Virus record (IMG/VR): IMGVR_UViG_3300030095_005604
Location: 3,448 to 67,447 of that record
Reading direction: 5' to 3' (one strand)
Length of the DNA stretch: 64,000 nt
Origin: a virus
Taxonomy: Duplodnaviria; Caudoviricetes
Part shown: piece after piece, positions 1 through 64,000 of the stretch
How positions within the stretch are numbered: position 1 is the stretch's first letter
Layout of the letters: the number at the start of each line of letters is the position of its first letter
Made by a program: the position numbers and the translations under genes
Notes under the pieces: generated by a model
What the model was told of the DNA's origin: nothing
What the model saw: the letters and a program-made list of their open reading frames with translations, nothing else
The model's database searches: none

Positions 1-963
1 GAAGCTACTACATTGACTGGTCAGTCGTTAATTAAATTTACAGAAAAAGTGACGAATTTCTATTACAACAACGAGTTAGGTGATAAAAAAGACTATTGTA
101 TTTATACAGATACAGATTCAGTATTTTATCCTGCTACCCCTTTAGTTAAACATAGATTCCCTGATGGTGATTTGAATGATGATACATTTATGACAGAACA
201 AATTCTATCAGTTGCTAAAGAAGTTCAAGACTTCATTAATAAATCATATGATTATTTTGCTCATAAATTTTTAAATATAAAAAGAGGCCATAGATTTGAT
301 ATTAAACAAGAATGTATTGCTAAGGCTGGATTTTGGGTTACAAAGAAAAGATATGGGCAATGGATTATCAACGATGGTGGTGTTGTTTGTGATAGACTTG
401 ATGTAAAAGGATTAGATATTGTAAGGTCAAACTTTCCTCCTGCTATGAGAGAGTTGATGAAAGGTGTTTTACAAGATATTTTAGCTAACAAAGACAAACA
501 ATTAATAGATGACCAGATTTTAGAATTTAAGGATGCAATGAAAACTAAAAACATCGTTGATGTTGCTCTACCTACTGGTGTTAAGAATTTAAAAAAGTAT
601 ATGGTAAAAGGTAAAAAAACATCTACTTTTACAAAAGTAATGAAAGGGACTCCAGCGCATGTTAAGTGTGCTATCATTTACAATGACTTATTAAATTATT
701 TTAAAACAGATAATCAATATGGTCCTATCAGTAATGGAGAAAAGATTAAGTGGGTTTATTTGAAGGATAATCATTTGAAATGTGCCGCTGTAGGTTTCAA
801 AGGTTATGAGGACCCGCCACAAGTTATGGAGTTTGTTAAACAATATGTTGATTATGATAAATTGTTTGAAAGAGCTCTCAAGAAAAAAATTCATATGTTT
901 TATGATGCGTTGAAATGGGATTTTCCAGTAAAGGAAGAAAATACACTTTCGAGGTTTTTTTAG
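1..963 (+). CDS. Family B DNA polymerase, C-terminal part (T4 gp43-like); 5' end lies outside the window
   Basis: Frame is open from base 1 (EATTLTGQS). Motifs YTDTDS, KKRY and KGLDIVRS. Confidence 0.95.
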   Translation, partial: EATTLTGQSLIKFTEKVTNFYYNNELGDKKDYCIYTDTDSVFYPATPLVKHRFPDGDLNDDTFMTEQILSVAKEVQDFINKSYDYFAHKFLNIKRGHRFDIKQECIAKAGFWVTKKRYGQWIINDGGVVCDRLDVKGLDIVRSNFPPAMRELMKGVLQDILANKDKQLIDDQILEFKDAMKTKNIVDVALPTGVKNLKKYMVKGKKTSTFTKVMKGTPAHVKCAIIYNDLLNYFKTDNQYGPISNGEKIKWVYLKDNHLKCAAVGFKGYEDPPQVMEFVKQYVDYDKLFERALKKKIHMFYDALKWDFPVKEENTLSRFF

Positions 964-993
964 TTGACGCGTATAGGAAAAGTTTCGTATATT
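964..993 (+). promoter_or_regulatory. sigma70-like promoter
   Basis: TTGACG-N18-TATATT, followed by SD AGGAG before ATG 1021. Confidence 0.75.
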
Positions 994-1020
994 AATAATA
1001 TAAAATTCATAGGAGAATAA

Positions 1021-1752
1021 ATGAATAAAAGTACATTAAATAGGTTCATTCAGAAATACAATCTGAGTGGAAATGCTGAACAAGTTAAATGGTCGTTCAA
1101 TGGTGATAAAACACTTTCAACAAGATTTATCACAGGTGACAAAAGTTTATTAGGTTCAGTTAAGTTACAACAAGTTGACTTTGATGATGTTGATTTAGGA
1201 GTCTATGATACAGCTACTCTAAAGAGTTTATTAGCTGTATTAGATGATGACATTGATATTTCATTAACAAGACTTGATGAGAAAGCAATCAATATGATTG
1301 TAAAGAATAAAACAAATACAGGTGTGTCTGTTAATTATACATTATCAGATTTGTCTGTTATACCTGATGCTCCTGCATTAAAGAAAGTTCCACATTTTGG
1401 TACAGAGATAAACATTACAACAGATGTGATTGATAAATTTATCAAAGGTAAATCAGCTCTTCAAGATACAGAGAGATTTACAATTATAAATAAAGATGGT
1501 CAATGCTCACTTGTAATTGGATATTCTGCTACAAATACAAACAGAGTTAGTATTCCAGTTAGTACTTCTACTTGTGAATTAGTTGACAATTTATCATTTA
1601 ATGCTGATTTATTTAAAGAAGTATTGGTTGCTAATCGTGAATGTAGAACAGCTACTTTAAAAGTTGCTAATGAAGGACTTGCTAAAATAGTATTCAATGT
1701 AGATAATTTTGAATCAGAATACTTTATGGTTTCAATGGAAGATGTTGATTAA
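1021..1752 (+). CDS. DNA polymerase sliding clamp (gp45-like)
   Basis: 243 aa, between PolB and the clamp loader; two-domain clamp-like sequence (FNADLFKEVL...EGLAKIVF). Confidence 0.8.
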   Translation: MNKSTLNRFIQKYNLSGNAEQVKWSFNGDKTLSTRFITGDKSLLGSVKLQQVDFDDVDLGVYDTATLKSLLAVLDDDIDISLTRLDEKAINMIVKNKTNTGVSVNYTLSDLSVIPDAPALKKVPHFGTEINITTDVIDKFIKGKSALQDTERFTIINKDGQCSLVIGYSATNTNRVSIPVSTSTCELVDNLSFNADLFKEVLVANRECRTATLKVANEGLAKIVFNVDNFESEYFMVSMEDVD

Positions 1753-2660
1753 TGGAGAATACATTATGGGTAGAAAAATATAGACCTCGTGATTTACAAA
1801 CTTATATTGGTAATGAACATCTTAAAAGTAAAGTAAAATTATATCTTGAAACTGAAGATGTTCCTCATCTATTATTATATGGTAGAGCCGGTACTGGTAA
1901 AACAACATTGGCTAAAGTTATTGTAAATAATATTGATTGTGATACATTGTATATAAATGCTTCTGATGAGAATAGTGTTGATGCAGTCCGTTTTAAAATT
2001 CGTTCATTTGCTTCAACAACAGGTTTTAAAGATATGAAAGTTATCATACTTGATGAGGCTGATTATCTTACACCTAATGCTCAAGCGGCTCTTCGTAATC
2101 TAATGGAAACATTCTCAAAACATTGTCGATTCATATTGACTTGTAATTATGTAGAGAGAATAATTGACCCAATTCAATCAAGATGTCAATCATACAAAAT
2201 TGTACCTCCTTCTAAGAAAGAAGTTGCACAACAATTGGTTCATATCTTGAAAGAAGAGAATTGTACTTTTGAACTTGATGATGTAGCTTTGATTGTTAAT
2301 GCAGGTTATCCTGACATTCGTAGAGTTATTAATTCAGCTCAAAGACAAATCGTTGATGGTAAGTTGAAGATTGATACGAGTTCTATAATTCAAAATGATT
2401 ATAAAATAAAATTATTAGAAATGTTAACAAGTAATTCTAAACTAAATGATATGAGAAAATTGATTGCTGATAATTCAGTTAGTGATTATTCAGAGTTGTT
2501 TAGATTGTTGTACGATGAGGTTGAAACATATGGTAAAGATAAAGTTACAGAGTGTATACTAGCTATAGCAAGTGGACAACATCAAGATGTAAATGTAGTA
2601 GACAAGGAGATAAACTTTGTTTCTACTTTAATTAAAATAAAAAGAATATTAGGAGATTAA
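1752..2660 (+). CDS. Clamp loader AAA+ subunit (gp44/RFC small subunit)
   Basis: LWVEKYRP, Walker A GRAGTGKT, Walker B ILDEAD, SRC motif. Confidence 0.95.
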   Translation: MENTLWVEKYRPRDLQTYIGNEHLKSKVKLYLETEDVPHLLLYGRAGTGKTTLAKVIVNNIDCDTLYINASDENSVDAVRFKIRSFASTTGFKDMKVIILDEADYLTPNAQAALRNLMETFSKHCRFILTCNYVERIIDPIQSRCQSYKIVPPSKKEVAQQLVHILKEENCTFELDDVALIVNAGYPDIRRVINSAQRQIVDGKLKIDTSSIIQNDYKIKLLEMLTSNSKLNDMRKLIADNSVSDYSELFRLLYDEVETYGKDKVTECILAIASGQHQDVNVVDKEINFVSTLIKIKRILGD

Positions 2661-2661
2661 T

Positions 2662-2901
2662 ATGGCAATGTTAAATGACCCAAGTGGTGGTCCAGGAATG
2701 CACATTGATATGTCTAATGCTGTAGATATGAAATGTGAAAAATGTGAGTGGAAAACTTTTAAAAATACACACTTGATAAAAACTATATCAGCATTAGTGT
2801 CACCATCTGGAAAAGATATGATAATACCTATTCCAGTTTTTGCTTGTGAAAAATGTGGGCATGTAAATAACGAGTTTTTAAAAAATGAGTTTGAAGAGTA
2901 A
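2662..2901 (+). CDS. Small zinc-ribbon protein
   Basis: CEKC...CEKCGH, 79 aa, SD AGGAG. Confidence 0.6.
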   Translation: MAMLNDPSGGPGMHIDMSNAVDMKCEKCEWKTFKNTHLIKTISALVSPSGKDMIIPIPVFACEKCGHVNNEFLKNEFEE

Positions 2902-3314
2902 TGACATTATTTGATTGGTTAAATCAAATTCTTTTACACAAAAAGGATTGGAAAGACTTTGATGAATCAGAACAGAAAACATTCAATACATTTATGATAA
3001 ATAGATTTTTGTCAATGAGTAGTGATTTTGTAGAAGCTGTTAACATTTGTCAAGAACATACTTATCAAATGAAAGATAAAGATGTTTATAACTTATATAA
3101 AAATTTGTTTCCTAAACAGAAAAAGTTTTTAAGATATATTAAAGGTAAGAAAGACAAGTTTCCTAAAAAAATGGTCTCATTTCTTTCTAACCATTTCGAA
3201 GTAAGTCAGAGAGAAATTGTAGATTATCTTGAAATTTTAAATAAGGAAACAATCGAAGAGATTTGTAAACATTACGGTAAAAATAAAAAACAGATTAAGG
3301 AATTAATGAAATGA
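2901..3314 (+). CDS. Clamp loader small subunit (gp62-like)
   Basis: FMINRFLSM...LFPKQKKFLRYIK resembles gp62; context fits. Confidence 0.7.
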   Translation: MTLFDWLNQILLHKKDWKDFDESEQKTFNTFMINRFLSMSSDFVEAVNICQEHTYQMKDKDVYNLYKNLFPKQKKFLRYIKGKKDKFPKKMVSFLSNHFEVSQREIVDYLEILNKETIEEICKHYGKNKKQIKELMK

Positions 3315-3523
3315 ATCAATTGATACAAGCAGCAACAGACGCTTATCAAGCACAAAGAACAGAAGCATTAGCTCATTTGGATTTATTATTCAATGACGCT
3401 AAAATGATTGGAGAACACTCAGATTTACTAACCGAAGTAAAGAAATGGACAGAAAGTTTATCACAAGCCGAAGAAAACTTGGAAACTTTAAGAAGGAACT
3501 TTGATGTATCGAAATCAAAATAA
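3311..3523 (+). CDS. Hypothetical helical protein
   Basis: ORF coupled by ATGA overlap. Confidence 0.55.
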   Translation: MNQLIQAATDAYQAQRTEALAHLDLLFNDAKMIGEHSDLLTEVKKWTESLSQAEENLETLRRNFDVSKSK

Positions 3524-3527
3524 AAGC

Positions 3528-3556
3528 TTGTTTTTGTCGATAATTAGTTGTATATT
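3528..3556 (+). promoter_or_regulatory. sigma70-like promoter, probably giving a leaderless mRNA
   Basis: TTGTTT-N17-TATATT; ATG 3562 is 5 nt after the -10 and has no SD. Confidence 0.55.
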
Positions 3557-3561
3557 ATAGT

Positions 3562-4419
3562 ATGAGTAGAATTTCATATTCACAATTATCAATGTTTAAC
3601 GATTGTCCGAAGAGATGGAAACTAAATTATGTTGATAAACTAAGAGTATCAGAATCAAATATTTATTTAGTATTTGGAACTGCCATGCATGAAGTTATAC
3701 AGACATACTTAGATATTATGTATAACAATAGTGTAAAGAATGCTGAAAAATTAGATTTGAACAAAATGTTATTTGATAATTTATGTAGTGAATTTACTAA
3801 AGCAAAAGAACAATATGGTAAGGAACCTTGTACAAAGGAAGAATTACAAGAGTTTCTTCAAGATGGTGTTGATATATTAAACTTTATAAAAACAAGACGA
3901 GCTGATTATTTTCAAAAGAGAGATTATGAATTAGTAGGGTGTGAAGTTCCTATCGAATTAAAATTAAAGAAAAATATTGGATTCATAGGATATTTAGATT
4001 TAGTTATTTTACATAAACCCACAAATACTTTAAAAATTATTGATATAAAAACATCTACTCGTGGTTGGAACAAGTGGCAGAAGATGGATAAAAACAAAAC
4101 TCAACAATTATTGTTATATAAACAATTTTATGCTGAACAATACAAACATCCAATTGATAAAATAGAAGTAGAGTACTTTATAGTAAAAAGAAAATTATGG
4201 GAAAATACGGATTTCCCACAAAAAAGAGTACAGAAGTTTGTGCCTGCTAGTGGAAAGCCAAGTATGAATAAAGTAATAAAGGGATTAGATTTATTCCTAG
4301 AAGTAGCTTTTGACGATGAGGGTAAACACAACACAGATAAAATATTTGCATTACCAAGTAAGAAAGCTTGTAAATGGTGTGAGTTTAGAAAAACAGAATA
4401 TTGCAGTGAAGGAGTTTAA
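3562..4419 (+). CDS. Cas4-like PD-(D/E)XK exonuclease with putative 4Fe-4S cluster
   Basis: N-terminal DCPKRW, GYLDLV...IIDIKTS, QLLLY, C-terminal CKWCEFRKTEYC. Confidence 0.85.
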   Translation: MSRISYSQLSMFNDCPKRWKLNYVDKLRVSESNIYLVFGTAMHEVIQTYLDIMYNNSVKNAEKLDLNKMLFDNLCSEFTKAKEQYGKEPCTKEELQEFLQDGVDILNFIKTRRADYFQKRDYELVGCEVPIELKLKKNIGFIGYLDLVILHKPTNTLKIIDIKTSTRGWNKWQKMDKNKTQQLLLYKQFYAEQYKHPIDKIEVEYFIVKRKLWENTDFPQKRVQKFVPASGKPSMNKVIKGLDLFLEVAFDDEGKHNTDKIFALPSKKACKWCEFRKTEYCSEGV

Positions 4420-4791
4420 ATGGATTATACTTTATCGTTAAAAATTTCACTTAATGAAATATTAGAAGAAGGTTTAGATTATGAACGAAAAGTAATGGAG
4501 AACATATTCAGATTTAGTAATTATATAGGTTCAAGACATTTTAAGGTTATTTTATTTCATTCAAAGATAGATGAAAAAGATATAAAAGGATTTGTGAGTA
4601 GACACGAAAATATTTTATTTCAAATTAATACTAAAATAACTTCAACAAATTGTCAAGCTTGGTTTACAATACAAAGAACACAAGATGAAAAATTTGGTCC
4701 GTATCGATATAAGTATGTAGGTAAAATTATAGATGGTCTTGCTCAATATTTCAAAATGGTAAAACATTTAAAAGATAAGGAACAGGCATGA
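4420..4791 (+). CDS. Hypothetical protein
   Basis: ORF in operon. Confidence 0.5.
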   Translation: MDYTLSLKISLNEILEEGLDYERKVMENIFRFSNYIGSRHFKVILFHSKIDEKDIKGFVSRHENILFQINTKITSTNCQAWFTIQRTQDEKFGPYRYKYVGKIIDGLAQYFKMVKHLKDKEQA

Positions 4792-5189
4792 AAATAGCTG
4801 TTGTGGGGAGTAGAAGATACGAAAACAAAAAAAAGATTAAAGATTTTATATTTAAAATAAAACAAAAATATGGTGAGAGAACAATTATTGTAAGTGGTGG
4901 ATGTAAGACTGGTGCTGATAAATATGCTAAAAAATATGCATTAGAGTTGGGATTACAATACGAAGAGTATCCACCATTTCACGAGGTTCACAATTTATAT
5001 TGTGTTTTACCTGAATCAAGATATGATAAACCATTTAGTATGAGAAACTTTTTTGTAAGAAATAAAATCATAGCAAGTGCTTGTGATTTTGTTGCTGGAT
5101 TTGTACCTGAAGGTGTAGAAGCAAAGGGTACAATGAATTGTATAAGTTATGCAAAAAAAATGAAAAAAAATCACATTATTATTTCATAA
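4788..5189 (+). CDS. SLOG-superfamily (DprA/YspA-like) nucleotide-binding protein
   Basis: KIAVVGSR, IVSGGCKTGAD, RNKIIA, GT motif. Confidence 0.75.
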   Translation: MKIAVVGSRRYENKKKIKDFIFKIKQKYGERTIIVSGGCKTGADKYAKKYALELGLQYEEYPPFHEVHNLYCVLPESRYDKPFSMRNFFVRNKIIASACDFVAGFVPEGVEAKGTMNCISYAKKMKKNHIIIS

Positions 5190-5193
5190 TTAT

Positions 5194-5202
5194 ATATTTA
5201 TA
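5194..5202 (+). promoter_or_regulatory. ATA(T/C)TTATA motif, putative second (late-type) promoter class
   Basis: Same motif at 16205, 37484, 58557, 62387 and on the - strand at 60077-60085, always intergenic and upstream of a gene or RNA. Confidence 0.5.
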
Positions 5203-5232
5203 TATACAAATATATTAAAGTAGGAGTTGGTT

Positions 5233-5430
5233 ATGAAAGATAATATAAAACTTACATCTGTAAAATTAATAAAAGGTCTTTATGATAATTTTAAAGTAAA
5301 GACGGTAAATTCTGAAATGTCACTGCAAAAGTTGACAAATAGAGCCTTAGATTTATATTTACAAGAAGAAAAGTTTAGAGAAAAAATAGAAACATCAAAA
5401 AATTTATCCATTAGTGGAAGTAATTTTTAA
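5233..5430 (+). CDS. Ribbon-helix-helix-like small DNA-binding protein
   Basis: beta strand LTSVKL followed by two helices (SLQKLTNRALDLYL); SD AGGAG. Confidence 0.55.
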   Translation: MKDNIKLTSVKLIKGLYDNFKVKTVNSEMSLQKLTNRALDLYLQEEKFREKIETSKNLSISGSNF

Positions 5431-5450
5431 ATAATAGGAGAAAATAGGTT

Positions 5451-6827
5451 ATGTCGAAGAAGAAGATTTTACTCTTGTCGGACGACTTGAGAATGCATTC
5501 CGGAATAGCAACACAATCAAAAGAATTTGTAGTAGGTACACTTGACAAATATGATTGGGTTCAATTAGGTGGGGCTGTAAAACATCCAGAACAAGGAAAA
5601 ATTGTAGATATGGCACCAGCCATTAAAAATGAATATGGGATAAAAAATCCTTATTTAAAAATATATCCTATTTCTGGATATGGTAACCCTGATATTTTAC
5701 GAGATGTTATACGGATAGAAAAACCAGATGCTATAATGCATTTTACAGACCCAAGATTTTGGATTTGGTTATATAATATGGAACACGAAATCAGACAGAA
5801 CATTCCTATTATGTATTACAATATTTGGGACGATATTCCAGACCCTTTATACAATACAAACTTTTACAGAAGTTCAGATATGTTGATGTCAATATCAAAA
5901 CAAACATATGGTATTAATAAAAGAATACTTTCTAAATTTGGATACGAAGATTGGCAAACATCTTATGTTCCTCACGGTATAAGTTCAAAGAGAGTATTCA
6001 AAGTACATCCAGATGACGAAAACTTTAAAGCTTTCGAAAAGAAATTTCATTTAGATAAATATAAATTTAAAGTATTGTATTTAAATCGTAATATCAGAAG
6101 AAAATCACCTGGTGATGTAGCACTAGCATATAAACATATGATGGACAAATTAACACCTGAAGAACGAAAAGATTGTGTATTTGTATGGCATGCAGCAGTT
6201 AGTGATGAAAACGGAACAGATATGAGAGCTGTGTGTGAAACTTTACTACCTGATTATCCAGTAATATTTACACAAGATATAAATGGTCATCATGGATTTA
6301 GTGATGAGCAGATGAATTACTTATACAATTCAGTTGATGTTTATATTAATATGGCTTCTAACGAAGGATTTGGGTTAGGAAGTTGTGAAGCACTTCACGC
6401 AGGAACACCAATTGTAGTTAATGTAACTGGTGGATTACAAGACCAATGTGGATTCAAAAACGAAAAAGGTGAATATTTAACTGGTGAAGATTATGTTAAA
6501 TTACAATCTAATCACAGAGGAACATATAAAGACCACGGTGAATGGGTTGTACCTGTATTTCCAAGTAACATATCATTATGTGGTTCGCCAATGACACCAT
6601 ACATTTTTGATGATAGATGTCAGTATGAAGATGCTGGAGATGCTCTTTGGTCTTGGTATCAAAGAGGACCTGAAGAGAGAGAAAGATGTGGTGAAGCTGG
6701 AAGACAATTTGTTTTAAATGAAGGTAGAATGACTGGTAAACATCTTTCAGAATCGTTTATTAAAAACATTGAGACTACACTTGAGAAATGGAAACCAAAA
6801 GAAAAATATACAATGGAGGCTGTGTAA
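5451..6827 (+). CDS. GT-B glycosyltransferase (GT4-like)
   Basis: SDDLRMHSGIA, NRNIRRK, ASNEGFGLGSCEALHAGTP. Confidence 0.9.
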   Translation: MSKKKILLLSDDLRMHSGIATQSKEFVVGTLDKYDWVQLGGAVKHPEQGKIVDMAPAIKNEYGIKNPYLKIYPISGYGNPDILRDVIRIEKPDAIMHFTDPRFWIWLYNMEHEIRQNIPIMYYNIWDDIPDPLYNTNFYRSSDMLMSISKQTYGINKRILSKFGYEDWQTSYVPHGISSKRVFKVHPDDENFKAFEKKFHLDKYKFKVLYLNRNIRRKSPGDVALAYKHMMDKLTPEERKDCVFVWHAAVSDENGTDMRAVCETLLPDYPVIFTQDINGHHGFSDEQMNYLYNSVDVYINMASNEGFGLGSCEALHAGTPIVVNVTGGLQDQCGFKNEKGEYLTGEDYVKLQSNHRGTYKDHGEWVVPVFPSNISLCGSPMTPYIFDDRCQYEDAGDALWSWYQRGPEERERCGEAGRQFVLNEGRMTGKHLSESFIKNIETTLEKWKPKEKYTMEAV

Positions 6828-8194
6828 TGAAAAAACTTATTTTAATGTGTGCGCCATTTTCATCACGAAGTGGTTATGGTAATCATGCTAGAGATATTTA
6901 TAGATGTTTATGGAAACTTGAAGAGTATGAGATTAAATGTTTAGATGTCCGTTGGGGAGATTGTCCAAGGAATGCTCTTGAAGCTCCAGGAGAGTTCAAT
7001 GATAGTTTAAAATCTACTTTTGTAGAACAAGGACCTAAAGGTATAAGTTTAGATAGACAACCTGATATTTACATGGACATTAGAATACCTAATGAATTTC
7101 AACAGATAGGAAAAGTAAACATCGGTATAACTGCAGGAGTTGAAACAAGTGCTGTCTCAGCTGCTTGGTTAGATGGATGTAACAAAATGGATTTAATTAT
7201 CACGGTATCTGAACATTCTAAAATGGGTTTTGTAGGTGCCAAGTATGATAAAGTTCAAAACTTACCTGACGGCAAACAACAAAAAGTTGGTGAGTTAAAA
7301 TTAGAAAAACCAATTGAAGTATTGTTTGAAGGATTAGAAATAGATACTTTCAAGCCATTAAAAAGTTCAGAATTGAAAACACCAATATCAAAAACTCTTG
7401 ATAGTATTGAAGAAAGTTTTTGTTACTTGATGGTAGGACAATGGTGTAATGGTGGTTTTGGAGAAGATAGAAAAGACATACCAAGAGCAATTAAAACATT
7501 TTATGAAACATTTGCTAACAAAACAGCACCACCAGCATTAGTTGTAAAAACCAGCGGTGCTACATTTTCAATATTGGATAGGGAAGAATGTAAAAAGAAA
7601 TTAAACGCTATAAAAAATCAATTTCCAGCAGATGTAAAATTACCAAATGTGTATTTTATACACGGTAGTTTAACTACAGAAGAAATGAATGAGATGTATA
7701 ATCATCATAAAATTAAATCATTTTATTTGACAACACATGGAGAAGGATTTGGAAGACCTCTATTAGAAGCTTCTTTCACAGGTCTACCTATAATTACTTC
7801 TAATTGGAGTGGTCACTTAGATTTTCTTGACGAAGAGCATTGTTTACTTGTATCAGGTAAATTAGAAAAAGTTCCTCGTTCTGTTGTGTGGAAAGATATT
7901 ATAGTAGAAGAATCTCAATGGTTTGTAGCTAGTACCAGTAGTGTAAGTTCTGCTTTAACTTTTATTTATAGTAATTATAATGAATGTAAACAAAGAGCTT
8001 TACAATTAATGGAAACAAATAGAGATAAATTTAATACTGAAAAAATGATTGAAAAGTTTAAAAGTATTTTAGACAAAGTATCAGTAGACATTCCAACACA
8101 GGTATCTTTAAATTTACCTAAATTAAAAAAGGTAAGTAAACCGAGCCAACCAAAACTACCTAAATTAAAGAAAGTAACAGGAGCATCAGTATGA
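6827..8194 (+). CDS. GT-B glycosyltransferase (GT4-like)
   Basis: SGYGNHAR, THGEGFGRPLLEASFTGLPII; start moved to ATG 6827 (SD GGAGG). Confidence 0.88.
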   Translation: MKKLILMCAPFSSRSGYGNHARDIYRCLWKLEEYEIKCLDVRWGDCPRNALEAPGEFNDSLKSTFVEQGPKGISLDRQPDIYMDIRIPNEFQQIGKVNIGITAGVETSAVSAAWLDGCNKMDLIITVSEHSKMGFVGAKYDKVQNLPDGKQQKVGELKLEKPIEVLFEGLEIDTFKPLKSSELKTPISKTLDSIEESFCYLMVGQWCNGGFGEDRKDIPRAIKTFYETFANKTAPPALVVKTSGATFSILDREECKKKLNAIKNQFPADVKLPNVYFIHGSLTTEEMNEMYNHHKIKSFYLTTHGEGFGRPLLEASFTGLPIITSNWSGHLDFLDEEHCLLVSGKLEKVPRSVVWKDIIVEESQWFVASTSSVSSALTFIYSNYNECKQRALQLMETNRDKFNTEKMIEKFKSILDKVSVDIPTQVSLNLPKLKKVSKPSQPKLPKLKKVTGASV

Positions 8195-8643
8195 GTATAG
8201 TTATAAAGTGTAGTTTATGTGGAGAGAAATCATTACATATAAACAAAATTGAAGGTACAACTTCTGATACGAGACAATGTATAAATTGTGGTTATGCTTC
8301 GAATACAAATCTAAAAGGTCTCAAAGAAGAAAATGAACAATTCAAAACTTTTTCAGAATTTATACAAAAGTATTCAAAAGAAAGTGATGGGCATATTTGG
8401 TTCCCATCTATGATTAACTTACCAATTGGTAGTTTGTATCCAATTGAAAAAGATGATACATTAAAATGGGCATATGTTAAAATGGTTGATATACCAGAAG
8501 AAGAACAAGAGAATTATCCTGATGAATTAAATCCAGGAAAATTTTTAACAAAGACACTTGATTATGACAATCAACAAATTTTTGATGATTATATCTTTGG
8601 TCTTGCTACAATGCGTGATGAGGTCAAATCAGTAAATGGCTAA
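8191..8643 (+). CDS. Hypothetical zinc-finger protein
   Basis: CSLCG...CINCG. Confidence 0.5.
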   Translation: MSIVIKCSLCGEKSLHINKIEGTTSDTRQCINCGYASNTNLKGLKEENEQFKTFSEFIQKYSKESDGHIWFPSMINLPIGSLYPIEKDDTLKWAYVKMVDIPEEEQENYPDELNPGKFLTKTLDYDNQQIFDDYIFGLATMRDEVKSVNG

Positions 8644-9142
8644 AAATCCAGAACAAAAGGGAAGACAGGTCCCTTCTAAAACTGAAAAAACAGAATCTAA
8701 AAAAAGTTTTAAAGGTAATGAAAGAAGTATTGGATGGAGTTTAAAACAAGCTAGTACTGGACAATTTATTCAATTTACTTATAATGGTAAACGAAGAAGA
8801 GTTTTAGTCTTGTCAGAAAAATACAGAACAAGTAAAAAAAATTCTGTATTAACTTGTGTTGACTTAACACTTCATGCTTTCGCCCCTAATAAACTAAATA
8901 AAATATTCGACATAGGTAGCTTTCCTAGATTAGTCAGAACAGCAATTACAGATACAGATGACTTTAGATTTTTTGAAATAAATCCATCAACAGATTTAGA
9001 ATCACTTGTTAGTAAAAACAAATTCTTTAAAAACAACTATAAAACATTTTTAAGAAAAAAAATAACAGGTGTAGTAAAAATGTGGAATCCTATATTTTCA
9101 CCTGCTATGATTACAAAATTAAATATACAGGATATAGTGTAA
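8636..9142 (+). CDS. Hypothetical basic protein
   Basis: ORF in operon. Confidence 0.5.
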   Translation: MAKNPEQKGRQVPSKTEKTESKKSFKGNERSIGWSLKQASTGQFIQFTYNGKRRRVLVLSEKYRTSKKNSVLTCVDLTLHAFAPNKLNKIFDIGSFPRLVRTAITDTDDFRFFEINPSTDLESLVSKNKFFKNNYKTFLRKKITGVVKMWNPIFSPAMITKLNIQDIV

Positions 9143-9768
9143 TGAAAATAAGTTATAGTATTATGACTCACAATGAAACAGATTCATTATCCAAGTTAAT
9201 AGAATTTTTAATGTATAATAAAGACTCAGAAGACGAGATAGTAATTCTTGATGATTATTCAGATAATGAAGAGACAAAAGAAATACTTGATATTACCTGT
9301 TCAATGTATAATAAAGATATAAAATTTGAACAAAGACATTTATTAAAAGATTACGCTGGACAAAAAAATTACTTGACGCGTATGTGTAAAGGTTCGTATA
9401 TTGTAAACATAGATGCTGATGAGATACCACATAAACAATTAATGTCAAATATAAAAACTATAATAGAATCAAATCCAACGATAGACTTATTTTGGGTGCC
9501 GAGAGTAAACACGGTTGATGGTATCACACAAGACCATATGCAACAATGGGGTTGGAATGTTAATGAACATGGTTGGATTAACTTTCCAGATTGGCAAGGC
9601 AGGATTTGGAGAAATAGACCAAACATTATGTGGAAGAATAAAGTACACGAATTATTAACTGGTTATAAAGAACATACTTATCTTCCTGCTGAGGAAGAGT
9701 TTTGTTTTTATCATCCTAAAGACATAGATAGACAAGAAAAACAAAATAAATTTTACGATACAATATGA
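9142..9768 (+). CDS. GT2-family glycosyltransferase
   Basis: ISYSIMTHNE, ILDDYS, IDADE, VHE motif; start ATG 9142. Confidence 0.88.
   Translation: MKISYSIMTHNETDSLSKLIEFLMYNKDSEDEIVILDDYSDNEETKEILDITCSMYNKDIKFEQRHLLKDYAGQKNYLTRMCKGSYIVNIDADEIPHKQLMSNIKTIIESNPTIDLFWVPRVNTVDGITQDHMQQWGWNVNEHGWINFPDWQGRIWRNRPNIMWKNKVHELLTGYKEHTYLPAEEEFCFYHPKDIDRQEKQNKFYDTI
9373..9402 (+). promoter_or_regulatory. Promoter embedded inside the GT2 coding sequence
   Basis: TTGACGCGTAT...TTCG-TATATT with 18-nt spacer; first 11 nt identical to intergenic promoters at 964 and 49199. Confidence 0.55.
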
Positions 9769-10415
9769 TTAAAAAAGGTTTAATAGTTTCGTGTCAAGCG
9801 GAAACAGGTAGTGCGTTCAATGATGTACATTCAATTCAATCCTTTGCTCTGGAAGCTGAAAGAGGTGGTGCAGTAGGATTACGATTGAGAGAGACAGAAA
9901 ATGTGCTTGGTGTTAGTAAAGTATGTAAATTACCCATTATTGGTTTGACGAAAACAAATTATGAAAATGGTGATGTTTGGATAACACCATCTTGGAATCA
10001 AGCTAAAGATTTAGTTAATGTTGGTGCTACATATGTAGCGATGGATGCCACTGGTAGATGTGGGTATTATGATATAGAATTAGCATCATCAGGTGGTTTG
10101 ATTAAAATTATTGGTGACATATCACACATAAATCAAGCTGAAGAAGCATTAAAAAGTGGTTGTACAATGTTAACTACAGCTTTAAGTGGTTACACCTCTG
10201 AGTGTGATGTTGATATGAGTAGACCGGACTTTGTTTTATTACATCAATTAAGAAAATACTATCCTGATGTACCAATAATGGCTGAAGGTAGATATTGGGA
10301 ATACGATGAAGTAGAAAGAGCTTTTGCTATGGGTGCACATAATGTTGTCGTAGGGACTGCTATAACGAGACCACACTTAATAACAAAAAGATTAATGGAG
10401 GCATATAATGAGTAA
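9765..10415 (+). CDS. nanE: N-acetylmannosamine-6-phosphate 2-epimerase
   Basis: GLIVSCQA, LPIIGLTK, ITP, MAEGR, VVGTAITRP. Confidence 0.9.
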   Translation: MIKKGLIVSCQAETGSAFNDVHSIQSFALEAERGGAVGLRLRETENVLGVSKVCKLPIIGLTKTNYENGDVWITPSWNQAKDLVNVGATYVAMDATGRCGYYDIELASSGGLIKIIGDISHINQAEEALKSGCTMLTTALSGYTSECDVDMSRPDFVLLHQLRKYYPDVPIMAEGRYWEYDEVERAFAMGAHNVVVGTAITRPHLITKRLMEAYNE

Positions 10416-11244
10416 TAAAGTAAATATAATTGCAGAAATAGGAATCAACCATCAAGGTAATTTTGAATTGATGAAGAAAATGATGTTAGCTGCTAAAAAA
10501 TGTGGAGTAGACTATGTAAAAAGTCAGAAAAGAGAACCTAGAGTATGTTTGACAGAAGAACAATATAATAGAGTATATGATAGTCCTAATAGTTTTGGTA
10601 AAACTTATGGTGAACACAAAGAAAACTTAGAGTTTTCAGTAGAACAATGGGAAGAATTACAAAAATATGCTGAGAAAATCAATGTAAAAATGTTTATGAG
10701 TGTATTTGATGAAGTCAGTGCTGATAAGATGAATGAGATGGGTATGGAGTTATTTAAAATAGGTTCAGCAGAAGTGACTAAATTGTCTTTATTAGAACAA
10801 GTTAAATCTTTTAATAAACCAATAATAATATCTTCAGGTATGAGTACTATTGAAGAGATTGATACAGCTATTGATGTGTTGAAAGGTTCAGATGTAACTT
10901 TAATGCAATGTACATCATCTTATCCATCAAAAGAGACAGAAGTACATCTAAATGTTTTAAAAACTTATCAGGATAGATATAACATACCAGTAGGGTTAAG
11001 TGGTCATTATGTAAATGGTAGTGGTGCTATAGAAGCAGCAGCTGTTGCATTAGGGGCTAAATGGATAGAAAGGCACTTCACATTAGACAGAACTATGAAA
11101 GGTACTGACCAATCAGCATCTTTAGAAAAAATAGGAATGCAAAATGTGGTTAAAAGTGTTCGTGTAGTAGAGAGAGCTTTAGGTGGATTTAATAAACAAG
11201 TATTAAAATCTGAAATACCAATCAGAGAAAAGTGCCGTGGATAA
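10408..11244 (+). CDS. neuB: Nonulosonic (sialic) acid synthase, NeuB family; lacks the C-terminal SAF/antifreeze domain
   Basis: IIAEIGINHQG, VKSQK, FKIGS, IISSGMST, QCTSSYP, GLSGH, IERHFTLD. Confidence 0.9.
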   Translation: MSNKVNIIAEIGINHQGNFELMKKMMLAAKKCGVDYVKSQKREPRVCLTEEQYNRVYDSPNSFGKTYGEHKENLEFSVEQWEELQKYAEKINVKMFMSVFDEVSADKMNEMGMELFKIGSAEVTKLSLLEQVKSFNKPIIISSGMSTIEEIDTAIDVLKGSDVTLMQCTSSYPSKETEVHLNVLKTYQDRYNIPVGLSGHYVNGSGAIEAAAVALGAKWIERHFTLDRTMKGTDQSASLEKIGMQNVVKSVRVVERALGGFNKQVLKSEIPIREKCRG

Positions 11245-11977
11245 ATTAAAAGTAGTTATATTAACAGGAAATCAACCAAGACATACATATTTTGTAAACA
11301 ATATGAATAAACATTTTGATGTTGTAGGTTTGATAACTGAACCTAAACACAAATATTTTGATACTCAACAAGAAGAAAGTGATATAGTAAGAAAACATTT
11401 TGTTAATTTAAAAGTAACTGAACAATTTTATTTTCAATCTCCATCATTAGAACTTGCTAATCATAAACAATTAAAATCCAAAGAAATAAACAATAATGAA
11501 AACATAGAGTGGGTTAAATCATTGAAACCAGACTATGTGTTACTTTATGGTACTGGTATATTAGATAGGTTATGGTTTGATGAATTTGATGACAGAATAA
11601 TAAATTTACATTTAGGAATGTCACCATATTACAGAGGAAGTGCAACCTTGTTTTGGCCTTTTTATAATGATGAATTAGATTATTTAGGTATAACAATTCA
11701 TATAGCAACCGAACAAGTTGATGCTGGTGATATTTTAAAGATAGTTACTCCTGACATAGAAGACGAAGACAATTACTATGACATAACAAATAAATTGATA
11801 CAAAAATCAATAAAAAAGTTTTCAAGTGTTGTTTATGATTATCATGCAGGTGATATAAAAAAGGTACCTCAAGATATTACTAAACAAAAATATTACTATA
11901 AGAAAAAAGATTTTACAGAAAAATGTCTAAAAAAAATATCAACTAAGATGTGGGGTGGTAATGCTATTAGTAGTTAA
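11237..11977 (+). CDS. Formyltransferase-family protein
   Basis: INLHLGMSPYYRG, TIH...VDAGDIL. Confidence 0.85.
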   Translation: MDKLKVVILTGNQPRHTYFVNNMNKHFDVVGLITEPKHKYFDTQQEESDIVRKHFVNLKVTEQFYFQSPSLELANHKQLKSKEINNNENIEWVKSLKPDYVLLYGTGILDRLWFDEFDDRIINLHLGMSPYYRGSATLFWPFYNDELDYLGITIHIATEQVDAGDILKIVTPDIEDEDNYYDITNKLIQKSIKKFSSVVYDYHAGDIKKVPQDITKQKYYYKKKDFTEKCLKKISTKMWGGNAISS

Positions 11978-12878
11978 CTACCATTATATAAGGGAAGACA
12001 TTCCTGAATCCGGTATACATCCAATAACACCCTCATTTTTTAGAAACCAATTAGAATTAATTAATAAAAATGGTTATGAATTTGTTTCTTTAGAAGATAT
12101 TAATAAGACTATAACGACAAAAGAAAATAACCTACCAAAGAAATCTTGTTTAATAACTTTTGATGATGGGTTAAAAGAATCTTATGAAAATGGTTTACCA
12201 ATATTAGAAACTATGGGTATACCAGCAGCATTTTTTGTTATAAGTGATACTATAGTTTATAACAATTTAATAGATGTACATAAATTACATTATTTAAGAA
12301 CACAAGTAGATACAAAAGAAATTTATGACATAATAGCTACAGAGTGTGAAAAATTAAATGATGATGTTATTATGAAACAATATCCGTTTGATGATTTGAT
12401 AAGTGGTAAAGTAAAGTATTTATTAAATTTTGTGAAACCAAAACTAATTAAAGATATTTTTCCAAAATTTATTAATAAATCTGAATCAGATATTGTTAAA
12501 GAATTTTATATGAATGATAAACAAATAAAAGATTTATATGAAAAAGGTTACTTAGGGACACATAGTAAATCACATAAACCTTTAGCTGAATTATCTACTG
12601 AAAATATGTATGCAGATATACTTGAATCTATTCTTTGTATAGAAGAACTTTGTGGAAGTGATAGTCGTATAGAATCTATATCGTATCCATATGGTGAAGC
12701 TAGTGCAGTAAATGACAAGGTAAAATATAATTGTGAACGGTTAGATTTGGTTAGTGGTTTTACTATGTTTAGAGGATTAAATAAAATTGAAGACATTATA
12801 AACAACCCTTTAATGATAAAAAGACTTGACACTAATGAAGTATTTGGTGGTAAAAATGAAGGAGAATATGTAATATGA
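11961..12878 (+). CDS. Polysaccharide deacetylase (CE4/NodB-like)
   Basis: YHY, LITFDDG, GTHSKSH, SYPYG. Confidence 0.85.
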   Translation: MLLVVNYHYIREDIPESGIHPITPSFFRNQLELINKNGYEFVSLEDINKTITTKENNLPKKSCLITFDDGLKESYENGLPILETMGIPAAFFVISDTIVYNNLIDVHKLHYLRTQVDTKEIYDIIATECEKLNDDVIMKQYPFDDLISGKVKYLLNFVKPKLIKDIFPKFINKSESDIVKEFYMNDKQIKDLYEKGYLGTHSKSHKPLAELSTENMYADILESILCIEELCGSDSRIESISYPYGEASAVNDKVKYNCERLDLVSGFTMFRGLNKIEDIINNPLMIKRLDTNEVFGGKNEGEYVI

Positions 12879-13795
12879 GAATTTTAATAACAGGTGGTTC
12901 AGGAACAATAGGAAAAGCTTTTATAAAAGAATTTCCAGAACACACTTACTACAACATCAGTAGAAATGAAAAATTTCTAACTGATTTAATGAGAGAACAT
13001 CCTGAAACTAAAAGTTATATTGGTAACATAGAAGACGAAGGTTTCCTAATGAGAGTATTCAATAGTGTTAAACCTGATGTGGTTATTCATGCTGCAGCTA
13101 TGAAACATATAAATATAGCAGAAGAGAATCCAATACAAACTTGTCAATCAAATGTGATTGGTAGTATAAATGTCATCAATGCAAGTATTATGAATGATGT
13201 TCCAATAACAATAGGAATCAGTACAGACAAAGCTTGTTCTTCTGCTAGTGTTTATGGTGACACAAAATCATTAATGGAAAAATGTTTTATGGAAGCTAAT
13301 ACAACAAAAAACAGATTTGCATTAACACGATTTGCAAATGTAGCACATAGTAATGGTTCTGTATTACCATTTTGGTTAGAATCTAAACGAAAAGATGAAC
13401 CTATTAAAATAACAGACCCTAATATGAACAGGCTAATATTTTCGAAATCAGATGCTGCTAAACTTATCAACAAAGCTATCAACAAATGTGACTCAGGTGA
13501 TGGTGGTTTTGTTTGTTCATATAAAATGAAATCTGTTAATATGTTTGATATGGCTCAGACAATAGCTTATGAAGGTTATATATCAGAGATACAAGAGGTT
13601 GGTAAACGGCCTGGTGAAAAAGTAAATGAAGATTTGATAAGTAAAGAAGAATTACCATTTACTTATGTGCATGGCGATATGATTTATATTTACAATCAAG
13701 AAAATTTAGATGAGAATACTTTATCAGAACCTTATTCATCTGCAACTGCTGAAAAAATGACAGAAGAAGAAATTAAAGATTTAATATGGCCTTAA
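12875..13795 (+). CDS. UDP-GlcNAc 4,6-dehydratase-like (PseB/CapD family)
   Basis: ITGGSGTIG, HAAAMKH, ISTDKA, YGDTK, RFANV...SNGSVLP, RPGEK. Confidence 0.85.
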   Translation: MRILITGGSGTIGKAFIKEFPEHTYYNISRNEKFLTDLMREHPETKSYIGNIEDEGFLMRVFNSVKPDVVIHAAAMKHINIAEENPIQTCQSNVIGSINVINASIMNDVPITIGISTDKACSSASVYGDTKSLMEKCFMEANTTKNRFALTRFANVAHSNGSVLPFWLESKRKDEPIKITDPNMNRLIFSKSDAAKLINKAINKCDSGDGGFVCSYKMKSVNMFDMAQTIAYEGYISEIQEVGKRPGEKVNEDLISKEELPFTYVHGDMIYIYNQENLDENTLSEPYSSATAEKMTEEEIKDLIWP

Positions 13796-14448
13796 ATATA
13801 TTAATACCAGCCAGAGGGGGTTCTAAAAGAATACCTAAGAAGAATTTAGCTGACTTAAATGGTAAGCCTTTGTTATATTATACTATAAATACTTGTAGAA
13901 ATATTACTGATGAAATTTATGTGAGTACTGATGATACTGATATAAAAGAATTTGCAGAATCTATGAATGTAAATGTTATAGAAAGGCCAGATAGATTATC
14001 AACAGACGAATCAAAAACTGAAGATGTTGTAGAACATTTTTTAGAAGAAATAGACACAGATTTGTTTTGTGTTGTACAACCTACATCACCTTTATTATCA
14101 TTTACATCTATATTAGAAGCTATTGATAAGCTTGTATCACCTTTATATGGTGTCGAACAAGTAAAATCTTATGATTCTGTTATATCAGTATGTAAAGATG
14201 TAAATTATTATTGGGATTCAAAAGGTAAACCAGTAAATTTTGAATTAGGAAATAGAAAAAGAACACAAGAACATCAGGGATGGTTCAAAGAAAATGGGGC
14301 TTTCTATATGACAACTAAAGATAATTTTTTAAAAGATAATATTTTACAAAATGGTAATGTTGGATTTATAGAGATGAGTGAAAGAGAATCAATTGACATA
14401 GACAATAAATATGATTTAGAAATAGTTAGGAGAATAATTAATGATTAA
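13786..14448 (+). CDS. neuA: CMP-nonulosonate synthetase (acylneuraminate cytidylyltransferase)
   Basis: IPARGGSKRIPKKN, STDD, QPTSPL, ENGAFY, SIDID. Confidence 0.92.
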   Translation: MALNILIPARGGSKRIPKKNLADLNGKPLLYYTINTCRNITDEIYVSTDDTDIKEFAESMNVNVIERPDRLSTDESKTEDVVEHFLEEIDTDLFCVVQPTSPLLSFTSILEAIDKLVSPLYGVEQVKSYDSVISVCKDVNYYWDSKGKPVNFELGNRKRTQEHQGWFKENGAFYMTTKDNFLKDNILQNGNVGFIEMSERESIDIDNKYDLEIVRRIIND

Positions 14449-15469
14449 GATAAAAATTTTAAACCCTGGAGTGTACAGGAATGAACCTACATTTAGACCT
14501 TTTGCTTTTATACAGGAAAAGTTATATGCTGATTATAGTATTCAGTTTACAGATTCAGATGATTATGATTATATGTTTGTTGGTATGCATGATTTTATAG
14601 ATAAGAAAAGAACATTACAAGAGAGTATTGATTATGGTTTAGAAAATGTTTCTAAAATAACAGGAGATTATTTTTTATTCGAAGGCTCTGATTCAACATC
14701 TTTAATGGGTGGTTATGAAGTATTTGAACAAAGTGATGCAATGTATTTATTTAAAAATCAAATGTTACCATCTCAAGAAGCATATAAAGTTCCATATGCT
14801 CATAATAAATGGTTTTGGGGCAGTGGTAGTGATTTAGATTTATCATACGATATTCCAGATGATATGTGGGAAAGAATTAAATTTACAGGATGGAATGTAG
14901 GACAATTAGTACCAGATTATAGAAATTTTCAACCAATAAATACTAACAAATCATTAGATATATGTGCTATATTTCAAGCTAAACACGATTATAGTGAAGA
15001 CCATAAATCTCAAAATAATCAATTTTATAGAGAACATCGTGGAGGATTGTGGAACAAGTTAGATGATTTAAAACAAAGATATAATATGGTGTGTGATAGA
15101 TTACCAAAAGATGTATACTTAAAAACTATGCATGATTCTAAAATATCCTTTTCTCCATTTGGAATGGGTGAGATTTGTTTTAGAGATTTTGAGTGTATGC
15201 AGTTCGGAACTATTTTTATCAAACCCAATCAAGACCTAGTACACACTATTCCTAATATTTATGAAGACGGAAAAACTTACATTGGTTGTAAATATGATTG
15301 GTCTGATTTAGAAGAAAAGATTGATTATGTGTTATCAAACTTTGATGAATTAAATGTTGAGATAAATGAGAACATAAGAAAGAAATTCATAGAAGGATAT
15401 GACTACGACAAATTATGTTTACATTGGTATAATATCTTTAAAAATCAAAGTGATGTGGAGACAAAATGA
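14441..15469 (+). CDS. Putative GT-B glycosyltransferase
   Basis: SPFGMGEICFRDFECM resembles a GT-B donor-binding C-terminal domain. Confidence 0.55.
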   Translation: MIKIKILNPGVYRNEPTFRPFAFIQEKLYADYSIQFTDSDDYDYMFVGMHDFIDKKRTLQESIDYGLENVSKITGDYFLFEGSDSTSLMGGYEVFEQSDAMYLFKNQMLPSQEAYKVPYAHNKWFWGSGSDLDLSYDIPDDMWERIKFTGWNVGQLVPDYRNFQPINTNKSLDICAIFQAKHDYSEDHKSQNNQFYREHRGGLWNKLDDLKQRYNMVCDRLPKDVYLKTMHDSKISFSPFGMGEICFRDFECMQFGTIFIKPNQDLVHTIPNIYEDGKTYIGCKYDWSDLEEKIDYVLSNFDELNVEINENIRKKFIEGYDYDKLCLHWYNIFKNQSDVETK

Positions 15470-16179
15470 TTAAAGACAGCATAGCAATATTGTGTAGAGG
15501 TGAGTCTTTAAAAGAGATAGAGCTATTACCTGATGTTGAAGAATATATAATAGTCAATGGATTTTCTGATGAATTTGAATTAGACTATATTAAAAATGTG
15601 TTAACTGATAAAAAAATCACTCATCTTATCAGTTTAGGCTCATTAGCTCACGGACACCCATCTGGTGCTAGAAATGGTTGTTTTGGTGCTATGATAGCTA
15701 AGAATAATTTTAAACAATTCAACATAGAAAGAATAGTTTTATCTTACATAGAAGAGTGTTTACCTCACAATGCTAATAGTCCAGTCGTACACAATGTAAA
15801 AAACAAAGATGAAAAAAATATACCTGTGTCTTGTTTAGGAGATGAAAATAAAACACTTATGATAAAAAATCATCCAAGATATAAATTTACATATCCATCG
15901 TGTGGTGTTGGGGCATTAGGATATTCTTCTGTAGATTTAAAGAAAAAAAATATCTACATAATTGGTATGGATTTTTATGATGGTAGTGGATATTTAGAGA
16001 GAGGTATTTACAAATCACAAGAAGCTGCTATAAAGAGAAGTGCAGATGAAGGAAAACAGATGAGAGAGTTTTTTCCAGGTTTTATAGAAAAACAACCTGA
16101 AATTAATTTTACTATGTATACATATTCAGATTTTAATACACAATTAAATAACTTAAATATTATCAATTTAAGACAATAA
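15466..16179 (+). CDS. Putative sialyl/nonulosonyl-transferase (Cst-II/GT42-like, DUF115-like fold)
   Basis: IAILCRGESLKEI...IYIIGMDFYDGSGY parallels the Cst-II IIAGNGPSLKEI...IYLSGIDFY pattern; follows neuA. Confidence 0.55.
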   Translation: MIKDSIAILCRGESLKEIELLPDVEEYIIVNGFSDEFELDYIKNVLTDKKITHLISLGSLAHGHPSGARNGCFGAMIAKNNFKQFNIERIVLSYIEECLPHNANSPVVHNVKNKDEKNIPVSCLGDENKTLMIKNHPRYKFTYPSCGVGALGYSSVDLKKKNIYIIGMDFYDGSGYLERGIYKSQEAAIKRSADEGKQMREFFPGFIEKQPEINFTMYTYSDFNTQLNNLNIINLRQ

Positions 16180-16239
16180 AATTAATGTTTTAGTAAACTT
16201 ATATATACTTATATATATACATATGAACAAAGAGGTTAC

Positions 16240-17067
16240 ATGCTACAGGAAAAAAATAACACACAAGGAATAGACTTTATAATAGTTGTGTTTTATAGAT
16301 TTGGATATGCACAAATATTAACTGAAAGTATAAAAAAGTATGTAAAAAATATTCCATACACTATCAATATCGTAAACAATGGTATAAACACAGGTGAAAA
16401 TAGTGGTCTTGAAACATTAAAAAATATGTTTAAAGATGAACCAAATGTAAATATTATTGCCGGTATTGAACAAACAATTGATTCAAACAATTTAGAACCT
16501 AACACTTATGAATGTAAACACGATGGACGGAAAGTTTCTATAGGTAGTTATGCTAAAGCTGAGGGAATGAAAAAAGCACTCTTAAATAGTAATCGAGAAT
16601 ATGTGTGCTATCTTGATGCAGATACGGTATTTTTAGGTGAATGGACTGATGAAGTATTGTCTTTATTAGAAGAAAATGTCTTTGTATCACATAAATGGAG
16701 AGAAGACATACAAATGGATGGTAATAATTTTTGTATTGTAAAACGAGAAGTGTTAGACAACAATCATTTATATGAAGAGCATGACTTGTATCCAAATTTA
16801 CATTGGAAAGATAGTAATGGTATGCTGTCTCATTGGGCAAATACAGAAGAATTACCATATGTGATTCTAACTAATAGTCACAACAATCGAAGCCTTAAAT
16901 CTCAACACACTTTAAATTTTTCAAATGGTGAACAAGCATGGATAGACGACAGACCGGTGTTTTTTCATCATGGTCGTGGTTCTGTAAGAGCAGACAAATT
17001 GTATAAAGAATGGATTGAAATCACGAGTAATTATTTAGGACTAAAAATTGAAGACATTACATTGTAA
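16240..17067 (+). CDS. GT-A (GT2-like) glycosyltransferase
   Basis: IDFIIVV, INIVNN, YLDADT; paralog of 18622. Confidence 0.65.
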   Translation: MLQEKNNTQGIDFIIVVFYRFGYAQILTESIKKYVKNIPYTINIVNNGINTGENSGLETLKNMFKDEPNVNIIAGIEQTIDSNNLEPNTYECKHDGRKVSIGSYAKAEGMKKALLNSNREYVCYLDADTVFLGEWTDEVLSLLEENVFVSHKWREDIQMDGNNFCIVKREVLDNNHLYEEHDLYPNLHWKDSNGMLSHWANTEELPYVILTNSHNNRSLKSQHTLNFSNGEQAWIDDRPVFFHHGRGSVRADKLYKEWIEITSNYLGLKIEDITL

Positions 17068-17548
17068 AGAAATAAAAGGTGTAAAAATATTTGAACCTGA
17101 TGTGTTCACAGACTTTAGAGGTGATTTATGGACAACTTGGAAAAAAACTGAGTTTCCATTTGACATAGAATTTATTCACGACAAAGTGTCTACATCGAGA
17201 AAGAATGTTTTAAGAGGTATTCACGGAGATTTTAAATCTCACAAACTTTTTTCTTGTTTATATGGTCAATTGTTTTGTATATTAGTAGATAACAGGAAGG
17301 ATTCAGAAACATATTTAAAATGGACCTCTTTGATATTAGATGATAGAAAAAGAAAAATGGTTTTGACTCCACCAGGTGTAGGAAATGCTTTTTTAGTTTT
17401 AAGTGAAGATTCAGTTTTTAATTACAAATGGGCGTATGAAGGAAAGTATCCTGATGTAGAAGACCAATTTACAATTAAATGGAACGATAAAAGATTAAAC
17501 ATAGATTGGCCAATAGATAATCCAATTTTACAGAAAAGAGATAAATGA
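17048..17548 (+). CDS. rmlC: dTDP-4-dehydrorhamnose 3,5-epimerase
   Basis: DFRG, VLRGIHG, VDNRKDSETY, IKWND...IDWP. Confidence 0.9.
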   Translation: MKTLHCKEIKGVKIFEPDVFTDFRGDLWTTWKKTEFPFDIEFIHDKVSTSRKNVLRGIHGDFKSHKLFSCLYGQLFCILVDNRKDSETYLKWTSLILDDRKRKMVLTPPGVGNAFLVLSEDSVFNYKWAYEGKYPDVEDQFTIKWNDKRLNIDWPIDNPILQKRDK

Positions 17549-18420
17549 AAACATTAGTAACAGGAGGCACAGGGTTAATAGGTTCACATATAAAAGGTGA
17601 TTATAAATTTTCAAGTAAAGATTTACCTCTTACAAATTTACCTGTGGCTAAAAGTATAATAGAAAAACTAAATGTAGATAGAATCATACATTGTGCTGCT
17701 GTACAGAAAAATGGTTCTACGATTGAAAATAATCACTTCAATCATTTTTATGACAATATGATAATAAACTTTAATATGTTAAAAATAGCTTCTGACCTAA
17801 ACATAAAAGAGATATTATCAGTAAGTACTATCAATGCACTTCCTGATATTGATGATTGTAATGAGTTAGAATTACATTCAGGAGCTCCAAGAAAAGAACT
17901 TTATTCAGATGGTTTTGTCAACAGAATGTTAGTCACTGCTTCTCAAACTTTAAGTGAAGAAAGTGATGTACGAACACTATATCCACTTTTAACTAATATT
18001 TATGGTCCGTCTAATAAACCTATGAATGGTATAATTCCTTTCTTTATAAAAAAATGTATAGAATGTAAGAATGAAAATAAAGACTTAGATATTTTAGGTG
18101 ATGGTAGTCCTGTTAGAGATTTTATTTTTGTAGAGGATTTAGATAACATATTTAATTGGATGTTTGATAACTATTTTGAAAATGAACCTTTGATAGTTTC
18201 TACTGGTGTAGGTGTAACTATTAAAGAAATTGTCAATTTGATTGTTAAGTATGTAGATTTTAAAGGTAAAGTAAATTGGATAAAAGATGAAAGATTTACT
18301 GGAACAGATGTTAAAGTTTTTAACAACAAAAAATTAAAAACAATAAATCCTGATATTAAATTTACATCTTTGGAAGATGGTATAAAAAAAACGGTAGGAT
18401 GGTATATAAATAATGGTTGA
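17545..18420 (+). CDS. GDP-fucose synthase/ColC-like epimerase-reductase (extended SDR)
   Basis: VTGGTGLIG, IHCAA, NIYGP, GDGSPVRDFIFVED; the YxxxK site appears altered. Confidence 0.7.
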   Translation: MKTLVTGGTGLIGSHIKGDYKFSSKDLPLTNLPVAKSIIEKLNVDRIIHCAAVQKNGSTIENNHFNHFYDNMIINFNMLKIASDLNIKEILSVSTINALPDIDDCNELELHSGAPRKELYSDGFVNRMLVTASQTLSEESDVRTLYPLLTNIYGPSNKPMNGIIPFFIKKCIECKNENKDLDILGDGSPVRDFIFVEDLDNIFNWMFDNYFENEPLIVSTGVGVTIKEIVNLIVKYVDFKGKVNWIKDERFTGTDVKVFNNKKLKTINPDIKFTSLEDGIKKTVGWYINNG

Positions 18421-18625
18421 TTTAGAATCGTCAGTAAAACAAAAAGGAAAATATGTTACACAGATAATTCATTTTGTCGGTGGTGAAAAAAGAACTTTTA
18501 ATGGAGTTTTAACTGAGAGTATAAAACAAGGACAATTTACTAAGTTTGAATGTAAAAATGGAGCAATGATAATGATAAACGATAAAAATGTACTATGTAT
18601 AGAAATTTTTAAGGAGAATAAATGA
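18413..18625 (+). CDS. Small beta-rich hypothetical protein
   Basis: 70 aa ORF in operon. Confidence 0.5.
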   Translation: MVDLESSVKQKGKYVTQIIHFVGGEKRTFNGVLTESIKQGQFTKFECKNGAMIMINDKNVLCIEIFKENK

Positions 18626-19563
18626 AAGATAATTTTAGAGAAGGTATAGATTTTGTTATAACCGTGTACACAAAAAGACATTACTTGAGAATGTTAGTAG
18701 ATAGTATTCATAAGTATGTCAAAAATGTCCCATACACAATTAACATAGTGAATTGTTGGCATGGAGATAAAAGTGAAGGTTTGAAAGAATTAGATGAAAT
18801 GTTCGGTGATGACAAGACGATAAAAATAATAGAAGGGTTTGACCAAAGTGAAACTACAATTTTACAAGGTGATGGTTCTGTTTTTCAATCTACGAGAGCA
18901 GAACATATGTTTACAGGAGGAATAGATGGTAATCAAAAATCACCATCTACTTGGTTTAAAATAAATAGTGATATTAAAGCATTTGAAAACTCAGATAGAG
19001 AATATATCTGTATATTAGATTTAGATTTAATATTTTTAAACGAGTGGGTTGATGATATATTACCATTACTTGAAGATAATTTATTTATATCAAACAGATA
19101 CGACCCTGGACAGATATTTCACGATGCAGAAAATCCAGTACCAGAAGCTGGGTTAGCTAAAACAATGTTTTTTATATCGAAAAGAAGCTTATATACAGAA
19201 CATACTGGATGGCCTAATTTTGATTATAGAGACGGAGGTGGTAATATTACTTATTATGTTCAACAAAACAAATTACCACACTTGATTTTAGATAACACTT
19301 ATTGGAATAAGAATAGAAGAGCTAGTTATGTAAGAGTAACTCAACCAATTACATACGACCATATAAAAGAATGGCATGTAGGAGGTGATGTTGATGGTGC
19401 TACTATTAATCGTGAACATCATTTGATAGATATGGTTTATGGAGAACAAATGTATGTTAATGGTAAACCATTCGCATTTCATCAAAATCGAGGCGTGAGA
19501 AACACTACAGCAAAAAATGACGAGTGGGTCGCAAAGGCTACAAAATATTTGGAGGAAAACTAA
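18622..19563 (+). CDS. GT-A (GT2-like) glycosyltransferase, paralog of 16240
   Basis: Shared GIDF.I.V, SI.KYVKN.PYTINIVN, REY.C.LD.D, GEQ...G.P..FH..RG. Confidence 0.65.
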   Translation: MKDNFREGIDFVITVYTKRHYLRMLVDSIHKYVKNVPYTINIVNCWHGDKSEGLKELDEMFGDDKTIKIIEGFDQSETTILQGDGSVFQSTRAEHMFTGGIDGNQKSPSTWFKINSDIKAFENSDREYICILDLDLIFLNEWVDDILPLLEDNLFISNRYDPGQIFHDAENPVPEAGLAKTMFFISKRSLYTEHTGWPNFDYRDGGGNITYYVQQNKLPHLILDNTYWNKNRRASYVRVTQPITYDHIKEWHVGGDVDGATINREHHLIDMVYGEQMYVNGKPFAFHQNRGVRNTTAKNDEWVAKATKYLEEN

Positions 19564-19564
19564 A

Positions 19565-20494
19565 ATGCCAGCAGATAGTAAATCAAAAACAACGATATTA
19601 AAATTAAGAAGACACAAAAGAACAGGTGAAAAATCTGTGTTAGTTACAGCTTATGATTATCCACAAGCTATGATAGCTGATAAAGCTGGAGTAGATGCGA
19701 TTCTTGTAGGTGATTCTTGTGGTATGACAACACACGGATTCAAAACAACAATACCAGTAACTATGGATATGATGATAACACATTGTGAAGCTGTAGCTCG
19801 TGGTGCTAATGATGCATTTCTAATTGGAGATATGCCATATATGTCTTATCAAGAATCAGATGAATTAGCAGTAAGAAATGCTGGTAGGTTCATTGTTGCT
19901 GGAATGGATTGTGTAAAGGTTGAAGGTGCTATGGTAGACAGAGTTAAAGCAATTGCTGACTCAGGTATTATGGTAATGAGTCATTTAGGATTGACACCAC
20001 ATACAAGAGCTAAGATGGGTGGATATAGAGTTCAAGGTAAAACTGCTAAGAGTGCAGAAGTTGTGTTGAAACAAGCACTGGCACTACAAGAAGCCGGATG
20101 TTCATTTCTGTTATTAGAAGCAATGCCAACCGAACCAGCTGAGATGATTGCAAAAGAATTATCAATACCTGTTTATGGTATAGGAGCTGGTGATAAGGTT
20201 GACGGTCAGTTAGTTATCTTACACGACTTGGTTGGATTGTTTTGGGAGTTCAAATCTAAGTTTGTAAAAAGATATTGTGAAGCTGGTCAATTGATACAAA
20301 GTTCACTTGAACAATATAGAGATGAAGTAAAAGGTGGCCAATTTCCAGCAGAAGAAAACTTTTATGCAATCAAAGAAGAAGAATTAGAAAAACTACTTGG
20401 TGATTCAAGTTGGAAATACGAAGATTTAAGGGTTGAAAATCAAGCAAAACCCAATCATAGTGCAACACCAAGAACAACTAAGAGGGAGAAATAA
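19565..20494 (+). CDS. panB: Ketopantoate hydroxymethyltransferase-family protein
   Basis: TAYD, LVGDS, DMPYMSY, VKVEG, HLGLTP, GIGAG, DGQ; start moved to ATG 19565. Confidence 0.92.
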   Translation: MPADSKSKTTILKLRRHKRTGEKSVLVTAYDYPQAMIADKAGVDAILVGDSCGMTTHGFKTTIPVTMDMMITHCEAVARGANDAFLIGDMPYMSYQESDELAVRNAGRFIVAGMDCVKVEGAMVDRVKAIADSGIMVMSHLGLTPHTRAKMGGYRVQGKTAKSAEVVLKQALALQEAGCSFLLLEAMPTEPAEMIAKELSIPVYGIGAGDKVDGQLVILHDLVGLFWEFKSKFVKRYCEAGQLIQSSLEQYRDEVKGGQFPAEENFYAIKEEELEKLLGDSSWKYEDLRVENQAKPNHSATPRTTKREK

Positions 20495-22329
20495 TGAAAG
20501 TAGCTGATTATATAGTTAAATATTTAGCCGACTATGGTATAAATGATATGTTTATAGTTTATGGTTCTGCAAATGGTGATATGGTAGATTCATTTGTACG
20601 AACAGATAATACAAGATATGTTGCTGTAATGCACGAACAAGGTGGTGGGTTTGCAGCTGAAGGATGGACTAAAGTTAAAGGGTTACCATCTGTATCTATG
20701 GCAACAAGTGGTCCCGGTGGTATGAATTTTGTAACACCGATTGGTAATTTCTTTTATGATTCAGTACCAGGATTGTTTATAACTGGACAAATCAATTCAC
20801 AATTTATGAGACCTGATGAAAGTATAAGACAGATAGGTTTTCAAGAAACAGACATTGTAAGTATTTGTAAACCGATTACTAAATATGCTAAAATGATTGA
20901 AAGACCTGAAGATGTAAAATATGAAATAGAAAAAGCATTACATATGGCTACAGAAGGAAGACCAGGACCTGTGTTGTTAGATATACCAATGAATGTTCAG
21001 AAGGCAGATATTGATGTAGATACATTGATAGGATACGATAGTGGAATAAAAACAACATTTGATAAAGATTTAATTATAAAACAAGTTGATAAGTTTATTG
21101 AAGATTTACAGAATAGTGAAAGGCCTTGTTTGATGATTGGTGGTGGTGTGAGATTGAGTGGTGCTATTGATGAATTGTTAGAAGTGGGTAGAAGATTAAA
21201 AATACCTATGTTTCCTACTTGGAATGCATTAGATGTCGTATGTTCAGACTACGAATATTATGGTGGTAGAATTGGAACATATGGTGGTGCAGGTAGAAAC
21301 TTTGGTGTTCAGAACTCTGATTTATTACTTGCAATAGGTAGTAGAATATCTGGTAGAATAACTGGTGGTAACATACATAGTTTTGCTAGAGAAGCTAAAA
21401 AATATATGGTTGATGTTGATAAAGCTGGTTTACAGAGATTTTTACAGCAAGTTCCATTTGAAGAATGTATTTATTCAGATGCTAAACTATTCATTGAAAT
21501 ACTAACTATGAGATTAAATGGTATTAAGTTACCAGATTTTACTAAGTGGACAGATAGAGTTATGGAATGGAAAACTAAATACGACCCTGTAACAAAGGAT
21601 ATGTTTAAACCTACAAAATATCCACATCCATACGCTTTCTCAAGAATACTTTCAGAAGAAATGAAAAGTGATGATGTTTTCTGTGGTGATTGTGGTGGTA
21701 ATATAGTTGTGACAAATCATGCATTTGAAACAAAGACTGGTCAAAGATATTTTACTAATAATGGTAATTCACCTATGGGATTTTCTTTTGCTGGTGGTAT
21801 AGGAGCAGCTATAGCAGCTGACAAGTCACAGAATGTAGTGTGTGTGATTGGAGATGGTGGTTTTAATATGAATATACAAGAGTTACAGACATTGATAAAT
21901 TACGATGTGCCTCTTAAAACTATTATTATGAATAATCATATCTATGGTATAACTAAGGCATTTCAAGAAACAAATTTTGAAGGTAGAGCAGAAGCGTGTG
22001 GTCCTAAAGGTTACGACCCACCTAACTTTGTAAAAATTGTAGAAGCTTATGGTATAAAAACTATGACGGTTGACGATGGAACAGATTATGATAAAGTAAG
22101 ACAACAGATAAGAGAGTTTTTAGATTATGATGGTCCTGTTGTTTTAGATTTAAATTGTCACGAGTATCATACATATGACCCAAAAGTTATCGGATGGAAA
22201 ACACCTATTGAGGATATGTATCCTTACTTACCAGATGATGAATTTGATGATAATATGTACATAGAGAAAATAGGACAAGATAGAGTTTATCCAACTTTAG
22301 TTAAGAATGAAACTTGGGATAAAGATTAA
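20494..22329 (+). CDS. ThDP-dependent acetolactate-synthase-like enzyme (possibly YerE-like sugar C-branching carboligase)
   Basis: HEQGGGFAAEG, TSGPG, GRPGPVLLDIP, GDGGFNMNIQEL...NN. Confidence 0.85.
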   Translation: MKVADYIVKYLADYGINDMFIVYGSANGDMVDSFVRTDNTRYVAVMHEQGGGFAAEGWTKVKGLPSVSMATSGPGGMNFVTPIGNFFYDSVPGLFITGQINSQFMRPDESIRQIGFQETDIVSICKPITKYAKMIERPEDVKYEIEKALHMATEGRPGPVLLDIPMNVQKADIDVDTLIGYDSGIKTTFDKDLIIKQVDKFIEDLQNSERPCLMIGGGVRLSGAIDELLEVGRRLKIPMFPTWNALDVVCSDYEYYGGRIGTYGGAGRNFGVQNSDLLLAIGSRISGRITGGNIHSFAREAKKYMVDVDKAGLQRFLQQVPFEECIYSDAKLFIEILTMRLNGIKLPDFTKWTDRVMEWKTKYDPVTKDMFKPTKYPHPYAFSRILSEEMKSDDVFCGDCGGNIVVTNHAFETKTGQRYFTNNGNSPMGFSFAGGIGAAIAADKSQNVVCVIGDGGFNMNIQELQTLINYDVPLKTIIMNNHIYGITKAFQETNFEGRAEACGPKGYDPPNFVKIVEAYGIKTMTVDDGTDYDKVRQQIREFLDYDGPVVLDLNCHEYHTYDPKVIGWKTPIEDMYPYLPDDEFDDNMYIEKIGQDRVYPTLVKNETWDKD

Positions 22330-23858
22330 TGACAGATGTGTTATTTATAGCACCAAGTAATTCAAAAGGTATTTATCAAGATTTAGCAAAAGATTATGCA
22401 GGAATTGAACCACCTACTTGGGCGTGTTTGTTGGCAGAATCTTGTAGGTCTATAGGCCACAAAGTTGATATATTAGACACAGGTGCCGAAAGACTTACAC
22501 ACGAAGAATCATTAAACAGAATAAAAGAAATAAATCCAAGATTGCTATGTTTTGTTGTTTATGGACAAAATGTTAATGCAGGTACAACTATGATGAGTGG
22601 AGCAGTTTCACTATCAGAATATATAAAAAATAATGATGTAAACATTCCGATAGCGTATATAGGTTCGCATGTTCAAGCTTTACCATATGAAACACTCAGA
22701 AAAGAATCAAGTATTGATTTTGTATTTACTAATGAAGCTGTTTACTCTTTAAGAAAATTGTTATCACACTCAGATTTTATGAATCAATTACCGAATATAA
22801 AAGGTATAGGTTATCGTGAAAATGGGAAACCCACATTAACTACACCAGAAATAGGTGTTCCTAATGAGAGAATGGATATTGATTTACCTGGCTATGCTTG
22901 GGATTTGTTACCATATAAAGATAGACCATTTGATTTATATAGAAGTCCAATGTGGCATGCAGAGTATGATGAAAAGAAAAGGTCACCATATGCAGCTATA
23001 AACTCTTCATTAGGTTGTCAATTCAAATGTGAATTTTGTATGATAAATATACTTAATCGAGATGATGATGAGGAGATAGGAGTTGCAGGTAACTATAGTA
23101 AAATGAGATACTGGTCACCTGAGTTTGTTTTAAAACAATTTGATAAATTGGTAGAGATGGGTGTTTACAACATAAGAATAATTGATGAAATGTTTTTATT
23201 AAATCGTAAATACTATCAACCATTATGTGAGGGGTTGATTGAAAGAGGATATGGTAAAGATTTAATAATGTGGGCATATTCAAGAGTTGATACGGTTAGA
23301 AGACCAGAAATTCTAAAATTAGTCAGAGATGCTGGTATAAGATGGTTAGGTATAGGTATTGAAAGTGGTGATAGACAAGTTCGATTAGAAGTATCTAAAG
23401 GTAAATTTAAAGATGTTGATATAAAAAAAGTTGTCAGAAAAGTAGAAGAAGCTGGTATAAATGTTATGGCTAATTATATATTTGGATTACCAACAGATAC
23501 ACACAAATCTATGAGAACAACTCAAGACTTGGCATTAGATTTAGCAACATTAGGTTGGAATGGTTATTCTGCTATGCCTTTACCAGGTAGTCAGTTGTAT
23601 AAAGATGCAGTAGAAGCTGGATGGGAACTTCCTTCAGATTATGAGGGATATTCATTTCATGCTTATACTACCGTTCCAGTACCTACTGATAATTTAACTT
23701 CGAGTGAAATATTAAAATTTAGAGATGAGGCATATCTGGAATATCACACATCAGAAAAGTTTCTTTCTAAAGTAAAAGCAAAATATGGTCAAGACGCAGT
23801 GGACAACATTCTAAAGAATTGTGAGATAAAATTAAAAAGAAAAATATTAGGAGATTAG
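22329..23858 (+). CDS. Cobalamin-binding (class B) radical SAM enzyme
   Basis: N-terminal B12-like domain (EPPTW...GSHVQALP), CQFKCEFC, GIESG. Confidence 0.85.
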   Translation: MTDVLFIAPSNSKGIYQDLAKDYAGIEPPTWACLLAESCRSIGHKVDILDTGAERLTHEESLNRIKEINPRLLCFVVYGQNVNAGTTMMSGAVSLSEYIKNNDVNIPIAYIGSHVQALPYETLRKESSIDFVFTNEAVYSLRKLLSHSDFMNQLPNIKGIGYRENGKPTLTTPEIGVPNERMDIDLPGYAWDLLPYKDRPFDLYRSPMWHAEYDEKKRSPYAAINSSLGCQFKCEFCMINILNRDDDEEIGVAGNYSKMRYWSPEFVLKQFDKLVEMGVYNIRIIDEMFLLNRKYYQPLCEGLIERGYGKDLIMWAYSRVDTVRRPEILKLVRDAGIRWLGIGIESGDRQVRLEVSKGKFKDVDIKKVVRKVEEAGINVMANYIFGLPTDTHKSMRTTQDLALDLATLGWNGYSAMPLPGSQLYKDAVEAGWELPSDYEGYSFHAYTTVPVPTDNLTSSEILKFRDEAYLEYHTSEKFLSKVKAKYGQDAVDNILKNCEIKLKRKILGD

Positions 23859-23863
23859 GACGG

Positions 23864-25027
23864 ATGAAATTTGATTGGCAACTTATAAATGATAGTATAA
23901 CAAAAGAAGATAAAAAAGCACTTACTGATTTTATTAATACAGATGGAGTTAGATTTACACAAGGTAAGTATGTTAGACAATTTGAAGAAGAATGGTCTAA
24001 ATGGGTAGGATGTAAACATAGTGTTTATGTAAACTCAGGTGCTTCTGCTAACTACATTATGGCGTCAATAATGAAAGAGAAAAAAGGTTTAGGTGAAGTA
24101 ATTGTATCACCACTCGGATGGGTTTCAGATGTGTCACCATTAGTTAATCTCGGTTTTACACCTGTATTTGTTGATGTTGATTTAGAAAATATGTCAATTA
24201 CATTAGAAAACATCAAGAAAGCTGTAACAGATAAAACGGTAGGAATTACTTTGGTGCATGTTTTAGGATTCAACGCAGTTAATGATGAGTTGGTTGAGTT
24301 CTGTAAAGATGAAGATTTATTCTTTATTGAAGATTGTTGTGAAGCACACGGTGCAACTTATAATGGTGAGAGAGTTGGTAACTTTGGAGATGTATCTAAC
24401 TTTTCATTTTATTTTGGACATCACATAACATCTGTTGAAGGTGGAATGGTATGTACAAATGATGATGAGTTATATAATTATGCAAAACTATTCAGGTCAC
24501 ACGGAATGGTGAGAGAAGCATCAAAAGAAACTCAAGACAAGTTTAAAGAAAGTCATCCAGGTTGTAATCCATTATTTACATTTGCTGTTCCAGGATACAA
24601 TTTGAGAAATCAAGAGTTTAATGCTGTTTTAGGTTTGTCTCAATTACCAAGATTACAAAACAATGTTGAAGTTAGGTCTGAAAATTTAGAAATATGGTTA
24701 GACACATTAGATTCAGATATATTCTTTACTGATTTTGACAGAGAAGGAAATAGTAATTTTGCATTACCTTTAATTTTATTAAAAAAAGACTTGGAATATT
24801 TCCAAAAAGTTTGTAAATTATTAGATGAAGAGAATGTTGAATTTAGAATTGGTACAGCAGGCGGTGGTAATCAATCAAGACAACCATATTTAGAAAAATA
24901 TGAATTTGTTACTCACGATTTGAGTAATGTAAATCACATTCACGATTACGCTTTATATGTAGGTAATCATCCAGAACTAACAAAAGGACAAATAATTGAT
25001 TTGTGTAGGAAATTAAATAATGTTTAA
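23864..25027 (+). CDS. DegT-fold PLP/PMP enzyme with His at the catalytic Lys position (ColD/E1-type 3-dehydratase)
   Basis: VNSGASAN, EDCCEAHG, FSFYFGHHITSVEGG, GYNLR; 387 aa. Confidence 0.8.
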   Translation: MKFDWQLINDSITKEDKKALTDFINTDGVRFTQGKYVRQFEEEWSKWVGCKHSVYVNSGASANYIMASIMKEKKGLGEVIVSPLGWVSDVSPLVNLGFTPVFVDVDLENMSITLENIKKAVTDKTVGITLVHVLGFNAVNDELVEFCKDEDLFFIEDCCEAHGATYNGERVGNFGDVSNFSFYFGHHITSVEGGMVCTNDDELYNYAKLFRSHGMVREASKETQDKFKESHPGCNPLFTFAVPGYNLRNQEFNAVLGLSQLPRLQNNVEVRSENLEIWLDTLDSDIFFTDFDREGNSNFALPLILLKKDLEYFQKVCKLLDEENVEFRIGTAGGGNQSRQPYLEKYEFVTHDLSNVNHIHDYALYVGNHPELTKGQIIDLCRKLNNV

Positions 25028-25901
25028 TGGAAAGCGTTCAAGACCAATACCTAATAGTGAAGTATTTAACTTCGTAGGAAAGGCTCTAAAACAACAATAT
25101 TTATATGACAAAAATGTTGTGGATGTATTTCTACATACATACCACGAATGGTTACAGAGTAGTAAATTAAATACATTACACGGGTTAGACAAGTTTGATA
25201 AACTAGGTTTTGTCCATGGAACATCACAGGCATTTGATTTCTTTTATGCAGAAAATAAAGATAGAAGAATGAGATGTTTTAAAGGTGATTTTATATATCA
25301 CGGAGTTACTTGGAGAAATAACTATCCAAACTGGAAATATTTAGAAGACGATGAAATATTAGCTAACGATGCAGTAATCATTTCTTTACCATTTAGTGAT
25401 TATGGTGCAGAACATCCAGATATGCAAAGTATATTAGATAAATGTGATGAATTGCATGTGCCTGTTTTTGTTGATTGTGCTTATTATTCTATTGCTAGAA
25501 ATATAAACTTTGATTTAAATAGAGATTGTATAAAGGGAGTTACATTCAGTTTAAGTAAAGCCTTTTATGGTGCTGAAAGAGTGAGAATAGGTATAAGATG
25601 TAAAAAAGAATACAATGATGACCCTGTAGATTTATTTACAAGCATGGGTATGATTTCAAAAATATCAGCAGGAGTAGGGTTAGAATTATGTAATGAATTT
25701 AGTCCTGATTACAATCACGAAAAATATAGACTTTCACAAATTGACATTTGTAAAAAATTAAACATAGAACCAAGTGATTGTGTTCAGTTTGGAATAACAG
25801 ATGAAAATCACAAAGACTTTGGAGATTACGATAGAGGTAGTAGATGGAGAAGAGTTTGTATATCAAAACTATTAAGTGATATGGGAGATGATTATGAGTA
25901 A
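25020..25901 (+). CDS. PLP-dependent fold-type-I-like protein
   Basis: GTSQAFD, VFVDCAYY, FSLSKAF. Confidence 0.55.
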   Translation: MFNGKRSRPIPNSEVFNFVGKALKQQYLYDKNVVDVFLHTYHEWLQSSKLNTLHGLDKFDKLGFVHGTSQAFDFFYAENKDRRMRCFKGDFIYHGVTWRNNYPNWKYLEDDEILANDAVIISLPFSDYGAEHPDMQSILDKCDELHVPVFVDCAYYSIARNINFDLNRDCIKGVTFSLSKAFYGAERVRIGIRCKKEYNDDPVDLFTSMGMISKISAGVGLELCNEFSPDYNHEKYRLSQIDICKKLNIEPSDCVQFGITDENHKDFGDYDRGSRWRRVCISKLLSDMGDDYE

Positions 25902-26607
25902 AGATTATGAAAGTCTATTAGACTATAAAAAATCTTTAAAAGATTGGCACTATGACCCTTCTGTACCATCAAACGATGCTGTGTATATAGGTAGAATAAC
26001 TAACTTAGACTTTTCTTCAATTAAGTTAAAAATTAAACAAAAAGAATCTGAGAATGGGATAAAATTATATGAAGATGACTTTAAAAATGGTAAATTGATT
26101 CCATCGCAACTTAGTCCAGACTCAGTTGGTGCTGTTAAATTAGACCATATTAGGCACGGTTATAATAAATATAATAGTAGATATACACAATGGATTGATA
26201 ATAGAGACGATTTACCAACAGATTTCAATACTATAAAAAATCTTTGTTCATTAAAAGATGCTACAATAGCTTGTTTTAAACAAGAACCTGGCCACACAAA
26301 TCCTTGGCACTTTGACACATATCAAGGTGCAGTGGAGAGAGGAAATCTTACAGATGAAGAAAGAAAGAATGTGAAAAGATATTTGTTGTTTTTAGAAAAT
26401 TGGGATTGGGGACATTTTTTACAAGTAGGTAATTCTGTTTTAACTCATTGGAAAGCTGGTGATATGTACACTTGGGATTATGGTATGTATCATCTATCAT
26501 CTAATGCTGGTATTGCACCTAAGTGGACTTGTCAAATAACAGGATATCCTACAAAAGAATCATTACATAATTTATCAGAATTTGAATTTAAGCTGGGAGA
26601 CGAATGA
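25894..26607 (+). CDS. 2OG-Fe(II) oxygenase-like (DSBH) protein
   Basis: PGHTNPWHFD...YHLSSN HxD...H triad. Confidence 0.55.
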   Translation: MSKDYESLLDYKKSLKDWHYDPSVPSNDAVYIGRITNLDFSSIKLKIKQKESENGIKLYEDDFKNGKLIPSQLSPDSVGAVKLDHIRHGYNKYNSRYTQWIDNRDDLPTDFNTIKNLCSLKDATIACFKQEPGHTNPWHFDTYQGAVERGNLTDEERKNVKRYLLFLENWDWGHFLQVGNSVLTHWKAGDMYTWDYGMYHLSSNAGIAPKWTCQITGYPTKESLHNLSEFEFKLGDE

Positions 26608-27569
26608 AAATATTTATCACAGGAATAACAGGTTTTGTTGGTAGTCATATGGCCGATTATATATTAAAAAATACAAATGATGAAATAATTGGATTTAAAA
26701 GGTGGATGGAAGATACAAAAAATATAGACCATTTAGAAGATAATCCGAGAGTGACAATGTATGGTGGTGATTTAGTAGATTATGCTAGTGTAGATAGGGT
26801 TATTAGATTGACTAAACCCGATAAAGTATTTCATTTTGCCGCTCAGAGTTTTCCAGAAACAAGTTTCAGACAACCAGTAATAACTTTACATACGAATGTT
26901 ATAGGAACTACTCATTTGTTTGAATCTATAAAAACAAATGAATTAGACCCTGTAATAGTGAGTGTATCAACGAGTGAAGTTTACGGTAATCCGACAGAAG
27001 ATGAGATACCAATAACAGAACATAATCCAATTAGAGCAGCTAATCCATATTCAATATCAAAAGTTGGACACGATTTGATGTCACAATATTATTATAATGC
27101 ATATGGTATGAAGATTATAACAACACGAATGTTTAGTCACGAAGGTGCAAGAAGAGGTAAAGAGTTCGCTGTATCATCATTTGCACATCAGATAGCTAAA
27201 GGTGAAAAGAATGGTAATTGTGTAGTCAAACACGGTAATTTAGATTCAGTTAGAACATATAGTCATATAGATGATGCTATAGAAGCTTATTGGCTGTGTT
27301 CAGAGAGTGATAAATATGGTGAAGTATACAATATTGGTGGCAATGAAACTTGTAAAGTTGGTGATGCTTTAGATGCATTAATATCAAAATCTGATAAAGA
27401 TTTTGTTAAAGTTTTAGATGAAAAAAGAATGAGACCAACAGATATAACTTTACAAATACCATCTACTGCTAAATTTAGAACTGATTTCGATTGGGAACCT
27501 AAAAAAACTATGGATGATATTTGGAATGATTTATTAAATTATTGGAGAGGAGAACTAAAAAATGGCTAA
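26604..27569 (+). CDS. GDP-mannose 4,6-dehydratase/GDP-keto-sugar reductase-like SDR
   Basis: ITGITGFVG, HFAAQS, STSEVYG, PYSISK, HGNLDSVR. Confidence 0.85.
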   Translation: MKIFITGITGFVGSHMADYILKNTNDEIIGFKRWMEDTKNIDHLEDNPRVTMYGGDLVDYASVDRVIRLTKPDKVFHFAAQSFPETSFRQPVITLHTNVIGTTHLFESIKTNELDPVIVSVSTSEVYGNPTEDEIPITEHNPIRAANPYSISKVGHDLMSQYYYNAYGMKIITTRMFSHEGARRGKEFAVSSFAHQIAKGEKNGNCVVKHGNLDSVRTYSHIDDAIEAYWLCSESDKYGEVYNIGGNETCKVGDALDALISKSDKDFVKVLDEKRMRPTDITLQIPSTAKFRTDFDWEPKKTMDDIWNDLLNYWRGELKNG

Positions 27570-28368
27570 GAATGTTTTATTTTGGGTTGGAATAAAAAGT
27601 GAAAATCCTCATTTAAGAGAAAAACACGGAGACTTTAAATATTTAGATATTTCTAAACCTTGTTGGGAATGGTGGTGTAAGAAAAACGATGTAATATTTT
27701 TTCCATATGAAACTACTGGTAGAGAAGATACAAATGCTCATAAAGCTACTTGGCAAAGATGGTTCGATGTATTTAATCAATTAGAAGCAGCTAATATAGA
27801 CTATGATAAAATAGCAGTTATAGATGGTAGTACTTTAATTAAATGGGATGCTCCTGATTTCTTTCAATACGCACCAAATGGGAAGTTATCTTGTTTCAGA
27901 AGTTTAGAAAATCTTAGATGGATTACACAAGGTGTAGATGGTTACAATGATTTCTTTAATGGTTATGATTTTAAATTAAATAAATATATTGATTGTGGGT
28001 TTCAAATATTTGACAAGGAACACAAAAACTTTCTAATTAAATTAGAAAAATTTTATGATAATCATTACGATGAGATAATGGATTTACAAAATAATAAAGT
28101 AAAAAGAGGTACAGACCAGCCAGTATACAATTACTTACTTCAAATTGAAAATGTAGATGTAGTGATGGACATTCCAGCTCCTTATATGTTAACTCATTTG
28201 ACAAGATTTGATTGGTTCGGGCACAATTGGCAACTCGAAGGTGCTGACAAGACATCATTTTTTATTAAATATGGATATATTTGGAAGTATAGTGGATTCC
28301 CACAGAGAGGTCATCGAGAAGAATTAATGGACAAGACTTGGAATGGAATAAAGGATAATTACAAATGA
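27562..28368 (+). CDS. GT8-like glycosyltransferase
   Basis: TWQRW, VIDGST, GTDQPVYNY; paralog of 28365. Confidence 0.6.
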   Translation: MAKNVLFWVGIKSENPHLREKHGDFKYLDISKPCWEWWCKKNDVIFFPYETTGREDTNAHKATWQRWFDVFNQLEAANIDYDKIAVIDGSTLIKWDAPDFFQYAPNGKLSCFRSLENLRWITQGVDGYNDFFNGYDFKLNKYIDCGFQIFDKEHKNFLIKLEKFYDNHYDEIMDLQNNKVKRGTDQPVYNYLLQIENVDVVMDIPAPYMLTHLTRFDWFGHNWQLEGADKTSFFIKYGYIWKYSGFPQRGHREELMDKTWNGIKDNYK

Positions 28369-29111
28369 AAAATATAGTATTTATACCTAAAGTAAAAGGT
28401 ACAGACGAGAAAAGATTAAGAGAGGTCGCATATGACTTATCAGTAGAGAGTTGGAAAAGATGGTGTGAAAAAAATGATTGTCAGTTGTTTGTTATGGAAG
28501 ATTTAATACACGACTATGATTATATGAAAATAACTTGGCAAAGATATTATTTGTTTGATATGTTAGATAACAACAACATAGATTATGACCAGATTCTTAT
28601 GGTTGATGCTGATACAATTGTACATCCAGATTGTCCTAACTTTTTTGAAATGAGTGAACATAAATATTGTGGTGTCAATGCATTAGGTAGTATGGATTGG
28701 ATATGTAGGAGTATAGAAAATTATTCTCATTTCTTTTTCAAAGATGTAGAACTACCATACTGGAAATATATAAATGGTGGATTTCATATAGTAAATAAAA
28801 AACACAAGGATATATTTAAACAGGTTATTGATTTTTATTTACAAAATAGAGATAACTTACTTCAGTTACAGAGTAACTGGCATTGTGGGACTGACCAAAC
28901 ACCAGTTAATTTTATATTACAGAAAAATAATGTAGATATGAAGTATTTACCTTACGAGTATAATATGCAAGATATGATGAGATTTGAGGTAATTGGACCA
29001 GATATGTTACATACAAGACATGGTTATGTTTATCACTTTAATTGTGGTGTACAACCTCATCCTAGATATTGGATGGAACAAACTTTTAAATACTTATACG
29101 GAGAATTATAA
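28365..29111 (+). CDS. GT8-like glycosyltransferase
   Basis: TWQRY, VDADT, INGG, GTDQTPVNF, HFN. Confidence 0.65.
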   Translation: MKNIVFIPKVKGTDEKRLREVAYDLSVESWKRWCEKNDCQLFVMEDLIHDYDYMKITWQRYYLFDMLDNNNIDYDQILMVDADTIVHPDCPNFFEMSEHKYCGVNALGSMDWICRSIENYSHFFFKDVELPYWKYINGGFHIVNKKHKDIFKQVIDFYLQNRDNLLQLQSNWHCGTDQTPVNFILQKNNVDMKYLPYEYNMQDMMRFEVIGPDMLHTRHGYVYHFNCGVQPHPRYWMEQTFKYLYGEL

Positions 29112-30157
29112 TGATAGTTAAAAACAAGTACATAGTAGGAACTCACATTATGTTTTATGAGATTGAAATGGTTTCTGAACATATTCAAAGTTTATTGAAT
29201 GCTATAAATACGGTAGATAATAAAGAAAATATTACGATTGATTTATTTTACAACATATCAGAATTTTTTGAAAAAATAGACAGAAGTAAAATATCAAAAG
29301 ATGAATTGATAGAAAAATTTATGAATCAAGTTAAATTAGTACAAGAAACAGGTTGTAATGTTACATATAAAATTTATGAGGATAATGAAAAACCGATTAC
29401 AATGGTTGATTATAGAAGGGATTTAAATTACTACGGTTGTGTTGACAATGATTATGTTATATGGGGAGAGTCGGATGCTTTATTACCTAAGGAGGCTTTT
29501 ACTACATTAGAAACGGTCAAAGATTATGCTAATCAAAATGACATTCATAGATATGTTGTGACATTTGCTCTTAGAAAAATGTGGGACCAATCTTGGAAAG
29601 TTTTAGAACATAACGATTTTACTGATAAAGAATATTATGAAACAGAGTTACCTGATGGTTCACGAAATGACAAGGCATTTGATGAGCCACATAGTATCAG
29701 ATACACGATGTCTGTTGATGAAATGAATGCAGTAAATGAGAAAACAGAAAATTTAGATATTCGTATATTACAACAACCACAATTCGATGGTTCAATTTTA
29801 GTGTTAAGTGGTGATTTGTTAAAAAATGGAGTCAATGTACCTAGAAGTATTTTAGGACATGCAGTTGATGACACAAGTATGATGTATAGTTGTAAACAAA
29901 TAATGGGAGAATCATATGTACAATTTGTCATAAAAAATATATTAAAAGTACATAACAGAAACAATCCCAAAAAGAGAAATTATTGTTTACAGATGGATGG
30001 TGTAGGAGTATGTACACAAGAAAAAGGTCCTAATCAACGAGGTAATTGGTACGAGACAATAAAACAAATGGCTAATATAAATCTATCAACATTTGGTAAA
30101 TCACAAAAGAGATTTTTTAATTATAATGATTTTAAAAAAGCAATGGAGAATAAATAA
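29111..30157 (+). CDS. Hypothetical, possibly GT-A-like protein
   Basis: WGESDAL (DxD-like) motif and cluster context. Confidence 0.4.
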   Translation: MIVKNKYIVGTHIMFYEIEMVSEHIQSLLNAINTVDNKENITIDLFYNISEFFEKIDRSKISKDELIEKFMNQVKLVQETGCNVTYKIYEDNEKPITMVDYRRDLNYYGCVDNDYVIWGESDALLPKEAFTTLETVKDYANQNDIHRYVVTFALRKMWDQSWKVLEHNDFTDKEYYETELPDGSRNDKAFDEPHSIRYTMSVDEMNAVNEKTENLDIRILQQPQFDGSILVLSGDLLKNGVNVPRSILGHAVDDTSMMYSCKQIMGESYVQFVIKNILKVHNRNNPKKRNYCLQMDGVGVCTQEKGPNQRGNWYETIKQMANINLSTFGKSQKRFFNYNDFKKAMENK

Positions 30158-30159
30158 TA

Positions 30160-31125
30160 ATGAAAACAGCTTTAGTAACAGGAATTAATGGAATGGATGG
30201 TAGTCACTTAGCTGACTTACTATTAGAAAAAGGTTATAATGTTTATGGTATGGAAAGGCGTTCTTCTTCTAAAAACAGAATTAATACAGCACACTTAGAA
30301 GGAAAAATTACATTTGTTAACGGAGATTTGACAGACCAAAACTCATTAGTCAGGTGTTTAAAAGAATCTAATCCTGATGAAGTTTATAATTTGGCTTCTC
30401 AATCATTTGTTGGTGAGAGTTGGAACACGCCAGAACAGACAGGTGATGTAACAGGACTTGGAGTGTTAAGAATGTTAGAGGCTATTAGAGAGTACGGGGA
30501 AGAAGTTAAATTTTATCAAGCGTCAACATCAGAAATGTTTGGTAGGATGGTTGAAAATCCAGCAAAAGAAACAACACCATTTTATCCTCGTTCACCATAT
30601 GGTGTAGCTAAATTATATGGTCATTGGATTACGAAGAATTACAGAGAGTCTTATGATATGTTTAATGTAAGTGGATTATTATTTAATCACGAATCAGAAC
30701 GAAGAGGTATTGAATTTGTAACTCGTAAGATTTCAGATGGTATAGCAAGGATACAATTAGGATTACAAGATAAGATAATACTTGGTAATTTAGATGCTAA
30801 AAGAGATTGGGGATACGCTCCTGATTATTGTGAAGCTATGTGGTTGATGTTACAACAAGATACACCTGATGATTATGTTATAGCAACTGGTGAAGACCAC
30901 ACTATCAGAGAATTTTTAGATATTGGATTTTCTGAAATAGGTATATCTAATTGGGAAAAGTATGTTGGACAAGATGAAAGATATATGAGGCCAGCTGAAG
31001 TTGCAGTTCTTTGTGGAGATTCTACAAAGGCTAGGAAAAATTTACAATGGGAACCAAAAACTTCTTTTGAGGGGTTAGTAACAAAAATGGTTCAGAACGA
31101 TATAAAACTAATAGGGAGAAAATAA
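30160..31125 (+). CDS. gmd: GDP-mannose 4,6-dehydratase
   Basis: TGINGMDG, NLASQSFV, QASTSEMFG, PRSPYGVAKLY, LFNHESERRG, GNLDAKRDWG. Confidence 0.95.
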   Translation: MKTALVTGINGMDGSHLADLLLEKGYNVYGMERRSSSKNRINTAHLEGKITFVNGDLTDQNSLVRCLKESNPDEVYNLASQSFVGESWNTPEQTGDVTGLGVLRMLEAIREYGEEVKFYQASTSEMFGRMVENPAKETTPFYPRSPYGVAKLYGHWITKNYRESYDMFNVSGLLFNHESERRGIEFVTRKISDGIARIQLGLQDKIILGNLDAKRDWGYAPDYCEAMWLMLQQDTPDDYVIATGEDHTIREFLDIGFSEIGISNWEKYVGQDERYMRPAEVAVLCGDSTKARKNLQWEPKTSFEGLVTKMVQNDIKLIGRK

Positions 31126-31832
31126 TGGGTTACATTTTACCAGAAATATATGAATCATTAAGTTATCAAGTAAGACAAGATTTACCAAAAATATTTGTTG
31201 AGACAGGAACCTATGTTGGTGGTATACCACTTAGGATGTTAGAACAAAATAAAACATTAAAACCTTTTGAGAAGGTATACACAATTGAACTAGGTCAAGA
31301 TATAGCAAAGGTAGCGTCTAAAAGATATAAATTATTTGAAAAACATAATTGTGATACAAATCAATTTGATGTTCATAATATTGAAAAAGATAATTCGTTC
31401 AAAGAATCTCAAGAGTATTTTGACGGTAAACTTAAACTAATAAATGGTGATAGTGCAAAAGAATTAAAAAAATTGTTATCAACAATAGATGAACCTTGTT
31501 GTTTTTGGTTAGATGCACATGCTGGAGCTAGTAAGTATGCTAGAGGTGATATAGATGTTCCTCTATTAAACGAATTGGAAGCAATTAAAAATCATCATAT
31601 AAAAAATCATATAATAGCTATCGATGATATTCACTCATTGGGAAAAATAGAAAAAGATTCTGAAGGTAAGATAATGTGTGATTATAGTAATATTACAAAA
31701 GAATTATTAGAAGAAAAACTGAATGATATAAATTCAGATTATTCAGTACAATACATTAAGCCATTTGGACAACTGATGTTGGTAGCAGCAGTGAATGGTA
31801 CTATAGGAGGGAATGAGTGGTGGAACAAGTAA
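31125..31832 (+). CDS. Class I SAM methyltransferase-like protein
   Basis: FVETGTYVG, TIELG, GDS, FWLDAH, IAIDD. Confidence 0.7.
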   Translation: MGYILPEIYESLSYQVRQDLPKIFVETGTYVGGIPLRMLEQNKTLKPFEKVYTIELGQDIAKVASKRYKLFEKHNCDTNQFDVHNIEKDNSFKESQEYFDGKLKLINGDSAKELKKLLSTIDEPCCFWLDAHAGASKYARGDIDVPLLNELEAIKNHHIKNHIIAIDDIHSLGKIEKDSEGKIMCDYSNITKELLEEKLNDINSDYSVQYIKPFGQLMLVAAVNGTIGGNEWWNK

Positions 31833-32425
31833 ATAAAAAGAGATATTTACATATAGGGTGTGGTAGTAATATATTACCTGAACCTTTTGAAAATTTAGAT
31901 ATTAGAGAATTTGAGGGCGTTGACCATATCTCTCAAGCATATCCGTTGGAATTATTTGAAGATAACACTTTTGATTTAGTTTATGCTTCACATATTTTAG
32001 AACATTACAGCAGAGATGAAATTAGTAAAGTTTTACAAGAATGGACAAGAGTAACTAAAGTAGGTGGTAGAGTGAGAATTTCAGTACCTTCCTTTGAAAA
32101 TGCTGTAAAGATATATCAGAAAACAAATAAGATAGAAAATGTAATAGGACCTATTTCTGGTGGCCAAACATATGATTATGAATTTCATTATTGTATATTT
32201 GATGAAAGGTCCTTAACAATGTTAATGAACAAATGTGGATTGACAGCAGTACATAGATGGTCTTATGAAAGAACAAGTCATACAGATTATTGGGATTTTT
32301 CACAAGCTATAACTTGTGGAGAGCATGTTTCATTAAATTTAGAAGGTAGAAAAAAAGATAATGAAACAACAGAATTTAAAGATTTATTTCAAACTACAAA
32401 AACTAAGATAGGATTAACAAAATGA
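31817..32425 (+). CDS. SAM-dependent methyltransferase (type 11-like)
   Basis: LHIGCG, NLDI, YASHILEH. Confidence 0.85.
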   Translation: MVEQVNKKRYLHIGCGSNILPEPFENLDIREFEGVDHISQAYPLELFEDNTFDLVYASHILEHYSRDEISKVLQEWTRVTKVGGRVRISVPSFENAVKIYQKTNKIENVIGPISGGQTYDYEFHYCIFDERSLTMLMNKCGLTAVHRWSYERTSHTDYWDFSQAITCGEHVSLNLEGRKKDNETTEFKDLFQTTKTKIGLTK

Positions 32426-32832
32426 GTGAAAGAAAATATTTACCAACATTAGCTGAACTTATAGATAGATTATCCATAATACAGCTCAAGGAAGTTTTTA
32501 TATCTGAACATAAAACAGAATATGCAGAAGAAATAAAAGATATTGTACACGACATCGATATGATATTACAAGATGAGAATGTAAAGTTGAGTGGGAAAGA
32601 TGTCAGAGCAATTGTAGTATTGTCACAGATGAATTTACATATTTGGCATAATGAATCAGAAGCAAGAAAAGGAATAAATGCTGGAGAAAATCTTTTACTT
32701 ACTCACGGATTAAATGGTATCAGAAACACTGCTAAAAACATAATACAAGAAAATGTTGGTGGTAGAAAAGATTACAAAATTGATTGTATAGCAGATGAAT
32801 TTAAAGATTGGGAGATTAGTTGGAATGAGTAA
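32422..32832 (+). CDS. Hypothetical helical protein
   Basis: TLAELIDRLSI...NLHIWHNE...RN..KN pattern. Confidence 0.5.
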   Translation: MSERKYLPTLAELIDRLSIIQLKEVFISEHKTEYAEEIKDIVHDIDMILQDENVKLSGKDVRAIVVLSQMNLHIWHNESEARKGINAGENLLLTHGLNGIRNTAKNIIQENVGGRKDYKIDCIADEFKDWEISWNE

Positions 32833-33568
32833 AAAGGTTCTTATCATAGGAGATAGTTGTACAGATGTTTTTGTTTATGGTGACATAAATAGAATATGTC
32901 CAGAAGCACCTGTTCCAGTTATTAAACCAACACATCAAACTGAAAATGGTGGAATGTCTAAAAATGTACAAGAAAATATTGAAGTATTAGGTTATGATAC
33001 TCATATTATTACAAATAACAATGACATCAGAAAAGTTAGATATGTAGATAACAGCTCAAATCAATTAGTTATAAGAGTAGATGAACACGATTATTGTGAA
33101 AGAATTAGTAAAAAACAATTAACTAAAGTGATGGAAAGATGTTATGATGCTATAATAGTATCAGATTATTGTAAAGGATTTTTAACTGAAGAAGATATTA
33201 AATGGATTTGTGAAAATAACAATAATGTTTTTATAGATACAAAAAAGAAATTAGGTGAATGGATTTTAAAAGCTAAATTTATAAAAATAAATCATCTTGA
33301 ACATTTAAAGAATTTTGAAATAATACCAAACTATCCAGAATTTAACGACAAATTGATAGTGACTCAAGGTAGTAAAGGTTGTATTTACAATGGAGAAACA
33401 TTTCCTGTACAAGAAGTTTCAGTAAAAGATGTTTCAGGAGCTGGAGACACTTTTTTATCAGGATTGGTAGTTGAGTATATCAGAACAGGAGATATAAAAA
33501 AAGCAATTAATTTTGCTCAAGATTGCACAACAAAAGTAGTACAAAAATTAGGAGTATCAACAATATGA
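32825..33568 (+). CDS. HldE/RfaE kinase domain (PfkB family)
   Basis: VLIIGD, RICPEAPVPV, SDYCKG, DVSGAGDTF. Confidence 0.9.
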   Translation: MSKKVLIIGDSCTDVFVYGDINRICPEAPVPVIKPTHQTENGGMSKNVQENIEVLGYDTHIITNNNDIRKVRYVDNSSNQLVIRVDEHDYCERISKKQLTKVMERCYDAIIVSDYCKGFLTEEDIKWICENNNNVFIDTKKKLGEWILKAKFIKINHLEHLKNFEIIPNYPEFNDKLIVTQGSKGCIYNGETFPVQEVSVKDVSGAGDTFLSGLVVEYIRTGDIKKAINFAQDCTTKVVQKLGVSTI

Positions 33569-33855
33569 TAATATATGTGGATATAGATGGTACAATTTGC
33601 CATACAACAAATGCAGACTATGAAAATTCAAAACCAAGACACGACCAAATAGATAAGATAAATAAATTATACGATGAAGGACACGAAATAGTTTATTGGA
33701 CAGCTCGTGGTGGGACTACTGGTATTGATTGGAAACTTTTTACAAAAATACAGATTAACAATTGGGGCTGTAAGTATACAAGAATTGAAGAACAAAAAAA
33801 ACCATCATATGATTTATTTATTGATGACTTGTCAAAAAGAATAGAGGAAATATAA
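33565..33855 (+). CDS. Small HAD-family phosphatase
   Basis: IYVDIDGTIC, WTARG, FIDD. Confidence 0.8.
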   Translation: MIIYVDIDGTICHTTNADYENSKPRHDQIDKINKLYDEGHEIVYWTARGGTTGIDWKLFTKIQINNWGCKYTRIEEQKKPSYDLFIDDLSKRIEEI

Positions 33856-34247
33856 TGGGACACAAAATTAAACCAAAAGTATGTGAAGGTTGTAAGGTTC
33901 CGAAAGGATGGGGAGAAGAAATCATCATTGAGAACAATGAAATGTATTGTGGTAAACTTTTGATTTTCAAAAAAGGTTGTAAGTTTTCAATGCACTATCA
34001 TTTAATTAAAGATGAAACTTGGTATGTAGACAAAGGTGAATTTCTTTATCGTTGGATAGATACAGATACAGCAGAAACTATTGAACAAAAATTAAAAGTA
34101 GGTGATGTAGTTAGACAAAGAGTTGGTCAACCACATCAATTAGAAGCATTAACAGATGGTGTAGTATTTGAAGTATCAACACAACACTTTGATGAGGATA
34201 GTTATAGAGTATGGAAAGGAGATAGTCAAAATGAAAGTATGGACTAA
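33855..34247 (+). CDS. Cupin (sugar isomerase-like)
   Basis: VPKGWGEE, SMHYH..KDETWYV, PHQLEA, EVST. Confidence 0.75.
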   Translation: MGHKIKPKVCEGCKVPKGWGEEIIIENNEMYCGKLLIFKKGCKFSMHYHLIKDETWYVDKGEFLYRWIDTDTAETIEQKLKVGDVVRQRVGQPHQLEALTDGVVFEVSTQHFDEDSYRVWKGDSQNESMD

Positions 34248-34617
34248 TGGATGTTTTGATGTTTTACATAGAGGACACATAGAATTATTTAGATATGCTA
34301 GGTCACTTGGTGATGAATTAATTGTTGGTATAGACACAGATGAAAAAGTTAAACAGGACAAAGGTAAAAATCGACCTGTGAATAATTTACACGATAGAAT
34401 GTTTATGTTACAATCAATACAATACATTGATAAAGTTATTCCGTTTGATTCTAAAACAGAACTTGAGAGAACTTTAAAATGGCTTCATCCTTCCATTATG
34501 GTAATTGGTGCTGATTGGAGAGGTAAGGAGGTAGTCGGTAAAAAATATGCTGATAGATTAGTATTCTTTGAAAGATTTGGTGACTATTCAACTACAAAAA
34601 TACTGGAGAAAAAATGA
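34231..34617 (+). CDS. HldE/RfaE nucleotidyltransferase domain
   Basis: TNGCFDVLHRGH, LIVGIDTD, KGKNRP, GADW, YSTT. Confidence 0.9.
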   Translation: MKVWTNGCFDVLHRGHIELFRYARSLGDELIVGIDTDEKVKQDKGKNRPVNNLHDRMFMLQSIQYIDKVIPFDSKTELERTLKWLHPSIMVIGADWRGKEVVGKKYADRLVFFERFGDYSTTKILEKK

Positions 34618-35537
34618 AGATAATAGTTTTTCATCAACCGTTTCCAATGGGTAATTATAAGGTAAATGAAATTATAGCAAATCATTTATCTAAAAAACAC
34701 GAAGTTTATTTACTTCAACAACTAAATGGTGCTACACCAGATATGGATTATGTAACTCAGATTAAAGAATTAAACCCTGATTTAATTTATTTTGAAATGT
34801 TAGATAAAGAAACTTTTGATATAGTAGAAATGTTAGATTGTGAAAAGATTTTATTACAAGCATCTAATGGTATTTTAACTAATTATGAAGATATATTTGA
34901 TTACCATGGTAAATGGTATACAAAAGTTTTAACTAATTCAAAATATATGTATGATAAATTTAATAAAAAAGGTATAACAACAGAGTATTTTAAATATCTT
35001 CCCTCTGTTTTAAATGATTCAGATTTAGTTTTTGATGAAAAATACAATCACGATTCTGTATTCTTAGGTATGGGTTTTCACAGAATGAGTTCCGAAAGTT
35101 ACAGAAAAGATAAAGAAATATTTTTTAATAATTTTGACGGTATTGATTTTAAAATATATGGTAATGGTTGGCCTAATTTTCCACATTGTGGGGGAGTTTT
35201 ACCGGCTGACGATATAGGAAAATTGTACTACTCTGCAAAATCAGCCTTTGGATTGATTGGAGAAACACAAAGAACACATGGACAAATTAATAACAGGTAT
35301 ACAGAAATGGCATACGCTGAGGTACCGATAATAACACAAAATTATGAAACAATAGATTGGTTTGGGGCTGAAAATTATTTAAATTTTGTTGAATCAAGAG
35401 AAGAGGCACAACAAACAATTAACAACATATTAAATAATCCAGAAGTATATAAATCAAAATCACAAGAATTAAAAAAGTTTATTGTGAAAAAACATAACGA
35501 GTTTATAGACAAATTATCACACTTGTTAGGAGATTAG
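34614..35537 (+). CDS. GT-B glycosyltransferase-like (CgeB-type)
   Basis: KIYGNGW, GQINNRYTE. Confidence 0.6.
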   Translation: MKIIVFHQPFPMGNYKVNEIIANHLSKKHEVYLLQQLNGATPDMDYVTQIKELNPDLIYFEMLDKETFDIVEMLDCEKILLQASNGILTNYEDIFDYHGKWYTKVLTNSKYMYDKFNKKGITTEYFKYLPSVLNDSDLVFDEKYNHDSVFLGMGFHRMSSESYRKDKEIFFNNFDGIDFKIYGNGWPNFPHCGGVLPADDIGKLYYSAKSAFGLIGETQRTHGQINNRYTEMAYAEVPIITQNYETIDWFGAENYLNFVESREEAQQTINNILNNPEVYKSKSQELKKFIVKKHNEFIDKLSHLLGD

Positions 35538-36500
35538 ATGAAAATAGCATGGTTTACAGAAGGTAGGTTTGAGGGTAAAGTTCCAAGAAATCATCCAAAT
35601 ATGAGAAATGATATGGCTTGGATGCACACTTTAGATGCACATCATTACCCGATTCTTTCTTTACCTAACATACAAGAAACATATGATATAGGTATAATAA
35701 CTATTCCGAAAGCAAATATCGACCATTATATGCAGATTGATATAGTTAATGAACTTAAAAGAGTCTGTAAAAAGGTCGGGACAATGCAAGAAGGACCACA
35801 TTGGTACTTCCAAGATTTTAAAATGGAAGAACAAATATGGTTCTACAATATGTTAGTTGAATTTGATTTTATATGGTGTCATAATGAAATAGATAAAAAA
35901 TATTATGAAGGAATAACCAACAAAACTTGTTATGTGAATCCTACACTTATGTTAGAAGACCAAATAGATTCACATATTGTTAATCCAGATGCAAGAAATG
36001 GTGTAATGATTGGTGGAAACTTTTGTAGATGGTATGGTGGATTTGATTCTTATATTGTAGCTCAAGAATTTGGAGACGATATATTTGCACCATCAATGGG
36101 TAGAAAAATAGATAGAGAAGATGAGATGGATATTTCTCATTTACCATATATGACTTGGGTTGATTGGATAAATAATCTATCACGATTTAAATATGGAGTT
36201 CATTTAATGCCTACTTGGGCTGCTGGTACATTCACATTGAATTGTGCTTATCACGGTATACCTTGTATTGGTTACAAAGGATTAGACACACAAGAACAAT
36301 TACATCCATCATTGAGTGTTGATTATGGTGATTTAAATGCAGCTAAAATATTAGCTCAAAGATTAAAATCAAATACAGATTTTTATAATAAGTGTAGTAA
36401 AGAATGTAAAGATTTATATGAAAAAAGTAAATTTAAAGAACAAAGTTATATTCAGATAATAAATAAAATATTAACGGAGATTAATACGAATGGGTGTTAA
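35538..36500 (+). CDS. GT-B glycosyltransferase-like
   Basis: AAGTFTLNCAYHGIPCIG; context. Confidence 0.55.
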   Translation: MKIAWFTEGRFEGKVPRNHPNMRNDMAWMHTLDAHHYPILSLPNIQETYDIGIITIPKANIDHYMQIDIVNELKRVCKKVGTMQEGPHWYFQDFKMEEQIWFYNMLVEFDFIWCHNEIDKKYYEGITNKTCYVNPTLMLEDQIDSHIVNPDARNGVMIGGNFCRWYGGFDSYIVAQEFGDDIFAPSMGRKIDREDEMDISHLPYMTWVDWINNLSRFKYGVHLMPTWAAGTFTLNCAYHGIPCIGYKGLDTQEQLHPSLSVDYGDLNAAKILAQRLKSNTDFYNKCSKECKDLYEKSKFKEQSYIQIINKILTEINTNGC

Positions 36501-37467
36501 AGAACAAATAGAATTTTATCAGAGTAGAAATTTTCATTGGGGAGCTAGTCCTGTCCATGGATTATCAGATAAAGAAGTTTGGATTCAGCGTAAAAACAAT
36601 CCAAAAATAAAACTATTTAATGCTATACAAATTCAAACTATAGAATTTTGTAATCTTAAATGTGATTTCTGTCCTAATCATTACATAGTTTGGGATAGAC
36701 AAGAGAAAAAGAAAAAAAAGATACCTTACAACAGAATGTCTTTTGAAAATTATGAAAAACTTTTAATTAACTTAGCAAATTTGGGTTACGAGGGTAGAAT
36801 ATCACCATACTTGATGAATGAACCGTTTATGGACAATGATAGACTGGTTAGGTTTATTGAAATGACAAGACAACATTTACCAAAAGCATATATTCAAATG
36901 AACTCGAATGGTACTAACACTACCAAAGAATTTGTAGGTGACTTGATTGATGCTGGGTTGAATCGTATCCAGTTTGATGATTATTTTAATGATAAATATG
37001 CTATGAAATTATATGAGGCCATTGAACCTTTTAAAGATAATAAAACTTGTCACATCATACTTGCTTCTAATTATAATGTGAGACAAATTCCAAAAAAAGA
37101 ATCAGGTGATGGTAATGCCACAATGGAACCACATTGGGGACCTAATGGTTATTGGAATAGAGGTGGGTTAGTTAATGTTAATCCAGACATACCTGTACCT
37201 CAAAAGGATTGTCATTATCCAAATTCACAGATGTTTATAAAATGGGATGGTAGTGCATTATTATGCTGTTGTGATTGGGAATATAAAGTAGTACATGGTA
37301 ATGTATTTGAAACAAGTGTTGAAGAGGTTTGGACTAATGGTTCATATCAACATTATAGAGATACTTTAAAGCAAGGAAGAAGAGATTTATTACGAATGTG
37401 TAGAAAGTGTAACAAAGGATGTTACCCGAATGAGGAAGAAAGGTTAAAACAGCTAAAAAATGTATAG
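36490..37467 (+). CDS. Radical SAM/SPASM-domain protein
   Basis: CNLKCDFC, NEP, C-terminal C...LCCCD...GNV...CRKC. Confidence 0.88.
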   Translation: MGVKEQIEFYQSRNFHWGASPVHGLSDKEVWIQRKNNPKIKLFNAIQIQTIEFCNLKCDFCPNHYIVWDRQEKKKKKIPYNRMSFENYEKLLINLANLGYEGRISPYLMNEPFMDNDRLVRFIEMTRQHLPKAYIQMNSNGTNTTKEFVGDLIDAGLNRIQFDDYFNDKYAMKLYEAIEPFKDNKTCHIILASNYNVRQIPKKESGDGNATMEPHWGPNGYWNRGGLVNVNPDIPVPQKDCHYPNSQMFIKWDGSALLCCCDWEYKVVHGNVFETSVEEVWTNGSYQHYRDTLKQGRRDLLRMCRKCNKGCYPNEEERLKQLKNV

Positions 37468-37519
37468 TTTACAGAAAACTATTATATTTATATATATACA
37501 AAATAAAAAGAGGTTATAA

Positions 37520-38722
37520 ATGAAACCAATTAGTTTTATACAACCAAGTAGAAACAATTTAAAATACTTGAAGTGGTCTTACAATTCTATCAGAAAGAAT
37601 CTTGGATATGTGCATGAAATATGTATGGCTGATGATTTTTCAGATGATGGGACTTGGGAATGGATGCAAGAGATTCAGAAAAAAGACCCAAATGTAAAAA
37701 TCCACAGAAACGAAGGCCCTACAAGATTAGGACACACAATTCTATACGATACATTGATTAATGATTATGCTACAAATGATATTGTTATGATATATCACGC
37801 TGATATGTATGCTTTACCAGGACTTGATGTAGAGATAAATAAACATATCAAGAAAGGTGTTGTGGTTAGTGGAACAAGAATAGAACCACCATTACATCCA
37901 GAAGGGCCTGAAAAGATATTACGAGATTATGGAATTGAACCTGAAGAGTTTGATGAACAACAATTATTACGAGAATATGAATCACTTAAAAAAGATACTA
38001 CGACAAATGGAATCTTTGCTCCTTGGGCTATAATGAAAGAGGATTTTCAAAGTATTGGAGGGCACGATTCATTGTATGCTCCACAATCAAAAGAAGATTC
38101 AGATATATTTAACAGATTTGTGTTGAATGGATATGAATTAGTACAAACTTGGGAGGGTTTTGTATATCATATGACTTGTAGAGGTTCGAGATTTGCAGAT
38201 GGTGCTAAAAGAAATCCAGATGGACAGGTGTTTATGAAAGGTAGAGAAACAGATGAGTGGTTAAAACAGAATCACAAATCTACTCGTAACTTTATTCGTA
38301 AGTGGGGACATTTTGTAAAACACGACGCTTTACTGAAACCTATTATACCACCAAAGTATGATATTGGATTTGTAATAACTGGTTGTAGAGATGATATATT
38401 GTATGAATTAGAACCTTGGTGTTCAAACATATATGTGGATAGTCCTATTGCCAATAGATATATTGAATCGGAACAATCAGAGACAGATTTTGATTTAAAA
38501 GACAGAGTTAGAACTTTATTTGACAAAGGAAGTAATGATATAACTCTTGAATTTGACGCTAGTGATTTCAATCAAGATAGTTTTAACATCATTACAAGTT
38601 TATCAGAAATACTTGCTAACGATGAAGAACTTGAAGAAGGTGAATTTGAATTAGGTATTTTTAACATAAATGTAAACAAAATAAAAACATATGAAGAGGA
38701 GTTAATTAAATGCGAGTCTTAG
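37520..38722 (+). CDS. GT2-family glycosyltransferase with C-terminal extension
   Basis: ADDFSDDGT, YHADMY, EDSD. Confidence 0.85.
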   Translation: MKPISFIQPSRNNLKYLKWSYNSIRKNLGYVHEICMADDFSDDGTWEWMQEIQKKDPNVKIHRNEGPTRLGHTILYDTLINDYATNDIVMIYHADMYALPGLDVEINKHIKKGVVVSGTRIEPPLHPEGPEKILRDYGIEPEEFDEQQLLREYESLKKDTTTNGIFAPWAIMKEDFQSIGGHDSLYAPQSKEDSDIFNRFVLNGYELVQTWEGFVYHMTCRGSRFADGAKRNPDGQVFMKGRETDEWLKQNHKSTRNFIRKWGHFVKHDALLKPIIPPKYDIGFVITGCRDDILYELEPWCSNIYVDSPIANRYIESEQSETDFDLKDRVRTLFDKGSNDITLEFDASDFNQDSFNIITSLSEILANDEELEEGEFELGIFNINVNKIKTYEEELIKCES

Positions 38723-39609
38723 TAACAGGTGGGGCAGGATTTATCGGTTCACACATAGCTAACAGATTTTTATCAAAAGGATGGGGAGTTGTAGTGCTTG
38801 ATAGTTTAGAGGAAACATCAGATATAACCAGATTAGATGAAGGTATTGATGTTATAATTAAAGAAAGAATGGAAAGTGTAGAAAATTTACCAATAGTTGA
38901 TTTAGTTATAAACTCAGCTGCAGAAACGCATGTTGACTACTCTTTTGATAGACCTAAAGATTTTATAGATGCAAATATATTAGGGTTACACAATATAGCA
39001 AAACATTGTTCAGAGTATAATATACCTTTAATTCACTTGAGTACTGATGAAGTTATTGGAACTGGTGAAGATTTATATGAGGACTCAATGTTGAAACCTA
39101 CTAATCCATATGCATTTACAAAGTGTGCTGGAGAAAACTTATTACATGCTTATGGATATTGTTATAATTTAAATTGGAAGATAGTTAGATTAAATAACAC
39201 ATATGGTAAAAAACAATTTCCAGACAAACTGATACCTAAATTTATAAAACTACTAAACGAGGGTAAAAAACTAACTATACACGGAGAAGGATTGGTAACA
39301 AGAAACTTTTTGCATGTAGAAGATTTTGTAGACGCTGTAGAAGTTGTGCATGAAACTGGTAAAAACAAAAATATCTACAATGTTTCAACAGATGAAGAAT
39401 ACACAATCATCAAAGTTACAGAAATGATTTGTGATACTATGAATTTCAAGATGAATGAAGTTATTAAATATGTAGAAGACAGACCTTTTAATGACCCTTG
39501 TTATCATTCTAAGAGTAATAAATTGAGAGAGATAGGTTGGAATCCTAAAAGAACCTTAAAAGAATCATTACCAGAATTAGTAAAATATTATTCAGAAGGA
39601 GTTATGTAA
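38710..39609 (+). CDS. rmlB: dTDP-glucose 4,6-dehydratase
   Basis: GGAGFIG, AAETHVDYS, STDEV, NPYAFTK, NTYG..QFPDKLIP. Confidence 0.85.
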   Translation: MRVLVTGGAGFIGSHIANRFLSKGWGVVVLDSLEETSDITRLDEGIDVIIKERMESVENLPIVDLVINSAAETHVDYSFDRPKDFIDANILGLHNIAKHCSEYNIPLIHLSTDEVIGTGEDLYEDSMLKPTNPYAFTKCAGENLLHAYGYCYNLNWKIVRLNNTYGKKQFPDKLIPKFIKLLNEGKKLTIHGEGLVTRNFLHVEDFVDAVEVVHETGKNKNIYNVSTDEEYTIIKVTEMICDTMNFKMNEVIKYVEDRPFNDPCYHSKSNKLREIGWNPKRTLKESLPELVKYYSEGVM

Positions 39610-40520
39610 TGGAGAAGTTAAAATGTTTAGTAACAGGTGGAGCTGGTTTCATTGGAAGTAATTTAGTAGACAAATTAATTGAAGAAGGACATCCAGTAGT
39701 AATTGTTGATGATATGTCAACTGGTAAAGATGAAAACATAAACCCTAAAGCTGAAATTTGGTGTGTTGATATTGCTGATGTCGATGAAGATTGGGAAGAA
39801 ATTTTTGATGGAGTGAAAGTAGTATTTCACACAGCGGCTAAAGCAAGAGTTCAACCCTCAATAAAGAATCCTGTAGAGTTTGATAGGACTAATGTTGGTG
39901 GTACGATAAATATGTTAGATTGTTCCAGAAAATATGGTGTAGAAAGATTTGTATATAGTTCTTCATCATCAATTTATGGTAATGTTGAGATTGTTCCTAC
40001 GAAAGAGGAAACAGAACCGAATCCTTTAAGTCCATATGGTTTACAAAAATTAATAGGAGAACAATATTGTAGATTATTTTCAGATTTATATGGCCTCAGT
40101 ACTACTTGTTTACGATATTTTAATGTCTATGGTGAAAGACAACCTTTAGAAGGTGCTTATTGTCTTGTGATGGGAATATTTGCTAGACAAAAAATGAATG
40201 GAGAGCCACTAACTATTAGAGGTAATGGTCACCAAAGAAGAGACTTTACATATGTTGGTGATGTAGTGGATGCTAATCTAAGAGCAGCTTTCAATGACTT
40301 AGTTTTAAAAGGAGAACCATTTAATATTGGTAATGGTGACAATCGTTCAGTAAAACATATAGCTAAATTGATAGGTGGAAAAACTAAAAATGTTGACCCT
40401 GTAACAGAACCAAAAGAGACTCTGGCAGATAATAATAAAGCTAGTTTTTTCTTGGGTTGGGAACCTAAAGGTGATTTAGAAAAATGGATAAAAATTTATA
40501 AGGAGAAACTTGGGATATGA
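39609..40520 (+). CDS. NDP-sugar 4-epimerase (GalE/WbpP-like SDR)
   Basis: GGAGFIGS, SSSSIYG, SPYGLQK, RYFNVYG, QRRDFTYV. Confidence 0.88.
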   Translation: MEKLKCLVTGGAGFIGSNLVDKLIEEGHPVVIVDDMSTGKDENINPKAEIWCVDIADVDEDWEEIFDGVKVVFHTAAKARVQPSIKNPVEFDRTNVGGTINMLDCSRKYGVERFVYSSSSSIYGNVEIVPTKEETEPNPLSPYGLQKLIGEQYCRLFSDLYGLSTTCLRYFNVYGERQPLEGAYCLVMGIFARQKMNGEPLTIRGNGHQRRDFTYVGDVVDANLRAAFNDLVLKGEPFNIGNGDNRSVKHIAKLIGGKTKNVDPVTEPKETLADNNKASFFLGWEPKGDLEKWIKIYKEKLGI

Positions 40521-41386
40521 AATATAAAATAGGTATAATAGGAAATGGATTTGTAGGTTCAGCAGTAGCATCTGGATTTTCTCCAAAGTGTGGTTGTGAC
40601 ACAGAGGTAAAGATATACGATAAAGATGACACTAAATCAACACACACATTGACAGAGGTAGTTAATGATTCAGATTATATATTTTTATCAGTTCCGACAC
40701 CATCTAATCCTGATGGTTCAATAAGTTTAGATATATTATTTAATGTGTTTAAAGAAATAGATGAGGTCATTGATTACGAAGTTGACAAACAACCAATTAT
40801 AATGATAAGGTCTACCGTAACTCCAGGAACAACAGCAAAAATACAAGGTGAGTATCCAAGAATGTATATTGTATTTAATCCTGAATTTTTAACAGAACGC
40901 TCAGCTAAATTCGATTTTATCAATCAATCAAGATTTATTGTTGGTGGTAGTTGGGGTAGTACAACAGCAGTTGAGCACCTATATAAGTGGAGATTTGGAG
41001 AATCCATACCAGTTATTAAAACTAATTTTCAGACTGCTGAAATGATTAAATATATGAATAATTGTTTCTTTGCTACAAAAGTATCATTCTTAAATGAAAT
41101 GTATCAAGTAGCAGAAAAATGTGGAGTTAATTGGGAAGAGTGTGTTGAAGGATTTGTCAGAGATGGAAGAGTAGGTCATTCACATCTATCAGTTCCTGGA
41201 CCTGATGGTAAGTTTGGATTCGGAGGTAGTTGTTTCCCTAAAGACATACAGGCTATGATTAATTTTGCTGAGTCACTTGATGTTAATCCTACGACAATGA
41301 AAGGTGCTTGGGAAAAGAATTTAGATGTTAGACCTGAAGAAGATTGGAAAGAGTTAAAAGGAAGAGCTGTTGTTGAAGAAAGTTAA
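40517..41386 (+). CDS. ugd: UDP-glucose/GDP-mannose 6-dehydrogenase family, lacking the C-terminal domain
   Basis: GNGFVG, SVPTP, RSTVTPG, NPEFL, FGGSCFPKD; only 289 aa. Confidence 0.8.
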   Translation: MKYKIGIIGNGFVGSAVASGFSPKCGCDTEVKIYDKDDTKSTHTLTEVVNDSDYIFLSVPTPSNPDGSISLDILFNVFKEIDEVIDYEVDKQPIIMIRSTVTPGTTAKIQGEYPRMYIVFNPEFLTERSAKFDFINQSRFIVGGSWGSTTAVEHLYKWRFGESIPVIKTNFQTAEMIKYMNNCFFATKVSFLNEMYQVAEKCGVNWEECVEGFVRDGRVGHSHLSVPGPDGKFGFGGSCFPKDIQAMINFAESLDVNPTTMKGAWEKNLDVRPEEDWKELKGRAVVEES

Positions 41387-41394
41387 AAAAAAGC

Positions 41395-41424
41395 TTGACT
41401 TTAATAGTAAAAAAACCGTATATT
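41395..41424 (+). promoter_or_regulatory. sigma70-like promoter
   Basis: TTGACT-N18-TATATT. Confidence 0.7.
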
Positions 41425-41437
41425 ATAGGAGATAGAA

Positions 41438-41584
41438 ATGTCACATATTAATCCATTAGATTGGGAAAGATTTGATGATAGAGAAGATAGAAAAAGAGCA
41501 AAAAAACTTAAAAAGAAAAAATCTATCAAGGAACAGAAAAATAAAAAAAGGAAACAAAAATATGTTAAGAACAATAATACTTAG
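41438..41584 (+). CDS. 48-aa lysine-rich peptide (not in ORF track)
   Basis: SD AGGAG then MSHINPLDWERFDDREDRKRAKKLKKKK... Confidence 0.5.
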   Translation: MSHINPLDWERFDDREDRKRAKKLKKKKSIKEQKNKKRKQKYVKNNNT

Positions 41585-41969
41585 TTTAATATTAGGTTTA
41601 TTCACAATAGGGTGTGAAAACTCTATGGGGCCTGAAATTGATGATGAATTTTTAGATGTCTACTCAACTGAACAAATAGATAAAAATGGGTATTATCATT
41701 ATCCATATACAGGATTCAATTATGGTTCAATTTACTTTGAAACAACACCTATGACATTGGTTGGTTGGACATCACCTGATGAATTTTGTATTCAATTCTT
41801 TGACGAGTTGATTTGTGAACCAGTTATAAACTATCAAACATATTCAAGAGAAGATGGTTCAGGACAACAAAATTTTTATATGAGTGAAGAATTTATAGGT
41901 GATACATTAAATTTAGTAGGTTATTTAAACACAGAGATAGTTACAGAAATTAAAGTTATCATAGAATAA
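41562..41969 (+). CDS. Putative lipoprotein
   Basis: MLRTIILSLILGLFTIGC signal peptide with lipobox-like Cys. Confidence 0.6.
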   Translation: MLRTIILSLILGLFTIGCENSMGPEIDDEFLDVYSTEQIDKNGYYHYPYTGFNYGSIYFETTPMTLVGWTSPDEFCIQFFDELICEPVINYQTYSREDGSGQQNFYMSEEFIGDTLNLVGYLNTEIVTEIKVIIE

Positions 41970-41980
41970 GAGGATAAATT

Positions 41981-42202
41981 ATGAGTGATTTAGAAAGATT
42001 CAACGAATTAGTTGATGATGTTTGGGAGATGGTATTTGGTACAGAACGAAGACCAAAACTAAATAAAAAAACAGGTAAATTAGAACTTAAGCCAAAAAGA
42101 GCTAGAACTAAAGGTAGATATAGAGCAGATGATAAATCTACTAAAGATTTTAACGAAGCTTGGGTTGGTGGTAAAGCCCCCAAGAAGAAGAGGAAAAAAT
42201 AA
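41981..42202 (+). CDS. Hypothetical basic protein
   Basis: SD AGGA; ORF. Confidence 0.5.
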   Translation: MSDLERFNELVDDVWEMVFGTERRPKLNKKTGKLELKPKRARTKGRYRADDKSTKDFNEAWVGGKAPKKKRKK

Positions 42203-42426
42203 TGAATGGTAAATTAGGTAGTTACATAACAAAATTGATGACAACAATAGTTGACAAAGAACAAGATGAGTTTGTAAAGAATCTTGCCCTTTCAGAACTG
42301 AAAAATGTCAAAAATTCTTTAGAAGAGTTTATTCTGAAAAATACAATAAAATCAGAAGAATTTCCTGAAGAAAAAGAAAAAACGAAAAAACAATTATTAA
42401 ATGAGGAGAAAAAAGATGTCAAATGA
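42202..42426 (+). CDS. Hypothetical protein
   Basis: Coupled ORF. Confidence 0.45.
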   Translation: MNGKLGSYITKLMTTIVDKEQDEFVKNLALSELKNVKNSLEEFILKNTIKSEEFPEEKEKTKKQLLNEEKKDVK

Positions 42427-42646
42427 TTCAGTAAATGACAGGTATAATCCACCTGGAATAGGTCAAAATGATTTTGATTCGGTAAGATTTGATGAAATAG
42501 AAGATGAAGATTTATTTTGGTTAAATCAGACACTCGGTAATGACAATCCGGCATTTAGAAAAATGAATGACAATCAAGGTTATAACACAAAAACTGGTAT
42601 TGTACAAGATTTTAATAGAATGCAACAAGTTTTTCAAAGAACTTAA
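42416..42646 (+). CDS. Hypothetical protein
   Basis: SD GAGGAG; start ATG 42416. Confidence 0.45.
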   Translation: MSNDSVNDRYNPPGIGQNDFDSVRFDEIEDEDLFWLNQTLGNDNPAFRKMNDNQGYNTKTGIVQDFNRMQQVFQRT

Positions 42647-43144
42647 ATGTCATTACAAAAACCTTTAAATATTCCTGGTAGAAGAAAGGTTCTTACAAAA
42701 AATATGATTTTGAATGCTCAATCACAGAGTAAATCAGCATCAGAGTGTGCTCGTTGGTTAAATGTGACTTTTAACACATATAAAAAATGGGCTACTTATT
42801 ATGGTGTATATGATAATGTCAAGAATCAATCTGGTAAAGGAATAAAAAAAGGTTACGCCACTTACAGAATATCATTAGAAGATATTTTTGAGGGAAAGAC
42901 AGAATCTAAGTATAGTAATGCTACCTTTAAACGAAGATTGGTAGATGAGGGATATATGCAAGAGGAATGTTCGGAATGTGGTTTCAATGAAGGTAGAGTT
43001 ACAGATGGAAAAATTCCATTACATATTGATTATGTTGACGGAGATACAAAGAATAAATCTTATGATAATTTAAGATTATTGTGTCCTAATCATTATTTTT
43101 TATATAATGGTAGATTTCCCAAGTCTAAGGAGTTTGTAAAATGA
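42647..43144 (+). CDS. HTH plus HNH-like protein
   Basis: CSECG...LHIDYVDG...NLRLLCPNH. Confidence 0.7.
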   Translation: MSLQKPLNIPGRRKVLTKNMILNAQSQSKSASECARWLNVTFNTYKKWATYYGVYDNVKNQSGKGIKKGYATYRISLEDIFEGKTESKYSNATFKRRLVDEGYMQEECSECGFNEGRVTDGKIPLHIDYVDGDTKNKSYDNLRLLCPNHYFLYNGRFPKSKEFVK

Positions 43145-43443
43145 ATGGTAAAGGTGATAAACCTAGATTTTTAGCCGATGAACAATATCGGGATAACTAT
43201 AATAAAATATTTGGAGAAAAAGAAATGAGAGTAAAAGATGGTCGTGGTAAGACATATGAATTTCAGATAGGACAAAAAGTTTGTGTACAAGAAGATATAG
43301 CTTCCGTTGATGGTATGTTGTATAAAAATACAATTGCAAAGATAGATGAGATAAACACCAAAACACAACAATTTAGAATTACAGATAGAGTTGGTAAAGT
43401 TTGGTGGGTAAAAGCTTCTCAGATTAGTGGGAGTTTCTTGTAA
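43141..43443 (+). CDS. Hypothetical protein (SH3-like C-terminal part)
   Basis: ORF; possible internal start at ATG 43225. Confidence 0.45.
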   Translation: MNGKGDKPRFLADEQYRDNYNKIFGEKEMRVKDGRGKTYEFQIGQKVCVQEDIASVDGMLYKNTIAKIDEINTKTQQFRITDRVGKVWWVKASQISGSFL

Positions 43444-43712
43444 TGAGTAAAAAGTTAAGTGATAAACAAAAAGAACAATTAAACAAAGAATTAGAACAAT
43501 TACAGAAACAGATGGTAGAGGAAGCTAAAAAAGTCAGACAAGATTTTAAAGACAATCCATCTGATGATAATGTAACAGACATTTCGGTTGATTTTGATAG
43601 TCCGTATTTAGATGAACAATTTAAAGACGAACAATGGAAAAAAGTTGTAAAACCACAATATATGGACACATTTAAAAACTGGTTAGAAAAAGAAAAAGAA
43701 AAAAAAGAATAA
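43443..43712 (+). CDS. Hypothetical charged protein
   Basis: Coupled ORF. Confidence 0.45.
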   Translation: MSKKLSDKQKEQLNKELEQLQKQMVEEAKKVRQDFKDNPSDDNVTDISVDFDSPYLDEQFKDEQWKKVVKPQYMDTFKNWLEKEKEKKE

Positions 43713-43718
43713 AAATAT

Positions 43719-43791
43719 GGGGCTGTAACTCAGTTGGGAGAGTGCTTCCCTTGCACGGAAGAAGTCGTAGGTTCGAATCCTATCAGCTCCA
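43719..43791 (+). tRNA. tRNA-Ala(UGC), CCA not encoded
   Basis: Acceptor GGGGCTG/CAGCTCC with the G3:U70 Ala identity pair, anticodon arm CTTCC-cTTGCac-GGAAG, T-loop TTCGAAT. Confidence 0.95.
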
Positions 43792-43796
43792 CAAAC

Positions 43797-43853
43797 TTGT
43801 TACATATTGTTACAATTAAAACCTTGTTAATATACAAGGTTTTTCCTTATATT
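43797..43853 (+). promoter_or_regulatory. GTTACA box plus promoter (1)
   Basis: GTTACA-TATT-GTTACA, then TTGTTA-N18-TATATT. Confidence 0.75.
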
Positions 43854-43892
43854 ATAGTATAAGTTAAGTTAATTAATAAAGGAGAATAAAAT

Positions 43893-44153
43893 ATGACTTT
43901 TAATGAAAATGTAGCAGAAATAGTAGTTGAACAAGGTAATACAAATTTAGATGTAGATGGATGGCGTGTTTGTTCTTTTTGGGACCAAGATTCAGAAGGA
44001 ATGGAATTTATGAACTATGAGGTTGCTTACTGGCGAGGTGGAGATATAGATTGGGCTTCTCGAAATGGGTGTTTGGAATACTTTAGTTGTATAGACCGAG
44101 CTTTAGATTACTTTGAAGGTGCAACAGGAACAATAGTAGGAGGTGTTGCTTAA
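43893..44153 (+). CDS. Hypothetical protein
   Basis: SD AAGGAG. Confidence 0.55.
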   Translation: MTFNENVAEIVVEQGNTNLDVDGWRVCSFWDQDSEGMEFMNYEVAYWRGGDIDWASRNGCLEYFSCIDRALDYFEGATGTIVGGVA

Positions 44154-44251
44154 TGGAATCAATAGTACAAGAAATAGCAAATGTAGGATTTACACTTTTA
44201 GTGTTCGTAATTGGTATAGTGATAGTGAGTAAATTTAAAGGAGACAAGTAA
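44153..44251 (+). CDS. 32-aa single-TM peptide (not in ORF track)
   Basis: SD GGAGG; MESIVQEIANVGFTLLVFVIGIVIVSKFKGDK; TAATG coupling at both ends. Confidence 0.45.
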   Translation: MESIVQEIANVGFTLLVFVIGIVIVSKFKGDK

Positions 44252-44631
44252 TGATAAATGGGATTAAACCAGAAATATCTAATGTAACAAAAACAGAAAA
44301 GACAACTACAAAGAATGGTTTATCGTTTGATGACGCTATGAATGTGTTACTTGATAATATACAGAAAGATTATGCTAAATTAAATATGACACATAGAACA
44401 TCATTAGATTTAGAATTGAGACCAGGTAGGAAATTTATTAAAGTAGTAGAAGGTAGTAGAGTATGGGGATTCGTTGCTAAAGTAGATGGAACTCATAAAG
44501 GTGTTCCAATGTTGAAAGGTGATATTTTGAAAGCAGCTACTTGGAGTGCTCCTGCTAAACATTCAAGAGGTTCAATATTTGACAAAGAAATGCACAAGAG
44601 TTTTTCTTGGACAGGACCTAATTATCTGTAG
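44251..44631 (+). CDS. Conserved-looking phage hypothetical protein
   Basis: GRKFIKVV...VWGFV...GDILKAATWSAPAKHSRGSIF, a pattern I associate with large-phage small proteins. Confidence 0.55.
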   Translation: MINGIKPEISNVTKTEKTTTKNGLSFDDAMNVLLDNIQKDYAKLNMTHRTSLDLELRPGRKFIKVVEGSRVWGFVAKVDGTHKGVPMLKGDILKAATWSAPAKHSRGSIFDKEMHKSFSWTGPNYL

Positions 44632-44634
44632 TTT

Positions 44635-44698
44635 GTTACATATTGTTACAATTTATTTGCCGATTTTACTTGTATGTATGGAAAAAGCGTCCTATATT
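44635..44698 (+). promoter_or_regulatory. GTTACA box plus promoter (2)
   Basis: GTTACA-TATT-GTTACA, then TTGTAT-N17-TATATT. Confidence 0.75.
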
Positions 44699-44736
44699 AT
44701 AGTATGATAAGAAATGATAATAAAGGAGAAAAGGTT

Positions 44737-45060
44737 ATGGAATATAAAGAGTTACTTAGTGTAGGTTGTTTACTTACAAAAGATTTAAAAGTGTTTCCAA
44801 TAAATTGTAATGAGGTACCTGAAACAGCTAGTGAAGCTGATGAATATATGGGTGTTCACATTTATGATTTAACAGATGAATGGTATTGTAATTTAAGTTC
44901 AGATGATTTAGTAGATTTCTTTGAATTTATAGAATTAGTTAATAAAGATAATATGGTTATGTCAGTTTACAATGAATGGAAAACAGACATTTGGTCAAAG
45001 TGGGAAGATGTTAATAATTGTTATATGAATTTAGATTTAGACACAATGGCGGTAGCGTAA
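44737..45060 (+). CDS. Hypothetical acidic protein
   Basis: SD AAGGAG; start ATG 44737. Confidence 0.5.
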   Translation: MEYKELLSVGCLLTKDLKVFPINCNEVPETASEADEYMGVHIYDLTDEWYCNLSSDDLVDFFEFIELVNKDNMVMSVYNEWKTDIWSKWEDVNNCYMNLDLDTMAVA

Positions 45061-45300
45061 TGAGTTGTGATAAATGTAAAAAACATAGTTCAACAATAAC
45101 ATATAAAGATAAAAATTATTGCACTTGGTATTGTGCTAAAAAGGGGTAATATGGAATATATTTACGGAGTACATTGTGGAGATGGTGATTGTTATTCTTG
45201 TGCAACTCAACGATATAATTGTGATGAGTTGAATCGAAAAGATGACAATCAAGATGAGGTTGATAGAATACATAAAATAGTAGAGAAGAGGACAAGATAA
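45060..45300 (+). CDS. Two tiny Cys-rich ORFs (45060-45149, 29 aa; 45151-45300, 49 aa)
   Basis: They tile the gap with stop-start coupling; CxxC motifs. Confidence 0.35.
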
Positions 45301-45527
45301 TGGCTATATTGACTAAAGATAAATTTAGAAAAAGAGTAATTGATTTAAATGGTCCTGAAGGTAATGCATTTTGTCTATTAGGAACAGCTATGAGTTTATG
45401 TAAACAAATAGGTATTAGTGATACGAGAACAGAGGAAATAGTTGATGAAATGAAATCAGATGACTACGAACACCTTATACAAACATTTGATAAATATTTT
45501 GGTAAATTAGTAGATTTGGAGAGATAA
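45300..45527 (+). CDS. Hypothetical phage protein
   Basis: IDLNGPEGNAFCLLG motif. Confidence 0.55.
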   Translation: MAILTKDKFRKRVIDLNGPEGNAFCLLGTAMSLCKQIGISDTRTEEIVDEMKSDDYEHLIQTFDKYFGKLVDLER

Positions 45528-45967
45528 TGTTTTATAAACCACCTAAACCAGAAACTATTGCTCGTAACAAGGAAGAAAACAAAAAATTATATGCCGCAGA
45601 AATTAAGTGGTTATCAGAAAATTTAGATTTAATTCAATCAAACAAATTCATTATGGATATGTATCGTTTTTTAATCAATGGTACGCGTAAAATATCACCT
45701 AAGATGATTGAAGCTGTCCGTAAAAATATGAAGAATCCTAAGTACAATTTAGATGCTCGAGCAGCTAAGTTGGAAAAACTTACACCTATTGTGGAGAAAA
45801 TCAATATGGTATTACATCTAGCTGAAAAGAAAGGTGACAAGGCTGTAGGATTTGTTCAAAAAGTAAAAGATTATGTCAGAGAAAATTACAGAATAACGCC
45901 AAAACAAATGCAAGCTCTCAATAAAGTATACAAGAGAGTTTCAGAAGATTTATTTAAGGAGGAATAG
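45527..45967 (+). CDS. Hypothetical protein
   Basis: Internal repeat ISPKMIEAV / ITPKQMQAL. Confidence 0.5.
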   Translation: MFYKPPKPETIARNKEENKKLYAAEIKWLSENLDLIQSNKFIMDMYRFLINGTRKISPKMIEAVRKNMKNPKYNLDARAAKLEKLTPIVEKINMVLHLAEKKGDKAVGFVQKVKDYVRENYRITPKQMQALNKVYKRVSEDLFKEE

Positions 45968-46110
45968 ATGGATTCAATTATACATTTTTTTAAACATGCT
46001 TTAGGACTTTGTGGAGAACCTCATCCTAGTTTACTTATGGGAGGAGCCGGTATCATTGGATATTGTGTGTATTGTGTAAAAACTATGAAACATAAGTGGA
46101 GGAAAAAATA

Positions 46111-46467
46111 ATGGACGCAACGAAAACACACATAATGGATGCTGTTAAATTTATTGAAGACAAATATCCAGAGACAACAAAAGAATTTAAACGACTACAG
46201 GAAGAGCAGTATAAGGTGTTCTGTGAGAAACAAATGGATTACGGTCCTGGTAACATATCTGTTGGTACTAATTTAGAAACAGAGGAAGAGGTACATATGT
46301 CACTAACTGGACTATGGTTCAGAATGAATGACAAGATTCAAAGAATGAAAACTTTACTGATGAGTAATCAGAATGCTAACAATGAACCGTTAGAAGATTC
46401 GTTCTTAGATGTATCAAATTATGGTATAATGTCAACGATAGTAAGCAACAATAAGTGGGGTAAATGA
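46111..46467 (+). CDS. DUF1599 / nucleotide-modification-associated domain 1-like protein
   Basis: KQMDYG..N, RMNDKIQR, EDSFLDVSNYGI. Confidence 0.7.
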   Translation: MDATKTHIMDAVKFIEDKYPETTKEFKRLQEEQYKVFCEKQMDYGPGNISVGTNLETEEEVHMSLTGLWFRMNDKIQRMKTLLMSNQNANNEPLEDSFLDVSNYGIMSTIVSNNKWGK

Positions 46468-46630
46468 TGAGTGATGGTAGATTAAAACAAATAGCTTGGT
46501 TAACAATATTTACACTTAATGCATTGATATGGTATAGTATATTTACAAACGGATTTTTTATAACAATTACTTGGGTAGTAATTTTATCAGCAATAGCAGG
46601 AATAATAATTAAATTAAAGGAGAATGTGTA

Positions 46631-46840
46631 ATGACAATTCAACAAATAGTAGCAGAGTTAGAGAATATTAAGGAACAAACTTTAAACAATAGCAAGATTA
46701 CAATAGATGATGTGATTGAAGCTATCGATGATGTAATATCAGATTGTAAGGACAATTCATTGGACTTTTCATTTGATGATGAAGACCACTATGGTGAGTT
46801 TGAAAGAGAGACAGATTTCACAGCATTGGTAATCGACTAA
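46631..46840 (+). CDS. Hypothetical acidic protein
   Basis: SD AAGGAG. Confidence 0.5.
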   Translation: MTIQQIVAELENIKEQTLNNSKITIDDVIEAIDDVISDCKDNSLDFSFDDEDHYGEFERETDFTALVID

Positions 46841-47253
46841 TGTCAGATAAGGTATTCATATCTTGGTCGGAGTATGAATTGTATATTGACAGGATTGCTG
46901 ATTGGGTCAAGTATAAATGTGATGAAGATATAGGAGCTATCTATGGATTACCTCGAGGAGGACTACCAATAGCAGTATCATTATCTCACAGGTTAGATTT
47001 ACCAATACTAATGAATTACTATGATAGGAAGTTAGCAACAAGAAAGAAAATATTGGTAGTTGATGATATAGCTGACACTGGACATACATTGAAAGATTTT
47101 GATAGTCCACACAATATAATTGTGACAATGCATTATCATCAGGATTCAATCACAAGACCAGATTTTTTCTGCACTGAAAAAGGTGATGATTGGATTGTGT
47201 ATCCTTGGGAGACGGAGGATAGTGAGACGGTCCAAGATTATTTAAAGTCGTGA
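46840..47253 (+). CDS. Purine phosphoribosyltransferase (Gpt-like)
   Basis: GLPRGGL, ILVVDDIADTGHTL, WIVYPWE. Confidence 0.85.
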   Translation: MSDKVFISWSEYELYIDRIADWVKYKCDEDIGAIYGLPRGGLPIAVSLSHRLDLPILMNYYDRKLATRKKILVVDDIADTGHTLKDFDSPHNIIVTMHYHQDSITRPDFFCTEKGDDWIVYPWETEDSETVQDYLKS

Positions 47254-47491
47254 GGAAAATTTTTTGGATGGTGTAATATATACAGATATATTGATTAATA
47301 TAATAAAGATAATAGGAGTAATATGGCTATTAAAGCAACTAAAGAAACGATTCCATTAGATTATTTGGAGAGCAAGATAAAAGATATGATGTTGATGGAA
47401 TTTGAAAAATACAAAACAACAATACCATGGGATGGTATGTTGAATGAATGTAGTAAACGAATGTTAAAAATGATAAAAGAGGAGATAGTGA

Positions 47492-47743
47492 ATGCCTAGG
47501 AGAAAAATGGTTAAGCCAACATTGCACGAAATGAATAACACGAAACCTAAACAATTTATGAAAGTGTTGTGTGAATTGGGTGTGAATGGAAAAGAAGAAT
47601 GGGTTGAAGTGCCTTTAAGTTATGATTGGTCCCCATCATTGGATGAATGTGCTTCCTTGTTGAGTGTGTACTTGGAGAAACCTCGTCAAGACATATGGGT
47701 TAAAGATAGAGTTATTGTTAGAACACCATCATTGGAGGAATAA
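47492..47743 (+). CDS. Hypothetical protein
   Basis: SD GAGGAG. Confidence 0.45.
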   Translation: MPRRKMVKPTLHEMNNTKPKQFMKVLCELGVNGKEEWVEVPLSYDWSPSLDECASLLSVYLEKPRQDIWVKDRVIVRTPSLEE

Positions 47744-48052
47744 GTGAAAAAGTATAAAAATCAGGACGGCGTGGAATTGAATTACCAAGGAACAGATGTA
47801 CATAAAGTGCTGGTTAGAGAAGTGGTGTCAGAGGCCGTGAAGATTCTATATACTTATCGTATGGATTCTCCACAATCAATGGGATGGGCAATACAAGAAT
47901 GTCAAGAATTTCTGCGTGTTAATTTTGATTTAATGGATGATGCAGGTAGGTCGGATGAGTGGAGAATTATGCAGTTCAATAGAAATAGAGCAGTAGAGGA
48001 CCAAGTCAACTCAATTGAAGAAATGGAAACAAAAGTCAAGGAGATGTTTTGA
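47744..48052 (+). CDS. Hypothetical protein
   Basis: SD GGAGG, GTG start. Confidence 0.45.
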   Translation: MKKYKNQDGVELNYQGTDVHKVLVREVVSEAVKILYTYRMDSPQSMGWAIQECQEFLRVNFDLMDDAGRSDEWRIMQFNRNRAVEDQVNSIEEMETKVKEMF

Positions 48053-48282
48053 TAGCTTGGATAGTGGTTGGAATATGTATGTCGGTATTAGTGATGGGTG
48101 CATTGTATGGTCTGTATATGGCAATATGGGGAGTGTATGATGAGTATTAATCAGGGTAAGAGAAAAGAACAAGTGGAGTTTTCAGAAATGATGGTGGCAA
48201 TATCATTTATTGGAATGTTTGCAATCATATGGTTTTATGCAACTTATTATTTACTGATGTGGTTTATGGATTGGATACTGAA

Positions 48283-48546
48283 ATGAAGTGGGGTATGAGA
48301 GAATTAATGGTAGTGAAGTTCACATTGGGAGCAACCTGTGTGTTTTGGCAAGTTCTTCTAATATACAAGTACAACATTCAATGGTATGATTGGTTAATAT
48401 GGGGAGTGTTGTGTGTTGGTGCAATCACTTTTACTCGTCTGTTAGGTGTAACGGAAGGCATTATTGAAACAATTAGACGAGAGCAATACTATGATACTAT
48501 CAAACAGATGCTCTTTAAAGATGATAAACGCAATACAAAGAATTAG
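48283..48546 (+). CDS. Small membrane protein
   Basis: Two hydrophobic segments. Confidence 0.45.
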   Translation: MKWGMRELMVVKFTLGATCVFWQVLLIYKYNIQWYDWLIWGVLCVGAITFTRLLGVTEGIIETIRREQYYDTIKQMLFKDDKRNTKN

Positions 48547-48690
48547 TCCTGAGATAGGGTTTATTCGAGTAAATTGATGTATTGCCGACAAGCTTATTGA
48601 AATTTATTAGTTCGTTATAGAGTGAAGCATATAGTACACATATATAGTTAAAAAACAAATTTTTTCTATAGAAAAATGAACGCTAGACCA

Positions 48691-48776
48691 GTTACATAGT
48701 GTTACAAAGTGTAATAAAGTGTTACAAAAAAACACTTGACTTATATGCATGGCCGGCATTGTTACAAATTGTTACA
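48691..48776 (+). repeat. Phase-locked GTTACA array
   Basis: Units start at 48691, 48701, 48711 (degenerate GTAATA), 48721, 48761 and 48771, all in the same 10-bp register. Confidence 0.8.
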
Positions 48777-48814
48777 ATTTATGTCTTGGCTAGAAGAGCA
48801 AAAGTCCGTATATT
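48761..48814 (+). promoter_or_regulatory. GTTACA box plus promoter (3), driving the ncRNA
   Basis: GTTACA-AATT-GTTACA, then TTGGCT-N17-TATATT. Confidence 0.7.
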
Positions 48815-48820
48815 GTAGTA

Positions 48821-49163
48821 TAAGAGATTGAGAGTTAATCTATGCTTGGTGACATCACTTGTTGACCGAATAGTCCAAGAAAGTTTTCTCTCTTCTCAGA
48901 GTGTTTGGCGAGATTGGTTCGACTCCAATCCACTGGGTCGCTCCCAGTTATGGGTAGAAGGTTCGATTCCTTCTTCACTCACAGAGAGAGGTGCTCATAC
49001 TTGATTGTTTGGATAGTGAGTCAAATCACTATAGAATGGTAGACATTACTGATAATTCAGTCCCTCAGCACTCTCTCCTCACGATTAAAATAGGTTATAT
49101 TGAGTGATAGGATACTATTGCTCTACTACAAACCCTCAGTTTTACTCCTTTCTCTGAGGGTTT
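48821..49163 (+). ncRNA. Candidate multi-domain structured RNA with two tRNA-like T-arms
   Basis: No long ORF; own promoter; GATTGG-TTCGACT-CCAATC, ACTGGG/CCCAGT, AGAAGG-TTCGATT-CCTTCT, GAGAGAG(G)TGCT/AGCACTCTCTC; ends in 10-bp AAACCCTCAG/CTGAGGGTTT. Confidence 0.7.
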
Positions 49164-49228
49164 GTTACATATTGTTACAATTAATATCGATTATTTACTT
49201 GACGCGTATTGGTTTTATTCCTTATATT
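49164..49228 (+). promoter_or_regulatory. GTTACA box plus promoter (4)
   Basis: GTTACA-TATT-GTTACA, then TTGACG-N18-TATATT. Confidence 0.8.
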
Positions 49229-49263
49229 ATAGTATAAGTTAAGTTAACAATAAAAGGAGTTAT

Positions 49264-50460
49264 ATGAATTACACAAATATTTTTAGAGTCGAGTCAGGTC
49301 AGAAGAATCTCTTCGGCAAAGTATCGACTATCTATACGGCTTTTGATAGGGAAGGTAATAAGGTCCCTGCAAAGTTTCTGCCTAAACCTATTCGTCAAGA
49401 TGCATTCGATAATAATCAATGTATTGCAGTTACTGCTGACGGTGGTCTTATATTAGTAGATGCGTCTCAATTTGATACCGCTAACATAGTATCAGAAGAA
49501 CCAACTACTACAACTTCGACCGTTGATGTTCCTGTTGAGCATCAAGAGGTTTTAAATTTCATTCATTCATCTTATTCTTTGAAACCAAAAGCATTAATGA
49601 TGTCAGAACTTAAATGGAAGTATCTGATTAGAGGTGCTGTTCGTGGTAAGAATATTATGATGACTGGTCCCGCTGGTTGTGGTAAGACTATGGCTGCAAA
49701 GGCAGTAGTTAATTCACTCGATAGACCAGATTTCTATTTCAACCTGGGTGCTACTCAAGACCCAAGAGCTACTTTGATTGGTAACACTCACTTTAATACC
49801 GATAGTGGTACTTACTTTTCAGAATCTAACTTTGTTAAAGCAATCAAGACACCAAACGCGGTGATACTACTTGATGAGTTATCGAGAGCTCATCCAGATG
49901 CTTGGAACATACTGATGACGGTATTAGATAGTGGTCAAAGGTATCTAAGACTTGATGAGGCTAATGGTCAAGAGACTATTAAAGTGGCTGATGGTGTTAC
50001 ATTCATTGCAACTGCAAACATTGGAAATGAATATACATCAACAAGGGTTATGGATAAAGCATTGATGGATAGATTTACTATAGTGGAGATGGATGTACTA
50101 TCAGAGGAAGACGAAAACTCCTTATTAACTTATATGTTTCCTAATGTTGATAGTGGTGTCCTAGGTAATGTGGCTAAGATAGCTACTCTAACGAGAACTG
50201 AATCTAAATCAGATACAGCTAGAATCACTTCAGGTATCTCAACAAGAACCACGGTTGAACTATGTGGTCTATTGTATGATGGCTTCTCACTACAAGAGGC
50301 TGCAGAGGTATCTATTTATCCTCAGTATGATAGTACTGGTGGTGTAGATAGTGAAAGAACCTTTGTGAAGCAAATTGTGCAGAAGTTCTGTGATGATGGT
50401 TCATCTGATGACTTGTTCAATGAAGAAGAGATGGCTACTGCTGACGAGGACACTTACTAA
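49264..50460 (+). CDS. MoxR/CbbQ/NorQ-type AAA+ ATPase (phage CobS-like)
   Basis: GPAGCGKT, LLDELSR, FIATAN, DKALMDRF. Confidence 0.88.
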   Translation: MNYTNIFRVESGQKNLFGKVSTIYTAFDREGNKVPAKFLPKPIRQDAFDNNQCIAVTADGGLILVDASQFDTANIVSEEPTTTTSTVDVPVEHQEVLNFIHSSYSLKPKALMMSELKWKYLIRGAVRGKNIMMTGPAGCGKTMAAKAVVNSLDRPDFYFNLGATQDPRATLIGNTHFNTDSGTYFSESNFVKAIKTPNAVILLDELSRAHPDAWNILMTVLDSGQRYLRLDEANGQETIKVADGVTFIATANIGNEYTSTRVMDKALMDRFTIVEMDVLSEEDENSLLTYMFPNVDSGVLGNVAKIATLTRTESKSDTARITSGISTRTTVELCGLLYDGFSLQEAAEVSIYPQYDSTGGVDSERTFVKQIVQKFCDDGSSDDLFNEEEMATADEDTY

Positions 50461-50471
50461 TCCACTCAATT

Positions 50472-50544
50472 GAGGGGTCTTAACCGGCCCCTCTGATTCC
50501 CCAACTTGAAATGGTTTTTCATGCGTAATTAAAAAAGGGGAATC
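50472..50544 (+). other. GC-rich stem-loops after the ATPase gene (terminator or structured RNA)
   Basis: GAGGGGTC/GGCCCCTC and GATTCCCC/GGGGAATC. Confidence 0.45.
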
Positions 50545-50656
50545 GAGCTCTATGTCGCAGCCGTTGTGCAGTCAATTTTTACACTATAGAAAAATAATAA
50601 ACATTTATCTCACAATGTGAGAAGCTAGTAAATTAAAACAACTAAAGGAACTATTT

Positions 50657-51280
50657 ATGAATATGAAGATGAAGAAACTAACACTACTTAGCTTGATTGC
50701 TTTAACAATGTTTTACATTGGTAGACTTACTACTCCAGAATTGAATAAACCTCATCACATAACACCTACAATCACTCATACCATTGAACACCAATACATT
50801 GATGAAATGATTGATTATGAATCCGAAGCAATATACATTAAACAAACATTCAAGTCCAATATGTCAACCAGTAAGATTAAACATTTATTAATCTATATCC
50901 ATGGTATGTGTGAACATTATGATTTGAATTACAATTTAGTTAAGTCCGTCATTAGTACTGAGAGTGGTTGGAGATATAATGCTAAATCATCTGCTGGAGC
51001 ATTAGGTTTGATGCAAATAATGAAGGCTTGTGCTACTGATTACAAGACTCCTCATTCTGAAATGTATGACCCTTATGTTAATGTTACCATTGGTATTAAA
51101 TACTTATCCAAGTTAACTAAACAATTCGACAATACATTAACCGCTCTTGTTGGATACAATGAGGGTCCTAGGTATGCTAAGAATTATAAAGAAGATTACA
51201 TTAATAACTCCCGTTATGTTATTAAAGTTATTAATTACTTGGATTCTTTTGATACCACTACTGAACTGGCTGGTATATAA
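50657..51280 (+). CDS. Soluble lytic transglycosylase (SLT) domain protein with N-terminal hydrophobic anchor
   Basis: VISTESG, SSAGALGLMQIM, DPYVN..IGIKYL, ALVGYNEG. Confidence 0.88.
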   Translation: MNMKMKKLTLLSLIALTMFYIGRLTTPELNKPHHITPTITHTIEHQYIDEMIDYESEAIYIKQTFKSNMSTSKIKHLLIYIHGMCEHYDLNYNLVKSVISTESGWRYNAKSSAGALGLMQIMKACATDYKTPHSEMYDPYVNVTIGIKYLSKLTKQFDNTLTALVGYNEGPRYAKNYKEDYINNSRYVIKVINYLDSFDTTTELAGI

Positions 51281-51283
51281 TTC

Positions 51284-51337
51284 GTTACATATTGTTACAA
51301 TTAATTCATTTGATATATCCGATTTTCTTCTTATATT
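51284..51337 (+). promoter_or_regulatory. GTTACA box plus promoter (5)
   Basis: GTTACA-TATT-GTTACA, weak -35, TATATT 51332-51337. Confidence 0.7.
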
Positions 51338-51386
51338 ATATAGTAGTTGAGAATGAACTTAACTACATTTGAAAGGAGACTCAGAT

Positions 51387-51755
51387 ATGAGTTCATTAGG
51401 TTTAGATTTTTCCAAGATAAAGAAGATTACAGATTTCAATAATCTATCAGGTGGTGGTATTGTGTATAAGAATGATTACAATAATCCCAAGACTAAAGGT
51501 TACAAGAAGTCTACTACACGACAAGTTGTTAGTCCAGCTATGCGTTCTATTGTTGTTAATTGTATTAAAGATAAAGTTGATGATTATGATGTAGTAGTAT
51601 CACGATTAGAATCAGCAGGTCTTGATTCAGTTAAAGAATCTTATTGGGATATGGCTCTTCGAGCCTTTAGTTATATTGATATTGATTCAGAGAATGATGT
51701 TACTAATTGGATTAATAGTCCTAAAGATATTAAGACTTATATGGAGACTATATAA
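51387..51755 (+). CDS. Hypothetical protein
   Basis: SD AAGGAG; start ATG 51387. Confidence 0.5.
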   Translation: MSSLGLDFSKIKKITDFNNLSGGGIVYKNDYNNPKTKGYKKSTTRQVVSPAMRSIVVNCIKDKVDDYDVVVSRLESAGLDSVKESYWDMALRAFSYIDIDSENDVTNWINSPKDIKTYMETI

Positions 51756-51893
51756 TATGTGGTCATTTAACACATTTTTTTTGTGTTTGTTGTTTGGGTT
51801 GTCTTGGGAGTTTTCTCTCGGAGCTGCTCTTTATGTTTTCATTCACAAACATTCTATATTAACTAAATACAATTGTTGTAACGGGTGTAAATA

Positions 51894-52646
51894 ATGAAAA
51901 GACAAGATACAACTAAACAACTAAAATGTCGTAAATGTTACAAGAACCCTCAAGAGTGGCAAGGATACCGTAAGAAGAAAGTTAATGGTGTTTTTGTCAG
52001 AGTTAAAGACGAGAATGGTAATGACATAAAAATATACAGAGCCATATGTACTAAGTGTAAGATGAAACAGATTGACGCTAGACACAATGGTAGTTATGCT
52101 AAAGTTCTCAGAACAAAAGTCAACAAAGATTATTTAGACAAATATGGGTTAACAAAAGCTCAGTATGATAAGGAACAATCTTTGAAACACAATTTACCTA
52201 TGTTACGATTTATGTACCAAGGTGATACAGAAAAAGAATTAACTTGTATGTGGTCAAATGACCCATTAGAAAATATAGTTTTAAAGAATTACAAAACAGG
52301 TGTAGAAATTGTTAAAGTTTGTATTATGGACCTACATCATATGTTAGTTAAAGATAGATGTAGTGTTAAGAAATCTGGACAAGAACCTTCTATGATAGTT
52401 GGTAAAGGTTCTCTTTATAATAAACAAACAAAAACTATCGCTGAGTTATTAAGATGTATTCCTATCACATCTACTTCACATACACAGATACACCATATAA
52501 ACAAAAATTTAGATTTAGATAATTATCCAGATAATATTAGACCGTGGGCTATTCGTTCTAAAGAAAACTTTGAATCATTCAAAGAGAAATATAATTATCC
52601 GTTGTTAGATTATGATAGATTAATAAAAGGATTATACCATGACTAA
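51894..52646 (+). CDS. Hypothetical Zn-binding protein (possibly HNH-like C-terminus)
   Basis: CRKC...CTKC; DLHH...HTQIH. Confidence 0.45.
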   Translation: MKRQDTTKQLKCRKCYKNPQEWQGYRKKKVNGVFVRVKDENGNDIKIYRAICTKCKMKQIDARHNGSYAKVLRTKVNKDYLDKYGLTKAQYDKEQSLKHNLPMLRFMYQGDTEKELTCMWSNDPLENIVLKNYKTGVEIVKVCIMDLHHMLVKDRCSVKKSGQEPSMIVGKGSLYNKQTKTIAELLRCIPITSTSHTQIHHINKNLDLDNYPDNIRPWAIRSKENFESFKEKYNYPLLDYDRLIKGLYHD

Positions 52647-53130
52647 ATGTTCAAGATGTAGTGTAGATGTTCCTCAAGCTCGTATAGATGAGGGATATAC
52701 TATTTGTGTAGATTGTTCAACTGAAGAAAAGGTTTCGTGTCATACTATATATCCTCACAAGACAGGTGGATACATTCAAGTAGTTACTAAGGAACAATCA
52801 GCTAATTTGAATCGTTTAGATAGAAGAGGTACATCTGTTAAATCATCTAAACATTACAAGCCTTTTATTGTAGAAAAAAAGGAACCGAAAGAATATAAGA
52901 ATCATAGATGTACAAAAGTTTATACAACATATGAAACAGCTTTAGCTAAAGTTAACTCATATTATGAAGAGTGGGGTTATGAGCCTACATTGAAGTATTT
53001 AAGACAAATGAATAGTTCAGGTGAGATACCTTTAATGACACGAGTCAAAGTACAAGATGTCATTACTGAAAGATATTTAAATCCATCACCGAGAGCTTTA
53101 GTTAGAAAGATTAAGAGAGGTGTTGCATAA
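52639..53130 (+). CDS. Hypothetical Zn-finger protein
   Basis: CSRC...CVDC. Confidence 0.5.
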   Translation: MTKCSRCSVDVPQARIDEGYTICVDCSTEEKVSCHTIYPHKTGGYIQVVTKEQSANLNRLDRRGTSVKSSKHYKPFIVEKKEPKEYKNHRCTKVYTTYETALAKVNSYYEEWGYEPTLKYLRQMNSSGEIPLMTRVKVQDVITERYLNPSPRALVRKIKRGVA

Positions 53131-53444
53131 TGACACCAGGTGAAATAAGATGGATTAAAAAACATACAGAAAAAACATTTAAAGAATTAAATATAAAAGG
53201 AGTAAATATGAAATCAAATAAAAAAACGGTTGCTCACACAAAGAATCCTATAGTGGGTAAGTTGTTAAGATTGAAGTATAAGATAAATGAAGCTTATCGT
53301 AGTTATCCACACGAGACAAATAAAGCTGATAAGTCTTGGGTTATGAATCTAATATCAGATGTTAGAAAAAACAATCTAACTAAATTGTCTAAAGAAGATA
53401 TATTACATTGTAATGGATTGTGGAGGGACTATGAAGGGAAGTAG
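53130..53444 (+). CDS. Hypothetical protein
   Basis: C-terminal SKEDILHCNGLWRDY. Confidence 0.45.
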   Translation: MTPGEIRWIKKHTEKTFKELNIKGVNMKSNKKTVAHTKNPIVGKLLRLKYKINEAYRSYPHETNKADKSWVMNLISDVRKNNLTKLSKEDILHCNGLWRDYEGK

Positions 53445-53709
53445 ATTAGTAGATGTATTAGATGATAAACCATTGAACAAGAAACAATGGGATATCATTA
53501 TTGGTAAATTAAAAAAATTAGGGACTGCTATAGAAATGTTCTATGGTCCCGAAATGAACATTGATGACGCAGACTATAGATTTGTTAATGATAGAATTGA
53601 ATATTATGAAACAAAAGGAAGATTGTTAACTAAAGATGAAATGAAAGTTTGTAACAATCTATGGAATCGTTATCATCCTAAGAAACAAGTTAAGGAGATA
53701 TTAAAATGA
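53431..53709 (+). CDS. Hypothetical protein, probable paralog of the upstream gene
   Basis: C-terminal TKDEMKVCNNLWNRY; SD GGAGG. Confidence 0.45.
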   Translation: MKGSRLVDVLDDKPLNKKQWDIIIGKLKKLGTAIEMFYGPEMNIDDADYRFVNDRIEYYETKGRLLTKDEMKVCNNLWNRYHPKKQVKEILK

Positions 53710-53936
53710 TGGGTGCAAATTACGGAAGAAGAAAAGAAGACAACAATGGAATATCTATGTTACCAATATGGATGGACAGGTTGATGAATGTATGTAAATA
53801 CTTTCTATACATTGTACCATTCTTGTGTTGTAGTATAGCAATGTTGGTTGAAGGAACACCAACAAGTCAAAGTTATATATTGACAGCAGTGTATTGTTTA
53901 TCATTATTAAAGTTAATAGAATTGGCAGATAAATAA
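53706..53936 (+). CDS. Small membrane protein
   Basis: Hydrophobic segments. Confidence 0.4.
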   Translation: MMGANYGRRKEDNNGISMLPIWMDRLMNVCKYFLYIVPFLCCSIAMLVEGTPTSQSYILTAVYCLSLLKLIELADK

Positions 53937-54841
53937 TGAACAGGTTCGGGTGGATATTAGTCAAAGATAAATTTTGGGATGCGTATGAAACCAATAGATT
54001 GATTGAAGAATTTCAAAAACAAGATATTGATGTTCAACTCGTAGACCCAAACACGGTTGATATATTTGTTAATAAAGATAATAAAAAGTCAATCGTGGTA
54101 AATGGTGAGTCAAGTGATTTACCTAACTTTGTGTTCCCGAGAACTGGAAGTGGGACAACTTATTATATCAAAGCTGTCATTAGACACTTTGAAAGATTAG
54201 GAGTTCCTATAATTAACTCAAGTGATGCCATAGATAATGTAAAAGATAAATTGTACTCACATCAGATATTAGCAGAATCTAATCTTGATATACCTAATAC
54301 GATGTTATTAAAACATCCTATTGATATAGGATTTGTGGAAGCTTATATTGGGTTTCCAGCTATCGTTAAGACAATTAGTGGTAGTTATGGGAGAGGTGTA
54401 TTCTTAGCAGAAAACAAAAAACAATTTAAACAATTACTAACTATGGCAGAACTTACTAAGCCCAAGTACAACATTATTGTACAAGAATTTATCAAAGATA
54501 CTTGGGGTAAAGATTTACGAGTATTGGTTGTAAATAATAAAGTGGTTGGTTGTATGATGAGACAAGCACAAGATGATGATTTTAGAGCTAATATTACTCG
54601 TGGTGGACAAGGATTTCCATATGAGGTTAATGAACAGATAGAATGGTTATCAGTTGAATCAAGTAAAGCACTTAACTTGGACATCAGTGGAGTTGACTTG
54701 TTGTTTGATAATGGTGGTTATAAAATCTGTGAAGTAAATTCTAATCCTGGATTCGAAGGTATGGAAAAGTTCACAGGTAAAAACATAGCTGGTGAAATAG
54801 TATCATTTATAAAATTAAAGGTAGGTAAACAAAATGTATAA
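53936..54841 (+). CDS. rimK: RimK-family ATP-grasp ligase
   Basis: FPRTG, KDKL, GSYGRGV, QEFI...DLRVLV, FRANITRGG, GVDLL, EVNSNPG. Confidence 0.85.
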   Translation: MNRFGWILVKDKFWDAYETNRLIEEFQKQDIDVQLVDPNTVDIFVNKDNKKSIVVNGESSDLPNFVFPRTGSGTTYYIKAVIRHFERLGVPIINSSDAIDNVKDKLYSHQILAESNLDIPNTMLLKHPIDIGFVEAYIGFPAIVKTISGSYGRGVFLAENKKQFKQLLTMAELTKPKYNIIVQEFIKDTWGKDLRVLVVNNKVVGCMMRQAQDDDFRANITRGGQGFPYEVNEQIEWLSVESSKALNLDISGVDLLFDNGGYKICEVNSNPGFEGMEKFTGKNIAGEIVSFIKLKVGKQNV

Positions 54842-55328
54842 ACAATATATAAAAGAATATAAAGATTTTCCGATAGATGGTATAAACTATCTTGATTTAA
54901 ATCCAATATATAAAGATGGACAATTGTTACAAAAAATAACTGATGATTGTATTGAATTAATTAGAGACTTTGATTTTCGTTATATTGGGTTAGTTGAATC
55001 GAGAGGATTTATATTAGGTTCTATTATAGCACATCAATTGGGTAAGGGTGTAGTTCTATTGAGAAGCAAGAAGAATAGATTACCAGGTAAGACACATACC
55101 GTAGCTCACACTTTAGAGTATGGTGAATCAGTTGTTGAAGTACAAGAAGGTTCAGGTAAAGTTCTGGTATTTGATGATGTGTTGGCTACAGGTGGTACTG
55201 CTACAGGTTCTATTGAAGTGTTACAGAAAGCTGGATACACACCAACATCTGCTTTATTCTTAGTAGAGTTGGATTTCTTAAATCCTAAATTAGATGTTCC
55301 ACATAGAAGTGTGATTCATTATGAGTAG
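54834..55328 (+). CDS. apt: Adenine phosphoribosyltransferase
   Basis: DFPIDGI, ESRGF, LEYG, VFDDVLATGGT. Confidence 0.9.
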   Translation: MYKQYIKEYKDFPIDGINYLDLNPIYKDGQLLQKITDDCIELIRDFDFRYIGLVESRGFILGSIIAHQLGKGVVLLRSKKNRLPGKTHTVAHTLEYGESVVEVQEGSGKVLVFDDVLATGGTATGSIEVLQKAGYTPTSALFLVELDFLNPKLDVPHRSVIHYE

Positions 55329-55875
55329 AATATTAATAGTATCAGCATTACCTCAAGAAGTACCTAACTTTACTTGGCCACTTCCTGGGACATTATTGTA
55401 TACAGGTGTTGGTAAGGTTAATGCAACTTATAAACTAACAGATGTTTTAACGAGAGCTGGCGGTACAAAGAGATATGATTTAGTAATCAATTATGGAACA
55501 GCTGCTTCTAAAGCACATAATGGGTTAGTTGATTGTACAAAATTTATACAACGAGATATGGATGCGACACCGATGGGATTAAAGATAGGTGAAACACCAT
55601 TTGAAGATGGACCATCAATGATAGATTTCTCTCATATTAAAAATCCAATAGGTAAGAATCTTTGTTGTTATACAGGTGATTCCTTTGTAACAGATATTCA
55701 AGATATGGATGTTGTTGATATGGAAGCTTATGCATTAGCAAAAACTTGTAGGAATTTCGGAATAAATTTCGTAAGTTATAAGTATATATCAGACGATGGT
55801 AATGCTGATGATTGGGAGAACAATTGTGGTAAAGGTATCACAGAGTTTAAAAAGATATTAAAACACTATGACTAA
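55321..55875 (+). CDS. MTA/SAH nucleosidase (PNP_UDP_1 family)
   Basis: SALPQE, GVGKVNA, INYGTA, GDSF, VDMEAYA, ISD. Confidence 0.85.
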   Translation: MSRILIVSALPQEVPNFTWPLPGTLLYTGVGKVNATYKLTDVLTRAGGTKRYDLVINYGTAASKAHNGLVDCTKFIQRDMDATPMGLKIGETPFEDGPSMIDFSHIKNPIGKNLCCYTGDSFVTDIQDMDVVDMEAYALAKTCRNFGINFVSYKYISDDGNADDWENNCGKGITEFKKILKHYD

Positions 55876-56080
55876 GATAATCAACATACATACAGGAAAA
55901 GAAAAAGAACTAATGATGTTTGATTGTACAATATGTAATTGTAAATTCTCAGAACAAGAAGGTGGTTTACAGAGAGGTGTTATTGGTATGATATCCATAT
56001 CATTCTGTCCTACTTGTTTCTCAGGTGTATTGGATATGGCAGATTATTTCAGAGGTACAGATGAAGAAGAAGAAGAATAA
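55868..56080 (+). CDS. Small Zn-binding protein
   Basis: CTIC...CPTC. Confidence 0.5.
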   Translation: MTKIINIHTGKEKELMMFDCTICNCKFSEQEGGLQRGVIGMISISFCPTCFSGVLDMADYFRGTDEEEEE

Positions 56081-56282
56081 AAAACAAAAACGAAATATGA
56101 AATCTCAGATGAAGATGCCCCAACCAATCGATAAACTTACCACTTTAAGGGCAACTAATCGTGACTTGATGAAAGATTTGCCGCTCAACACGACTACCAA
56201 AGTCCACGATGATAAAAAAAAATATTCACGAAAAGAAAAACATAAGAAAAATTTTTCTCACGAAGACGAATAAGGAGATTGT

Positions 56283-56792
56283 ATGCCACTATCGAAATGG
56301 TCACGGAGACATAGAAGAACATTTGGTGATAAACCACCTAAACCAGAAATATTTTTAGAACATCATAGAGTACCACCTAAACCATCAAACTACTATACTG
56401 ATAAAAAAGGTGAGTGTAGATTTTGTGGTAGTGTGATTAAGAATCAAGATACAGGTGAAGTGAATAATAGAAAGAGTTGGCACTCTGAATGTGCTGACGA
56501 ATATATGTTGATGTATCATCCTGGTGAAGCAAGAAAACGATTATGGCAACGAGACAGAGGTTGTTGTGCTGGATGTGGTGATTCGTTTCCTAGAAAGTCA
56601 AGACAAAAAGATTTAAAATGGCATGTTGACCATATCAAACCATTATGGGAACAAAAAGGTAAAACATTTGAAGAGATTGATTTAGATTATTGGAGAGAAG
56701 ATAATTTACAAACATTATGTTTCGAATGTCACGCTTCAAAAACAAAAAAAGAAGCAACCGAGAGGGCTAAATTAAGAAAGGAAGATAAATGA
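56283..56792 (+). CDS. HNH endonuclease
   Basis: CAGCG...HVDHIKPL...NLQTLCFECH. Confidence 0.85.
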   Translation: MPLSKWSRRHRRTFGDKPPKPEIFLEHHRVPPKPSNYYTDKKGECRFCGSVIKNQDTGEVNNRKSWHSECADEYMLMYHPGEARKRLWQRDRGCCAGCGDSFPRKSRQKDLKWHVDHIKPLWEQKGKTFEEIDLDYWREDNLQTLCFECHASKTKKEATERAKLRKEDK

Positions 56793-57100
56793 AAAAGTTA
56801 ATATTATTATTAAGTATATCAGTTATGTTTGCATTTGATATGGATTCACCAAACCCAAATACACCATTAATAATAATAGGGACTTCATTGGTTGTGGCTG
56901 TTTCTGCAGATGTGTGGAATTGTATGTATCCTTATTATAATGGAGAGCATGAAAACATAGGTATGTTTTTTTGTTCTTGGGAAGAAGAAGATTTCTATTA
57001 TAGGAATGGTAGATACATTTTACATAAAACAGATTCAGATGATAATTGGATTGAAAAAGGAATGAGAAAAAGATATTGGAAAAAAAGAAACAAAAAATAG
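56789..57100 (+). CDS. Secreted or membrane hypothetical protein
   Basis: Signal-peptide-like N-terminus and a second hydrophobic segment. Confidence 0.45.
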   Translation: MKKLILLLSISVMFAFDMDSPNPNTPLIIIGTSLVVAVSADVWNCMYPYYNGEHENIGMFFCSWEEEDFYYRNGRYILHKTDSDDNWIEKGMRKRYWKKRNKK

Positions 57101-57101
57101 C

Positions 57102-57131
57102 TTGACTCGTATATGATTTATTCCGTATATT
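57102..57131 (+). promoter_or_regulatory. sigma70-like promoter
   Basis: TTGACT-N18-TATATT directly abutting ATG 57132. Confidence 0.7.
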
Positions 57132-58154
57132 ATGTTAAGTAGAGAATTTTTAATAAAACGAAAACAATGTTGTGGTAATGGATGTTTGATGTGTCCTTAC
57201 TTACCACGACACAACAAAGGGAGTATTAATTTGAATTTAAATATAGGTTACGCTTGTCAAAACATGCAACTTTCTAATCTTGGTAAAGGTAAGCGTGTTA
57301 CAATGAATCGTAGTTGTATCAAACGAACATTTAAGGAAAAAGGTATAGATTACATATCAGAAATATCTTTGAAAAATTGTTATGACTTAGAAAAACTAAT
57401 ACATTGGAATGAAGAGAATGGTATTAAGTTTTTCAGATTGTCATCTGATTTGATTCCATGGGCCTCTGAAATTGATTTAGAGACATTACCAGATATAAAA
57501 GAAATGAAAGAAGTACTATCAAGAGCTGGTAATTATGCTCTATCTGTAGGTCAGAGACTTACATCTCATCCAGGACAATTCAATGTATTGTGTTCTCCAA
57601 CTCCTAGAGTTGTTGAGAGATGTATTACAGACTTGTCTATACACGGAATAATATTTGATTGGTTGAATCAACCTCGTTCTCCATATGCTAAAATTAACAT
57701 TCACTTAGGTGGAGCGTATGGTGATAAAGAATCAGCTATGAAACGATGGTGTGAAAACTTTCATCGTTTACCTGATTCAGTTAAAACAAGATTGACGGTT
57801 GAAAATGATGATAAAGCATCTATGTATTCAGTTGTTGATTTATATGAGAATGTATACAAGAAAACGGGTGTACCAATTGTATTTGATTTTCATCATCATC
57901 AATTCTGTACAGGTGGATTATCAGAACAAGATGCTCTTGAAGTAGCTATATCTACTTGGCCAGTTGATGTAAAACCAGTTGTACATTATTCTGAATCAAG
58001 GTCTGAGGAATATGAGGACCCTAAAATTAAACCACAAGCACATTCAGACTATGTGTTAAGAAAAATAAATACATATCATAATGATGTGGACATTATGATT
58101 GAAGCTAAAGCTAAGGAATTAGCTAGAAAAAAATACTTGGAGATACACGGATGA
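57132..58154 (+). CDS. uvsE: UV-damage endonuclease with in-frame Cys-rich (DUF5522-like) N-terminal segment
   Basis: IGYAC, FFRLSSDL, HPGQF, NIHLG, LTVENDDK, DFHHH, HYSES, HSD, MIEAKAKE; N-terminal CCGNGCLMCPY. Confidence 0.9.
   Translation: MLSREFLIKRKQCCGNGCLMCPYLPRHNKGSINLNLNIGYACQNMQLSNLGKGKRVTMNRSCIKRTFKEKGIDYISEISLKNCYDLEKLIHWNEENGIKFFRLSSDLIPWASEIDLETLPDIKEMKEVLSRAGNYALSVGQRLTSHPGQFNVLCSPTPRVVERCITDLSIHGIIFDWLNQPRSPYAKINIHLGGAYGDKESAMKRWCENFHRLPDSVKTRLTVENDDKASMYSVVDLYENVYKKTGVPIVFDFHHHQFCTGGLSEQDALEVAISTWPVDVKPVVHYSESRSEEYEDPKIKPQAHSDYVLRKINTYHNDVDIMIEAKAKELARKKYLEIHG

Positions 58155-64000: not shown

What the first reader, a model, noticed from the sequence alone, without database searches (positions are those of the whole stretch)
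5451..41386. 36-kb phage glycan factory with no membrane or export machinery
Seen: about 45 contiguous genes next to a T4-like replisome, including a dozen or more glycosyltransferase-like ORFs, several NDP-sugar pathways, two methyltransferases and two radical SAM enzymes. None has obvious transmembrane segments, and I see no Wzx, Wzy, ABC transporter or undecaprenyl-phosphate initiating transferase. Established: serotype-converting phages normally use membrane Gtr proteins, whereas giant viruses glycosylate their own virions with soluble pathways. Inference: the acceptor is cytoplasmic (virion protein or DNA) and the product is a complex, heavily tailored glycan. The cluster is unusually large for a phage.
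Basis: partly seen in the sequence, partly recalled or inferred. Interest (0 to 1): 0.8.

Follow-up and report, generated by a model that had tools for sequence, protein, structure and literature searches.

The report
Giant soluble glycan island of marine phage
A fragment of an uncultured T4-like marine phage carries a 36-kb block of about 43 genes, all of them soluble enzymes that make and join unusual sugars. It is the largest example seen here of a conserved but highly variable sugar locus shared by related water phages, and it most likely coats the phage's own proteins.

Summary
Window 5451-41386 holds 43 same-strand, mostly overlapping ORFs. Six are solid glycosyltransferases (GTs) and five more are probable. 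There are at least five sugar-nucleotide routes, one solid methyltransferase (a second is weak) and two radical-SAM enzymes. No ORF has a convincing membrane segment. No initiating transferase, flippase, polymerase or ABC permease was found here or in four complete relatives.

The contig is viral. It has a T4-type replisome and shares gene order with Microcystis phage Mel-JY01, Flavobacterium phage immuto and IMG/VR relatives that carry a Gp23 capsid gene.

New here: the island is the expanded form of a conserved locus. The core is a GT4 pair, a GT2, a 70-aa signature protein and a closing GT2. The cargo varies, giving islands of 6, 11, 18, 25, 25 and 36 kb.

Its three transcription units start with a motif lacking a -35 box, ATAyTTATA. 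In immuto this motif precedes terminase, sheath, tube and baseplate genes.

Published nucleoside analysis of immuto DNA reports no glycosylated base.

Best reading (about 0.5): late-expressed soluble enzymes glycosylate phage (virion) proteins. The main rival (about 0.27) is remodelling of host envelope glycans through host export.

The scan's first readers noted similar but smaller islands on at least eight other genomes. The kind is known; the size, architecture and regulation are new details.

The parts
5194..5207 (+). Promoter-like motif P1 (ATAyTTATATATA, no -35 box) ahead of transcription unit 1
   Evidence: 33 nt before ORF 5227. The same motif precedes late structural genes and the island start in immuto.
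5227..5430 (+). Small conserved ORF (67 aa) that precedes GT-A in relatives
   Evidence: 55-66% identical in 13 IMG/VR loci. No family found.
5451..6827 (+). GT-A: core GT4-type, GT-B-fold glycosyltransferase with a conserved E-x7-E motif
   Evidence: Pfam PF00534. 20 or more homologues at the same position. Model pLDDT 87, best PDB match chlorovirus B736L.
6827..8194 (+). GT-B: second core GT4-type enzyme. The true start overlaps the GT-A stop (TAATG). The disordered C-terminal tail carries two LPKLKK motifs (about 8114-8191).
8191..8643 (+). Conserved hypothetical protein with CxxC...CxxC (zinc-ribbon-like)
   Evidence: 26-39% identical at the same position in relatives and in immuto.
8636..9142 (+). 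Hypothetical protein with no relatives found
9082..9768 (+). Core GT2 glycosyltransferase
   Evidence: PF00535, 52.8 bits. 36-56% identical in immuto, Mel-JY01, G001-G004. Present in 60 of 80 loci that carry the signature gene.
9765..10415 (+). NanE-like ManNAc-6-P 2-epimerase
   Evidence: PF04131, E 1e-37.
10408..11244 (+). NeuB/PseI-type nonulosonate synthase
   Evidence: PF03102, E 2e-71.
11237..11977 (+). Formyltransferase
   Evidence: PF00551.
11955..12878 (+). CE4 polysaccharide-deacetylase-family enzyme with no signal peptide
   Evidence: PF01522. Hydropathy scan.
12875..13795 (+). PseB/FnlA-like UDP-GlcNAc 4,6-dehydratase
   Evidence: PF02719, E 3e-62; TIGR03589 below its cut-off.
13786..14448 (+). 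CMP-nonulosonate (PseF/NeuA-like) cytidylyltransferase
   Evidence: PF02348 and TIGR03584.
14441..15469 (+). Probable virus-type GT-B glycosyltransferase
   Evidence: Atlas clusters dominated by Uroviricota, some members with PF13524. Two copies at 42% identity in G004.
15466..16179 (+). Unknown protein
   Evidence: No match.
16205..16218 (+). Promoter-like motif P2 in the 60-nt gap, ahead of transcription unit 2
   Evidence: 35 nt before 16240.
16240..17067 (+). Probable GT-A-fold glycosyltransferase, paralogue of 18622
   Evidence: Weak PF00535 hit. 30% identical to 18622, E 4e-45.
17048..17548 (+). RmlC-type 3,5-epimerase
   Evidence: PF00908, E 7e-40.
17545..18420 (+). SDR reductase/epimerase (Fcl/RmlD-like)
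   Evidence: PF01370.
18413..18625 (+). 70-aa signature protein of this island family, function unknown
   Evidence: 69-72% identical in immuto and G004. 1222 unnamed clusters in the protein collection. Lies inside a GT island in most of 80 viral loci (60 of 80 carry the core GT2 within 6 kb). No Pfam or PDB match.
18622..19563 (+). Probable GT-A-fold glycosyltransferase, paralogue of 16240
19517..20494 (+). PanB-like hydroxymethyltransferase
   Evidence: TIGR00222, 280 bits, above its cut-off. Travels with ThDP and B12 radical-SAM genes elsewhere.
20494..22329 (+). ThDP-dependent carboligase (acetolactate-synthase-like)
   Evidence: PF02775, PF02776 and PF00205; below the equivalog cut-offs.
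22329..23858 (+). B12-binding radical SAM enzyme
   Evidence: PF04055 and PF02310.
23864..25027 (+). DegT/RfbH-like PLP enzyme (aminotransferase or 3-dehydrase)
   Evidence: PF01041, E 3e-73. RfbH is the best NCBIfam match.
25020..26607 (+). Two unknown ORFs (25020-25901, 25876-26607)
   Evidence: Only a weak aminotransferase hit, E 0.005.
26604..27569 (+). NDP-hexose 4,6-dehydratase
   Evidence: PF16363, E 2e-72.
27562..29111 (+). Pair of GT8-like glycosyltransferase paralogues (27562-28368, 28365-29111)
   Evidence: PF01501, 23.6 bits, for the second. 33% identical to each other. 42% and 54% identical to genes in G004.
29111..30157 (+). Unknown protein shared with G004 (38%). A weak copy of the motif lies at 29090.
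30160..31125 (+). GDP-mannose 4,6-dehydratase (Gmd)
   Evidence: TIGR01472, 423.5 bits against a cut-off of 415. 78% identical in G004.
31125..32425 (+). Possible methyltransferase (31125, weak) and SAM methyltransferase (31817)
   Evidence: PF13578, E 0.02. PF08241.
32422..32832 (+). Unknown protein (136 aa)
   Evidence: homologues in 8 of 80 island loci.
32795..34617 (+). Heptose-nucleotide module: HldE-domain-I-like kinase, HAD phosphatase, cupin, HldE-domain-II-like adenylyltransferase
   Evidence: PF00294, TIGR02198, TIGR01689, PF07883, TIGR02199.
34614..35537 (+). GT-B glycosyltransferase (Glyco_trans_1_2)
   Evidence: PF13524, 38.4 bits.
35538..36500 (+). Probable virus-type GT1-like glycosyltransferase, semi-core
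   Evidence: 46% identical in G002 and G003. Present in 24 of 80 island loci. Atlas clusters named GT1.
36490..37467 (+). Radical SAM / SPASM enzyme
   Evidence: PF04055 and PF13186.
37484..37497 (+). Promoter-like motif P3 in the 52-nt gap, ahead of transcription unit 3
   Evidence: 36 nt before 37520. The equivalent motif precedes gp170/gp169 in immuto.
37520..38722 (+). Closing core GT2 (WcaA-like)
   Evidence: PF00535. 77% identical in G004, 48% to immuto gp169, 43% in G003, 33% in G002.
38710..40520 (+). dTDP-glucose-4,6-dehydratase-like SDR (38710) and GalE/TviC-like epimerase (39609)
40517..41386 (+). Short (289 aa) UDP-glucose/NDP-sugar dehydrogenase at the right end of the island
   Evidence: PF00984, PF03721, TIGR03026. 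65% identical and the same length in G004.

Best explanation
This is a genuine phage-encoded, wholly cytoplasmic glycan factory. It is the largest version seen here of a conserved locus in a clade of T4-like aquatic myoviruses (relatives of Flavobacterium phage immuto and Microcystis phage Mel-JY01).

Proposed mechanism:
- Conserved core genes do the priming and finishing steps on an acceptor that is itself conserved in the phages. These are the translationally coupled GT4 pair GT-A/GT-B, a GT2, a 70-aa signature protein and a closing GT2.
- A swappable middle supplies activated sugars (nonulosonic acid, branched or dideoxy 6-deoxyhexose, GDP-6-deoxyhexose, heptose, uronic acid) and extra GTs and tailoring enzymes that set the glycan's structure.
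- The island is read as three transcription units from a late-type promoter that lacks a -35 box, together with the virion genes.
- The product is attached directly to phage proteins, most likely virion surface proteins, without a lipid carrier or export.

Shown: gene content, solubility, absence of membrane machinery, viral origin, the conserved-core and variable-cargo architecture, and the shared promoter motif. Inferred: late timing, protein acceptor, virion location and the chemistry of the glycan.
For: - Gene content and solubility.
- Viral origin: gp43-type polymerase, clamp loader and Phage_clamp_A. Gene order matches Mel-JY01 and immuto. Complete relatives G002 and G003 carry Gp23.
- No PGT, Wzx, Wzy/ligase or ABC-2 permease in the contig or in four complete relatives. 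No immuto ORF looks like a flippase or polymerase; those with three or more hydrophobic segments are a 112-aa EmrE-like protein, the holin, a 381-aa coiled-coil protein and the tape measure.
- The core GTs are conserved at the same position in phages of a cyanobacterium, a flavobacterium and (at 27% identity) Rhodothermus. This fits a phage-borne acceptor better than host-specific surface lipids.
- The middle of the island is mosaic, with sizes from 6 to 36 kb. That is the pattern expected of an exposed, diversifying surface structure.
- ATAyTTATA lies 31-36 nt before the first gene of each of the three units. In immuto, 14 of 18 plus-strand copies lie 10-45 nt before annotated starts. These include terminase, sheath, tube, hub, tail spike, the baseplate operon and both island units, and none is an annotated replication gene.
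- Both core GTs are closest in sequence profile and in fold to chlorovirus GT B736L.
- Precedent: mycobacteriophage capsid and tail-tube glycosylation, as summarised in PMC12619734.
Against: - No virion protein of this phage is available and there is no direct chemistry.
- Peripheral GTs without membrane segments also build LPS cores and lipid-linked repeat units, so solubility does not exclude a membrane acceptor.
- The basic LPKLKK tails of GT-B could be membrane-binding rather than docking motifs.
- Heptose and nonulosonic or Kdo-like sugars are typical envelope sugars.
- The 'late' label for the motif rests on which genes it precedes in one cultured relative, not on expression data.
- The motif is AT-rich in AT-rich genomes: 18 observed against a mean of 7.8 in shuffles (maximum 16), and the reversed-pattern control in G003 was 10 against 14.
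- Only 8 of 20 relatives have the exact motif within 500 nt upstream of GT-A. L007 and L011, whose upstream DNA I read, carry an AT-rich variant in the same place.
- A strong sigma-70-like site at 5332-5359 could add early transcription, although it is not conserved.
Confidence: 0.5

Rival explanations
1. Host-envelope remodelling. The soluble phage enzymes extend host lipid-linked intermediates (Und-PP-sugars or lipid A-core) at the inner face of the membrane. Host flippases, polymerases, ligases and Lpt then export the altered glycan. This changes the infected cell's surface, for example to block superinfection or to avoid trapping of progeny.
For: - This is the standing hypothesis for the 'LPS gene' clusters of large T4-like cyanophages (PMC1079782; PMC12801897).
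- The ADP-heptose-type, nonulosonate and uronic-acid routes are typical of LPS and capsule.
- LPS-core GTs are peripheral proteins without membrane segments (general knowledge).
- The Lys-rich tails of GT-B could bind anionic membranes.
- A lipoprotein-like ORF follows the island at 41472.
Against: - No initiating, flipping, polymerising or ligating gene was found in five genomes.
- The priming GT pair is conserved across phages whose hosts belong to different phyla and have very different envelopes.
- The promoter motif is shared with virion genes rather than early genes.
- The exact sequence conservation of LPKLKK looks more like a protein-docking motif than a membrane patch.
- A lytic phage has little time to benefit from slow surface turnover (inference).
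Confidence: 0.27
2. DNA hypermodification. The GTs attach glycans to modified bases of the phage genome to block restriction, as in T4 and other phages that glycosylate hydroxymethyl-pyrimidines.
For: - The island sits next to the replisome and nuclease genes.
- Phage DNA GTs are soluble GT-B enzymes. A 'DNA alpha-glucosyltransferase' appears far down the list of structural neighbours (rank 46).
- Lys-rich SPKK-like tails could bind DNA (inference).
Against: - immuto carries the same core, and its digested DNA gave only dA, dC, dT and fdPreQ1 by LC-UV-MS (PMC10516641).
- No thymidylate-synthase-family hydroxymethylase is present in the window, in G002 or in Mel-JY01, although they have the core GTs.
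- Forty genes and five sugar routes far exceed any DNA glycan I know of.
- The promoter class is shared with structural genes.
Confidence: 0.03
3. Some other cytoplasmic product: a free oligosaccharide or polysaccharide, a glycosylated small molecule, or glycosylation of host cytoplasmic proteins as part of takeover.
For: - The PanB-like, ThDP and B12 radical-SAM trio recurs with aminotransferases in unrelated MAG contigs. I cannot exclude that it belongs to small-molecule chemistry (inference).
- Several ORFs have no assignable function.
Against: - Nine to eleven GTs and a CMP-nonulosonate route point to a polymer or a large glycoconjugate.
- The conserved core with variable cargo fits a surface structure.
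- No polyketide, NRPS or other scaffold genes are present.
Confidence: 0.12
4. The contig is cellular (a bacterial polysaccharide locus or a prophage remnant) and was wrongly called viral.
For: CheckV completeness is only 5% and no capsid or terminase gene lies on the 67-kb contig.
Against: - T4-type polymerase, clamp, clamp loader and Phage_clamp_A.
- Gene-by-gene synteny with two cultured phages and with complete viral contigs that carry Gp23.
- Uniform 30% G+C and one coding strand.
- No cellular housekeeping genes.
Confidence: 0.02

Closest known systems
[quoted passage not shown]
   Same: - Same position, after the PD-(D/E)XK nuclease.
- Same core: small ORF, GT-A, GT-B, hypothetical protein, GT2 ... 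closing GT2. immuto also has the 70-aa signature protein at 69% identity.
- Same promoter motif at the island start in immuto.
- Same LPKLKK tail on GT-B.
   Different: Their islands are 11 kb and 6 kb with one or two sugar routes. This one is 36 kb with five routes, two radical-SAM enzymes and about twice as many GTs. In the papers I found, neither island has been analysed.
'LPS gene' clusters of large T4-like cyanophages (P-SSM2, S-SCSM1, S-SCSM2R)
   Same: T4-like marine myoviruses with clusters of epimerases, dehydratases and many GTs, and no known acceptor (PMC1079782, PMC12801897).
   Different: - They hold 22-24 genes, split into two clusters in P-SSM2, against 43 contiguous genes here.
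- The core GT-A has no tblastn match (E up to 0.001) in any cyanomyovirus of the phage collection (7 records only), so this is a separate lineage of island.
- The polymerase is only about 32% identical to cyanomyovirus gp43.
Mycobacteriophage virion glycosylation (Freeman et al. 2023, as cited in PMC12619734)
   Same: Phage-encoded soluble GTs glycosylate capsid and tail-tube proteins in the cytoplasm, without lipid carriers.
   Different: Those systems have a few GTs and rely on host sugar nucleotides (my recollection; the paper was not held). No homology was tested, and the acceptor here is unknown.
Autonomous glycosylation of giant viruses (chlorovirus capsid glycans, mimivirus fibril glycans)
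   Same: Virus-encoded sugar-nucleotide routes plus soluble GTs acting on virion proteins. Both core GTs are closest to chlorovirus NY-2A GT B736L (PDB 3oy2) by profile (E 8.5e-16) and by fold.
   Different: This is a bacterial virus. Identity to B736L is only 14-18%. B736L's own acceptor is, to my knowledge, unproven. The locus architecture is unrelated.
Bacterial O-antigen and capsule loci
   Same: Conserved flanks with a mosaic, highly variable middle made of sugar-nucleotide genes and GTs. The sugar repertoire is similar.
   Different: No initiating phosphoglycosyl transferase, Wzx, Wzy/ligase, chain-length regulator or ABC transporter. The locus is carried by a lytic-type phage.

Membership tests
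Conserved glycan locus of immuto/Mel-JY01-like T4-type myoviruses (defined here) | Lies downstream of the replisome, PD-(D/E)XK nuclease and SLOG-like gene | tested here: met
Conserved glycan locus of immuto/Mel-JY01-like T4-type myoviruses (defined here) | Adjacent GT-A/GT-B pair followed by a GT2 at the left end, and a WcaA-like GT2 near the right end | tested here: met
   37-77% identity to the counterparts in immuto, Mel-JY01 and G001-G004.
Conserved glycan locus of immuto/Mel-JY01-like T4-type myoviruses (defined here) | 70-aa signature protein inside the island | tested here: met
   Window 18413-18625. 69-72% identical in immuto and G004. In 60 of 80 viral loci it lies within 6 kb of the core GT2.
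Conserved glycan locus of immuto/Mel-JY01-like T4-type myoviruses (defined here) | LPKLKK motif on the GT-B C-terminal tail | tested here: met
   Two copies here. A recognisable copy in 11 of the 13 aligned relatives and in immuto gp180; degenerate in L028 and L029.
Wzx/Wzy-dependent O-antigen or capsule pathway | Initiating phosphoglycosyl transferase (WbaP or WecA type) | tested here: not met
   PF02397 and PF00953 are absent from the contig and four complete relatives; controls positive.
Wzx/Wzy-dependent O-antigen or capsule pathway | Wzx flippase and Wzy polymerase or ligase (multi-pass membrane proteins) | tested here: not met
   PF01943 and PF04932 absent. No window ORF has three or more hydrophobic segments.
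ABC-transporter-dependent polysaccharide pathway | ABC-2 permease with an ATPase | tested here: not met
   PF01061 absent. No ABC_tran hit above cut-off in the scanned ORFs.
Serotype-converting phage Gtr system | Membrane proteins GtrA, GtrB and GtrC | tested here: not met
   No multi-pass ORF. The GT2 ORFs have no membrane segment. The GtrA family itself was not searched by name.
Phage DNA glycosylation (T4 alpha/beta-GT type) | A hydroxymethyl-pyrimidine (or other modified base) pathway that supplies the acceptor | tested here: not met
   No PF00303 in the scanned window ORFs, in G002 or in Mel-JY01. The rest of this phage's genome is unknown.
Phage DNA glycosylation (T4 alpha/beta-GT type) | Glycosylated nucleosides in virion DNA | not testable with these tools
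   By proxy only: immuto DNA showed dA, dC, dT and fdPreQ1 and no other peak (PMC10516641).
Phage or giant-virus virion glycosylation | Virus-encoded soluble GTs, with or without virus-encoded sugar-nucleotide routes | tested here: met
Phage or giant-virus virion glycosylation | Expressed together with virion genes | tested here: inconclusive
   The promoter-like motif is shared with structural genes in immuto. There are no expression data.
Phage or giant-virus virion glycosylation | Glycan covalently bound to capsid, tail or fibre proteins | not testable with these tools
   Needs virions. The structural genes of this phage are not on the contig.
T4-like cyanophage 'LPS gene' clusters (P-SSM2 type) | Homologous core genes shared with P-SSM2, S-SCSM1 or S-SCSM2R | tested here: not met
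   GT-A matches only 7 phage records, none a cyanomyovirus of that group. Only GT-A and NeuB were searched.

The most novel reading that the evidence does not exclude
The island is a phage 'serotype locus'. A complex heteroglycan (nonulosonic acid, branched dideoxyhexose, heptose, uronic acid) is assembled without any lipid carrier, directly on virion proteins. A conserved priming GT pair is recruited through its LPKLKK tails, and a 70-aa signature protein (found in over a thousand metagenomic sequence clusters) acts as adaptor or primer. Such variable glycan coats would then be a common and overlooked feature of aquatic T4-like phages.
Probability: 0.35. Interest if true: 0.8.

Novelty: new variant of a known kind. 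Interest (0 to 1): 0.62.

Why it matters
Large sugar-gene clusters in marine T4-like phages have been reported since 2005, and their acceptor has never been shown. This report adds four things.
- It defines a widespread, conserved-core and variable-cargo locus.
- It names two cultured phages (immuto and Mel-JY01) in which the acceptor question can be answered at the bench.
- It gives regulatory evidence that links the locus to virion genes, and published chemistry that argues against DNA as the target.
- It points out two unexplained conserved elements: a 70-aa protein and a docking-like peptide.

If virions are indeed coated with variable, nonulosonate-containing glycans, that could bear on phage-host recognition, phage decay and stickiness in sea water, and how much carbon a phage particle holds. 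A phage that spends roughly a sixth of a genome of about 200 kb (the size is inferred from relatives) on sugars is also a source of new carbohydrate enzymes.

Tried and rejected
- Megablast of 24.5 kb of the island against 50,697 phage records: no match.
- PHROGs on ten unassigned ORFs: nothing useful.
- PDB sequence searches of 14441, 35538, 29111 and the 70-aa protein profile: nothing significant.
- Pfam at E up to 5 on the remaining unknown ORFs: only noise.
- The T4 late promoter TATAAATA is not enriched (17 against 16.6 expected).
- The generic sigma-70 and terminator scan of 4400-24000 is not above shuffles.
- I looked for the motif directly upstream of gp23 in G002 and G003. There gp23 follows the preceding gene with no promoter, so the check was uninformative.
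- Host inference from the PanB-like gene is ambiguous. The best matches are contigs in a Marinimicrobia SAG (81%), a Prochlorococcus SAG (73%) and various MAGs, and these may themselves be phage DNA.
- The 'moraphage' paper (four core GT groups) describes phages that lack much replication machinery. I could not link them to this clade.
- immuto gp185 (381 aa, four hydrophobic segments, near its island) is a coiled-coil protein with no homologue in this contig, not a flippase.
Gene neighbourhoods of the 70-aa protein were taken from IMG/VR loci instead.
- The Freeman 2023 paper was not held.
- Both structure-prediction slots went to the core GTs, so the 70-aa protein was not folded.

Full report
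WHAT IS THERE

The window is bases 3448-67447 of a single 67,447-bp viral contig without terminal repeats. It has about 30% G+C throughout and is almost entirely coded on one strand.

From 5451 to 41386 there are 43 ORFs. Counted to 42202 there are 45, and 38 of the 44 junctions overlap or abut. Only three gaps exceed 50 nt. Pfam and NCBIfam assign most of them.

- Glycosyltransferases. Solid: 5451 and 6788/6827 (GT4), 9082 and 37520 (GT2), 34614 (Glyco_trans_1_2) and 28365 (GT8-like, borderline). Probable: 27562 (paralogue of 28365), 16240 and 18622 (paralogues of each other with weak GT2 hits), and 14441 and 35538 (virus-dominated GT-B-like clusters in the ESM Atlas).
- Nonulosonic acid route, 9765-14448: NanE, NeuB, formyltransferase, CE4 deacetylase, PseB-like dehydratase, CMP-transferase.
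- 6-deoxy or dideoxy, possibly branched, hexose route, 17048-27569: RmlC, SDRs, RfbH-like PLP enzyme, ThDP carboligase, PanB-like enzyme, B12 radical SAM, 4,6-dehydratase.
- Gmd at 30160, which passes its equivalog cut-off.
- A split HldE-type heptose kinase and adenylyltransferase with a HAD phosphatase and a cupin, 32795-34617.
- A dehydratase, an epimerase and a short sugar dehydrogenase, 38710-41386.
- One clear SAM methyltransferase (31817), one weak candidate (31125) and a radical SAM/SPASM enzyme (36490).

No sugar-1-phosphate nucleotidyltransferase of the RmlA/ManC type was detected. The hexose routes therefore presumably start from host NDP-sugars (inference).

NO MEMBRANE MACHINERY

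- A 19-residue Kyte-Doolittle scan finds one marginal segment (1.72, inside an SDR) in the island. No ORF anywhere in the window has three or more segments.
- No island protein has a hydrophobic N-terminus.
- Family searches of the whole contig and of four complete relatives (G002 at 210 kb, G003 at 266 kb, immuto at 160 kb, Mel-JY01 at 190 kb) find no Bac_transf, Glycos_transf_4, Polysacc_synt (Wzx), Wzy_C or ABC2_membrane. The same searches hit 10-14 of 14 control genomes.
- In immuto, the ORFs with three or more hydrophobic segments are a 112-aa EmrE-like protein, the holin, a coiled-coil protein and the tape measure.

IT IS A PHAGE

- Upstream lie a gp43-type family-B polymerase, a probable sliding clamp (position only, no family hit), the gp44-type and Phage_clamp_A clamp-loader subunits, a PD-(D/E)XK nuclease and a SLOG/DprA-like protein.
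- The nearest cultured polymerase is that of Microcystis phage Mel-JY01 (46.5%). Classical cyanomyoviruses reach only about 32%.
- IMG/VR holds 108 relatives. The two classed as complete that I searched encode a T4 Gp23 capsid protein.
- This contig has no capsid or terminase gene because it is a fragment (CheckV completeness 5%).

THE ISLAND IS ONE MEMBER OF A CONSERVED, VARIABLE LOCUS

[quoted passage not shown] It consists of a small ORF, GT-A, GT-B, a zinc-ribbon-like protein and a GT2. GT-A also has a distant homologue in Rhodothermus phage RM378 (27%, position not examined).

The right end recurs in immuto (48%), G004 (77%), G003 and G002. It is a WcaA-like GT2 followed by SDRs, the dehydrogenase and an HNH-like gene.

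Between the ends the cargo differs. G004 (polymerase 59% identical) shares the GT8 pair, ORF 29111, Gmd and a 14441-like GT, but lacks the nonulosonate, PanB/ThDP and heptose modules. Island sizes are about 6 kb (Mel-JY01), 11 kb (immuto), 18 kb (G003), 25 kb (G002, G004) and 36 kb here.

First readers of this scan noted similar islands of 9-20 kb on at least eight other genomes that share GT-A-like sequence. The kind is recurrent, and this is the largest example I saw.

TWO CONSERVED ODDITIES

1. The 70-aa ORF at 18413-18625 is the best-conserved gene of the island. It is 69% identical in immuto and 72% in G004, against 41-60% for the core GTs GT-A and GT-B. It has 1222 unnamed clusters in the protein collection. 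In 80 viral loci it usually lies inside such an island: 60 have the core GT2, 45 have GT-B and 39 have a DegT enzyme within 6 kb. It matches no Pfam family and no solved structure.

2. GT-B ends in a disordered tail with one or two copies of (L/I)xLPKLKK. The same peptide opens GT-A in seven relatives. No other protein in the window has it; in immuto, gp180 has it twice and one other ORF gives a single loose match. Its exact conservation suggests docking to a conserved partner. A membrane-binding role cannot be excluded.

GT-A and GT-B are translationally coupled (TAATG, with a GGAGG upstream). Relatives carry an in-frame stop before the GT-B methionine, so the 6788 start is wrong.

REGULATION

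The three intergenic gaps of the island each hold TATAyTTATATATA 31-36 nt before the next start codon (5194, 16205, 37484). A further full copy is at 58557 and a weak one at 29090.

In immuto the core motif ATAyTTATA occurs 18 times on the coding strand and 3 times on the other. Shuffles give a mean of 7.8 and a maximum of 16. Fourteen of the 18 lie 10-45 nt before annotated starts:
- terminase large subunit, tail sheath, tail tube, baseplate hub, a tail spike, the operon that contains the baseplate genes, and three more genes in the structural modules;
- the island start (gp182/GT-A) and the island's last unit (gp170/gp169);
- none before an annotated replication gene.

G002 and G003 also have the stringent motif upstream of their island starts, within about 0.5 kb in G002 and about 0.9 kb in G003.

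I read this as the clade's late promoter, analogous to T4's late promoters, which also lack a -35 box. That puts the island in the virion regulon.

Caveats:
- There are no expression data.
- The motif is AT-rich in AT-rich DNA.
- Only 8 of 20 relatives have the exact motif upstream of GT-A; L007 and L011 have a variant in the same place.
- An 11/12 sigma-70-like site lies at 5332-5359, but it is inside coding sequence and is not conserved.

WHICH ACCEPTOR?

DNA is unlikely. LC-UV-MS of digested immuto DNA showed dA, dC, dT and one replacement of dG (fdPreQ1), with no other peak (PMC10516641). G002 and Mel-JY01 have the core GTs but no thymidylate-synthase-family enzyme that could make a hydroxymethyl base.

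Three indirect arguments favour phage protein over host envelope lipid:
- The priming GTs are conserved in phages of hosts from different phyla.
- The promoter motif is shared with virion genes.
- No initiation, flipping or ligation function is found in whole genomes of the clade.

Both core GTs resemble chlorovirus GT B736L most closely (profile E 8.5e-16; Foldseek E 3e-15 and 7e-16). This fits the giant-virus analogy but proves nothing about the acceptor.

The envelope hypothesis is the standard one for cyanophage 'LPS genes' (PMC1079782, PMC12801897) and remains a serious rival. Peripheral GTs need no membrane segment, and the sugars made here are classic envelope sugars.

My estimates are: virion or phage protein 0.5, host envelope 0.27, other cytoplasmic product 0.12, DNA 0.03, cellular contig 0.02.

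COMPARISON AND NOVELTY

- Sugar islands in T4-like marine phages are known: 24 genes in P-SSM2 and 22 in S-SCSM2R. [quoted passage not shown]
- Phage virion glycosylation is known in mycobacteriophages.
- Autonomous glycosylation is known in giant viruses.

This locus is a separate lineage, because GT-A has no match in those cyanophages. It is nearly twice as large in gene number. Its architecture (conserved core, mosaic cargo, signature protein, docking-like tails, late-type promoters) has not been described in the papers I could find. I class it as a new variant of a known kind.

LIMITS

The acceptor, the glycan structure, the timing of expression and the host are all inferred. 

Noticed in passing
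window 18413-18625: A 70-aa protein with no known family is the most conserved gene of the island. It is abundant in aquatic metagenomes (1222 clusters) and usually lies inside phage GT islands.
   Followed up: partly
window 8114-8191 (GT-B tail); N-termini of GT-A in L011, L019, L024, L026, L034, L039, L043: A conserved basic peptide, (L/I)xLPKLKK, sits on the disordered C-terminal tail of GT-B and, in some relatives, at the N-terminus of GT-A. It looks like a docking motif. The partner is unknown.
   Followed up: partly
window 41472-41969: The ORF just after the island has an internal Met followed by a lipoprotein-like signal that ends in a Cys, then acidic residues. It is the only exported-looking protein near the island, and no relatives were found among the fetched loci.
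   Followed up: no
L001:19-720 and L001:713-1912 (contig bases upstream of the window): The very left end of the contig, before the DNA polymerase, has a weak GT1-like ORF (E 1e-4) and an unassigned 399-aa ORF. More sugar genes may lie beyond the contig end.
   Followed up: no
window 40517-41386: The UDP-glucose/NDP-sugar dehydrogenase is only 289 aa and lacks the usual C-terminal domain. The same short form is kept at 65% identity in G004, so it is probably functional or works with a partner.
   Followed up: no
L181 (Oligoflexia MAG contig), L177-L180: The PanB-like gene travels with the ThDP enzyme (65%) and the B12 radical-SAM enzyme (41%) on a 49% G+C MAG contig. It also occurs at 72-81% identity on low-GC contigs binned with Marinimicrobia, Prochlorococcus and Pseudomonadota. 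The trio looks like a mobile sugar-tailoring module.
   Followed up: partly
window 42647-43144: An HNH-like gene marks the right flank of the island here, in G004 and in G003, and in 11 of 80 loci that carry the signature gene.
   Followed up: no
L007, L009, L013 at the GT-A/GT-B junction: Relatives have an in-frame stop just upstream of the GT-B methionine. This shows that the long 6788 start in the window is an ORF-calling artefact and that 6827 (TAATG overlap) is the real start.
   Followed up: yes
immuto NC_055915 versus window 1-963: immuto shares the island core and T4-like structural genes but uses a family-A DNA polymerase, whereas this phage and Mel-JY01 use a family-B gp43-type enzyme. 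This appears to be an instance of the polymerase swapping described in PMC11348598.
   Followed up: no
window 58557-58570: A fifth copy of the late-type motif lies 31 nt before ORF 58588 (196 aa, no family), far outside the island.
   Followed up: no

What the first reader, a model, noticed from the sequence alone, without database searches (positions are those of the whole stretch)
9765..16179. Nonulosonic-acid module using NanE with NeuB, plus formyltransferase, deacetylase and Cst-II-like transferase
Seen: nanE, neuB (no SAF domain), formyltransferase, CE4 deacetylase, PseB-like dehydratase, neuA, a GT and a GT42-like ORF, with no neuC in the window. Established: NanE is normally catabolic (ManNAc-6-P/GlcNAc-6-P interconversion); bacterial NeuB uses free ManNAc from NeuC, whereas the vertebrate and KDN synthases use 6-phosphosugars and need a 9-phosphatase. 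Inference: NanE runs biosynthetically to feed a 9-phosphate route (candidate phosphatase at 33565), and deacetylation plus formylation yields an N-formyl nonulosonate transferred by a phage sialyltransferase-like enzyme.
Basis: inference. Interest (0 to 1): 0.75.

Follow-up and report, generated by a model that had tools for sequence, protein, structure and literature searches.

The report
Phage sialic-acid pathway fed by NanE
An uncultured marine T4-like phage carries a tightly packed gene set that most likely builds a sialic acid by the phosphorylated, animal-style route, starting from the normally catabolic enzyme NanE, then swaps its N-acetyl group for a formyl group and passes it to a Cst-II-like transferase; I found no paper describing this combination.

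Summary

Comparative evidence supports the 6-phosphate route. NanE sits directly before this NeuB type in 12 further contigs. Of 114 SAF-less relatives with usable flanks, 62 have a HAD phosphatase gene within 300 bp and only 2 have NeuC within 5 kb. One related phage contig carries canonical NeuB+NeuC in a shared gene neighbourhood.

NeuB-FMT-CE4 order recurs in five related contigs, and the FMT-CE4 pair recurs in Planctomycetota, once beside NeuB. A 2026 preprint reports formylated and free-amine CMP-nonulosonates from a cluster with such a pair. An N-formyl (or free-amine) neuraminic acid is therefore plausible, but unproven.

The weak point is the phosphatase at 33565. It is a real HAD, and homologues adjoin NeuB elsewhere. 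Here, and in its closest relatives, it sits in a PfkB-HAD-cupin-nucleotidyltransferase module.

The scan's first-stage notes flagged similar cassettes on other DNA. Verdict: new variant of known kinds; everything rests on sequence, fold and gene neighbourhood.

The parts
9082..9768 (+). GT2-family glycosyltransferase; its stop overlaps the NanE start
   Evidence: PF00535, E 6e-14. Homologues of 48-78% identity lie upstream of the cassette in L013, L095, L096 and L097.
9765..10415 (+). NanE, ManNAc-6-P/GlcNAc-6-P 2-epimerase, read here as the entry step of biosynthesis
   Evidence: PF04131, E 1e-37. Best solved relative is C. perfringens NanE 4utt (E 6e-32), with the Lys in GLTKTNY, the EGR and the RP motifs conserved. 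The gene overlaps NeuB by 8 bases. NanE lies within 100 bp of NeuB in 12 of 14 loci that have it.
10408..11244 (+). SAF-less NeuB-family synthase, inferred to be a sugar-6-P + PEP -> nonulosonate-9-P synthase
   Evidence: PF03102, 241 bits; TIGR03569 242 bits > PseI 184 bits, both under their cut-offs. It belongs to a large 276-284 aa family. Census of HAD linkage, tree, K-x-Q-K-R signature.
11237..11977 (+). N-formyltransferase (N10-formyl-THF type), catalytic Asn/His/Asp present
   Evidence: PF00551, E 9e-16. Nearest models are ArnA, Fmt and PurN. Solved relatives include ArnA, PseJ and sugar N-formyltransferases, and the alignment shows NLH...D. It directly follows NeuB in L096, L097, L098, L100 and L101.
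11955..12878 (+). CE4 deacetylase without signal peptide (cytoplasmic); TFDDG and HSKSH metal motifs present
   Evidence: PF01522, E 2e-19; PgaB/IcaB-like; sequence read. It follows FMT in L096-L098. CE4-FMT pairs occur in Planctomycetota loci L197-L199 and L201.
12875..13795 (+). PseB/FnlA/CapE-like UDP-GlcNAc 4,6-dehydratase-type SDR; role in this module unresolved
   Evidence: PF02719, 211 bits; TIGR03589 181 bits, cut-off 408. Best solved relative is H. pylori FlaA1, E 1e-38. It is adjacent to FMT in L095 but was not found in the fetched parts of L096/L097.
13786..14448 (+). CMP-nonulosonate synthetase (NeuA/PseF-like)
   Evidence: PF02348, E 1e-26; PseF model 116 bits, below its cut-off. 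Homologues of 43-46% identity sit in the NanE-NeuB-MTase-NeuA cassettes.
14441..15469 (+). GT-B (GT4-like) glycosyltransferase of a very abundant marine-phage family
   Evidence: 905 homologues; some carry PF13524/PF24785. Model pLDDT 83.7. Foldseek top hits are HepE, TreT, BshA, PglA and PimA, probability 1.0. An 83%-identical copy is in L095.
15466..16179 (+). GT42-like (Cst-I/Cst-II-like) putative CMP-nonulosonate transferase
33565..33855 (+). Small cap-less HAD phosphatase (1xpj/AfhF-like); only candidate sugar phosphatase in the contig, but set inside a PfkB-HAD-cupin-nucleotidyltransferase module
   Evidence: DxDGT and the other HAD motifs are present; 9iqw E 2.5e-10, 1xpj E 1e-5. The ATG at 33565 overlaps the PfkB stop. 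No KdsC-type HAD is present. Context census.

Best explanation
Genes 9765-16179 are a phage-encoded module for an activated, N-acyl-remodelled sialic acid.

Inferred steps:
1. NanE converts host GlcNAc-6-P to ManNAc-6-P.
2. The SAF-less NeuB condenses ManNAc-6-P with PEP to a neuraminate 9-phosphate. This is what animal NANS and the Bacteroides/Prymnesium Kdn-9-P synthases do.
3. A HAD phosphatase removes the 9-phosphate. It could be the one at 33565 moonlighting, a host enzyme, or a gene on the unsampled part of the genome.
4. NeuA makes the CMP-sugar.
5. At a stage that cannot be fixed from sequence, the cytoplasmic CE4 enzyme removes the N-acetyl group and the formyltransferase formylates the freed amine. 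The product would be CMP-N-formylneuraminic acid, possibly with some free-amine form.
6. The GT42-like protein (15466) transfers the sugar to an unknown acceptor. The GT-B (14441) and GT2 (9082) enzymes probably build that acceptor.

Shown here: gene identities, folds, conserved motifs, conserved gene orders and their statistics. Inferred: every substrate and product.
For: Identities and motifs.

No NeuC or SAF domain in the contig.

NanE-NeuB coupling: the genes overlap by 8 bases, and the pair recurs in L001, L002, L096, L097 and L099-L106. NanE-linked NeuBs form one starred clade. That clade also holds a Thermoguttaceae MAG in which NeuA and NanE share one open frame next to NeuB, with a KdsC-like HAD 880 bp downstream.

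Phosphate route: of 114 SAF-less (K-x-Q-K-R) NeuBs with at least 700 bp of flank, 62 have a HAD gene within 300 bp and 74 within 5 kb. NeuC is within 5 kb in 2. A 466-aa NeuB-HAD fusion exists (P0114). This matches the characterised BT1714/BT1713, P. parvum and human 9-phosphate routes (PMC6200933).

Module swap: L095 carries NeuB+SAF with a bona fide NeuC (396 bits) between shared neighbours of the island (GT2, a 14441 homologue, a PseB-like gene, FMT).

Neu5Ac identity: sister cassettes add a Rieske+MBL protein of CMAH-like architecture and a GT29-like sialyltransferase.

N-acyl remodelling: NeuB-FMT-CE4 order is kept in L096-L098, and NeuB-FMT in L100/L101, at 56-83% identity. No aminotransferase hit was found in the 12-13 kb held for L096/L097. 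CE4-FMT pairs occur in four Planctomycetota genomes, one of them beside NeuB. The SugarBase preprint reports CMP-nonulosonates with a formylated and a free amine from a cluster holding a deacetylase and a formyltransferase.

Transferase.
Against: - No enzyme has been assayed. Gene neighbourhood cannot tell whether the phosphate is removed after or before condensation.
- The HAD at 33565 is 22 kb away. It is translationally coupled to a PfkB kinase, and its closest relatives (72-80% identity) keep that PfkB-HAD-cupin-nucleotidyltransferase context. Its family includes a phage Ara-1,5-bisphosphate 5-phosphatase.
- GlcNAc-6-P is a recycling or catabolic intermediate in bacteria, not a biosynthetic one. 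No GlcN-6-P N-acetyltransferase was seen in the window.
- FMT is also adjacent to a PseB-like dehydratase here and in L095. That is the usual setting of sugar 4-N-formyltransferases (PseJ-type).
- A formyltransferase/CE4 pair can also act as a formylation-deformylation cycle, as ArnA/ArnD does.
- The GT42-like family lacks the catalytic His188 of Cst-II.
- N-formylneuraminic acid has, to my knowledge, never been reported.
Confidence: 0.5

Rival explanations
1. There are two separate pathways side by side. NanE, NeuB and NeuA make plain CMP-Neu5Ac. The PseB-like dehydratase, an aminotransferase elsewhere in the island and the formyltransferase make a UDP-4-formamido-4,6-dideoxy-hexosamine. CE4 acts on another substrate, such as a polymer or another sugar.
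For: PseB-like and FMT are adjacent in L095 and nearly so here. FMT resembles PseJ and other nucleotide-sugar N-formyltransferases. A DegT-family gene exists at 23864.
Against: NeuB-FMT-CE4 order is kept in L096-L098, where no PseB-like gene or aminotransferase was found in the sequence held. CE4 has no signal peptide.
Confidence: 0.22
2. Formylation is transient, as in the ArnA/ArnD logic of L-Ara4N. The formyltransferase and the CE4 enzyme (as deformylase) act in sequence, so the final glycan carries a free-amine neuraminic acid, giving a zwitterionic surface sugar.
For: ArnA is the top NCBIfam model for FMT. ArnD is a CE4-family deformylase (my own knowledge). Free-amine CMP-nonulosonates are reported for Kuenenia.
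Against: CE4 shows no ArnD-model hit. A Neu5Ac-type sugar has no free amine to formylate unless it is deacetylated first, so the enzyme must at least also deacetylate.
Confidence: 0.13
3. The phosphate is removed before condensation. NanE makes ManNAc-6-P, a phosphatase gives free ManNAc, and the SAF-less NeuB condenses ManNAc as classical bacterial NeuB does.
For: Adjacency of HAD genes is equally compatible with this order. The NeuB_NnaB model is the best-scoring NCBIfam model.
Against: All characterised synthase-phosphatase pairs condense first: human NANS/NANP, BT1714/BT1713 and P. parvum (PMC6200933). The SAF domain that helps bind ManNAc in N. meningitidis NeuB (PMC8208679) is absent. 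HAD-linked NeuBs carry a basic K-x-Q-K-R signature where NeuC-linked ones have K-x-Q-T/C-H.
Confidence: 0.1
4. The module makes a 5,7-diamino (legionaminic or pseudaminic-type) acid. The PseB-like dehydratase starts the pathway, FMT replaces the N-acetyltransferase and NeuB acts as LegI/PseI.
For: A PseB-like gene, FMT and a PseF-like best hit for the cytidylyltransferase are present. Planctomycetota locus L201 has DegT-SDR-NeuB-FMT-CE4.
Against: A 6-deoxy sugar cannot be a NanE (6-phosphate) substrate, yet NanE is translationally coupled to NeuB. There is no aminotransferase, PseG or NeuC/LegG in the module. NeuB belongs to the phosphatase-linked SAF-less clade.
Confidence: 0.05

Closest known systems
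Kdn-9-P route of Bacteroides thetaiotaomicron (BT1714 synthase, BT1713 KdsC-like phosphatase) and Prymnesium parvum (PMC6200933)
   Same: A NeuB-family synthase takes a hexose-6-phosphate, and a HAD phosphatase then removes the 9-phosphate. The same synthase-phosphatase gene pairing is the rule among SAF-less relatives of the window's NeuB.
   Different: Those enzymes use mannose-6-P, and the P. parvum enzyme rejects ManNAc-6-P. Here NanE is coupled to the synthase, pointing to ManNAc-6-P. The window has no KdsC-type phosphatase. I could not place BT1714 itself in my tree.
Animal sialic acid pathway (NANS, NANP, CMAS; CMAH and GT29 in relatives)
   Same: It shares the ManNAc-6-P -> Neu5Ac-9-P -> Neu5Ac -> CMP-Neu5Ac logic. 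Sister phage cassettes add CMAH-like (Rieske+MBL) and GT29-like genes.
   Different: ManNAc-6-P comes from NanE, not from the GNE epimerase/kinase. NeuB lacks the C-terminal antifreeze-like (SAF) domain. The phosphatase is of another HAD type. This window uses a GT42-like rather than a GT29-like transferase.
Canonical bacterial NeuC-NeuB-NeuA route (E. coli K1, N. meningitidis)
   Same: PEP condensation by a NeuB-family TIM barrel, followed by CMP activation.
   Different: There is no NeuC and no SAF domain. NeuB scores 242 bits against a 400-bit equivalog cut-off. The related phage contig L095 carries the canonical pair instead, between shared neighbouring genes.
Deacetylase + formyltransferase in the legionaminic-type cluster of Ca. 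Kuenenia stuttgartiensis (SugarBase preprint, 10.64898/2026.04.20.719630)
   Same: A deacetylase and a formyltransferase are embedded among nonulosonate genes. CMP-sugars with a formylated and a free amine were observed by mass spectrometry. I found similar NeuB-FMT-CE4 and CE4-FMT arrangements in unnamed Planctomycetota genomes.
   Different: That sugar is a 5,7-diamino acid made from a nucleotide sugar with an aminotransferase. Here the backbone is inferred to be neuraminic acid with a single nitrogen, made by the 6-phosphate route, in a phage. Homology to the Kuenenia proteins themselves could not be tested.
GT42 sialyltransferases Cst-I/Cst-II of Campylobacter jejuni
   Different: 15-19% identity, no Pfam CST-I hit, and no conserved His at the catalytic-base position. 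The acceptor is unknown.
AfhF / DLP3 gp81 / 1xpj-type small HAD phosphatases of T4-like phages (PMC13326640)
   Same: The HAD at 33565 is of this cap-less type. It sits in the same kinase-phosphatase-nucleotidyltransferase layout.
   Different: In 34 of 80 related viral loci the HAD lies near a NeuB gene, and directly beside it in 16. That is a context not described in that paper.

Membership tests
NanE (PF04131, ManNAc-6-P 2-epimerase) | Family HMM match over the full length | tested here: met
   PF04131 E 1e-37, positions 3-191 of 192. NF002231 scores 186.5 bits, just under its 189-bit cut-off.
NanE (PF04131, ManNAc-6-P 2-epimerase) | Catalytic Lys and the Gln/Arg/Glu/Arg substrate-binding residues | tested here: met
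   Alignment to C. perfringens NanE 4utt keeps SCQA, the R of GLRL, the K of GLTKTNY, EGR and TRP. Residue roles are from my own knowledge of the 4utt paper.
Canonical bacterial N-acetylneuraminate synthase (TIGR03569 equivalog) | Score over the curated cut-off, with the C-terminal SAF/antifreeze-like domain | tested here: not met
   242.5 bits against a 399.65-bit cut-off; the alignment ends at model position 274 of 329. No PF08666 in the contig.
NeuB family (PF03102) | TIM-barrel NeuB domain | tested here: met
   241 bits, positions 2-239 of 241.
9-phosphate-forming sialic acid synthases (NANS, Kdn-9-P synthase) | Uses a hexose-6-phosphate and releases a 9-phosphate | not testable with these tools
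   Indirect evidence only: HAD phosphatase within 300 bp in 62 of 114 relatives, NeuC within 5 kb in 2, a fusion protein P0114 and NanE coupling.
GT42 (Cst-I/Cst-II) sialyltransferases | GT-A variant fold of Cst-II | tested here: met
GT42 (Cst-I/Cst-II) sialyltransferases | Sequence family membership (Pfam PF06002 CST-I) | tested here: not met
   No Pfam hit even at E 10. Only a profile built from 50 homologues reaches Cst-I at E 1e-5.
GT42 (Cst-I/Cst-II) sialyltransferases | Catalytic base His188 (Cst-II numbering) | tested here: not met
   The window protein has no His after the DFY motif, and no conserved His in that region across the 50 homologues. The structural alignment was not inspected residue by residue.
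CE4 metal-dependent deacetylases (PF01522) | Family HMM match plus Asp-His-His metal motifs (TFDDG, H-S/T-x-x-H) | tested here: met
   PF01522 E 2e-19. TFDDG and HSKSH were read in the translation.
N10-formyl-THF-dependent formyltransferases (PF00551) | Family HMM match plus catalytic Asn-His...Asp | tested here: met
   PF00551 E 9e-16. IINLH and VDAGDIL align to the gramicidin F domain.
PseB (TIGR03589 equivalog) | Score over the curated cut-off | tested here: not met
   181 bits against 408. Nearest solved structure is FlaA1/PseB at E 1e-38, so it is PseB-like only.
KdsC / Kdn-9-P phosphatase family (TIGR01670) | Family HMM match anywhere in the contig | tested here: not met
   No match at E 0.1. 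The only HAD-type sugar phosphatase candidate is the small 1xpj-like protein at 33565.

The most novel reading that the evidence does not exclude
Marine T4-like phages make sialic acids by a self-contained NanE -> 9-phosphate route and diversify the N-acyl group. This lineage would make N-formylneuraminic acid, a sialic acid not reported in nature. Sister lineages would make N-glycolyl and O-methyl forms with CMAH-like and GT29-like enzymes. If so, much of the 'animal-type' sialylation toolkit circulates in ocean phages.
Probability: 0.3. Interest if true: 0.85.

Novelty: new variant of a known kind. Interest (0 to 1): 0.68.

Why it matters
Sialic acids are key recognition sugars. Their phosphorylated biosynthetic route is considered typical of animals, with Kdn variants in Bacteroides and microalgae.

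If the reading is right, it would have three consequences:
- It would give a third way of supplying the hexosamine (NanE run in reverse), beside NeuC and GNE.
- It would assign a function to the large, uncharacterised SAF-less NeuB family of environmental microbes.
- It would add a new natural sialic acid (N-formyl).

Relatives carrying GT29-like and CMAH-like genes bear on where the animal sialylation enzymes came from. The enzymes are small and soluble, so they are easy to test and could be useful for chemoenzymatic synthesis of modified sialosides. What the phage glycosylates (virion, host envelope or something else) is open.

Tried and rejected
Searches that gave nothing:
- Megablast of the module against GenBank phages: no match.
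- tblastn against GenBank phages found only 38-39% NeuB hits in two uncultured viruses. The NanE hits there look like host-derived contigs.
- Single-protein scans of viral contigs with CE4 and with NanE found nothing. FMT found one locus.
- Paper searches for a prokaryotic or phage Neu5Ac-9-P / NanE-fed route returned only eukaryotic or engineering papers. This covers open-access text only.

Tools or sources unavailable:
- The Wang 2008 BT1714 paper is not held. No named BT1714, human NANS, LegI or PseI sequence could be brought in by reference, so the NeuB tree has no characterised anchor apart from context labels.

Results to disregard or treat with caution:
- My first slice of the fusion protein P0114 contained NeuB sequence and hit every locus. 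That column should be ignored.
- That PDB entry 9iqw belongs to phage HY126 is only my guess, from the neighbouring entry 9iqz. No paper names it.

Readings considered and rejected:
- DegT at 23864 as the PseC partner of the PseB-like gene. It scores best as RfbH/E1-type and lies in another module.
- PfkB as a constant partner of the HAD. None of 56 PfkB-fetched viral loci had the HAD, although the closest HAD relatives do keep PfkB.

Not used: complex prediction.

Full report
**Setting.** The window is bases 3448-67447 of a single 67,447-base IMG/VR virus record. It has about 30% G+C, and almost all genes lie on the + strand. Upstream of the finding are a DNA polymerase B fragment, a clamp loader (AAA plus Phage_clamp_A), a PD-(D/E)XK nuclease and two GT1 genes. 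Downstream the sugar genes run on to about 41,400: RmlC, several SDRs, PanB-like, ThDP enzyme, radical SAM enzymes, DegT, GMD-like, GT8, PfkB, a nucleotidyltransferase and UDP-glucose dehydrogenase. Phage-type genes follow. This fits the large LPS-gene-rich variable regions described for pelagimyophages, which that paper does not link to sialic acids (PMC7029224).

**The observation.**
- NanE matches PF04131 at E 1e-37. Aligned to the solved C. perfringens enzyme, it keeps the catalytic Lys and the other active-site residues.
- NeuB is a 278-aa TIM-barrel-only protein. The NeuB_NnaB model aligns to position 274 of 329 and scores 242 bits against a 400-bit cut-off, and PseI scores 184. Its best solved relative is a 290-aa SAF-less enzyme, 6ncs.
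- FMT has the Asn-His...Asp catalytic set.
- The CE4 protein has TFDDG and HSKSH motifs and no signal peptide.
- The dehydratase is PseB/FnlA/CapE-like but far below the PseB cut-off.
- The cytidylyltransferase is CTP_transf_3.
- The contig holds one NeuB-family gene, no NeuC-type epimerase and no SAF domain.
- From 9082 to 16179 each gene overlaps or abuts the next. The NanE start overlaps the GT2 stop, and the NeuB start lies 8 bases inside NanE behind a GGAGG.

**The two unnamed proteins.**
- For 15466-16179, a full-library HMMER search gave 106 relatives. A 50-sequence alignment gave a model with pLDDT 94.1.
- Foldseek's ten best hits are Cst-I, Cst-II and a P. multocida sialyltransferase (E 4e-5 to 6e-4, probability 1.0).
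- The family profile also finds Cst-I by sequence (E 1e-5). It aligns the GxS, (R)CN-F, T/S-G and G-x-DFY motifs, and these are the invariant positions of the family.
- No His is conserved where Cst-II has its catalytic base. I therefore call the protein GT42-like, not a GT42 member.
- 14441-15469 belongs to a very abundant marine-viral family of 905 hits. It folds as a GT-B, GT4-like glycosyltransferase.

**Is the NanE-NeuB pairing real and biosynthetic?** Viral and metagenomic contigs fetched with NeuB show two recurrent cassettes.
- Variant A is GT29-like, NanE, NeuB, methyltransferase, NeuA, a 596-aa Rieske+metallo-beta-lactamase protein, and a small HAD. It occurs in L001, L002, L099 and L103-L107. 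The Rieske+MBL protein has the domain architecture of CMP-Neu5Ac hydroxylase.
- Variant B is NanE, (methyltransferase-like), NeuB, FMT, CE4. It occurs in this window and in L096-L098, L100 and L101.
- NanE lies within 100 bp of NeuB in 12 of 14 loci that have it.
- In a FastTree tree the NanE-linked NeuBs form one starred clade that splits into the two variants. Its nearest neighbours are a metagenomic contig (L109) with an overlapping small HAD and, outside that, a Thermoguttaceae MAG (L014). In the MAG, NeuA and NanE share one open frame, NeuB follows, and a KdsC-like HAD lies 880 bp downstream.
- The related phage contig L095 shares the GT2 gene, an 83%-identical copy of 14441, the PseB-like gene and FMT. 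Between them it carries a SAF-containing NeuB and a bona fide NeuC (396 bits, cut-off 236). I read NanE plus short NeuB and NeuC plus long NeuB as interchangeable modules.

**Does the short NeuB make a 9-phosphate?** This cannot be shown by computation, but the context is one-sided.
- The database holds thousands of 276-284-aa relatives, and one is fused to a HAD domain.
- I fetched 80 cellular loci, spanning many phyla and archaea, plus 80 metagenomic loci.
- A KdsC-like HAD gene occurs in 99 loci, within 100 bp of NeuB in 84 of them. NeuC occurs in 5.
- With proper denominators: of 114 SAF-less NeuBs with at least 700 bp on both sides, 62 have a HAD within 300 bp, 74 within 5 kb, and 2 have NeuC within 5 kb. 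My HAD detection used two seed sequences, so these are lower bounds.
- This is the arrangement of the characterised Kdn-9-P synthase and phosphatase of B. thetaiotaomicron. The P. parvum and human enzymes also act on 6-phosphates (PMC6200933).
- The HAD-linked NeuBs share a basic K-x-Q-K-R motif after the second strand, where the few NeuC-linked SAF-containing ones have K-x-Q-T/C-H. Only two xH-type sequences were counted, so this is a lead, not a test.
- Most cellular relatives lack NanE and may make Kdn. The phage clade adds NanE, which points to ManNAc-6-P. The CMAH-like and GT29-like genes of variant A point to Neu5Ac as the product.

**The phosphatase.**
- The ORF at 33565-33855 is a 96-aa cap-less HAD with all four motifs. 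Its hits are 9iqw at 2.5e-10 and 1xpj at 1e-5.
- Its ATG overlaps the stop of a PfkB kinase. A cupin and a cytidylyltransferase-like gene follow.
- A 2026 paper describes 1xpj-like HADs of T4-like phages (AfhF, DLP3 gp81). They remove the terminal phosphate of arabinofuranose 1,5-bisphosphate between a kinase and a nucleotidyltransferase (PMC13326640). That is the same logic as the local module.
- In 80 viral loci fetched with the HAD itself, a NeuB-family gene lies within 5 kb in 34, directly adjacent in 16. PfkB lies within 5 kb in 11, cupin in 20 and the nucleotidyltransferase in 13.
- The four closest homologues (72-80% identity) keep the PfkB-HAD-cupin-nucleotidyltransferase order. The next ones (61-69%) sit beside NeuB.
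- The contig has no KdsC-type gene. Its close relative L096 has one, together with KdsB-like and KdsA/DAHP-synthase-like genes, just upstream of NanE.
In this phage its primary job is probably in the neighbouring module. The 9-phosphatase may be this enzyme moonlighting, a host enzyme, or a gene outside the fragment.

**Formyltransferase and deacetylase.**
- NeuB-FMT-CE4 is kept in L096, L097 and L098, and NeuB-FMT in L100 and L101 up to the contig ends. Identities are 56-83%.
- No aminotransferase or PseB-like hit was found in the sequence held for L096/L097. If that holds, the only amine available to FMT there is one unmasked by CE4.
- In 401 Planctomycetota genomes, the three best FMT matches each have a CE4 homologue immediately upstream. 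A fourth locus reads DegT-SDR-NeuB(SAF-type)-FMT-CE4.
- The SugarBase preprint reports CMP-nonulosonates of Ca. Kuenenia with one formylated and one free amine. It assigns them to a cluster with a deacetylase and a formyltransferase among leg/neu genes.
- The pair is therefore a recurrent nonulosonate-tailoring unit. Applied to a mono-amino sugar, it predicts N-formyl or free-amine neuraminic acid.
- Variant A tailors the same N-acyl position in another way (CMAH-like), a parallel that I find suggestive.
- Caveats: FMT also neighbours the PseB-like gene here and in L095. An ArnA/ArnD-like cycle is possible. The stage at which the enzymes act (hexosamine-6-P, free acid or CMP-sugar) is open. 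NanE is reported to need the N-acyl carbonyl (title and abstract of PMC8482478), which argues that deacetylation follows epimerisation.

**Open problems.** The source of GlcNAc-6-P in the host is unclear, because bacteria make UDP-GlcNAc without it. The role of the PseB-like dehydratase is unexplained. The acceptor of the glycan is unknown. An earlier first-stage note on this genome remarks that the island has no export machinery.

**Novelty and earlier notes.**
- Known pieces are the 9-phosphate route (animals, Bacteroides, haptophytes), SAF-less NeuBs as an environmental class of unknown substrate (PMC8208679), the deacetylase/formyltransferase tailoring (preprint) and GT42 enzymes.
- I did not find in the open literature searched: NanE as the biosynthetic entry to NeuB, this route in a phage, its combination with FMT/CE4 on a Neu-type sugar, or the GT29-like/CMAH-like phage cassettes.
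- Unchecked first-stage notes of this scan flagged similar cassettes on other DNA: one phage with nanE, neuB, GT29, FMT, deacetylase, neuA and HAD in one run, and one NanE-NeuB-acetyltransferase-NeuA cluster. They are leads, not support.
- I rate this a new variant of known kinds, with moderate-to-high interest. Every biochemical step is inferred from sequence, fold and gene neighbourhood.

Noticed in passing
L001:6650-12319 (also L002, L099, L103-L107): Marine viral contigs carry GT29-like sialyltransferase, NanE, SAF-less NeuB, a methyltransferase, NeuA, a 596-aa Rieske+metallo-beta-lactamase protein with CMAH-like architecture, and a small HAD in one run. This suggests a phage pathway to N-glycolyl and/or O-methyl sialic acid.
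   Followed up: partly
L096:4645-7735: The window's closest relative (NeuB 94% identical) has four extra genes just upstream of NanE: a KdsB-like cytidylyltransferase, a KdsC-like HAD, a DAHP/KdsA-type synthase fused to a chorismate-mutase-type domain, and an MptE-like (sialyltransferase-fold) protein. This looks like a second ulosonic-acid module that is absent from the window.
   Followed up: partly
window 32795-34617; L259-L262, L267-L271: A PfkB kinase, small HAD, cupin and cytidylyltransferase-like module is conserved in several marine viral contigs. It has the kinase-phosphatase-nucleotidyltransferase logic of HldE/GmhB or phage AfhE/AfhF. Its sugar is unknown.
   Followed up: partly
window 10408-11244, residues 38-42: HAD-linked SAF-less NeuBs carry K-x-Q-K-R where NeuC-linked SAF-containing NeuBs carry K-x-Q-T/C-H. 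This may be a sequence marker of phosphate-sugar use, but it rests on few NeuC-linked sequences.
   Followed up: partly
window 14441-15469: This GT-B glycosyltransferase-like protein has over 900 database relatives, mostly 60-96% identical and mostly from marine viruses. It is one of the most conserved genes of the island, and its acceptor is unknown.
   Followed up: partly
L014:6723-10842: In a Thermoguttaceae MAG, NeuA and NanE lie in one open reading frame (a possible fusion), followed by SAF-less NeuB and a KdsC-like HAD. This is a cellular counterpart of the phage route.
   Followed up: partly
L096:11419-12165: In L096/L097 a PhyH-type dioxygenase follows CE4, where the window has the PseB-like gene. 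It may be another tailoring enzyme.
   Followed up: no

Follow-up and report, generated by a model that had tools for sequence, protein, structure and literature searches.

A phage gene set that most likely builds a carbon-branched deoxysugar and appears to have borrowed PanB to make the side chain

Acyl-branched sugars and the enzymes that build them

Several pathways for branched or deoxygenated sugars resemble the genes examined here. In the synthesis of yersiniose A by Yersinia pseudotuberculosis, a His-type PMP enzyme (E1, which requires the reductase E3) deoxygenates C3, and the ThDP-dependent enzyme YerE then uses pyruvate to add a C2 branch at C4 of the 4-keto CDP-hexose, with YerF as the reductase. 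A unifying scheme for acyl-branched sugars (PMC9306805) extends this chemistry to erwiniose (ErwI, ErwE, ErwF), caryophyllose (MMAR_2331, MMAR_2332) and gastriose (MygI, MyGE). In these clusters an aldolase makes a hydroxylated 2-oxoacid that ErwE, MMAR_2332 or MyGE couples to the 4-keto-3,6-dideoxy sugar, and ErwE accepts 4-hydroxy-2-oxobutanoate but not pyruvate. Colitose is made without E3 from a GDP-sugar by Gmd, ColD and ColC. Finally, the Campylobacter jejuni HS:5 route to a GDP-3,6-dideoxy-heptose proceeds through a 4,6-dehydratase, a PLP/Glu C3-dehydratase, a C5-epimerase and a C4-reductase (PMC10680097).

We examined a 64,000-nucleotide stretch (hereafter the window; positions 3,448 to 67,447 of IMG/VR record IMGVR_UViG_3300030095_005604), which is a T4-like contig from an uncultured marine phage. 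A preliminary description had proposed that genes at 17048-27569 make a C-branched dideoxysugar, with PanB supplying a hydroxymethyl or pantoyl-like substituent and a radical SAM enzyme adding a C-methyl group. These genes lie inside a roughly 32-kb glycan island. The observation itself was confirmed, in that all the listed genes exist as co-directional, mostly overlapping ORFs, although two identities required correction. The proposed interpretation was only partly supported, as discussed below. The features are as follows.

17048..17548 (+), NDP-4-keto-sugar C3/C5-epimerase (RmlC-fold cupin, 166 aa), closest to C. jejuni GDP-4-keto-heptose epimerases
17545..18420 (+), GDP-fucose-synthase-like SDR (291 aa) lacking the catalytic Tyr and Lys, probably not a working reductase
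18622..19563 (+), unknown 313-aa protein, possible GT-A glycosyltransferase, paralogue of 16240-17067
19517..20494 (+), PanB-type 2-oxoacid hydroxymethyltransferase, probable true start at Met17 (19565), giving 309 aa
20494..22329 (+), YerE/JanthE-like ThDP-dependent carboligase (611 aa)
22329..23858 (+), B12-binding radical SAM enzyme (509 aa), reaction unknown (C-methylation or C-C rearrangement)
23864..25027 (+), ColD-type PLP/PMP-dependent NDP-4-keto-sugar C3-dehydratase (387 aa) with His in place of the Schiff-base Lys
25020..25901 (+), short (293 aa) class I/II-fold PLP aminotransferase-like enzyme
25876..26607 (+), cupin/double-stranded beta-helix metalloprotein (237-243 aa), possible Fe(II) oxygenase or sugar isomerase
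26604..27569 (+), NDP-heptose 4,6-dehydratase-like extended SDR (321 aa)
30160..31125 (+), true GDP-mannose 4,6-dehydratase (Gmd), outside the module, an alternative source of a 4-keto-6-deoxy acceptor
32795..34617 (+), split HldE-like heptose-7-P kinase (32795-33568), small HAD phosphatase (33523-33855), cupin (33855-34247) and heptose-1-P nucleotidyltransferase-like protein (34168-34617), probable NDP-heptose supply, outside the module

Identities of the encoded proteins

The DegT-fold protein matches Pfam DegT_DnrJ_EryC1 at 247.6 bits, and its best solved relatives are E. coli ColD (2gms, E=7e-58) and then E1 (3bcx, 2e-46). The alignment with ColD, which had been named in advance as a check, places the G-H-H of the phage protein against S-H-H of ColD. 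Because the ColD mutant entries read S-N-H and S-K-H at that spot, the first His is the His188 equivalent. Furthermore, all 25 DegT homologues that lie beside related ThDP genes, in viral and cellular loci, carry His at this site.

The ThDP enzyme has all three ThDP domains and a GDG...NN motif at residue 453, and thus shares the architecture and ThDP motif of AHAS, but it scores 353 bits against the 538 cut-off of the AHAS large-subunit equivalog. A comparison of this protein with YerE and IlvB had likewise been proposed beforehand, and the protein ranks with YerE-like structures rather than AHAS. The protein scores 290 bits to JanthE (8rph), described as a YerE-like ketone-accepting carboligase (PMC12188165, PMC12247030), and 275 bits to 5ahk, against at most 229 bits to any AHAS. 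In a Terriglobia genome (G005), the copy in a GT2/Gmd/DegT/SDR locus is 60% identical (834 bits), whereas the housekeeping ilvB next to ilvC and ilvD is 33% identical (240 bits). The enzyme is therefore orthologous to glycan-locus copies and not to housekeeping ilvB; clustering with the housekeeping copies had been named as an outcome that would count against the proposal.

PanB matches Pfam Pantoate_transf at 326.5 bits and TIGR00222 at 280 bits against a 207.55 cut-off, and it keeps D45, S46, D84, K112, E114, H136 and E181 (E. coli numbering). It has the same fold and catalytic residues as housekeeping PanB, and because it passes the equivalog cut-off, sequence cannot separate it from a housekeeping enzyme. 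However, in a tree it falls in a supported clade (98/96) with other PanBs that lie beside such ThDP genes, apart from panC-adjacent copies, and this clade has conserved V179L, I200Y and V214I changes (E. coli numbering). The clade also holds two copies with no glycan context, namely a second G005 copy beside a transposase and one on a short contig. No IlvN C-terminal domain, IlvD, PanC or IlvC was found anywhere in the 67,447-base record, and PanB and the ThDP enzyme have no panC/D/E or ilvN/C/D context. Whether the rest of the pan/ilv pathway lies elsewhere in the genome had been set as a further test, but the record is a phage fragment to which that test does not apply. PanB and the ThDP enzyme also occur in two DPANN genome bins in which no IlvC, IlvD or PanC was found, although DPANN and CPR bins may be incomplete or may contain misbinned viral contigs.

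The radical SAM protein carries Pfam B12-binding and Radical_SAM domains and a CxxxCxxC motif at residue 230. Its best family matches are HpnJ (119 bits against a 577 cut-off) and BchE, both far below their cut-offs, and the solved match to AprD4 is only partial. C-methylation by this protein, as proposed earlier, was not tested, and its role is open.

The flanking enzymes indicate two corrections. The SDR at 26604, which had been called Gmd-like, is closest to a GDP-heptose 4,6-dehydratase from C. jejuni (YxxxK is present at residue 149), and a true Gmd lies instead at 30160 (TIGR01472 at 423.5 bits against a 415 cut-off; Pfam at 436.5 bits). The SDR at 17545, which had been called Fcl/ColC-like, has human GDP-L-fucose synthase as its best solved relative (115 bits), but Asp122 and Asn126 occupy the Y-x-x-x-K positions, and the gene is not conserved in related loci. 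The epimerase at 17048 matches Pfam dTDP_sugar_isom at 136.8 bits and falls below the rmlC equivalog cut-off. Its best solved relatives are the C. jejuni enzymes 8db5, 8dco, 8dcl and 7m14 at 170-176 bits, against about 93 bits for dTDP RmlC.

The remaining proteins are less well defined. The 313-aa protein at 18622 has only a weak Pfam Glycos_transf_2 hit (E=0.0026), clusters with the ORF at 16240, and is not conserved in related loci. The protein at 25020 has weak hits to Pfam Aminotran_1_2 and an NCBIfam valine-pyruvate transaminase model, and its ESM Atlas neighbours are viral 'aminotransferase class I/II' clusters. Its family keeps invariant D-x-A-Y and S-x-S-K motifs, but it too is not conserved in the related loci. 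The protein at 25876 has no Pfam hit, but 40 homologues share an invariant HxD...H triad (H139, D141 and H200), and a Foldseek search with an AlphaFold2 model (pLDDT 85) finds cupins and Fe/2OG oxygenases at TMq 0.3-0.4. In the downstream set, rfaE_dom_I (122 bits) and rfaE_dom_II (120 bits) are both below cut-off, Pfam detects PfkB, HAD, Cupin_2 and CTP_transf_like domains, and homologues recur in related viral loci.

Conserved linkage of PanB and the ThDP enzyme

The grouping of these genes is not due to chance, because the same genes recur together in 21 viral and 19 genome loci. PanB lies directly upstream of the ThDP gene in 15 of the 15 viral loci that have PanB, and the epimerase is present in all 15. 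The pair is also adjacent in Terriglobia and Planctomycetia loci and within 5 kb in two DPANN loci. However, PanB is absent from 6 of 21 viral and 15 of 19 genome loci that carry the ThDP enzyme, so it is an accessory to the branching step. In the window, the PanB stop overlaps the ThDP start by one base (TAATG). A B12 radical SAM gene of one of two types adjoins the PanB-ThDP pair in most viral loci. Related viral loci also carry an SDR that scores 337 bits to 6vo6, which is the C4-dehydrogenase Cj1427. The stretch occurs nearly unchanged in marine metagenomes of at least 10 studies, so it is maintained in nature.

A proposed route to a branched sugar and its alternatives

Our analysis establishes the gene identities, the motifs and the conserved linkage across viruses and cells, whereas every substrate, the order of steps and the hand-over from PanB to the ThDP enzyme are inferences. 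The preliminary description is supported in its core, since these are glycan-tailoring genes rather than vitamin B5 or branched-chain amino acid auxiliaries, and the coupling of a His-type 3-dehydratase to a YerE-like carboligase implies a C-branched deoxysugar. We consider it most likely (probability of roughly 0.6) that the module makes a C4-acyl-branched 3,6-dideoxy sugar, most likely on a heptose scaffold. In this view, the SDR at 26604 would oxidise and dehydrate an NDP-heptose to a 4-keto-6-deoxy sugar, although Gmd could supply GDP-4-keto-6-deoxymannose instead. The ColD-like enzyme would then remove the C3 hydroxyl using PLP and glutamate, with no need for an E3 partner, and the cupin epimerase would set the C5 (or C3) configuration. 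In parallel, PanB would use methylene-tetrahydrofolate to hydroxymethylate a host 2-oxoacid. The canonical substrate is 2-oxoisovalerate, giving ketopantoate, and pyruvate or 2-oxobutyrate are alternatives. The ThDP enzyme would decarboxylate that 2-oxoacid and add the acyl-anion equivalent to the C4 ketone, creating a tertiary alcohol with a hydroxylated acyl branch. The radical SAM enzyme, the aminotransferase-like protein and the cupin metalloprotein may tailor the branch or ring further.

This scheme departs from the earlier proposal in the role given to PanB. Because PanB chemistry needs a 2-oxoacid, the enzyme most plausibly acts before the ThDP step, making the donor, rather than adding a hydroxymethyl group to the sugar. 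It would thus play the role of the aldolase in erwiniose synthesis. The only direct chemical link between the two enzymes is that the PanB product is a 2-oxoacid and YerE-like enzymes take 2-oxoacids as donors. However, ketopantoate has a quaternary carbon next to the carbonyl, and no YerE-like enzyme has been reported to accept such a donor. Furthermore, no convincing YerF-like branch ketoreductase is assigned, because the nearest SDR lacks its Tyr and Lys. No enzyme was assayed, and neither the glycan structure nor the host is known. The resemblance of the scaffold enzymes to the C. jejuni GDP-heptose set, rather than to the colitose or CDP-hexose set, suggests that the scaffold is probably a 3,6-dideoxyheptose. 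Hexose and heptose scaffolds cannot be told apart, since a true Gmd is 2.6 kb away and cellular loci pair this ThDP enzyme with Gmd. The kinase and nucleotidyltransferase resemble the ADP-heptose type (HldE) rather than HddA/HddC, whereas the tailoring enzymes resemble GDP-heptose enzymes. The HldE-like kinase and nucleotidyltransferase downstream and the 6vo6-like SDR of related viral loci also speak for a heptose scaffold, and the set matches the characterised HS:5 route.

Other readings seem less likely. Perhaps the branching pathway is the same but the ThDP enzyme uses pyruvate, as YerE prefers to do (PMC12247030), giving an acetyl branch, while PanB acts on another 2-oxoacid. This could be a 3-deoxy-2-ulosonic acid made by the NanE/NeuB/CMP-transferase module that lies 7 kb upstream, given our inference that open-chain ulosonic acids are 2-oxoacids with a C3 hydrogen, or a pantoate-like acid attached to the glycan as a substituent. 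The absence of PanB from many loci with the ThDP enzyme is consistent with this possibility. However, none of the 21 related viral loci has a NeuB homologue within 10 kb, yet 15 keep PanB directly upstream of the ThDP gene. In addition, no acyl-activating enzyme or acyltransferase was found in the module, and the one-base overlap points to co-expression of PanB and the ThDP enzyme. We therefore regard this reading as unlikely, though it is the strongest of the alternatives.

It is more doubtful still that PanB, the ThDP enzyme and the radical SAM enzyme build a free, non-sugar branched hydroxy-ketone or acid, for example with ketopantoate as an AHAS-style acceptor or by simple decarboxylation, to serve as a separate metabolite or a later non-C-linked decoration. 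AHAS-family enzymes naturally use 2-oxoacids as acceptors, the three genes form a tight, translationally coupled block, and a radical SAM-ThDP pair occurs without PanB in some loci. However, His-type 3-dehydratases co-occur in 25 loci and sugar 4-keto-forming enzymes recur alongside, a pattern that is hard to explain if no keto-sugar is the acceptor. The closeness to ketone-accepting enzymes also argues against this reading, and no enzyme for attaching a free acid was found. Least likely is that PanB and the ALS-like enzyme are ordinary auxiliary metabolic genes that boost host pantothenate/CoA and branched-chain amino acid synthesis during infection and merely sit inside the glycan island. 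Phages are known to carry metabolic genes, a record filed as Microcystis phage MaAM05 has panB next to panC, and the phage PanB passes the curated equivalog cut-off and keeps all catalytic residues. However, in addition to the relationships and missing pathway genes noted above, the pair is embedded between sugar-nucleotide enzymes in every locus, and ALS and PanB are not consecutive steps without IlvC and IlvD.

Compared with the erwiniose, caryophyllose and gastriose pathways, this locus likewise joins a YerE-like carboligase to enzymes for a 4-keto-3,6-dideoxy NDP-sugar and to a neighbouring enzyme for a hydroxylated 2-oxoacid donor, within a surface-glycan locus. It differs in that the donor-making enzyme is PanB, a folate-dependent hydroxymethyltransferase of the PEP-mutase/isocitrate-lyase fold, rather than a pyruvate aldolase, a use of PanB that we found in no paper. 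The deoxygenase is of the GDP-type ColD class rather than CDP-type E1/E3, the scaffold enzymes are of the heptose type, a B12 radical SAM gene is attached, and the carrier is a phage. The yersiniose A pathway shares C3 deoxygenation followed by C4 branching, but here the dehydratase is ColD-like, and neither E3 nor an intact YerF-type reductase was identified. The C. jejuni set likewise includes a ColD-type C3-dehydratase, but C. jejuni reduces the 4-keto group to finish its sugar, whereas here a ThDP carboligase, PanB and a radical SAM enzyme are inserted and the nearby Fcl-like reductase is degenerate. Relative to the colitose pathway, a ColD-like His enzyme and a true Gmd share the island and the GDP-sugar chemistry without E3 is the same, but there is no functional ColC, the adjoining dehydratase is heptose-type, and the ThDP, PanB and radical SAM genes have no counterpart. 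The module would thus be part of a phage-encoded nucleotide-sugar factory, which appears to have borrowed a vitamin B5 enzyme to make the side chain of an unusual carbon-branched deoxysugar.

Setting of the module within the glycan island

The window (positions 3448-67447 of the 67,447-base IMG/VR virus record) has about 30% G+C, and nearly all of its genes lie on one strand. It carries T4-type replication genes for a clamp loader, an exonuclease and a CobS-like AAA protein, and the nearest cultured relatives of the clamp loader are Microcystis and Pelagibacter myophages at 41-45% identity. The CheckV completeness of the record is given as 5%, which for a 67-kb contig would imply either a very large genome or a poor estimate. 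From about 9.7 to 41.4 kb there is one glycan-biosynthesis island that holds a NanE/NeuB/CMP-transferase module, many SDRs, glycosyltransferases, a true Gmd and an HldE-like kinase/nucleotidyltransferase set. The genes examined here cover the middle of this island, and those discussed below are as follows.

16240 and 18622, paralogous proteins with a faint GT-A signal
17048, epimerase resembling Campylobacter jejuni GDP-4-keto-heptose epimerases
17545-18420, GDP-fucose-synthase-like (Fcl-like) SDR
19517 (as listed) or 19565 (Met17), PanB, followed directly by the ThDP enzyme and then the B12-binding radical SAM protein
23864, His-type DegT-fold protein of 387 aa
25020, short class I/II-fold PLP enzyme
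25876, cupin/DSBH protein
26604, SDR resembling the C. jejuni GDP-heptose 4,6-dehydratase
30160, true Gmd
32422, protein of unknown function
32795, PfkB kinase
36490-37467, second radical SAM gene, of the SPASM type

Every element named in the preliminary description is present, and its observation is confirmed. The SPASM-type radical SAM gene also recurs in related viral loci (e.g., L017:14472-15674, where L-numbers denote individual loci), and its role has not been assigned. A promoter and terminator scan of 15.5-29.5 kb found no more sites than in shuffled sequence. Metagenome contigs from two studies join across 18186-23132 and 26256-27388 with a few other letters between, and perhaps related phages carry different cassettes at these points, although these joints were seen only at low stringency. 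The 5.5-kb core occurs almost unchanged in marine metagenomes of at least ten studies from 2014 to 2024. Two metatranscriptome libraries also hold short exact contigs of the ThDP/radical SAM junction, the radical SAM gene and the ColD-like gene. This is a weak hint of expression. DNA carry-over cannot be excluded, and the absence of coverage elsewhere carries no meaning.

Assignment of the dehydratase and the carboligase

The 387-aa protein has the DegT/aspartate-aminotransferase fold (Pfam PF01041, 247.6 bits) and reads ...FYFGHHITSVEGG... at the site of interest. Its best solved relative is ColD of E. coli O55 (E=7e-58), ahead of E1 (2e-46). Alignment of the protein with ColD, which had been proposed in advance as a check, places G-H-H on the S-H-H of ColD (2gms). 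The H188N and H188K mutant entries of ColD read S-N-H (3b8x) and S-K-H (2r0t) at that spot, which fixes the first His as the catalytic one (ColD His188, E1 His220) that replaces the Schiff-base Lys. ColD-subtype enzymes are about 390 aa and work without E3, whereas E1-subtype enzymes are about 437 aa, carry a [2Fe-2S] cluster and need E3. The protein scores 200 bits to ColD against 162 to E1, and no E3-like gene was recognised in the island, but the Fe-S ligands were not mapped and the choice between the two subtypes was left unsettled by these data. C3 deoxygenation of an NDP-4-keto-6-deoxy sugar was not assayed. Among records of cultured phages (INPHARED, tblastn), ColD-like genes are found in Synechococcus phages.

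The ALS-like protein has three ThDP-enzyme domains (Pfam TPP_enzyme_N, _M and _C) and a GDG...NN cofactor motif at residue 453, but it fails the cut-off of the AHAS family (TIGR00118, 353 against 538 bits). Among solved structures, the top match is 8rph (290 bits), followed by 5ahk (275 bits), and true acetolactate synthases start at 229 bits. The 8rph structure is JanthE, which is described as a YerE-like enzyme that couples 2-oxoacid donors to ketones (PMC12188165, PMC12247030). The 5ahk structure is the Pseudomonas protegens YerE homolog (PpYerE). A literature search by structure code returned nothing for 5AHK and only unrelated papers for 6VO6, 7US5, 8DB5 and 8DCO. We conclude that the ThDP enzyme is a YerE-like carboligase by sequence and context, although YerE, ErwE and MyGE were not included in a tree, and carboligation of a 2-oxoacid donor onto a keto-sugar was not measured here.

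The family of this ThDP enzyme is large. More than 120 clusters at 68% identity or above came from marine metagenomes, whose annotated gene contexts were not examined, and there are 21 IMG/VR loci and 19 loci in genome assemblies at 54-66% identity. Most of the genome hits are contigs of CPR or DPANN bins (loci L023, L026, L027, L029, L032, L033, L035, L038 and L039), some of them 228-283 kb long, and these may be genuine small-genome organisms with branched-sugar loci or large phage genomes binned with them. A Pelagibacteraceae (SAR11-family) single-cell assembly of 24% G+C (locus L034) carries the ThDP enzyme at 57% identity together with a His-type DegT protein and Gmd, which is either a possible host link or a host glycan that the phage copies. 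The INPHARED records hold no member of this ThDP clade, given that hits of at most 28% identity lie in bacterial-looking records, and they also hold no close relative of the radical SAM protein.

One of the genome loci lies in a 6.5-Mb Terriglobia contig and comprises GT2, carbamoyltransferase, SDR, Gmd, ThDP enzyme, SDR, DegT, SDR and SDR. Clustering with housekeeping IlvB had been put forward beforehand as a result that would count against the interpretation. In this Terriglobia genome, the glycan-locus copy matches the phage protein at 60% identity (834 bits), whereas the ilvB gene next to ilvC and ilvD matches at 33% (240 bits). The phage gene therefore does not cluster with housekeeping ilvB. 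Moreover, the ThDP gene is encoded with genes that make a 4-keto-3,6-dideoxy NDP-sugar, and no IlvN C-terminal domain, IlvC, IlvD or PanC was found in the 67,447-base record.

The His-type dehydratase travels with the ThDP enzyme. We extracted every DegT-family protein encoded within the fetched flanks of these ThDP genes, 14 from viruses and 11 from genome assemblies, and all 25 have His at the Lys position. This is the arrangement of yersiniose synthesis, in which C3 deoxygenation leaves a 4-keto-3,6-dideoxy sugar that YerE then branches at C4 (PMC9306805).

PanB as a possible donor supplier

PanB passes the curated family cut-offs (TIGR00222, 280 against 207.55 bits; NF001452, 317 against 272 bits), and its catalytic residues (Asp45, Ser46, Asp84, Lys112, Glu114, His136 and Glu181) are near-invariant across 35 sequences that include the viral ones. 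The ORF as listed overlaps the upstream gene by 47 bases, but Met17 at 19565 starts one base after the stop of that gene and gives 309 aa, which matches the 308-aa homologs. In the 15 viral loci that contain PanB, it is always the gene directly upstream of the ThDP gene, and the epimerase is present in all 15. In the window, PanB/ThDP and ThDP/radical SAM each share a one-base TAATG overlap. The pair is also adjacent in a Terriglobia locus, where PanB is broken, and in a Planctomycetia locus with the order ThDP, PanB, B12 radical SAM, GHMP kinase, B12 radical SAM. A Planctomycetia genome bin (L037:215-2277) also carries a pyruvate-dehydrogenase-type E1 alpha/beta pair in the same locus as the ThDP-PanB-radical SAM block, which gives two different ThDP systems in one glycan locus. 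PanB lies within 5 kb of the ThDP gene in two DPANN bins of 0.8 and 1.0 Mb, which have this PanB and ThDP enzyme but no detectable IlvC, IlvD or PanC, although the bins may be incomplete or may include viral contigs. How often PanB lies near a YerE-like gene rather than panC was not counted over all GTDB and IMG/VR genomes. We also searched five PanB-less viral records for HpcH/HpaI and HMGL-like aldolases that might stand in place of PanB and found none, but the records are fragments, so this says nothing either way, and the PanB-less loci were not annotated for other 2-oxoacid-forming enzymes.

In a maximum-likelihood tree, the viral PanBs (support 100/99) join the Planctomycetia and DPANN copies in a clade (98/96) that is apart from panC-adjacent copies of Acidobacteriota, E. 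coli and the record of Microcystis phage MaAM05. Grouping with housekeeping PanB, another outcome named ahead of the analysis as adverse, was thus not observed for the panC-adjacent copies. Three positions near the active-site motifs differ consistently between the clades (V179L, I200Y and V214I). However, the clade also contains two copies without glycan context, so it is not strictly diagnostic, and the surroundings of one of these, a second PanB copy in the Terriglobia genome, were a transposase and unrelated genes and gave no information. The MaAM05 record (MW495066.1, 257-270 kb) holds the one panB found among cultured-phage records, with panB, panC and sufBCD in a row. This copy looks housekeeping, and the arrangement looks like bacterial DNA or an unusual metabolic block. 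Given its neighbors, its placement in the tree and the lack of PanC in the record, a role of the window's PanB in pantothenate synthesis is not supported.

PanB needs a 2-oxoacid with a C3 hydrogen, and its product is again a 2-oxoacid, which is the class of donor that YerE-like enzymes consume. This is the only direct substrate-product link between the two proteins. ALS and PanB are not consecutive steps without IlvC and IlvD. The published precedent is close. In the erwiniose cluster, the aldolase ErwI makes 4-hydroxy-2-oxopentanoate, which ErwE couples to the keto-sugar, and ErwE rejects pyruvate and accepts 4-hydroxy-2-oxobutanoate. Aldolase/carboligase pairs likewise explain caryophyllose and gastriose (PMC9306805). 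We therefore read PanB as taking the aldolase role. It would deliver ketopantoate if it keeps canonical specificity, and it would deliver 4-hydroxy-2-oxobutanoate or its 3-methyl form if it uses pyruvate or 2-oxobutyrate. Whereas the gene identities and their linkage come from the sequences examined, this step is inferred, and none of the substrate assignments yet rests on biochemistry. We do not claim that PanB and the ThDP enzyme bind each other, and no complex was modeled. A literature search for panB or ketopantoate hydroxymethyltransferase together with branched sugars, phages or glycosylation turned up only a biocatalysis review, and no paper that we could search links PanB to branched sugars.

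Scaffold, accessory genes and significance

The scaffold is probably a heptose. The epimerase at 17048 scores 170-176 bits to C. jejuni GDP-4-keto-heptose C3- and C3/C5-epimerases (8db5 at 176 bits), against about 93 bits to dTDP RmlC, and the SDR at 26604 scores 243 bits to the C. jejuni GDP-heptose 4,6-dehydratase (7us5), against about 115 bits to Gmd. Most related viral loci instead carry an SDR that scores 337 bits to 6vo6. The 6vo6 structure is Cj1427, the GDP-heptose C4-dehydrogenase. The use of this dehydrogenase is described in PMC10680097. In many of these phage loci (L002, L003, L008-L011 and L019; e.g., L008:17930-19161), this SDR is part of a conserved run with a small Mpo1-like (PF06127) protein, a 133-aa unknown protein and a PfkB kinase. 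The window keeps only the last two (32422, 32795), and the presence of an Mpo1-like dioxygenase in a sugar locus is unexplained. Downstream in the window are a split HldE-like kinase and nucleotidyltransferase, a small HAD phosphatase and a cupin, all of which score below cut-offs, and no SIS isomerase was seen, whereas some related loci carry a GHMP kinase. These observations leave this part of the match to the C. jejuni heptose set undecided. The characterised C. jejuni HS:5 route consists of a 4,6-dehydratase, then a PLP/glutamate C3-dehydratase, a C5-epimerase and a C4-reductase, giving GDP-3,6-dideoxyheptose. The window has the first three, and where the reductase would act it has the carboligase block. 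A hexose scaffold remains possible because a true Gmd lies at 30160 (423.5 bits against a 415 cut-off) and because cellular loci pair this ThDP enzyme with Gmd.

The Fcl-like SDR (17545-18420) keeps its GxxGxxG nucleotide (Rossmann) motif but has Asp122 and Asn126 where the catalytic Tyr and Lys of human GDP-fucose synthase align, and it scores 84 bits against a 500 cut-off for NF047922. It lacks the SDR catalytic Ser-Tyr-Lys triad of GDP-L-fucose synthase and ColC, is unlikely to be the ColC- or YerF-type reductase, and may be a pseudo-enzyme or a repurposed binding protein. The protein at 25020 belongs to a large viral family of short class I/II-fold PLP enzymes with invariant D-x-A-Y and S-x-S-K motifs, and it could make a 2-oxoacid from an amino acid or aminate the branch. 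The protein at 25876 is a cupin/DSBH protein with an invariant HxD...H triad. The proteins at 18622 and 16240 are paralogs with a faint GT-A signal. These four genes are not conserved in related loci and look like strain-specific tailoring.

The radical SAM protein has an N-terminal B12-binding domain and a radical SAM core with CxxxCxxC. This enzyme, or a second 680-aa B12 type, adjoins the ThDP gene in most viral loci, including three without PanB. Its best NCBIfam matches are the non-methylases HpnJ (119 against 577 bits) and BchE (102 against 481 bits), the PhpK-type methylase family scores only 72 against 600 bits, and among solved structures only AprD4 matched, at 64 bits. These scores do not decide whether the protein is a class B methyltransferase, and methyl transfer was not examined. 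Methylation, as proposed in the preliminary description, is therefore only one option. A bolder possibility, which we consider unlikely, is that marine phages, and some bacteria and DPANN archaea, make a sugar of a kind not yet described, namely a 3,6-dideoxyheptose that carries at C4 a pantoyl-derived (3-hydroxy-2,2-dimethylpropanoyl) branch. In this view, PanB would be recruited for the first time outside vitamin B5 synthesis, and the HpnJ/BchE-like enzyme would not methylate but would forge a further C-C bond, as in the ring chemistry behind carbocyclic or bicyclic sugars such as caryose and bradyrhizose.

The interpretation offered in the preliminary description is partly supported. It is right in its core, which is glycan tailoring and a branched deoxysugar of the YerE type, but it needs correction on the scaffold, which is probably a heptose, on the point at which PanB acts, and on the Fcl-like gene, and the radical SAM enzyme is not assigned a reaction. 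ThDP-dependent sugar branching fed by an aldolase-made 2-oxoacid is established for a few bacterial surface sugars. The system described here follows that acyl-branched-sugar scheme but differs in having PanB as the inferred donor supplier, a probable ColD/heptose-type scaffold, an attached B12 radical SAM enzyme and a phage carrier. PanB would be a folate-dependent way to make the donor, and the branching logic would sit on a Campylobacter-type deoxyheptose scaffold.

The biological purpose of the phage glycan is not established, but it could decorate virions or remodel the host surface. A PanB/carboligase pair that builds tertiary alcohols next to quaternary carbons would also interest synthetic chemists. 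Annotation pipelines would call these genes panB and ilvB and score them as vitamin or amino acid auxiliary genes, and that reading is probably wrong here. PanB next to a YerE-like gene and a His-type DegT gene would flag an undescribed branched sugar in viruses, Planctomycetia, Terriglobia and DPANN/CPR bins.
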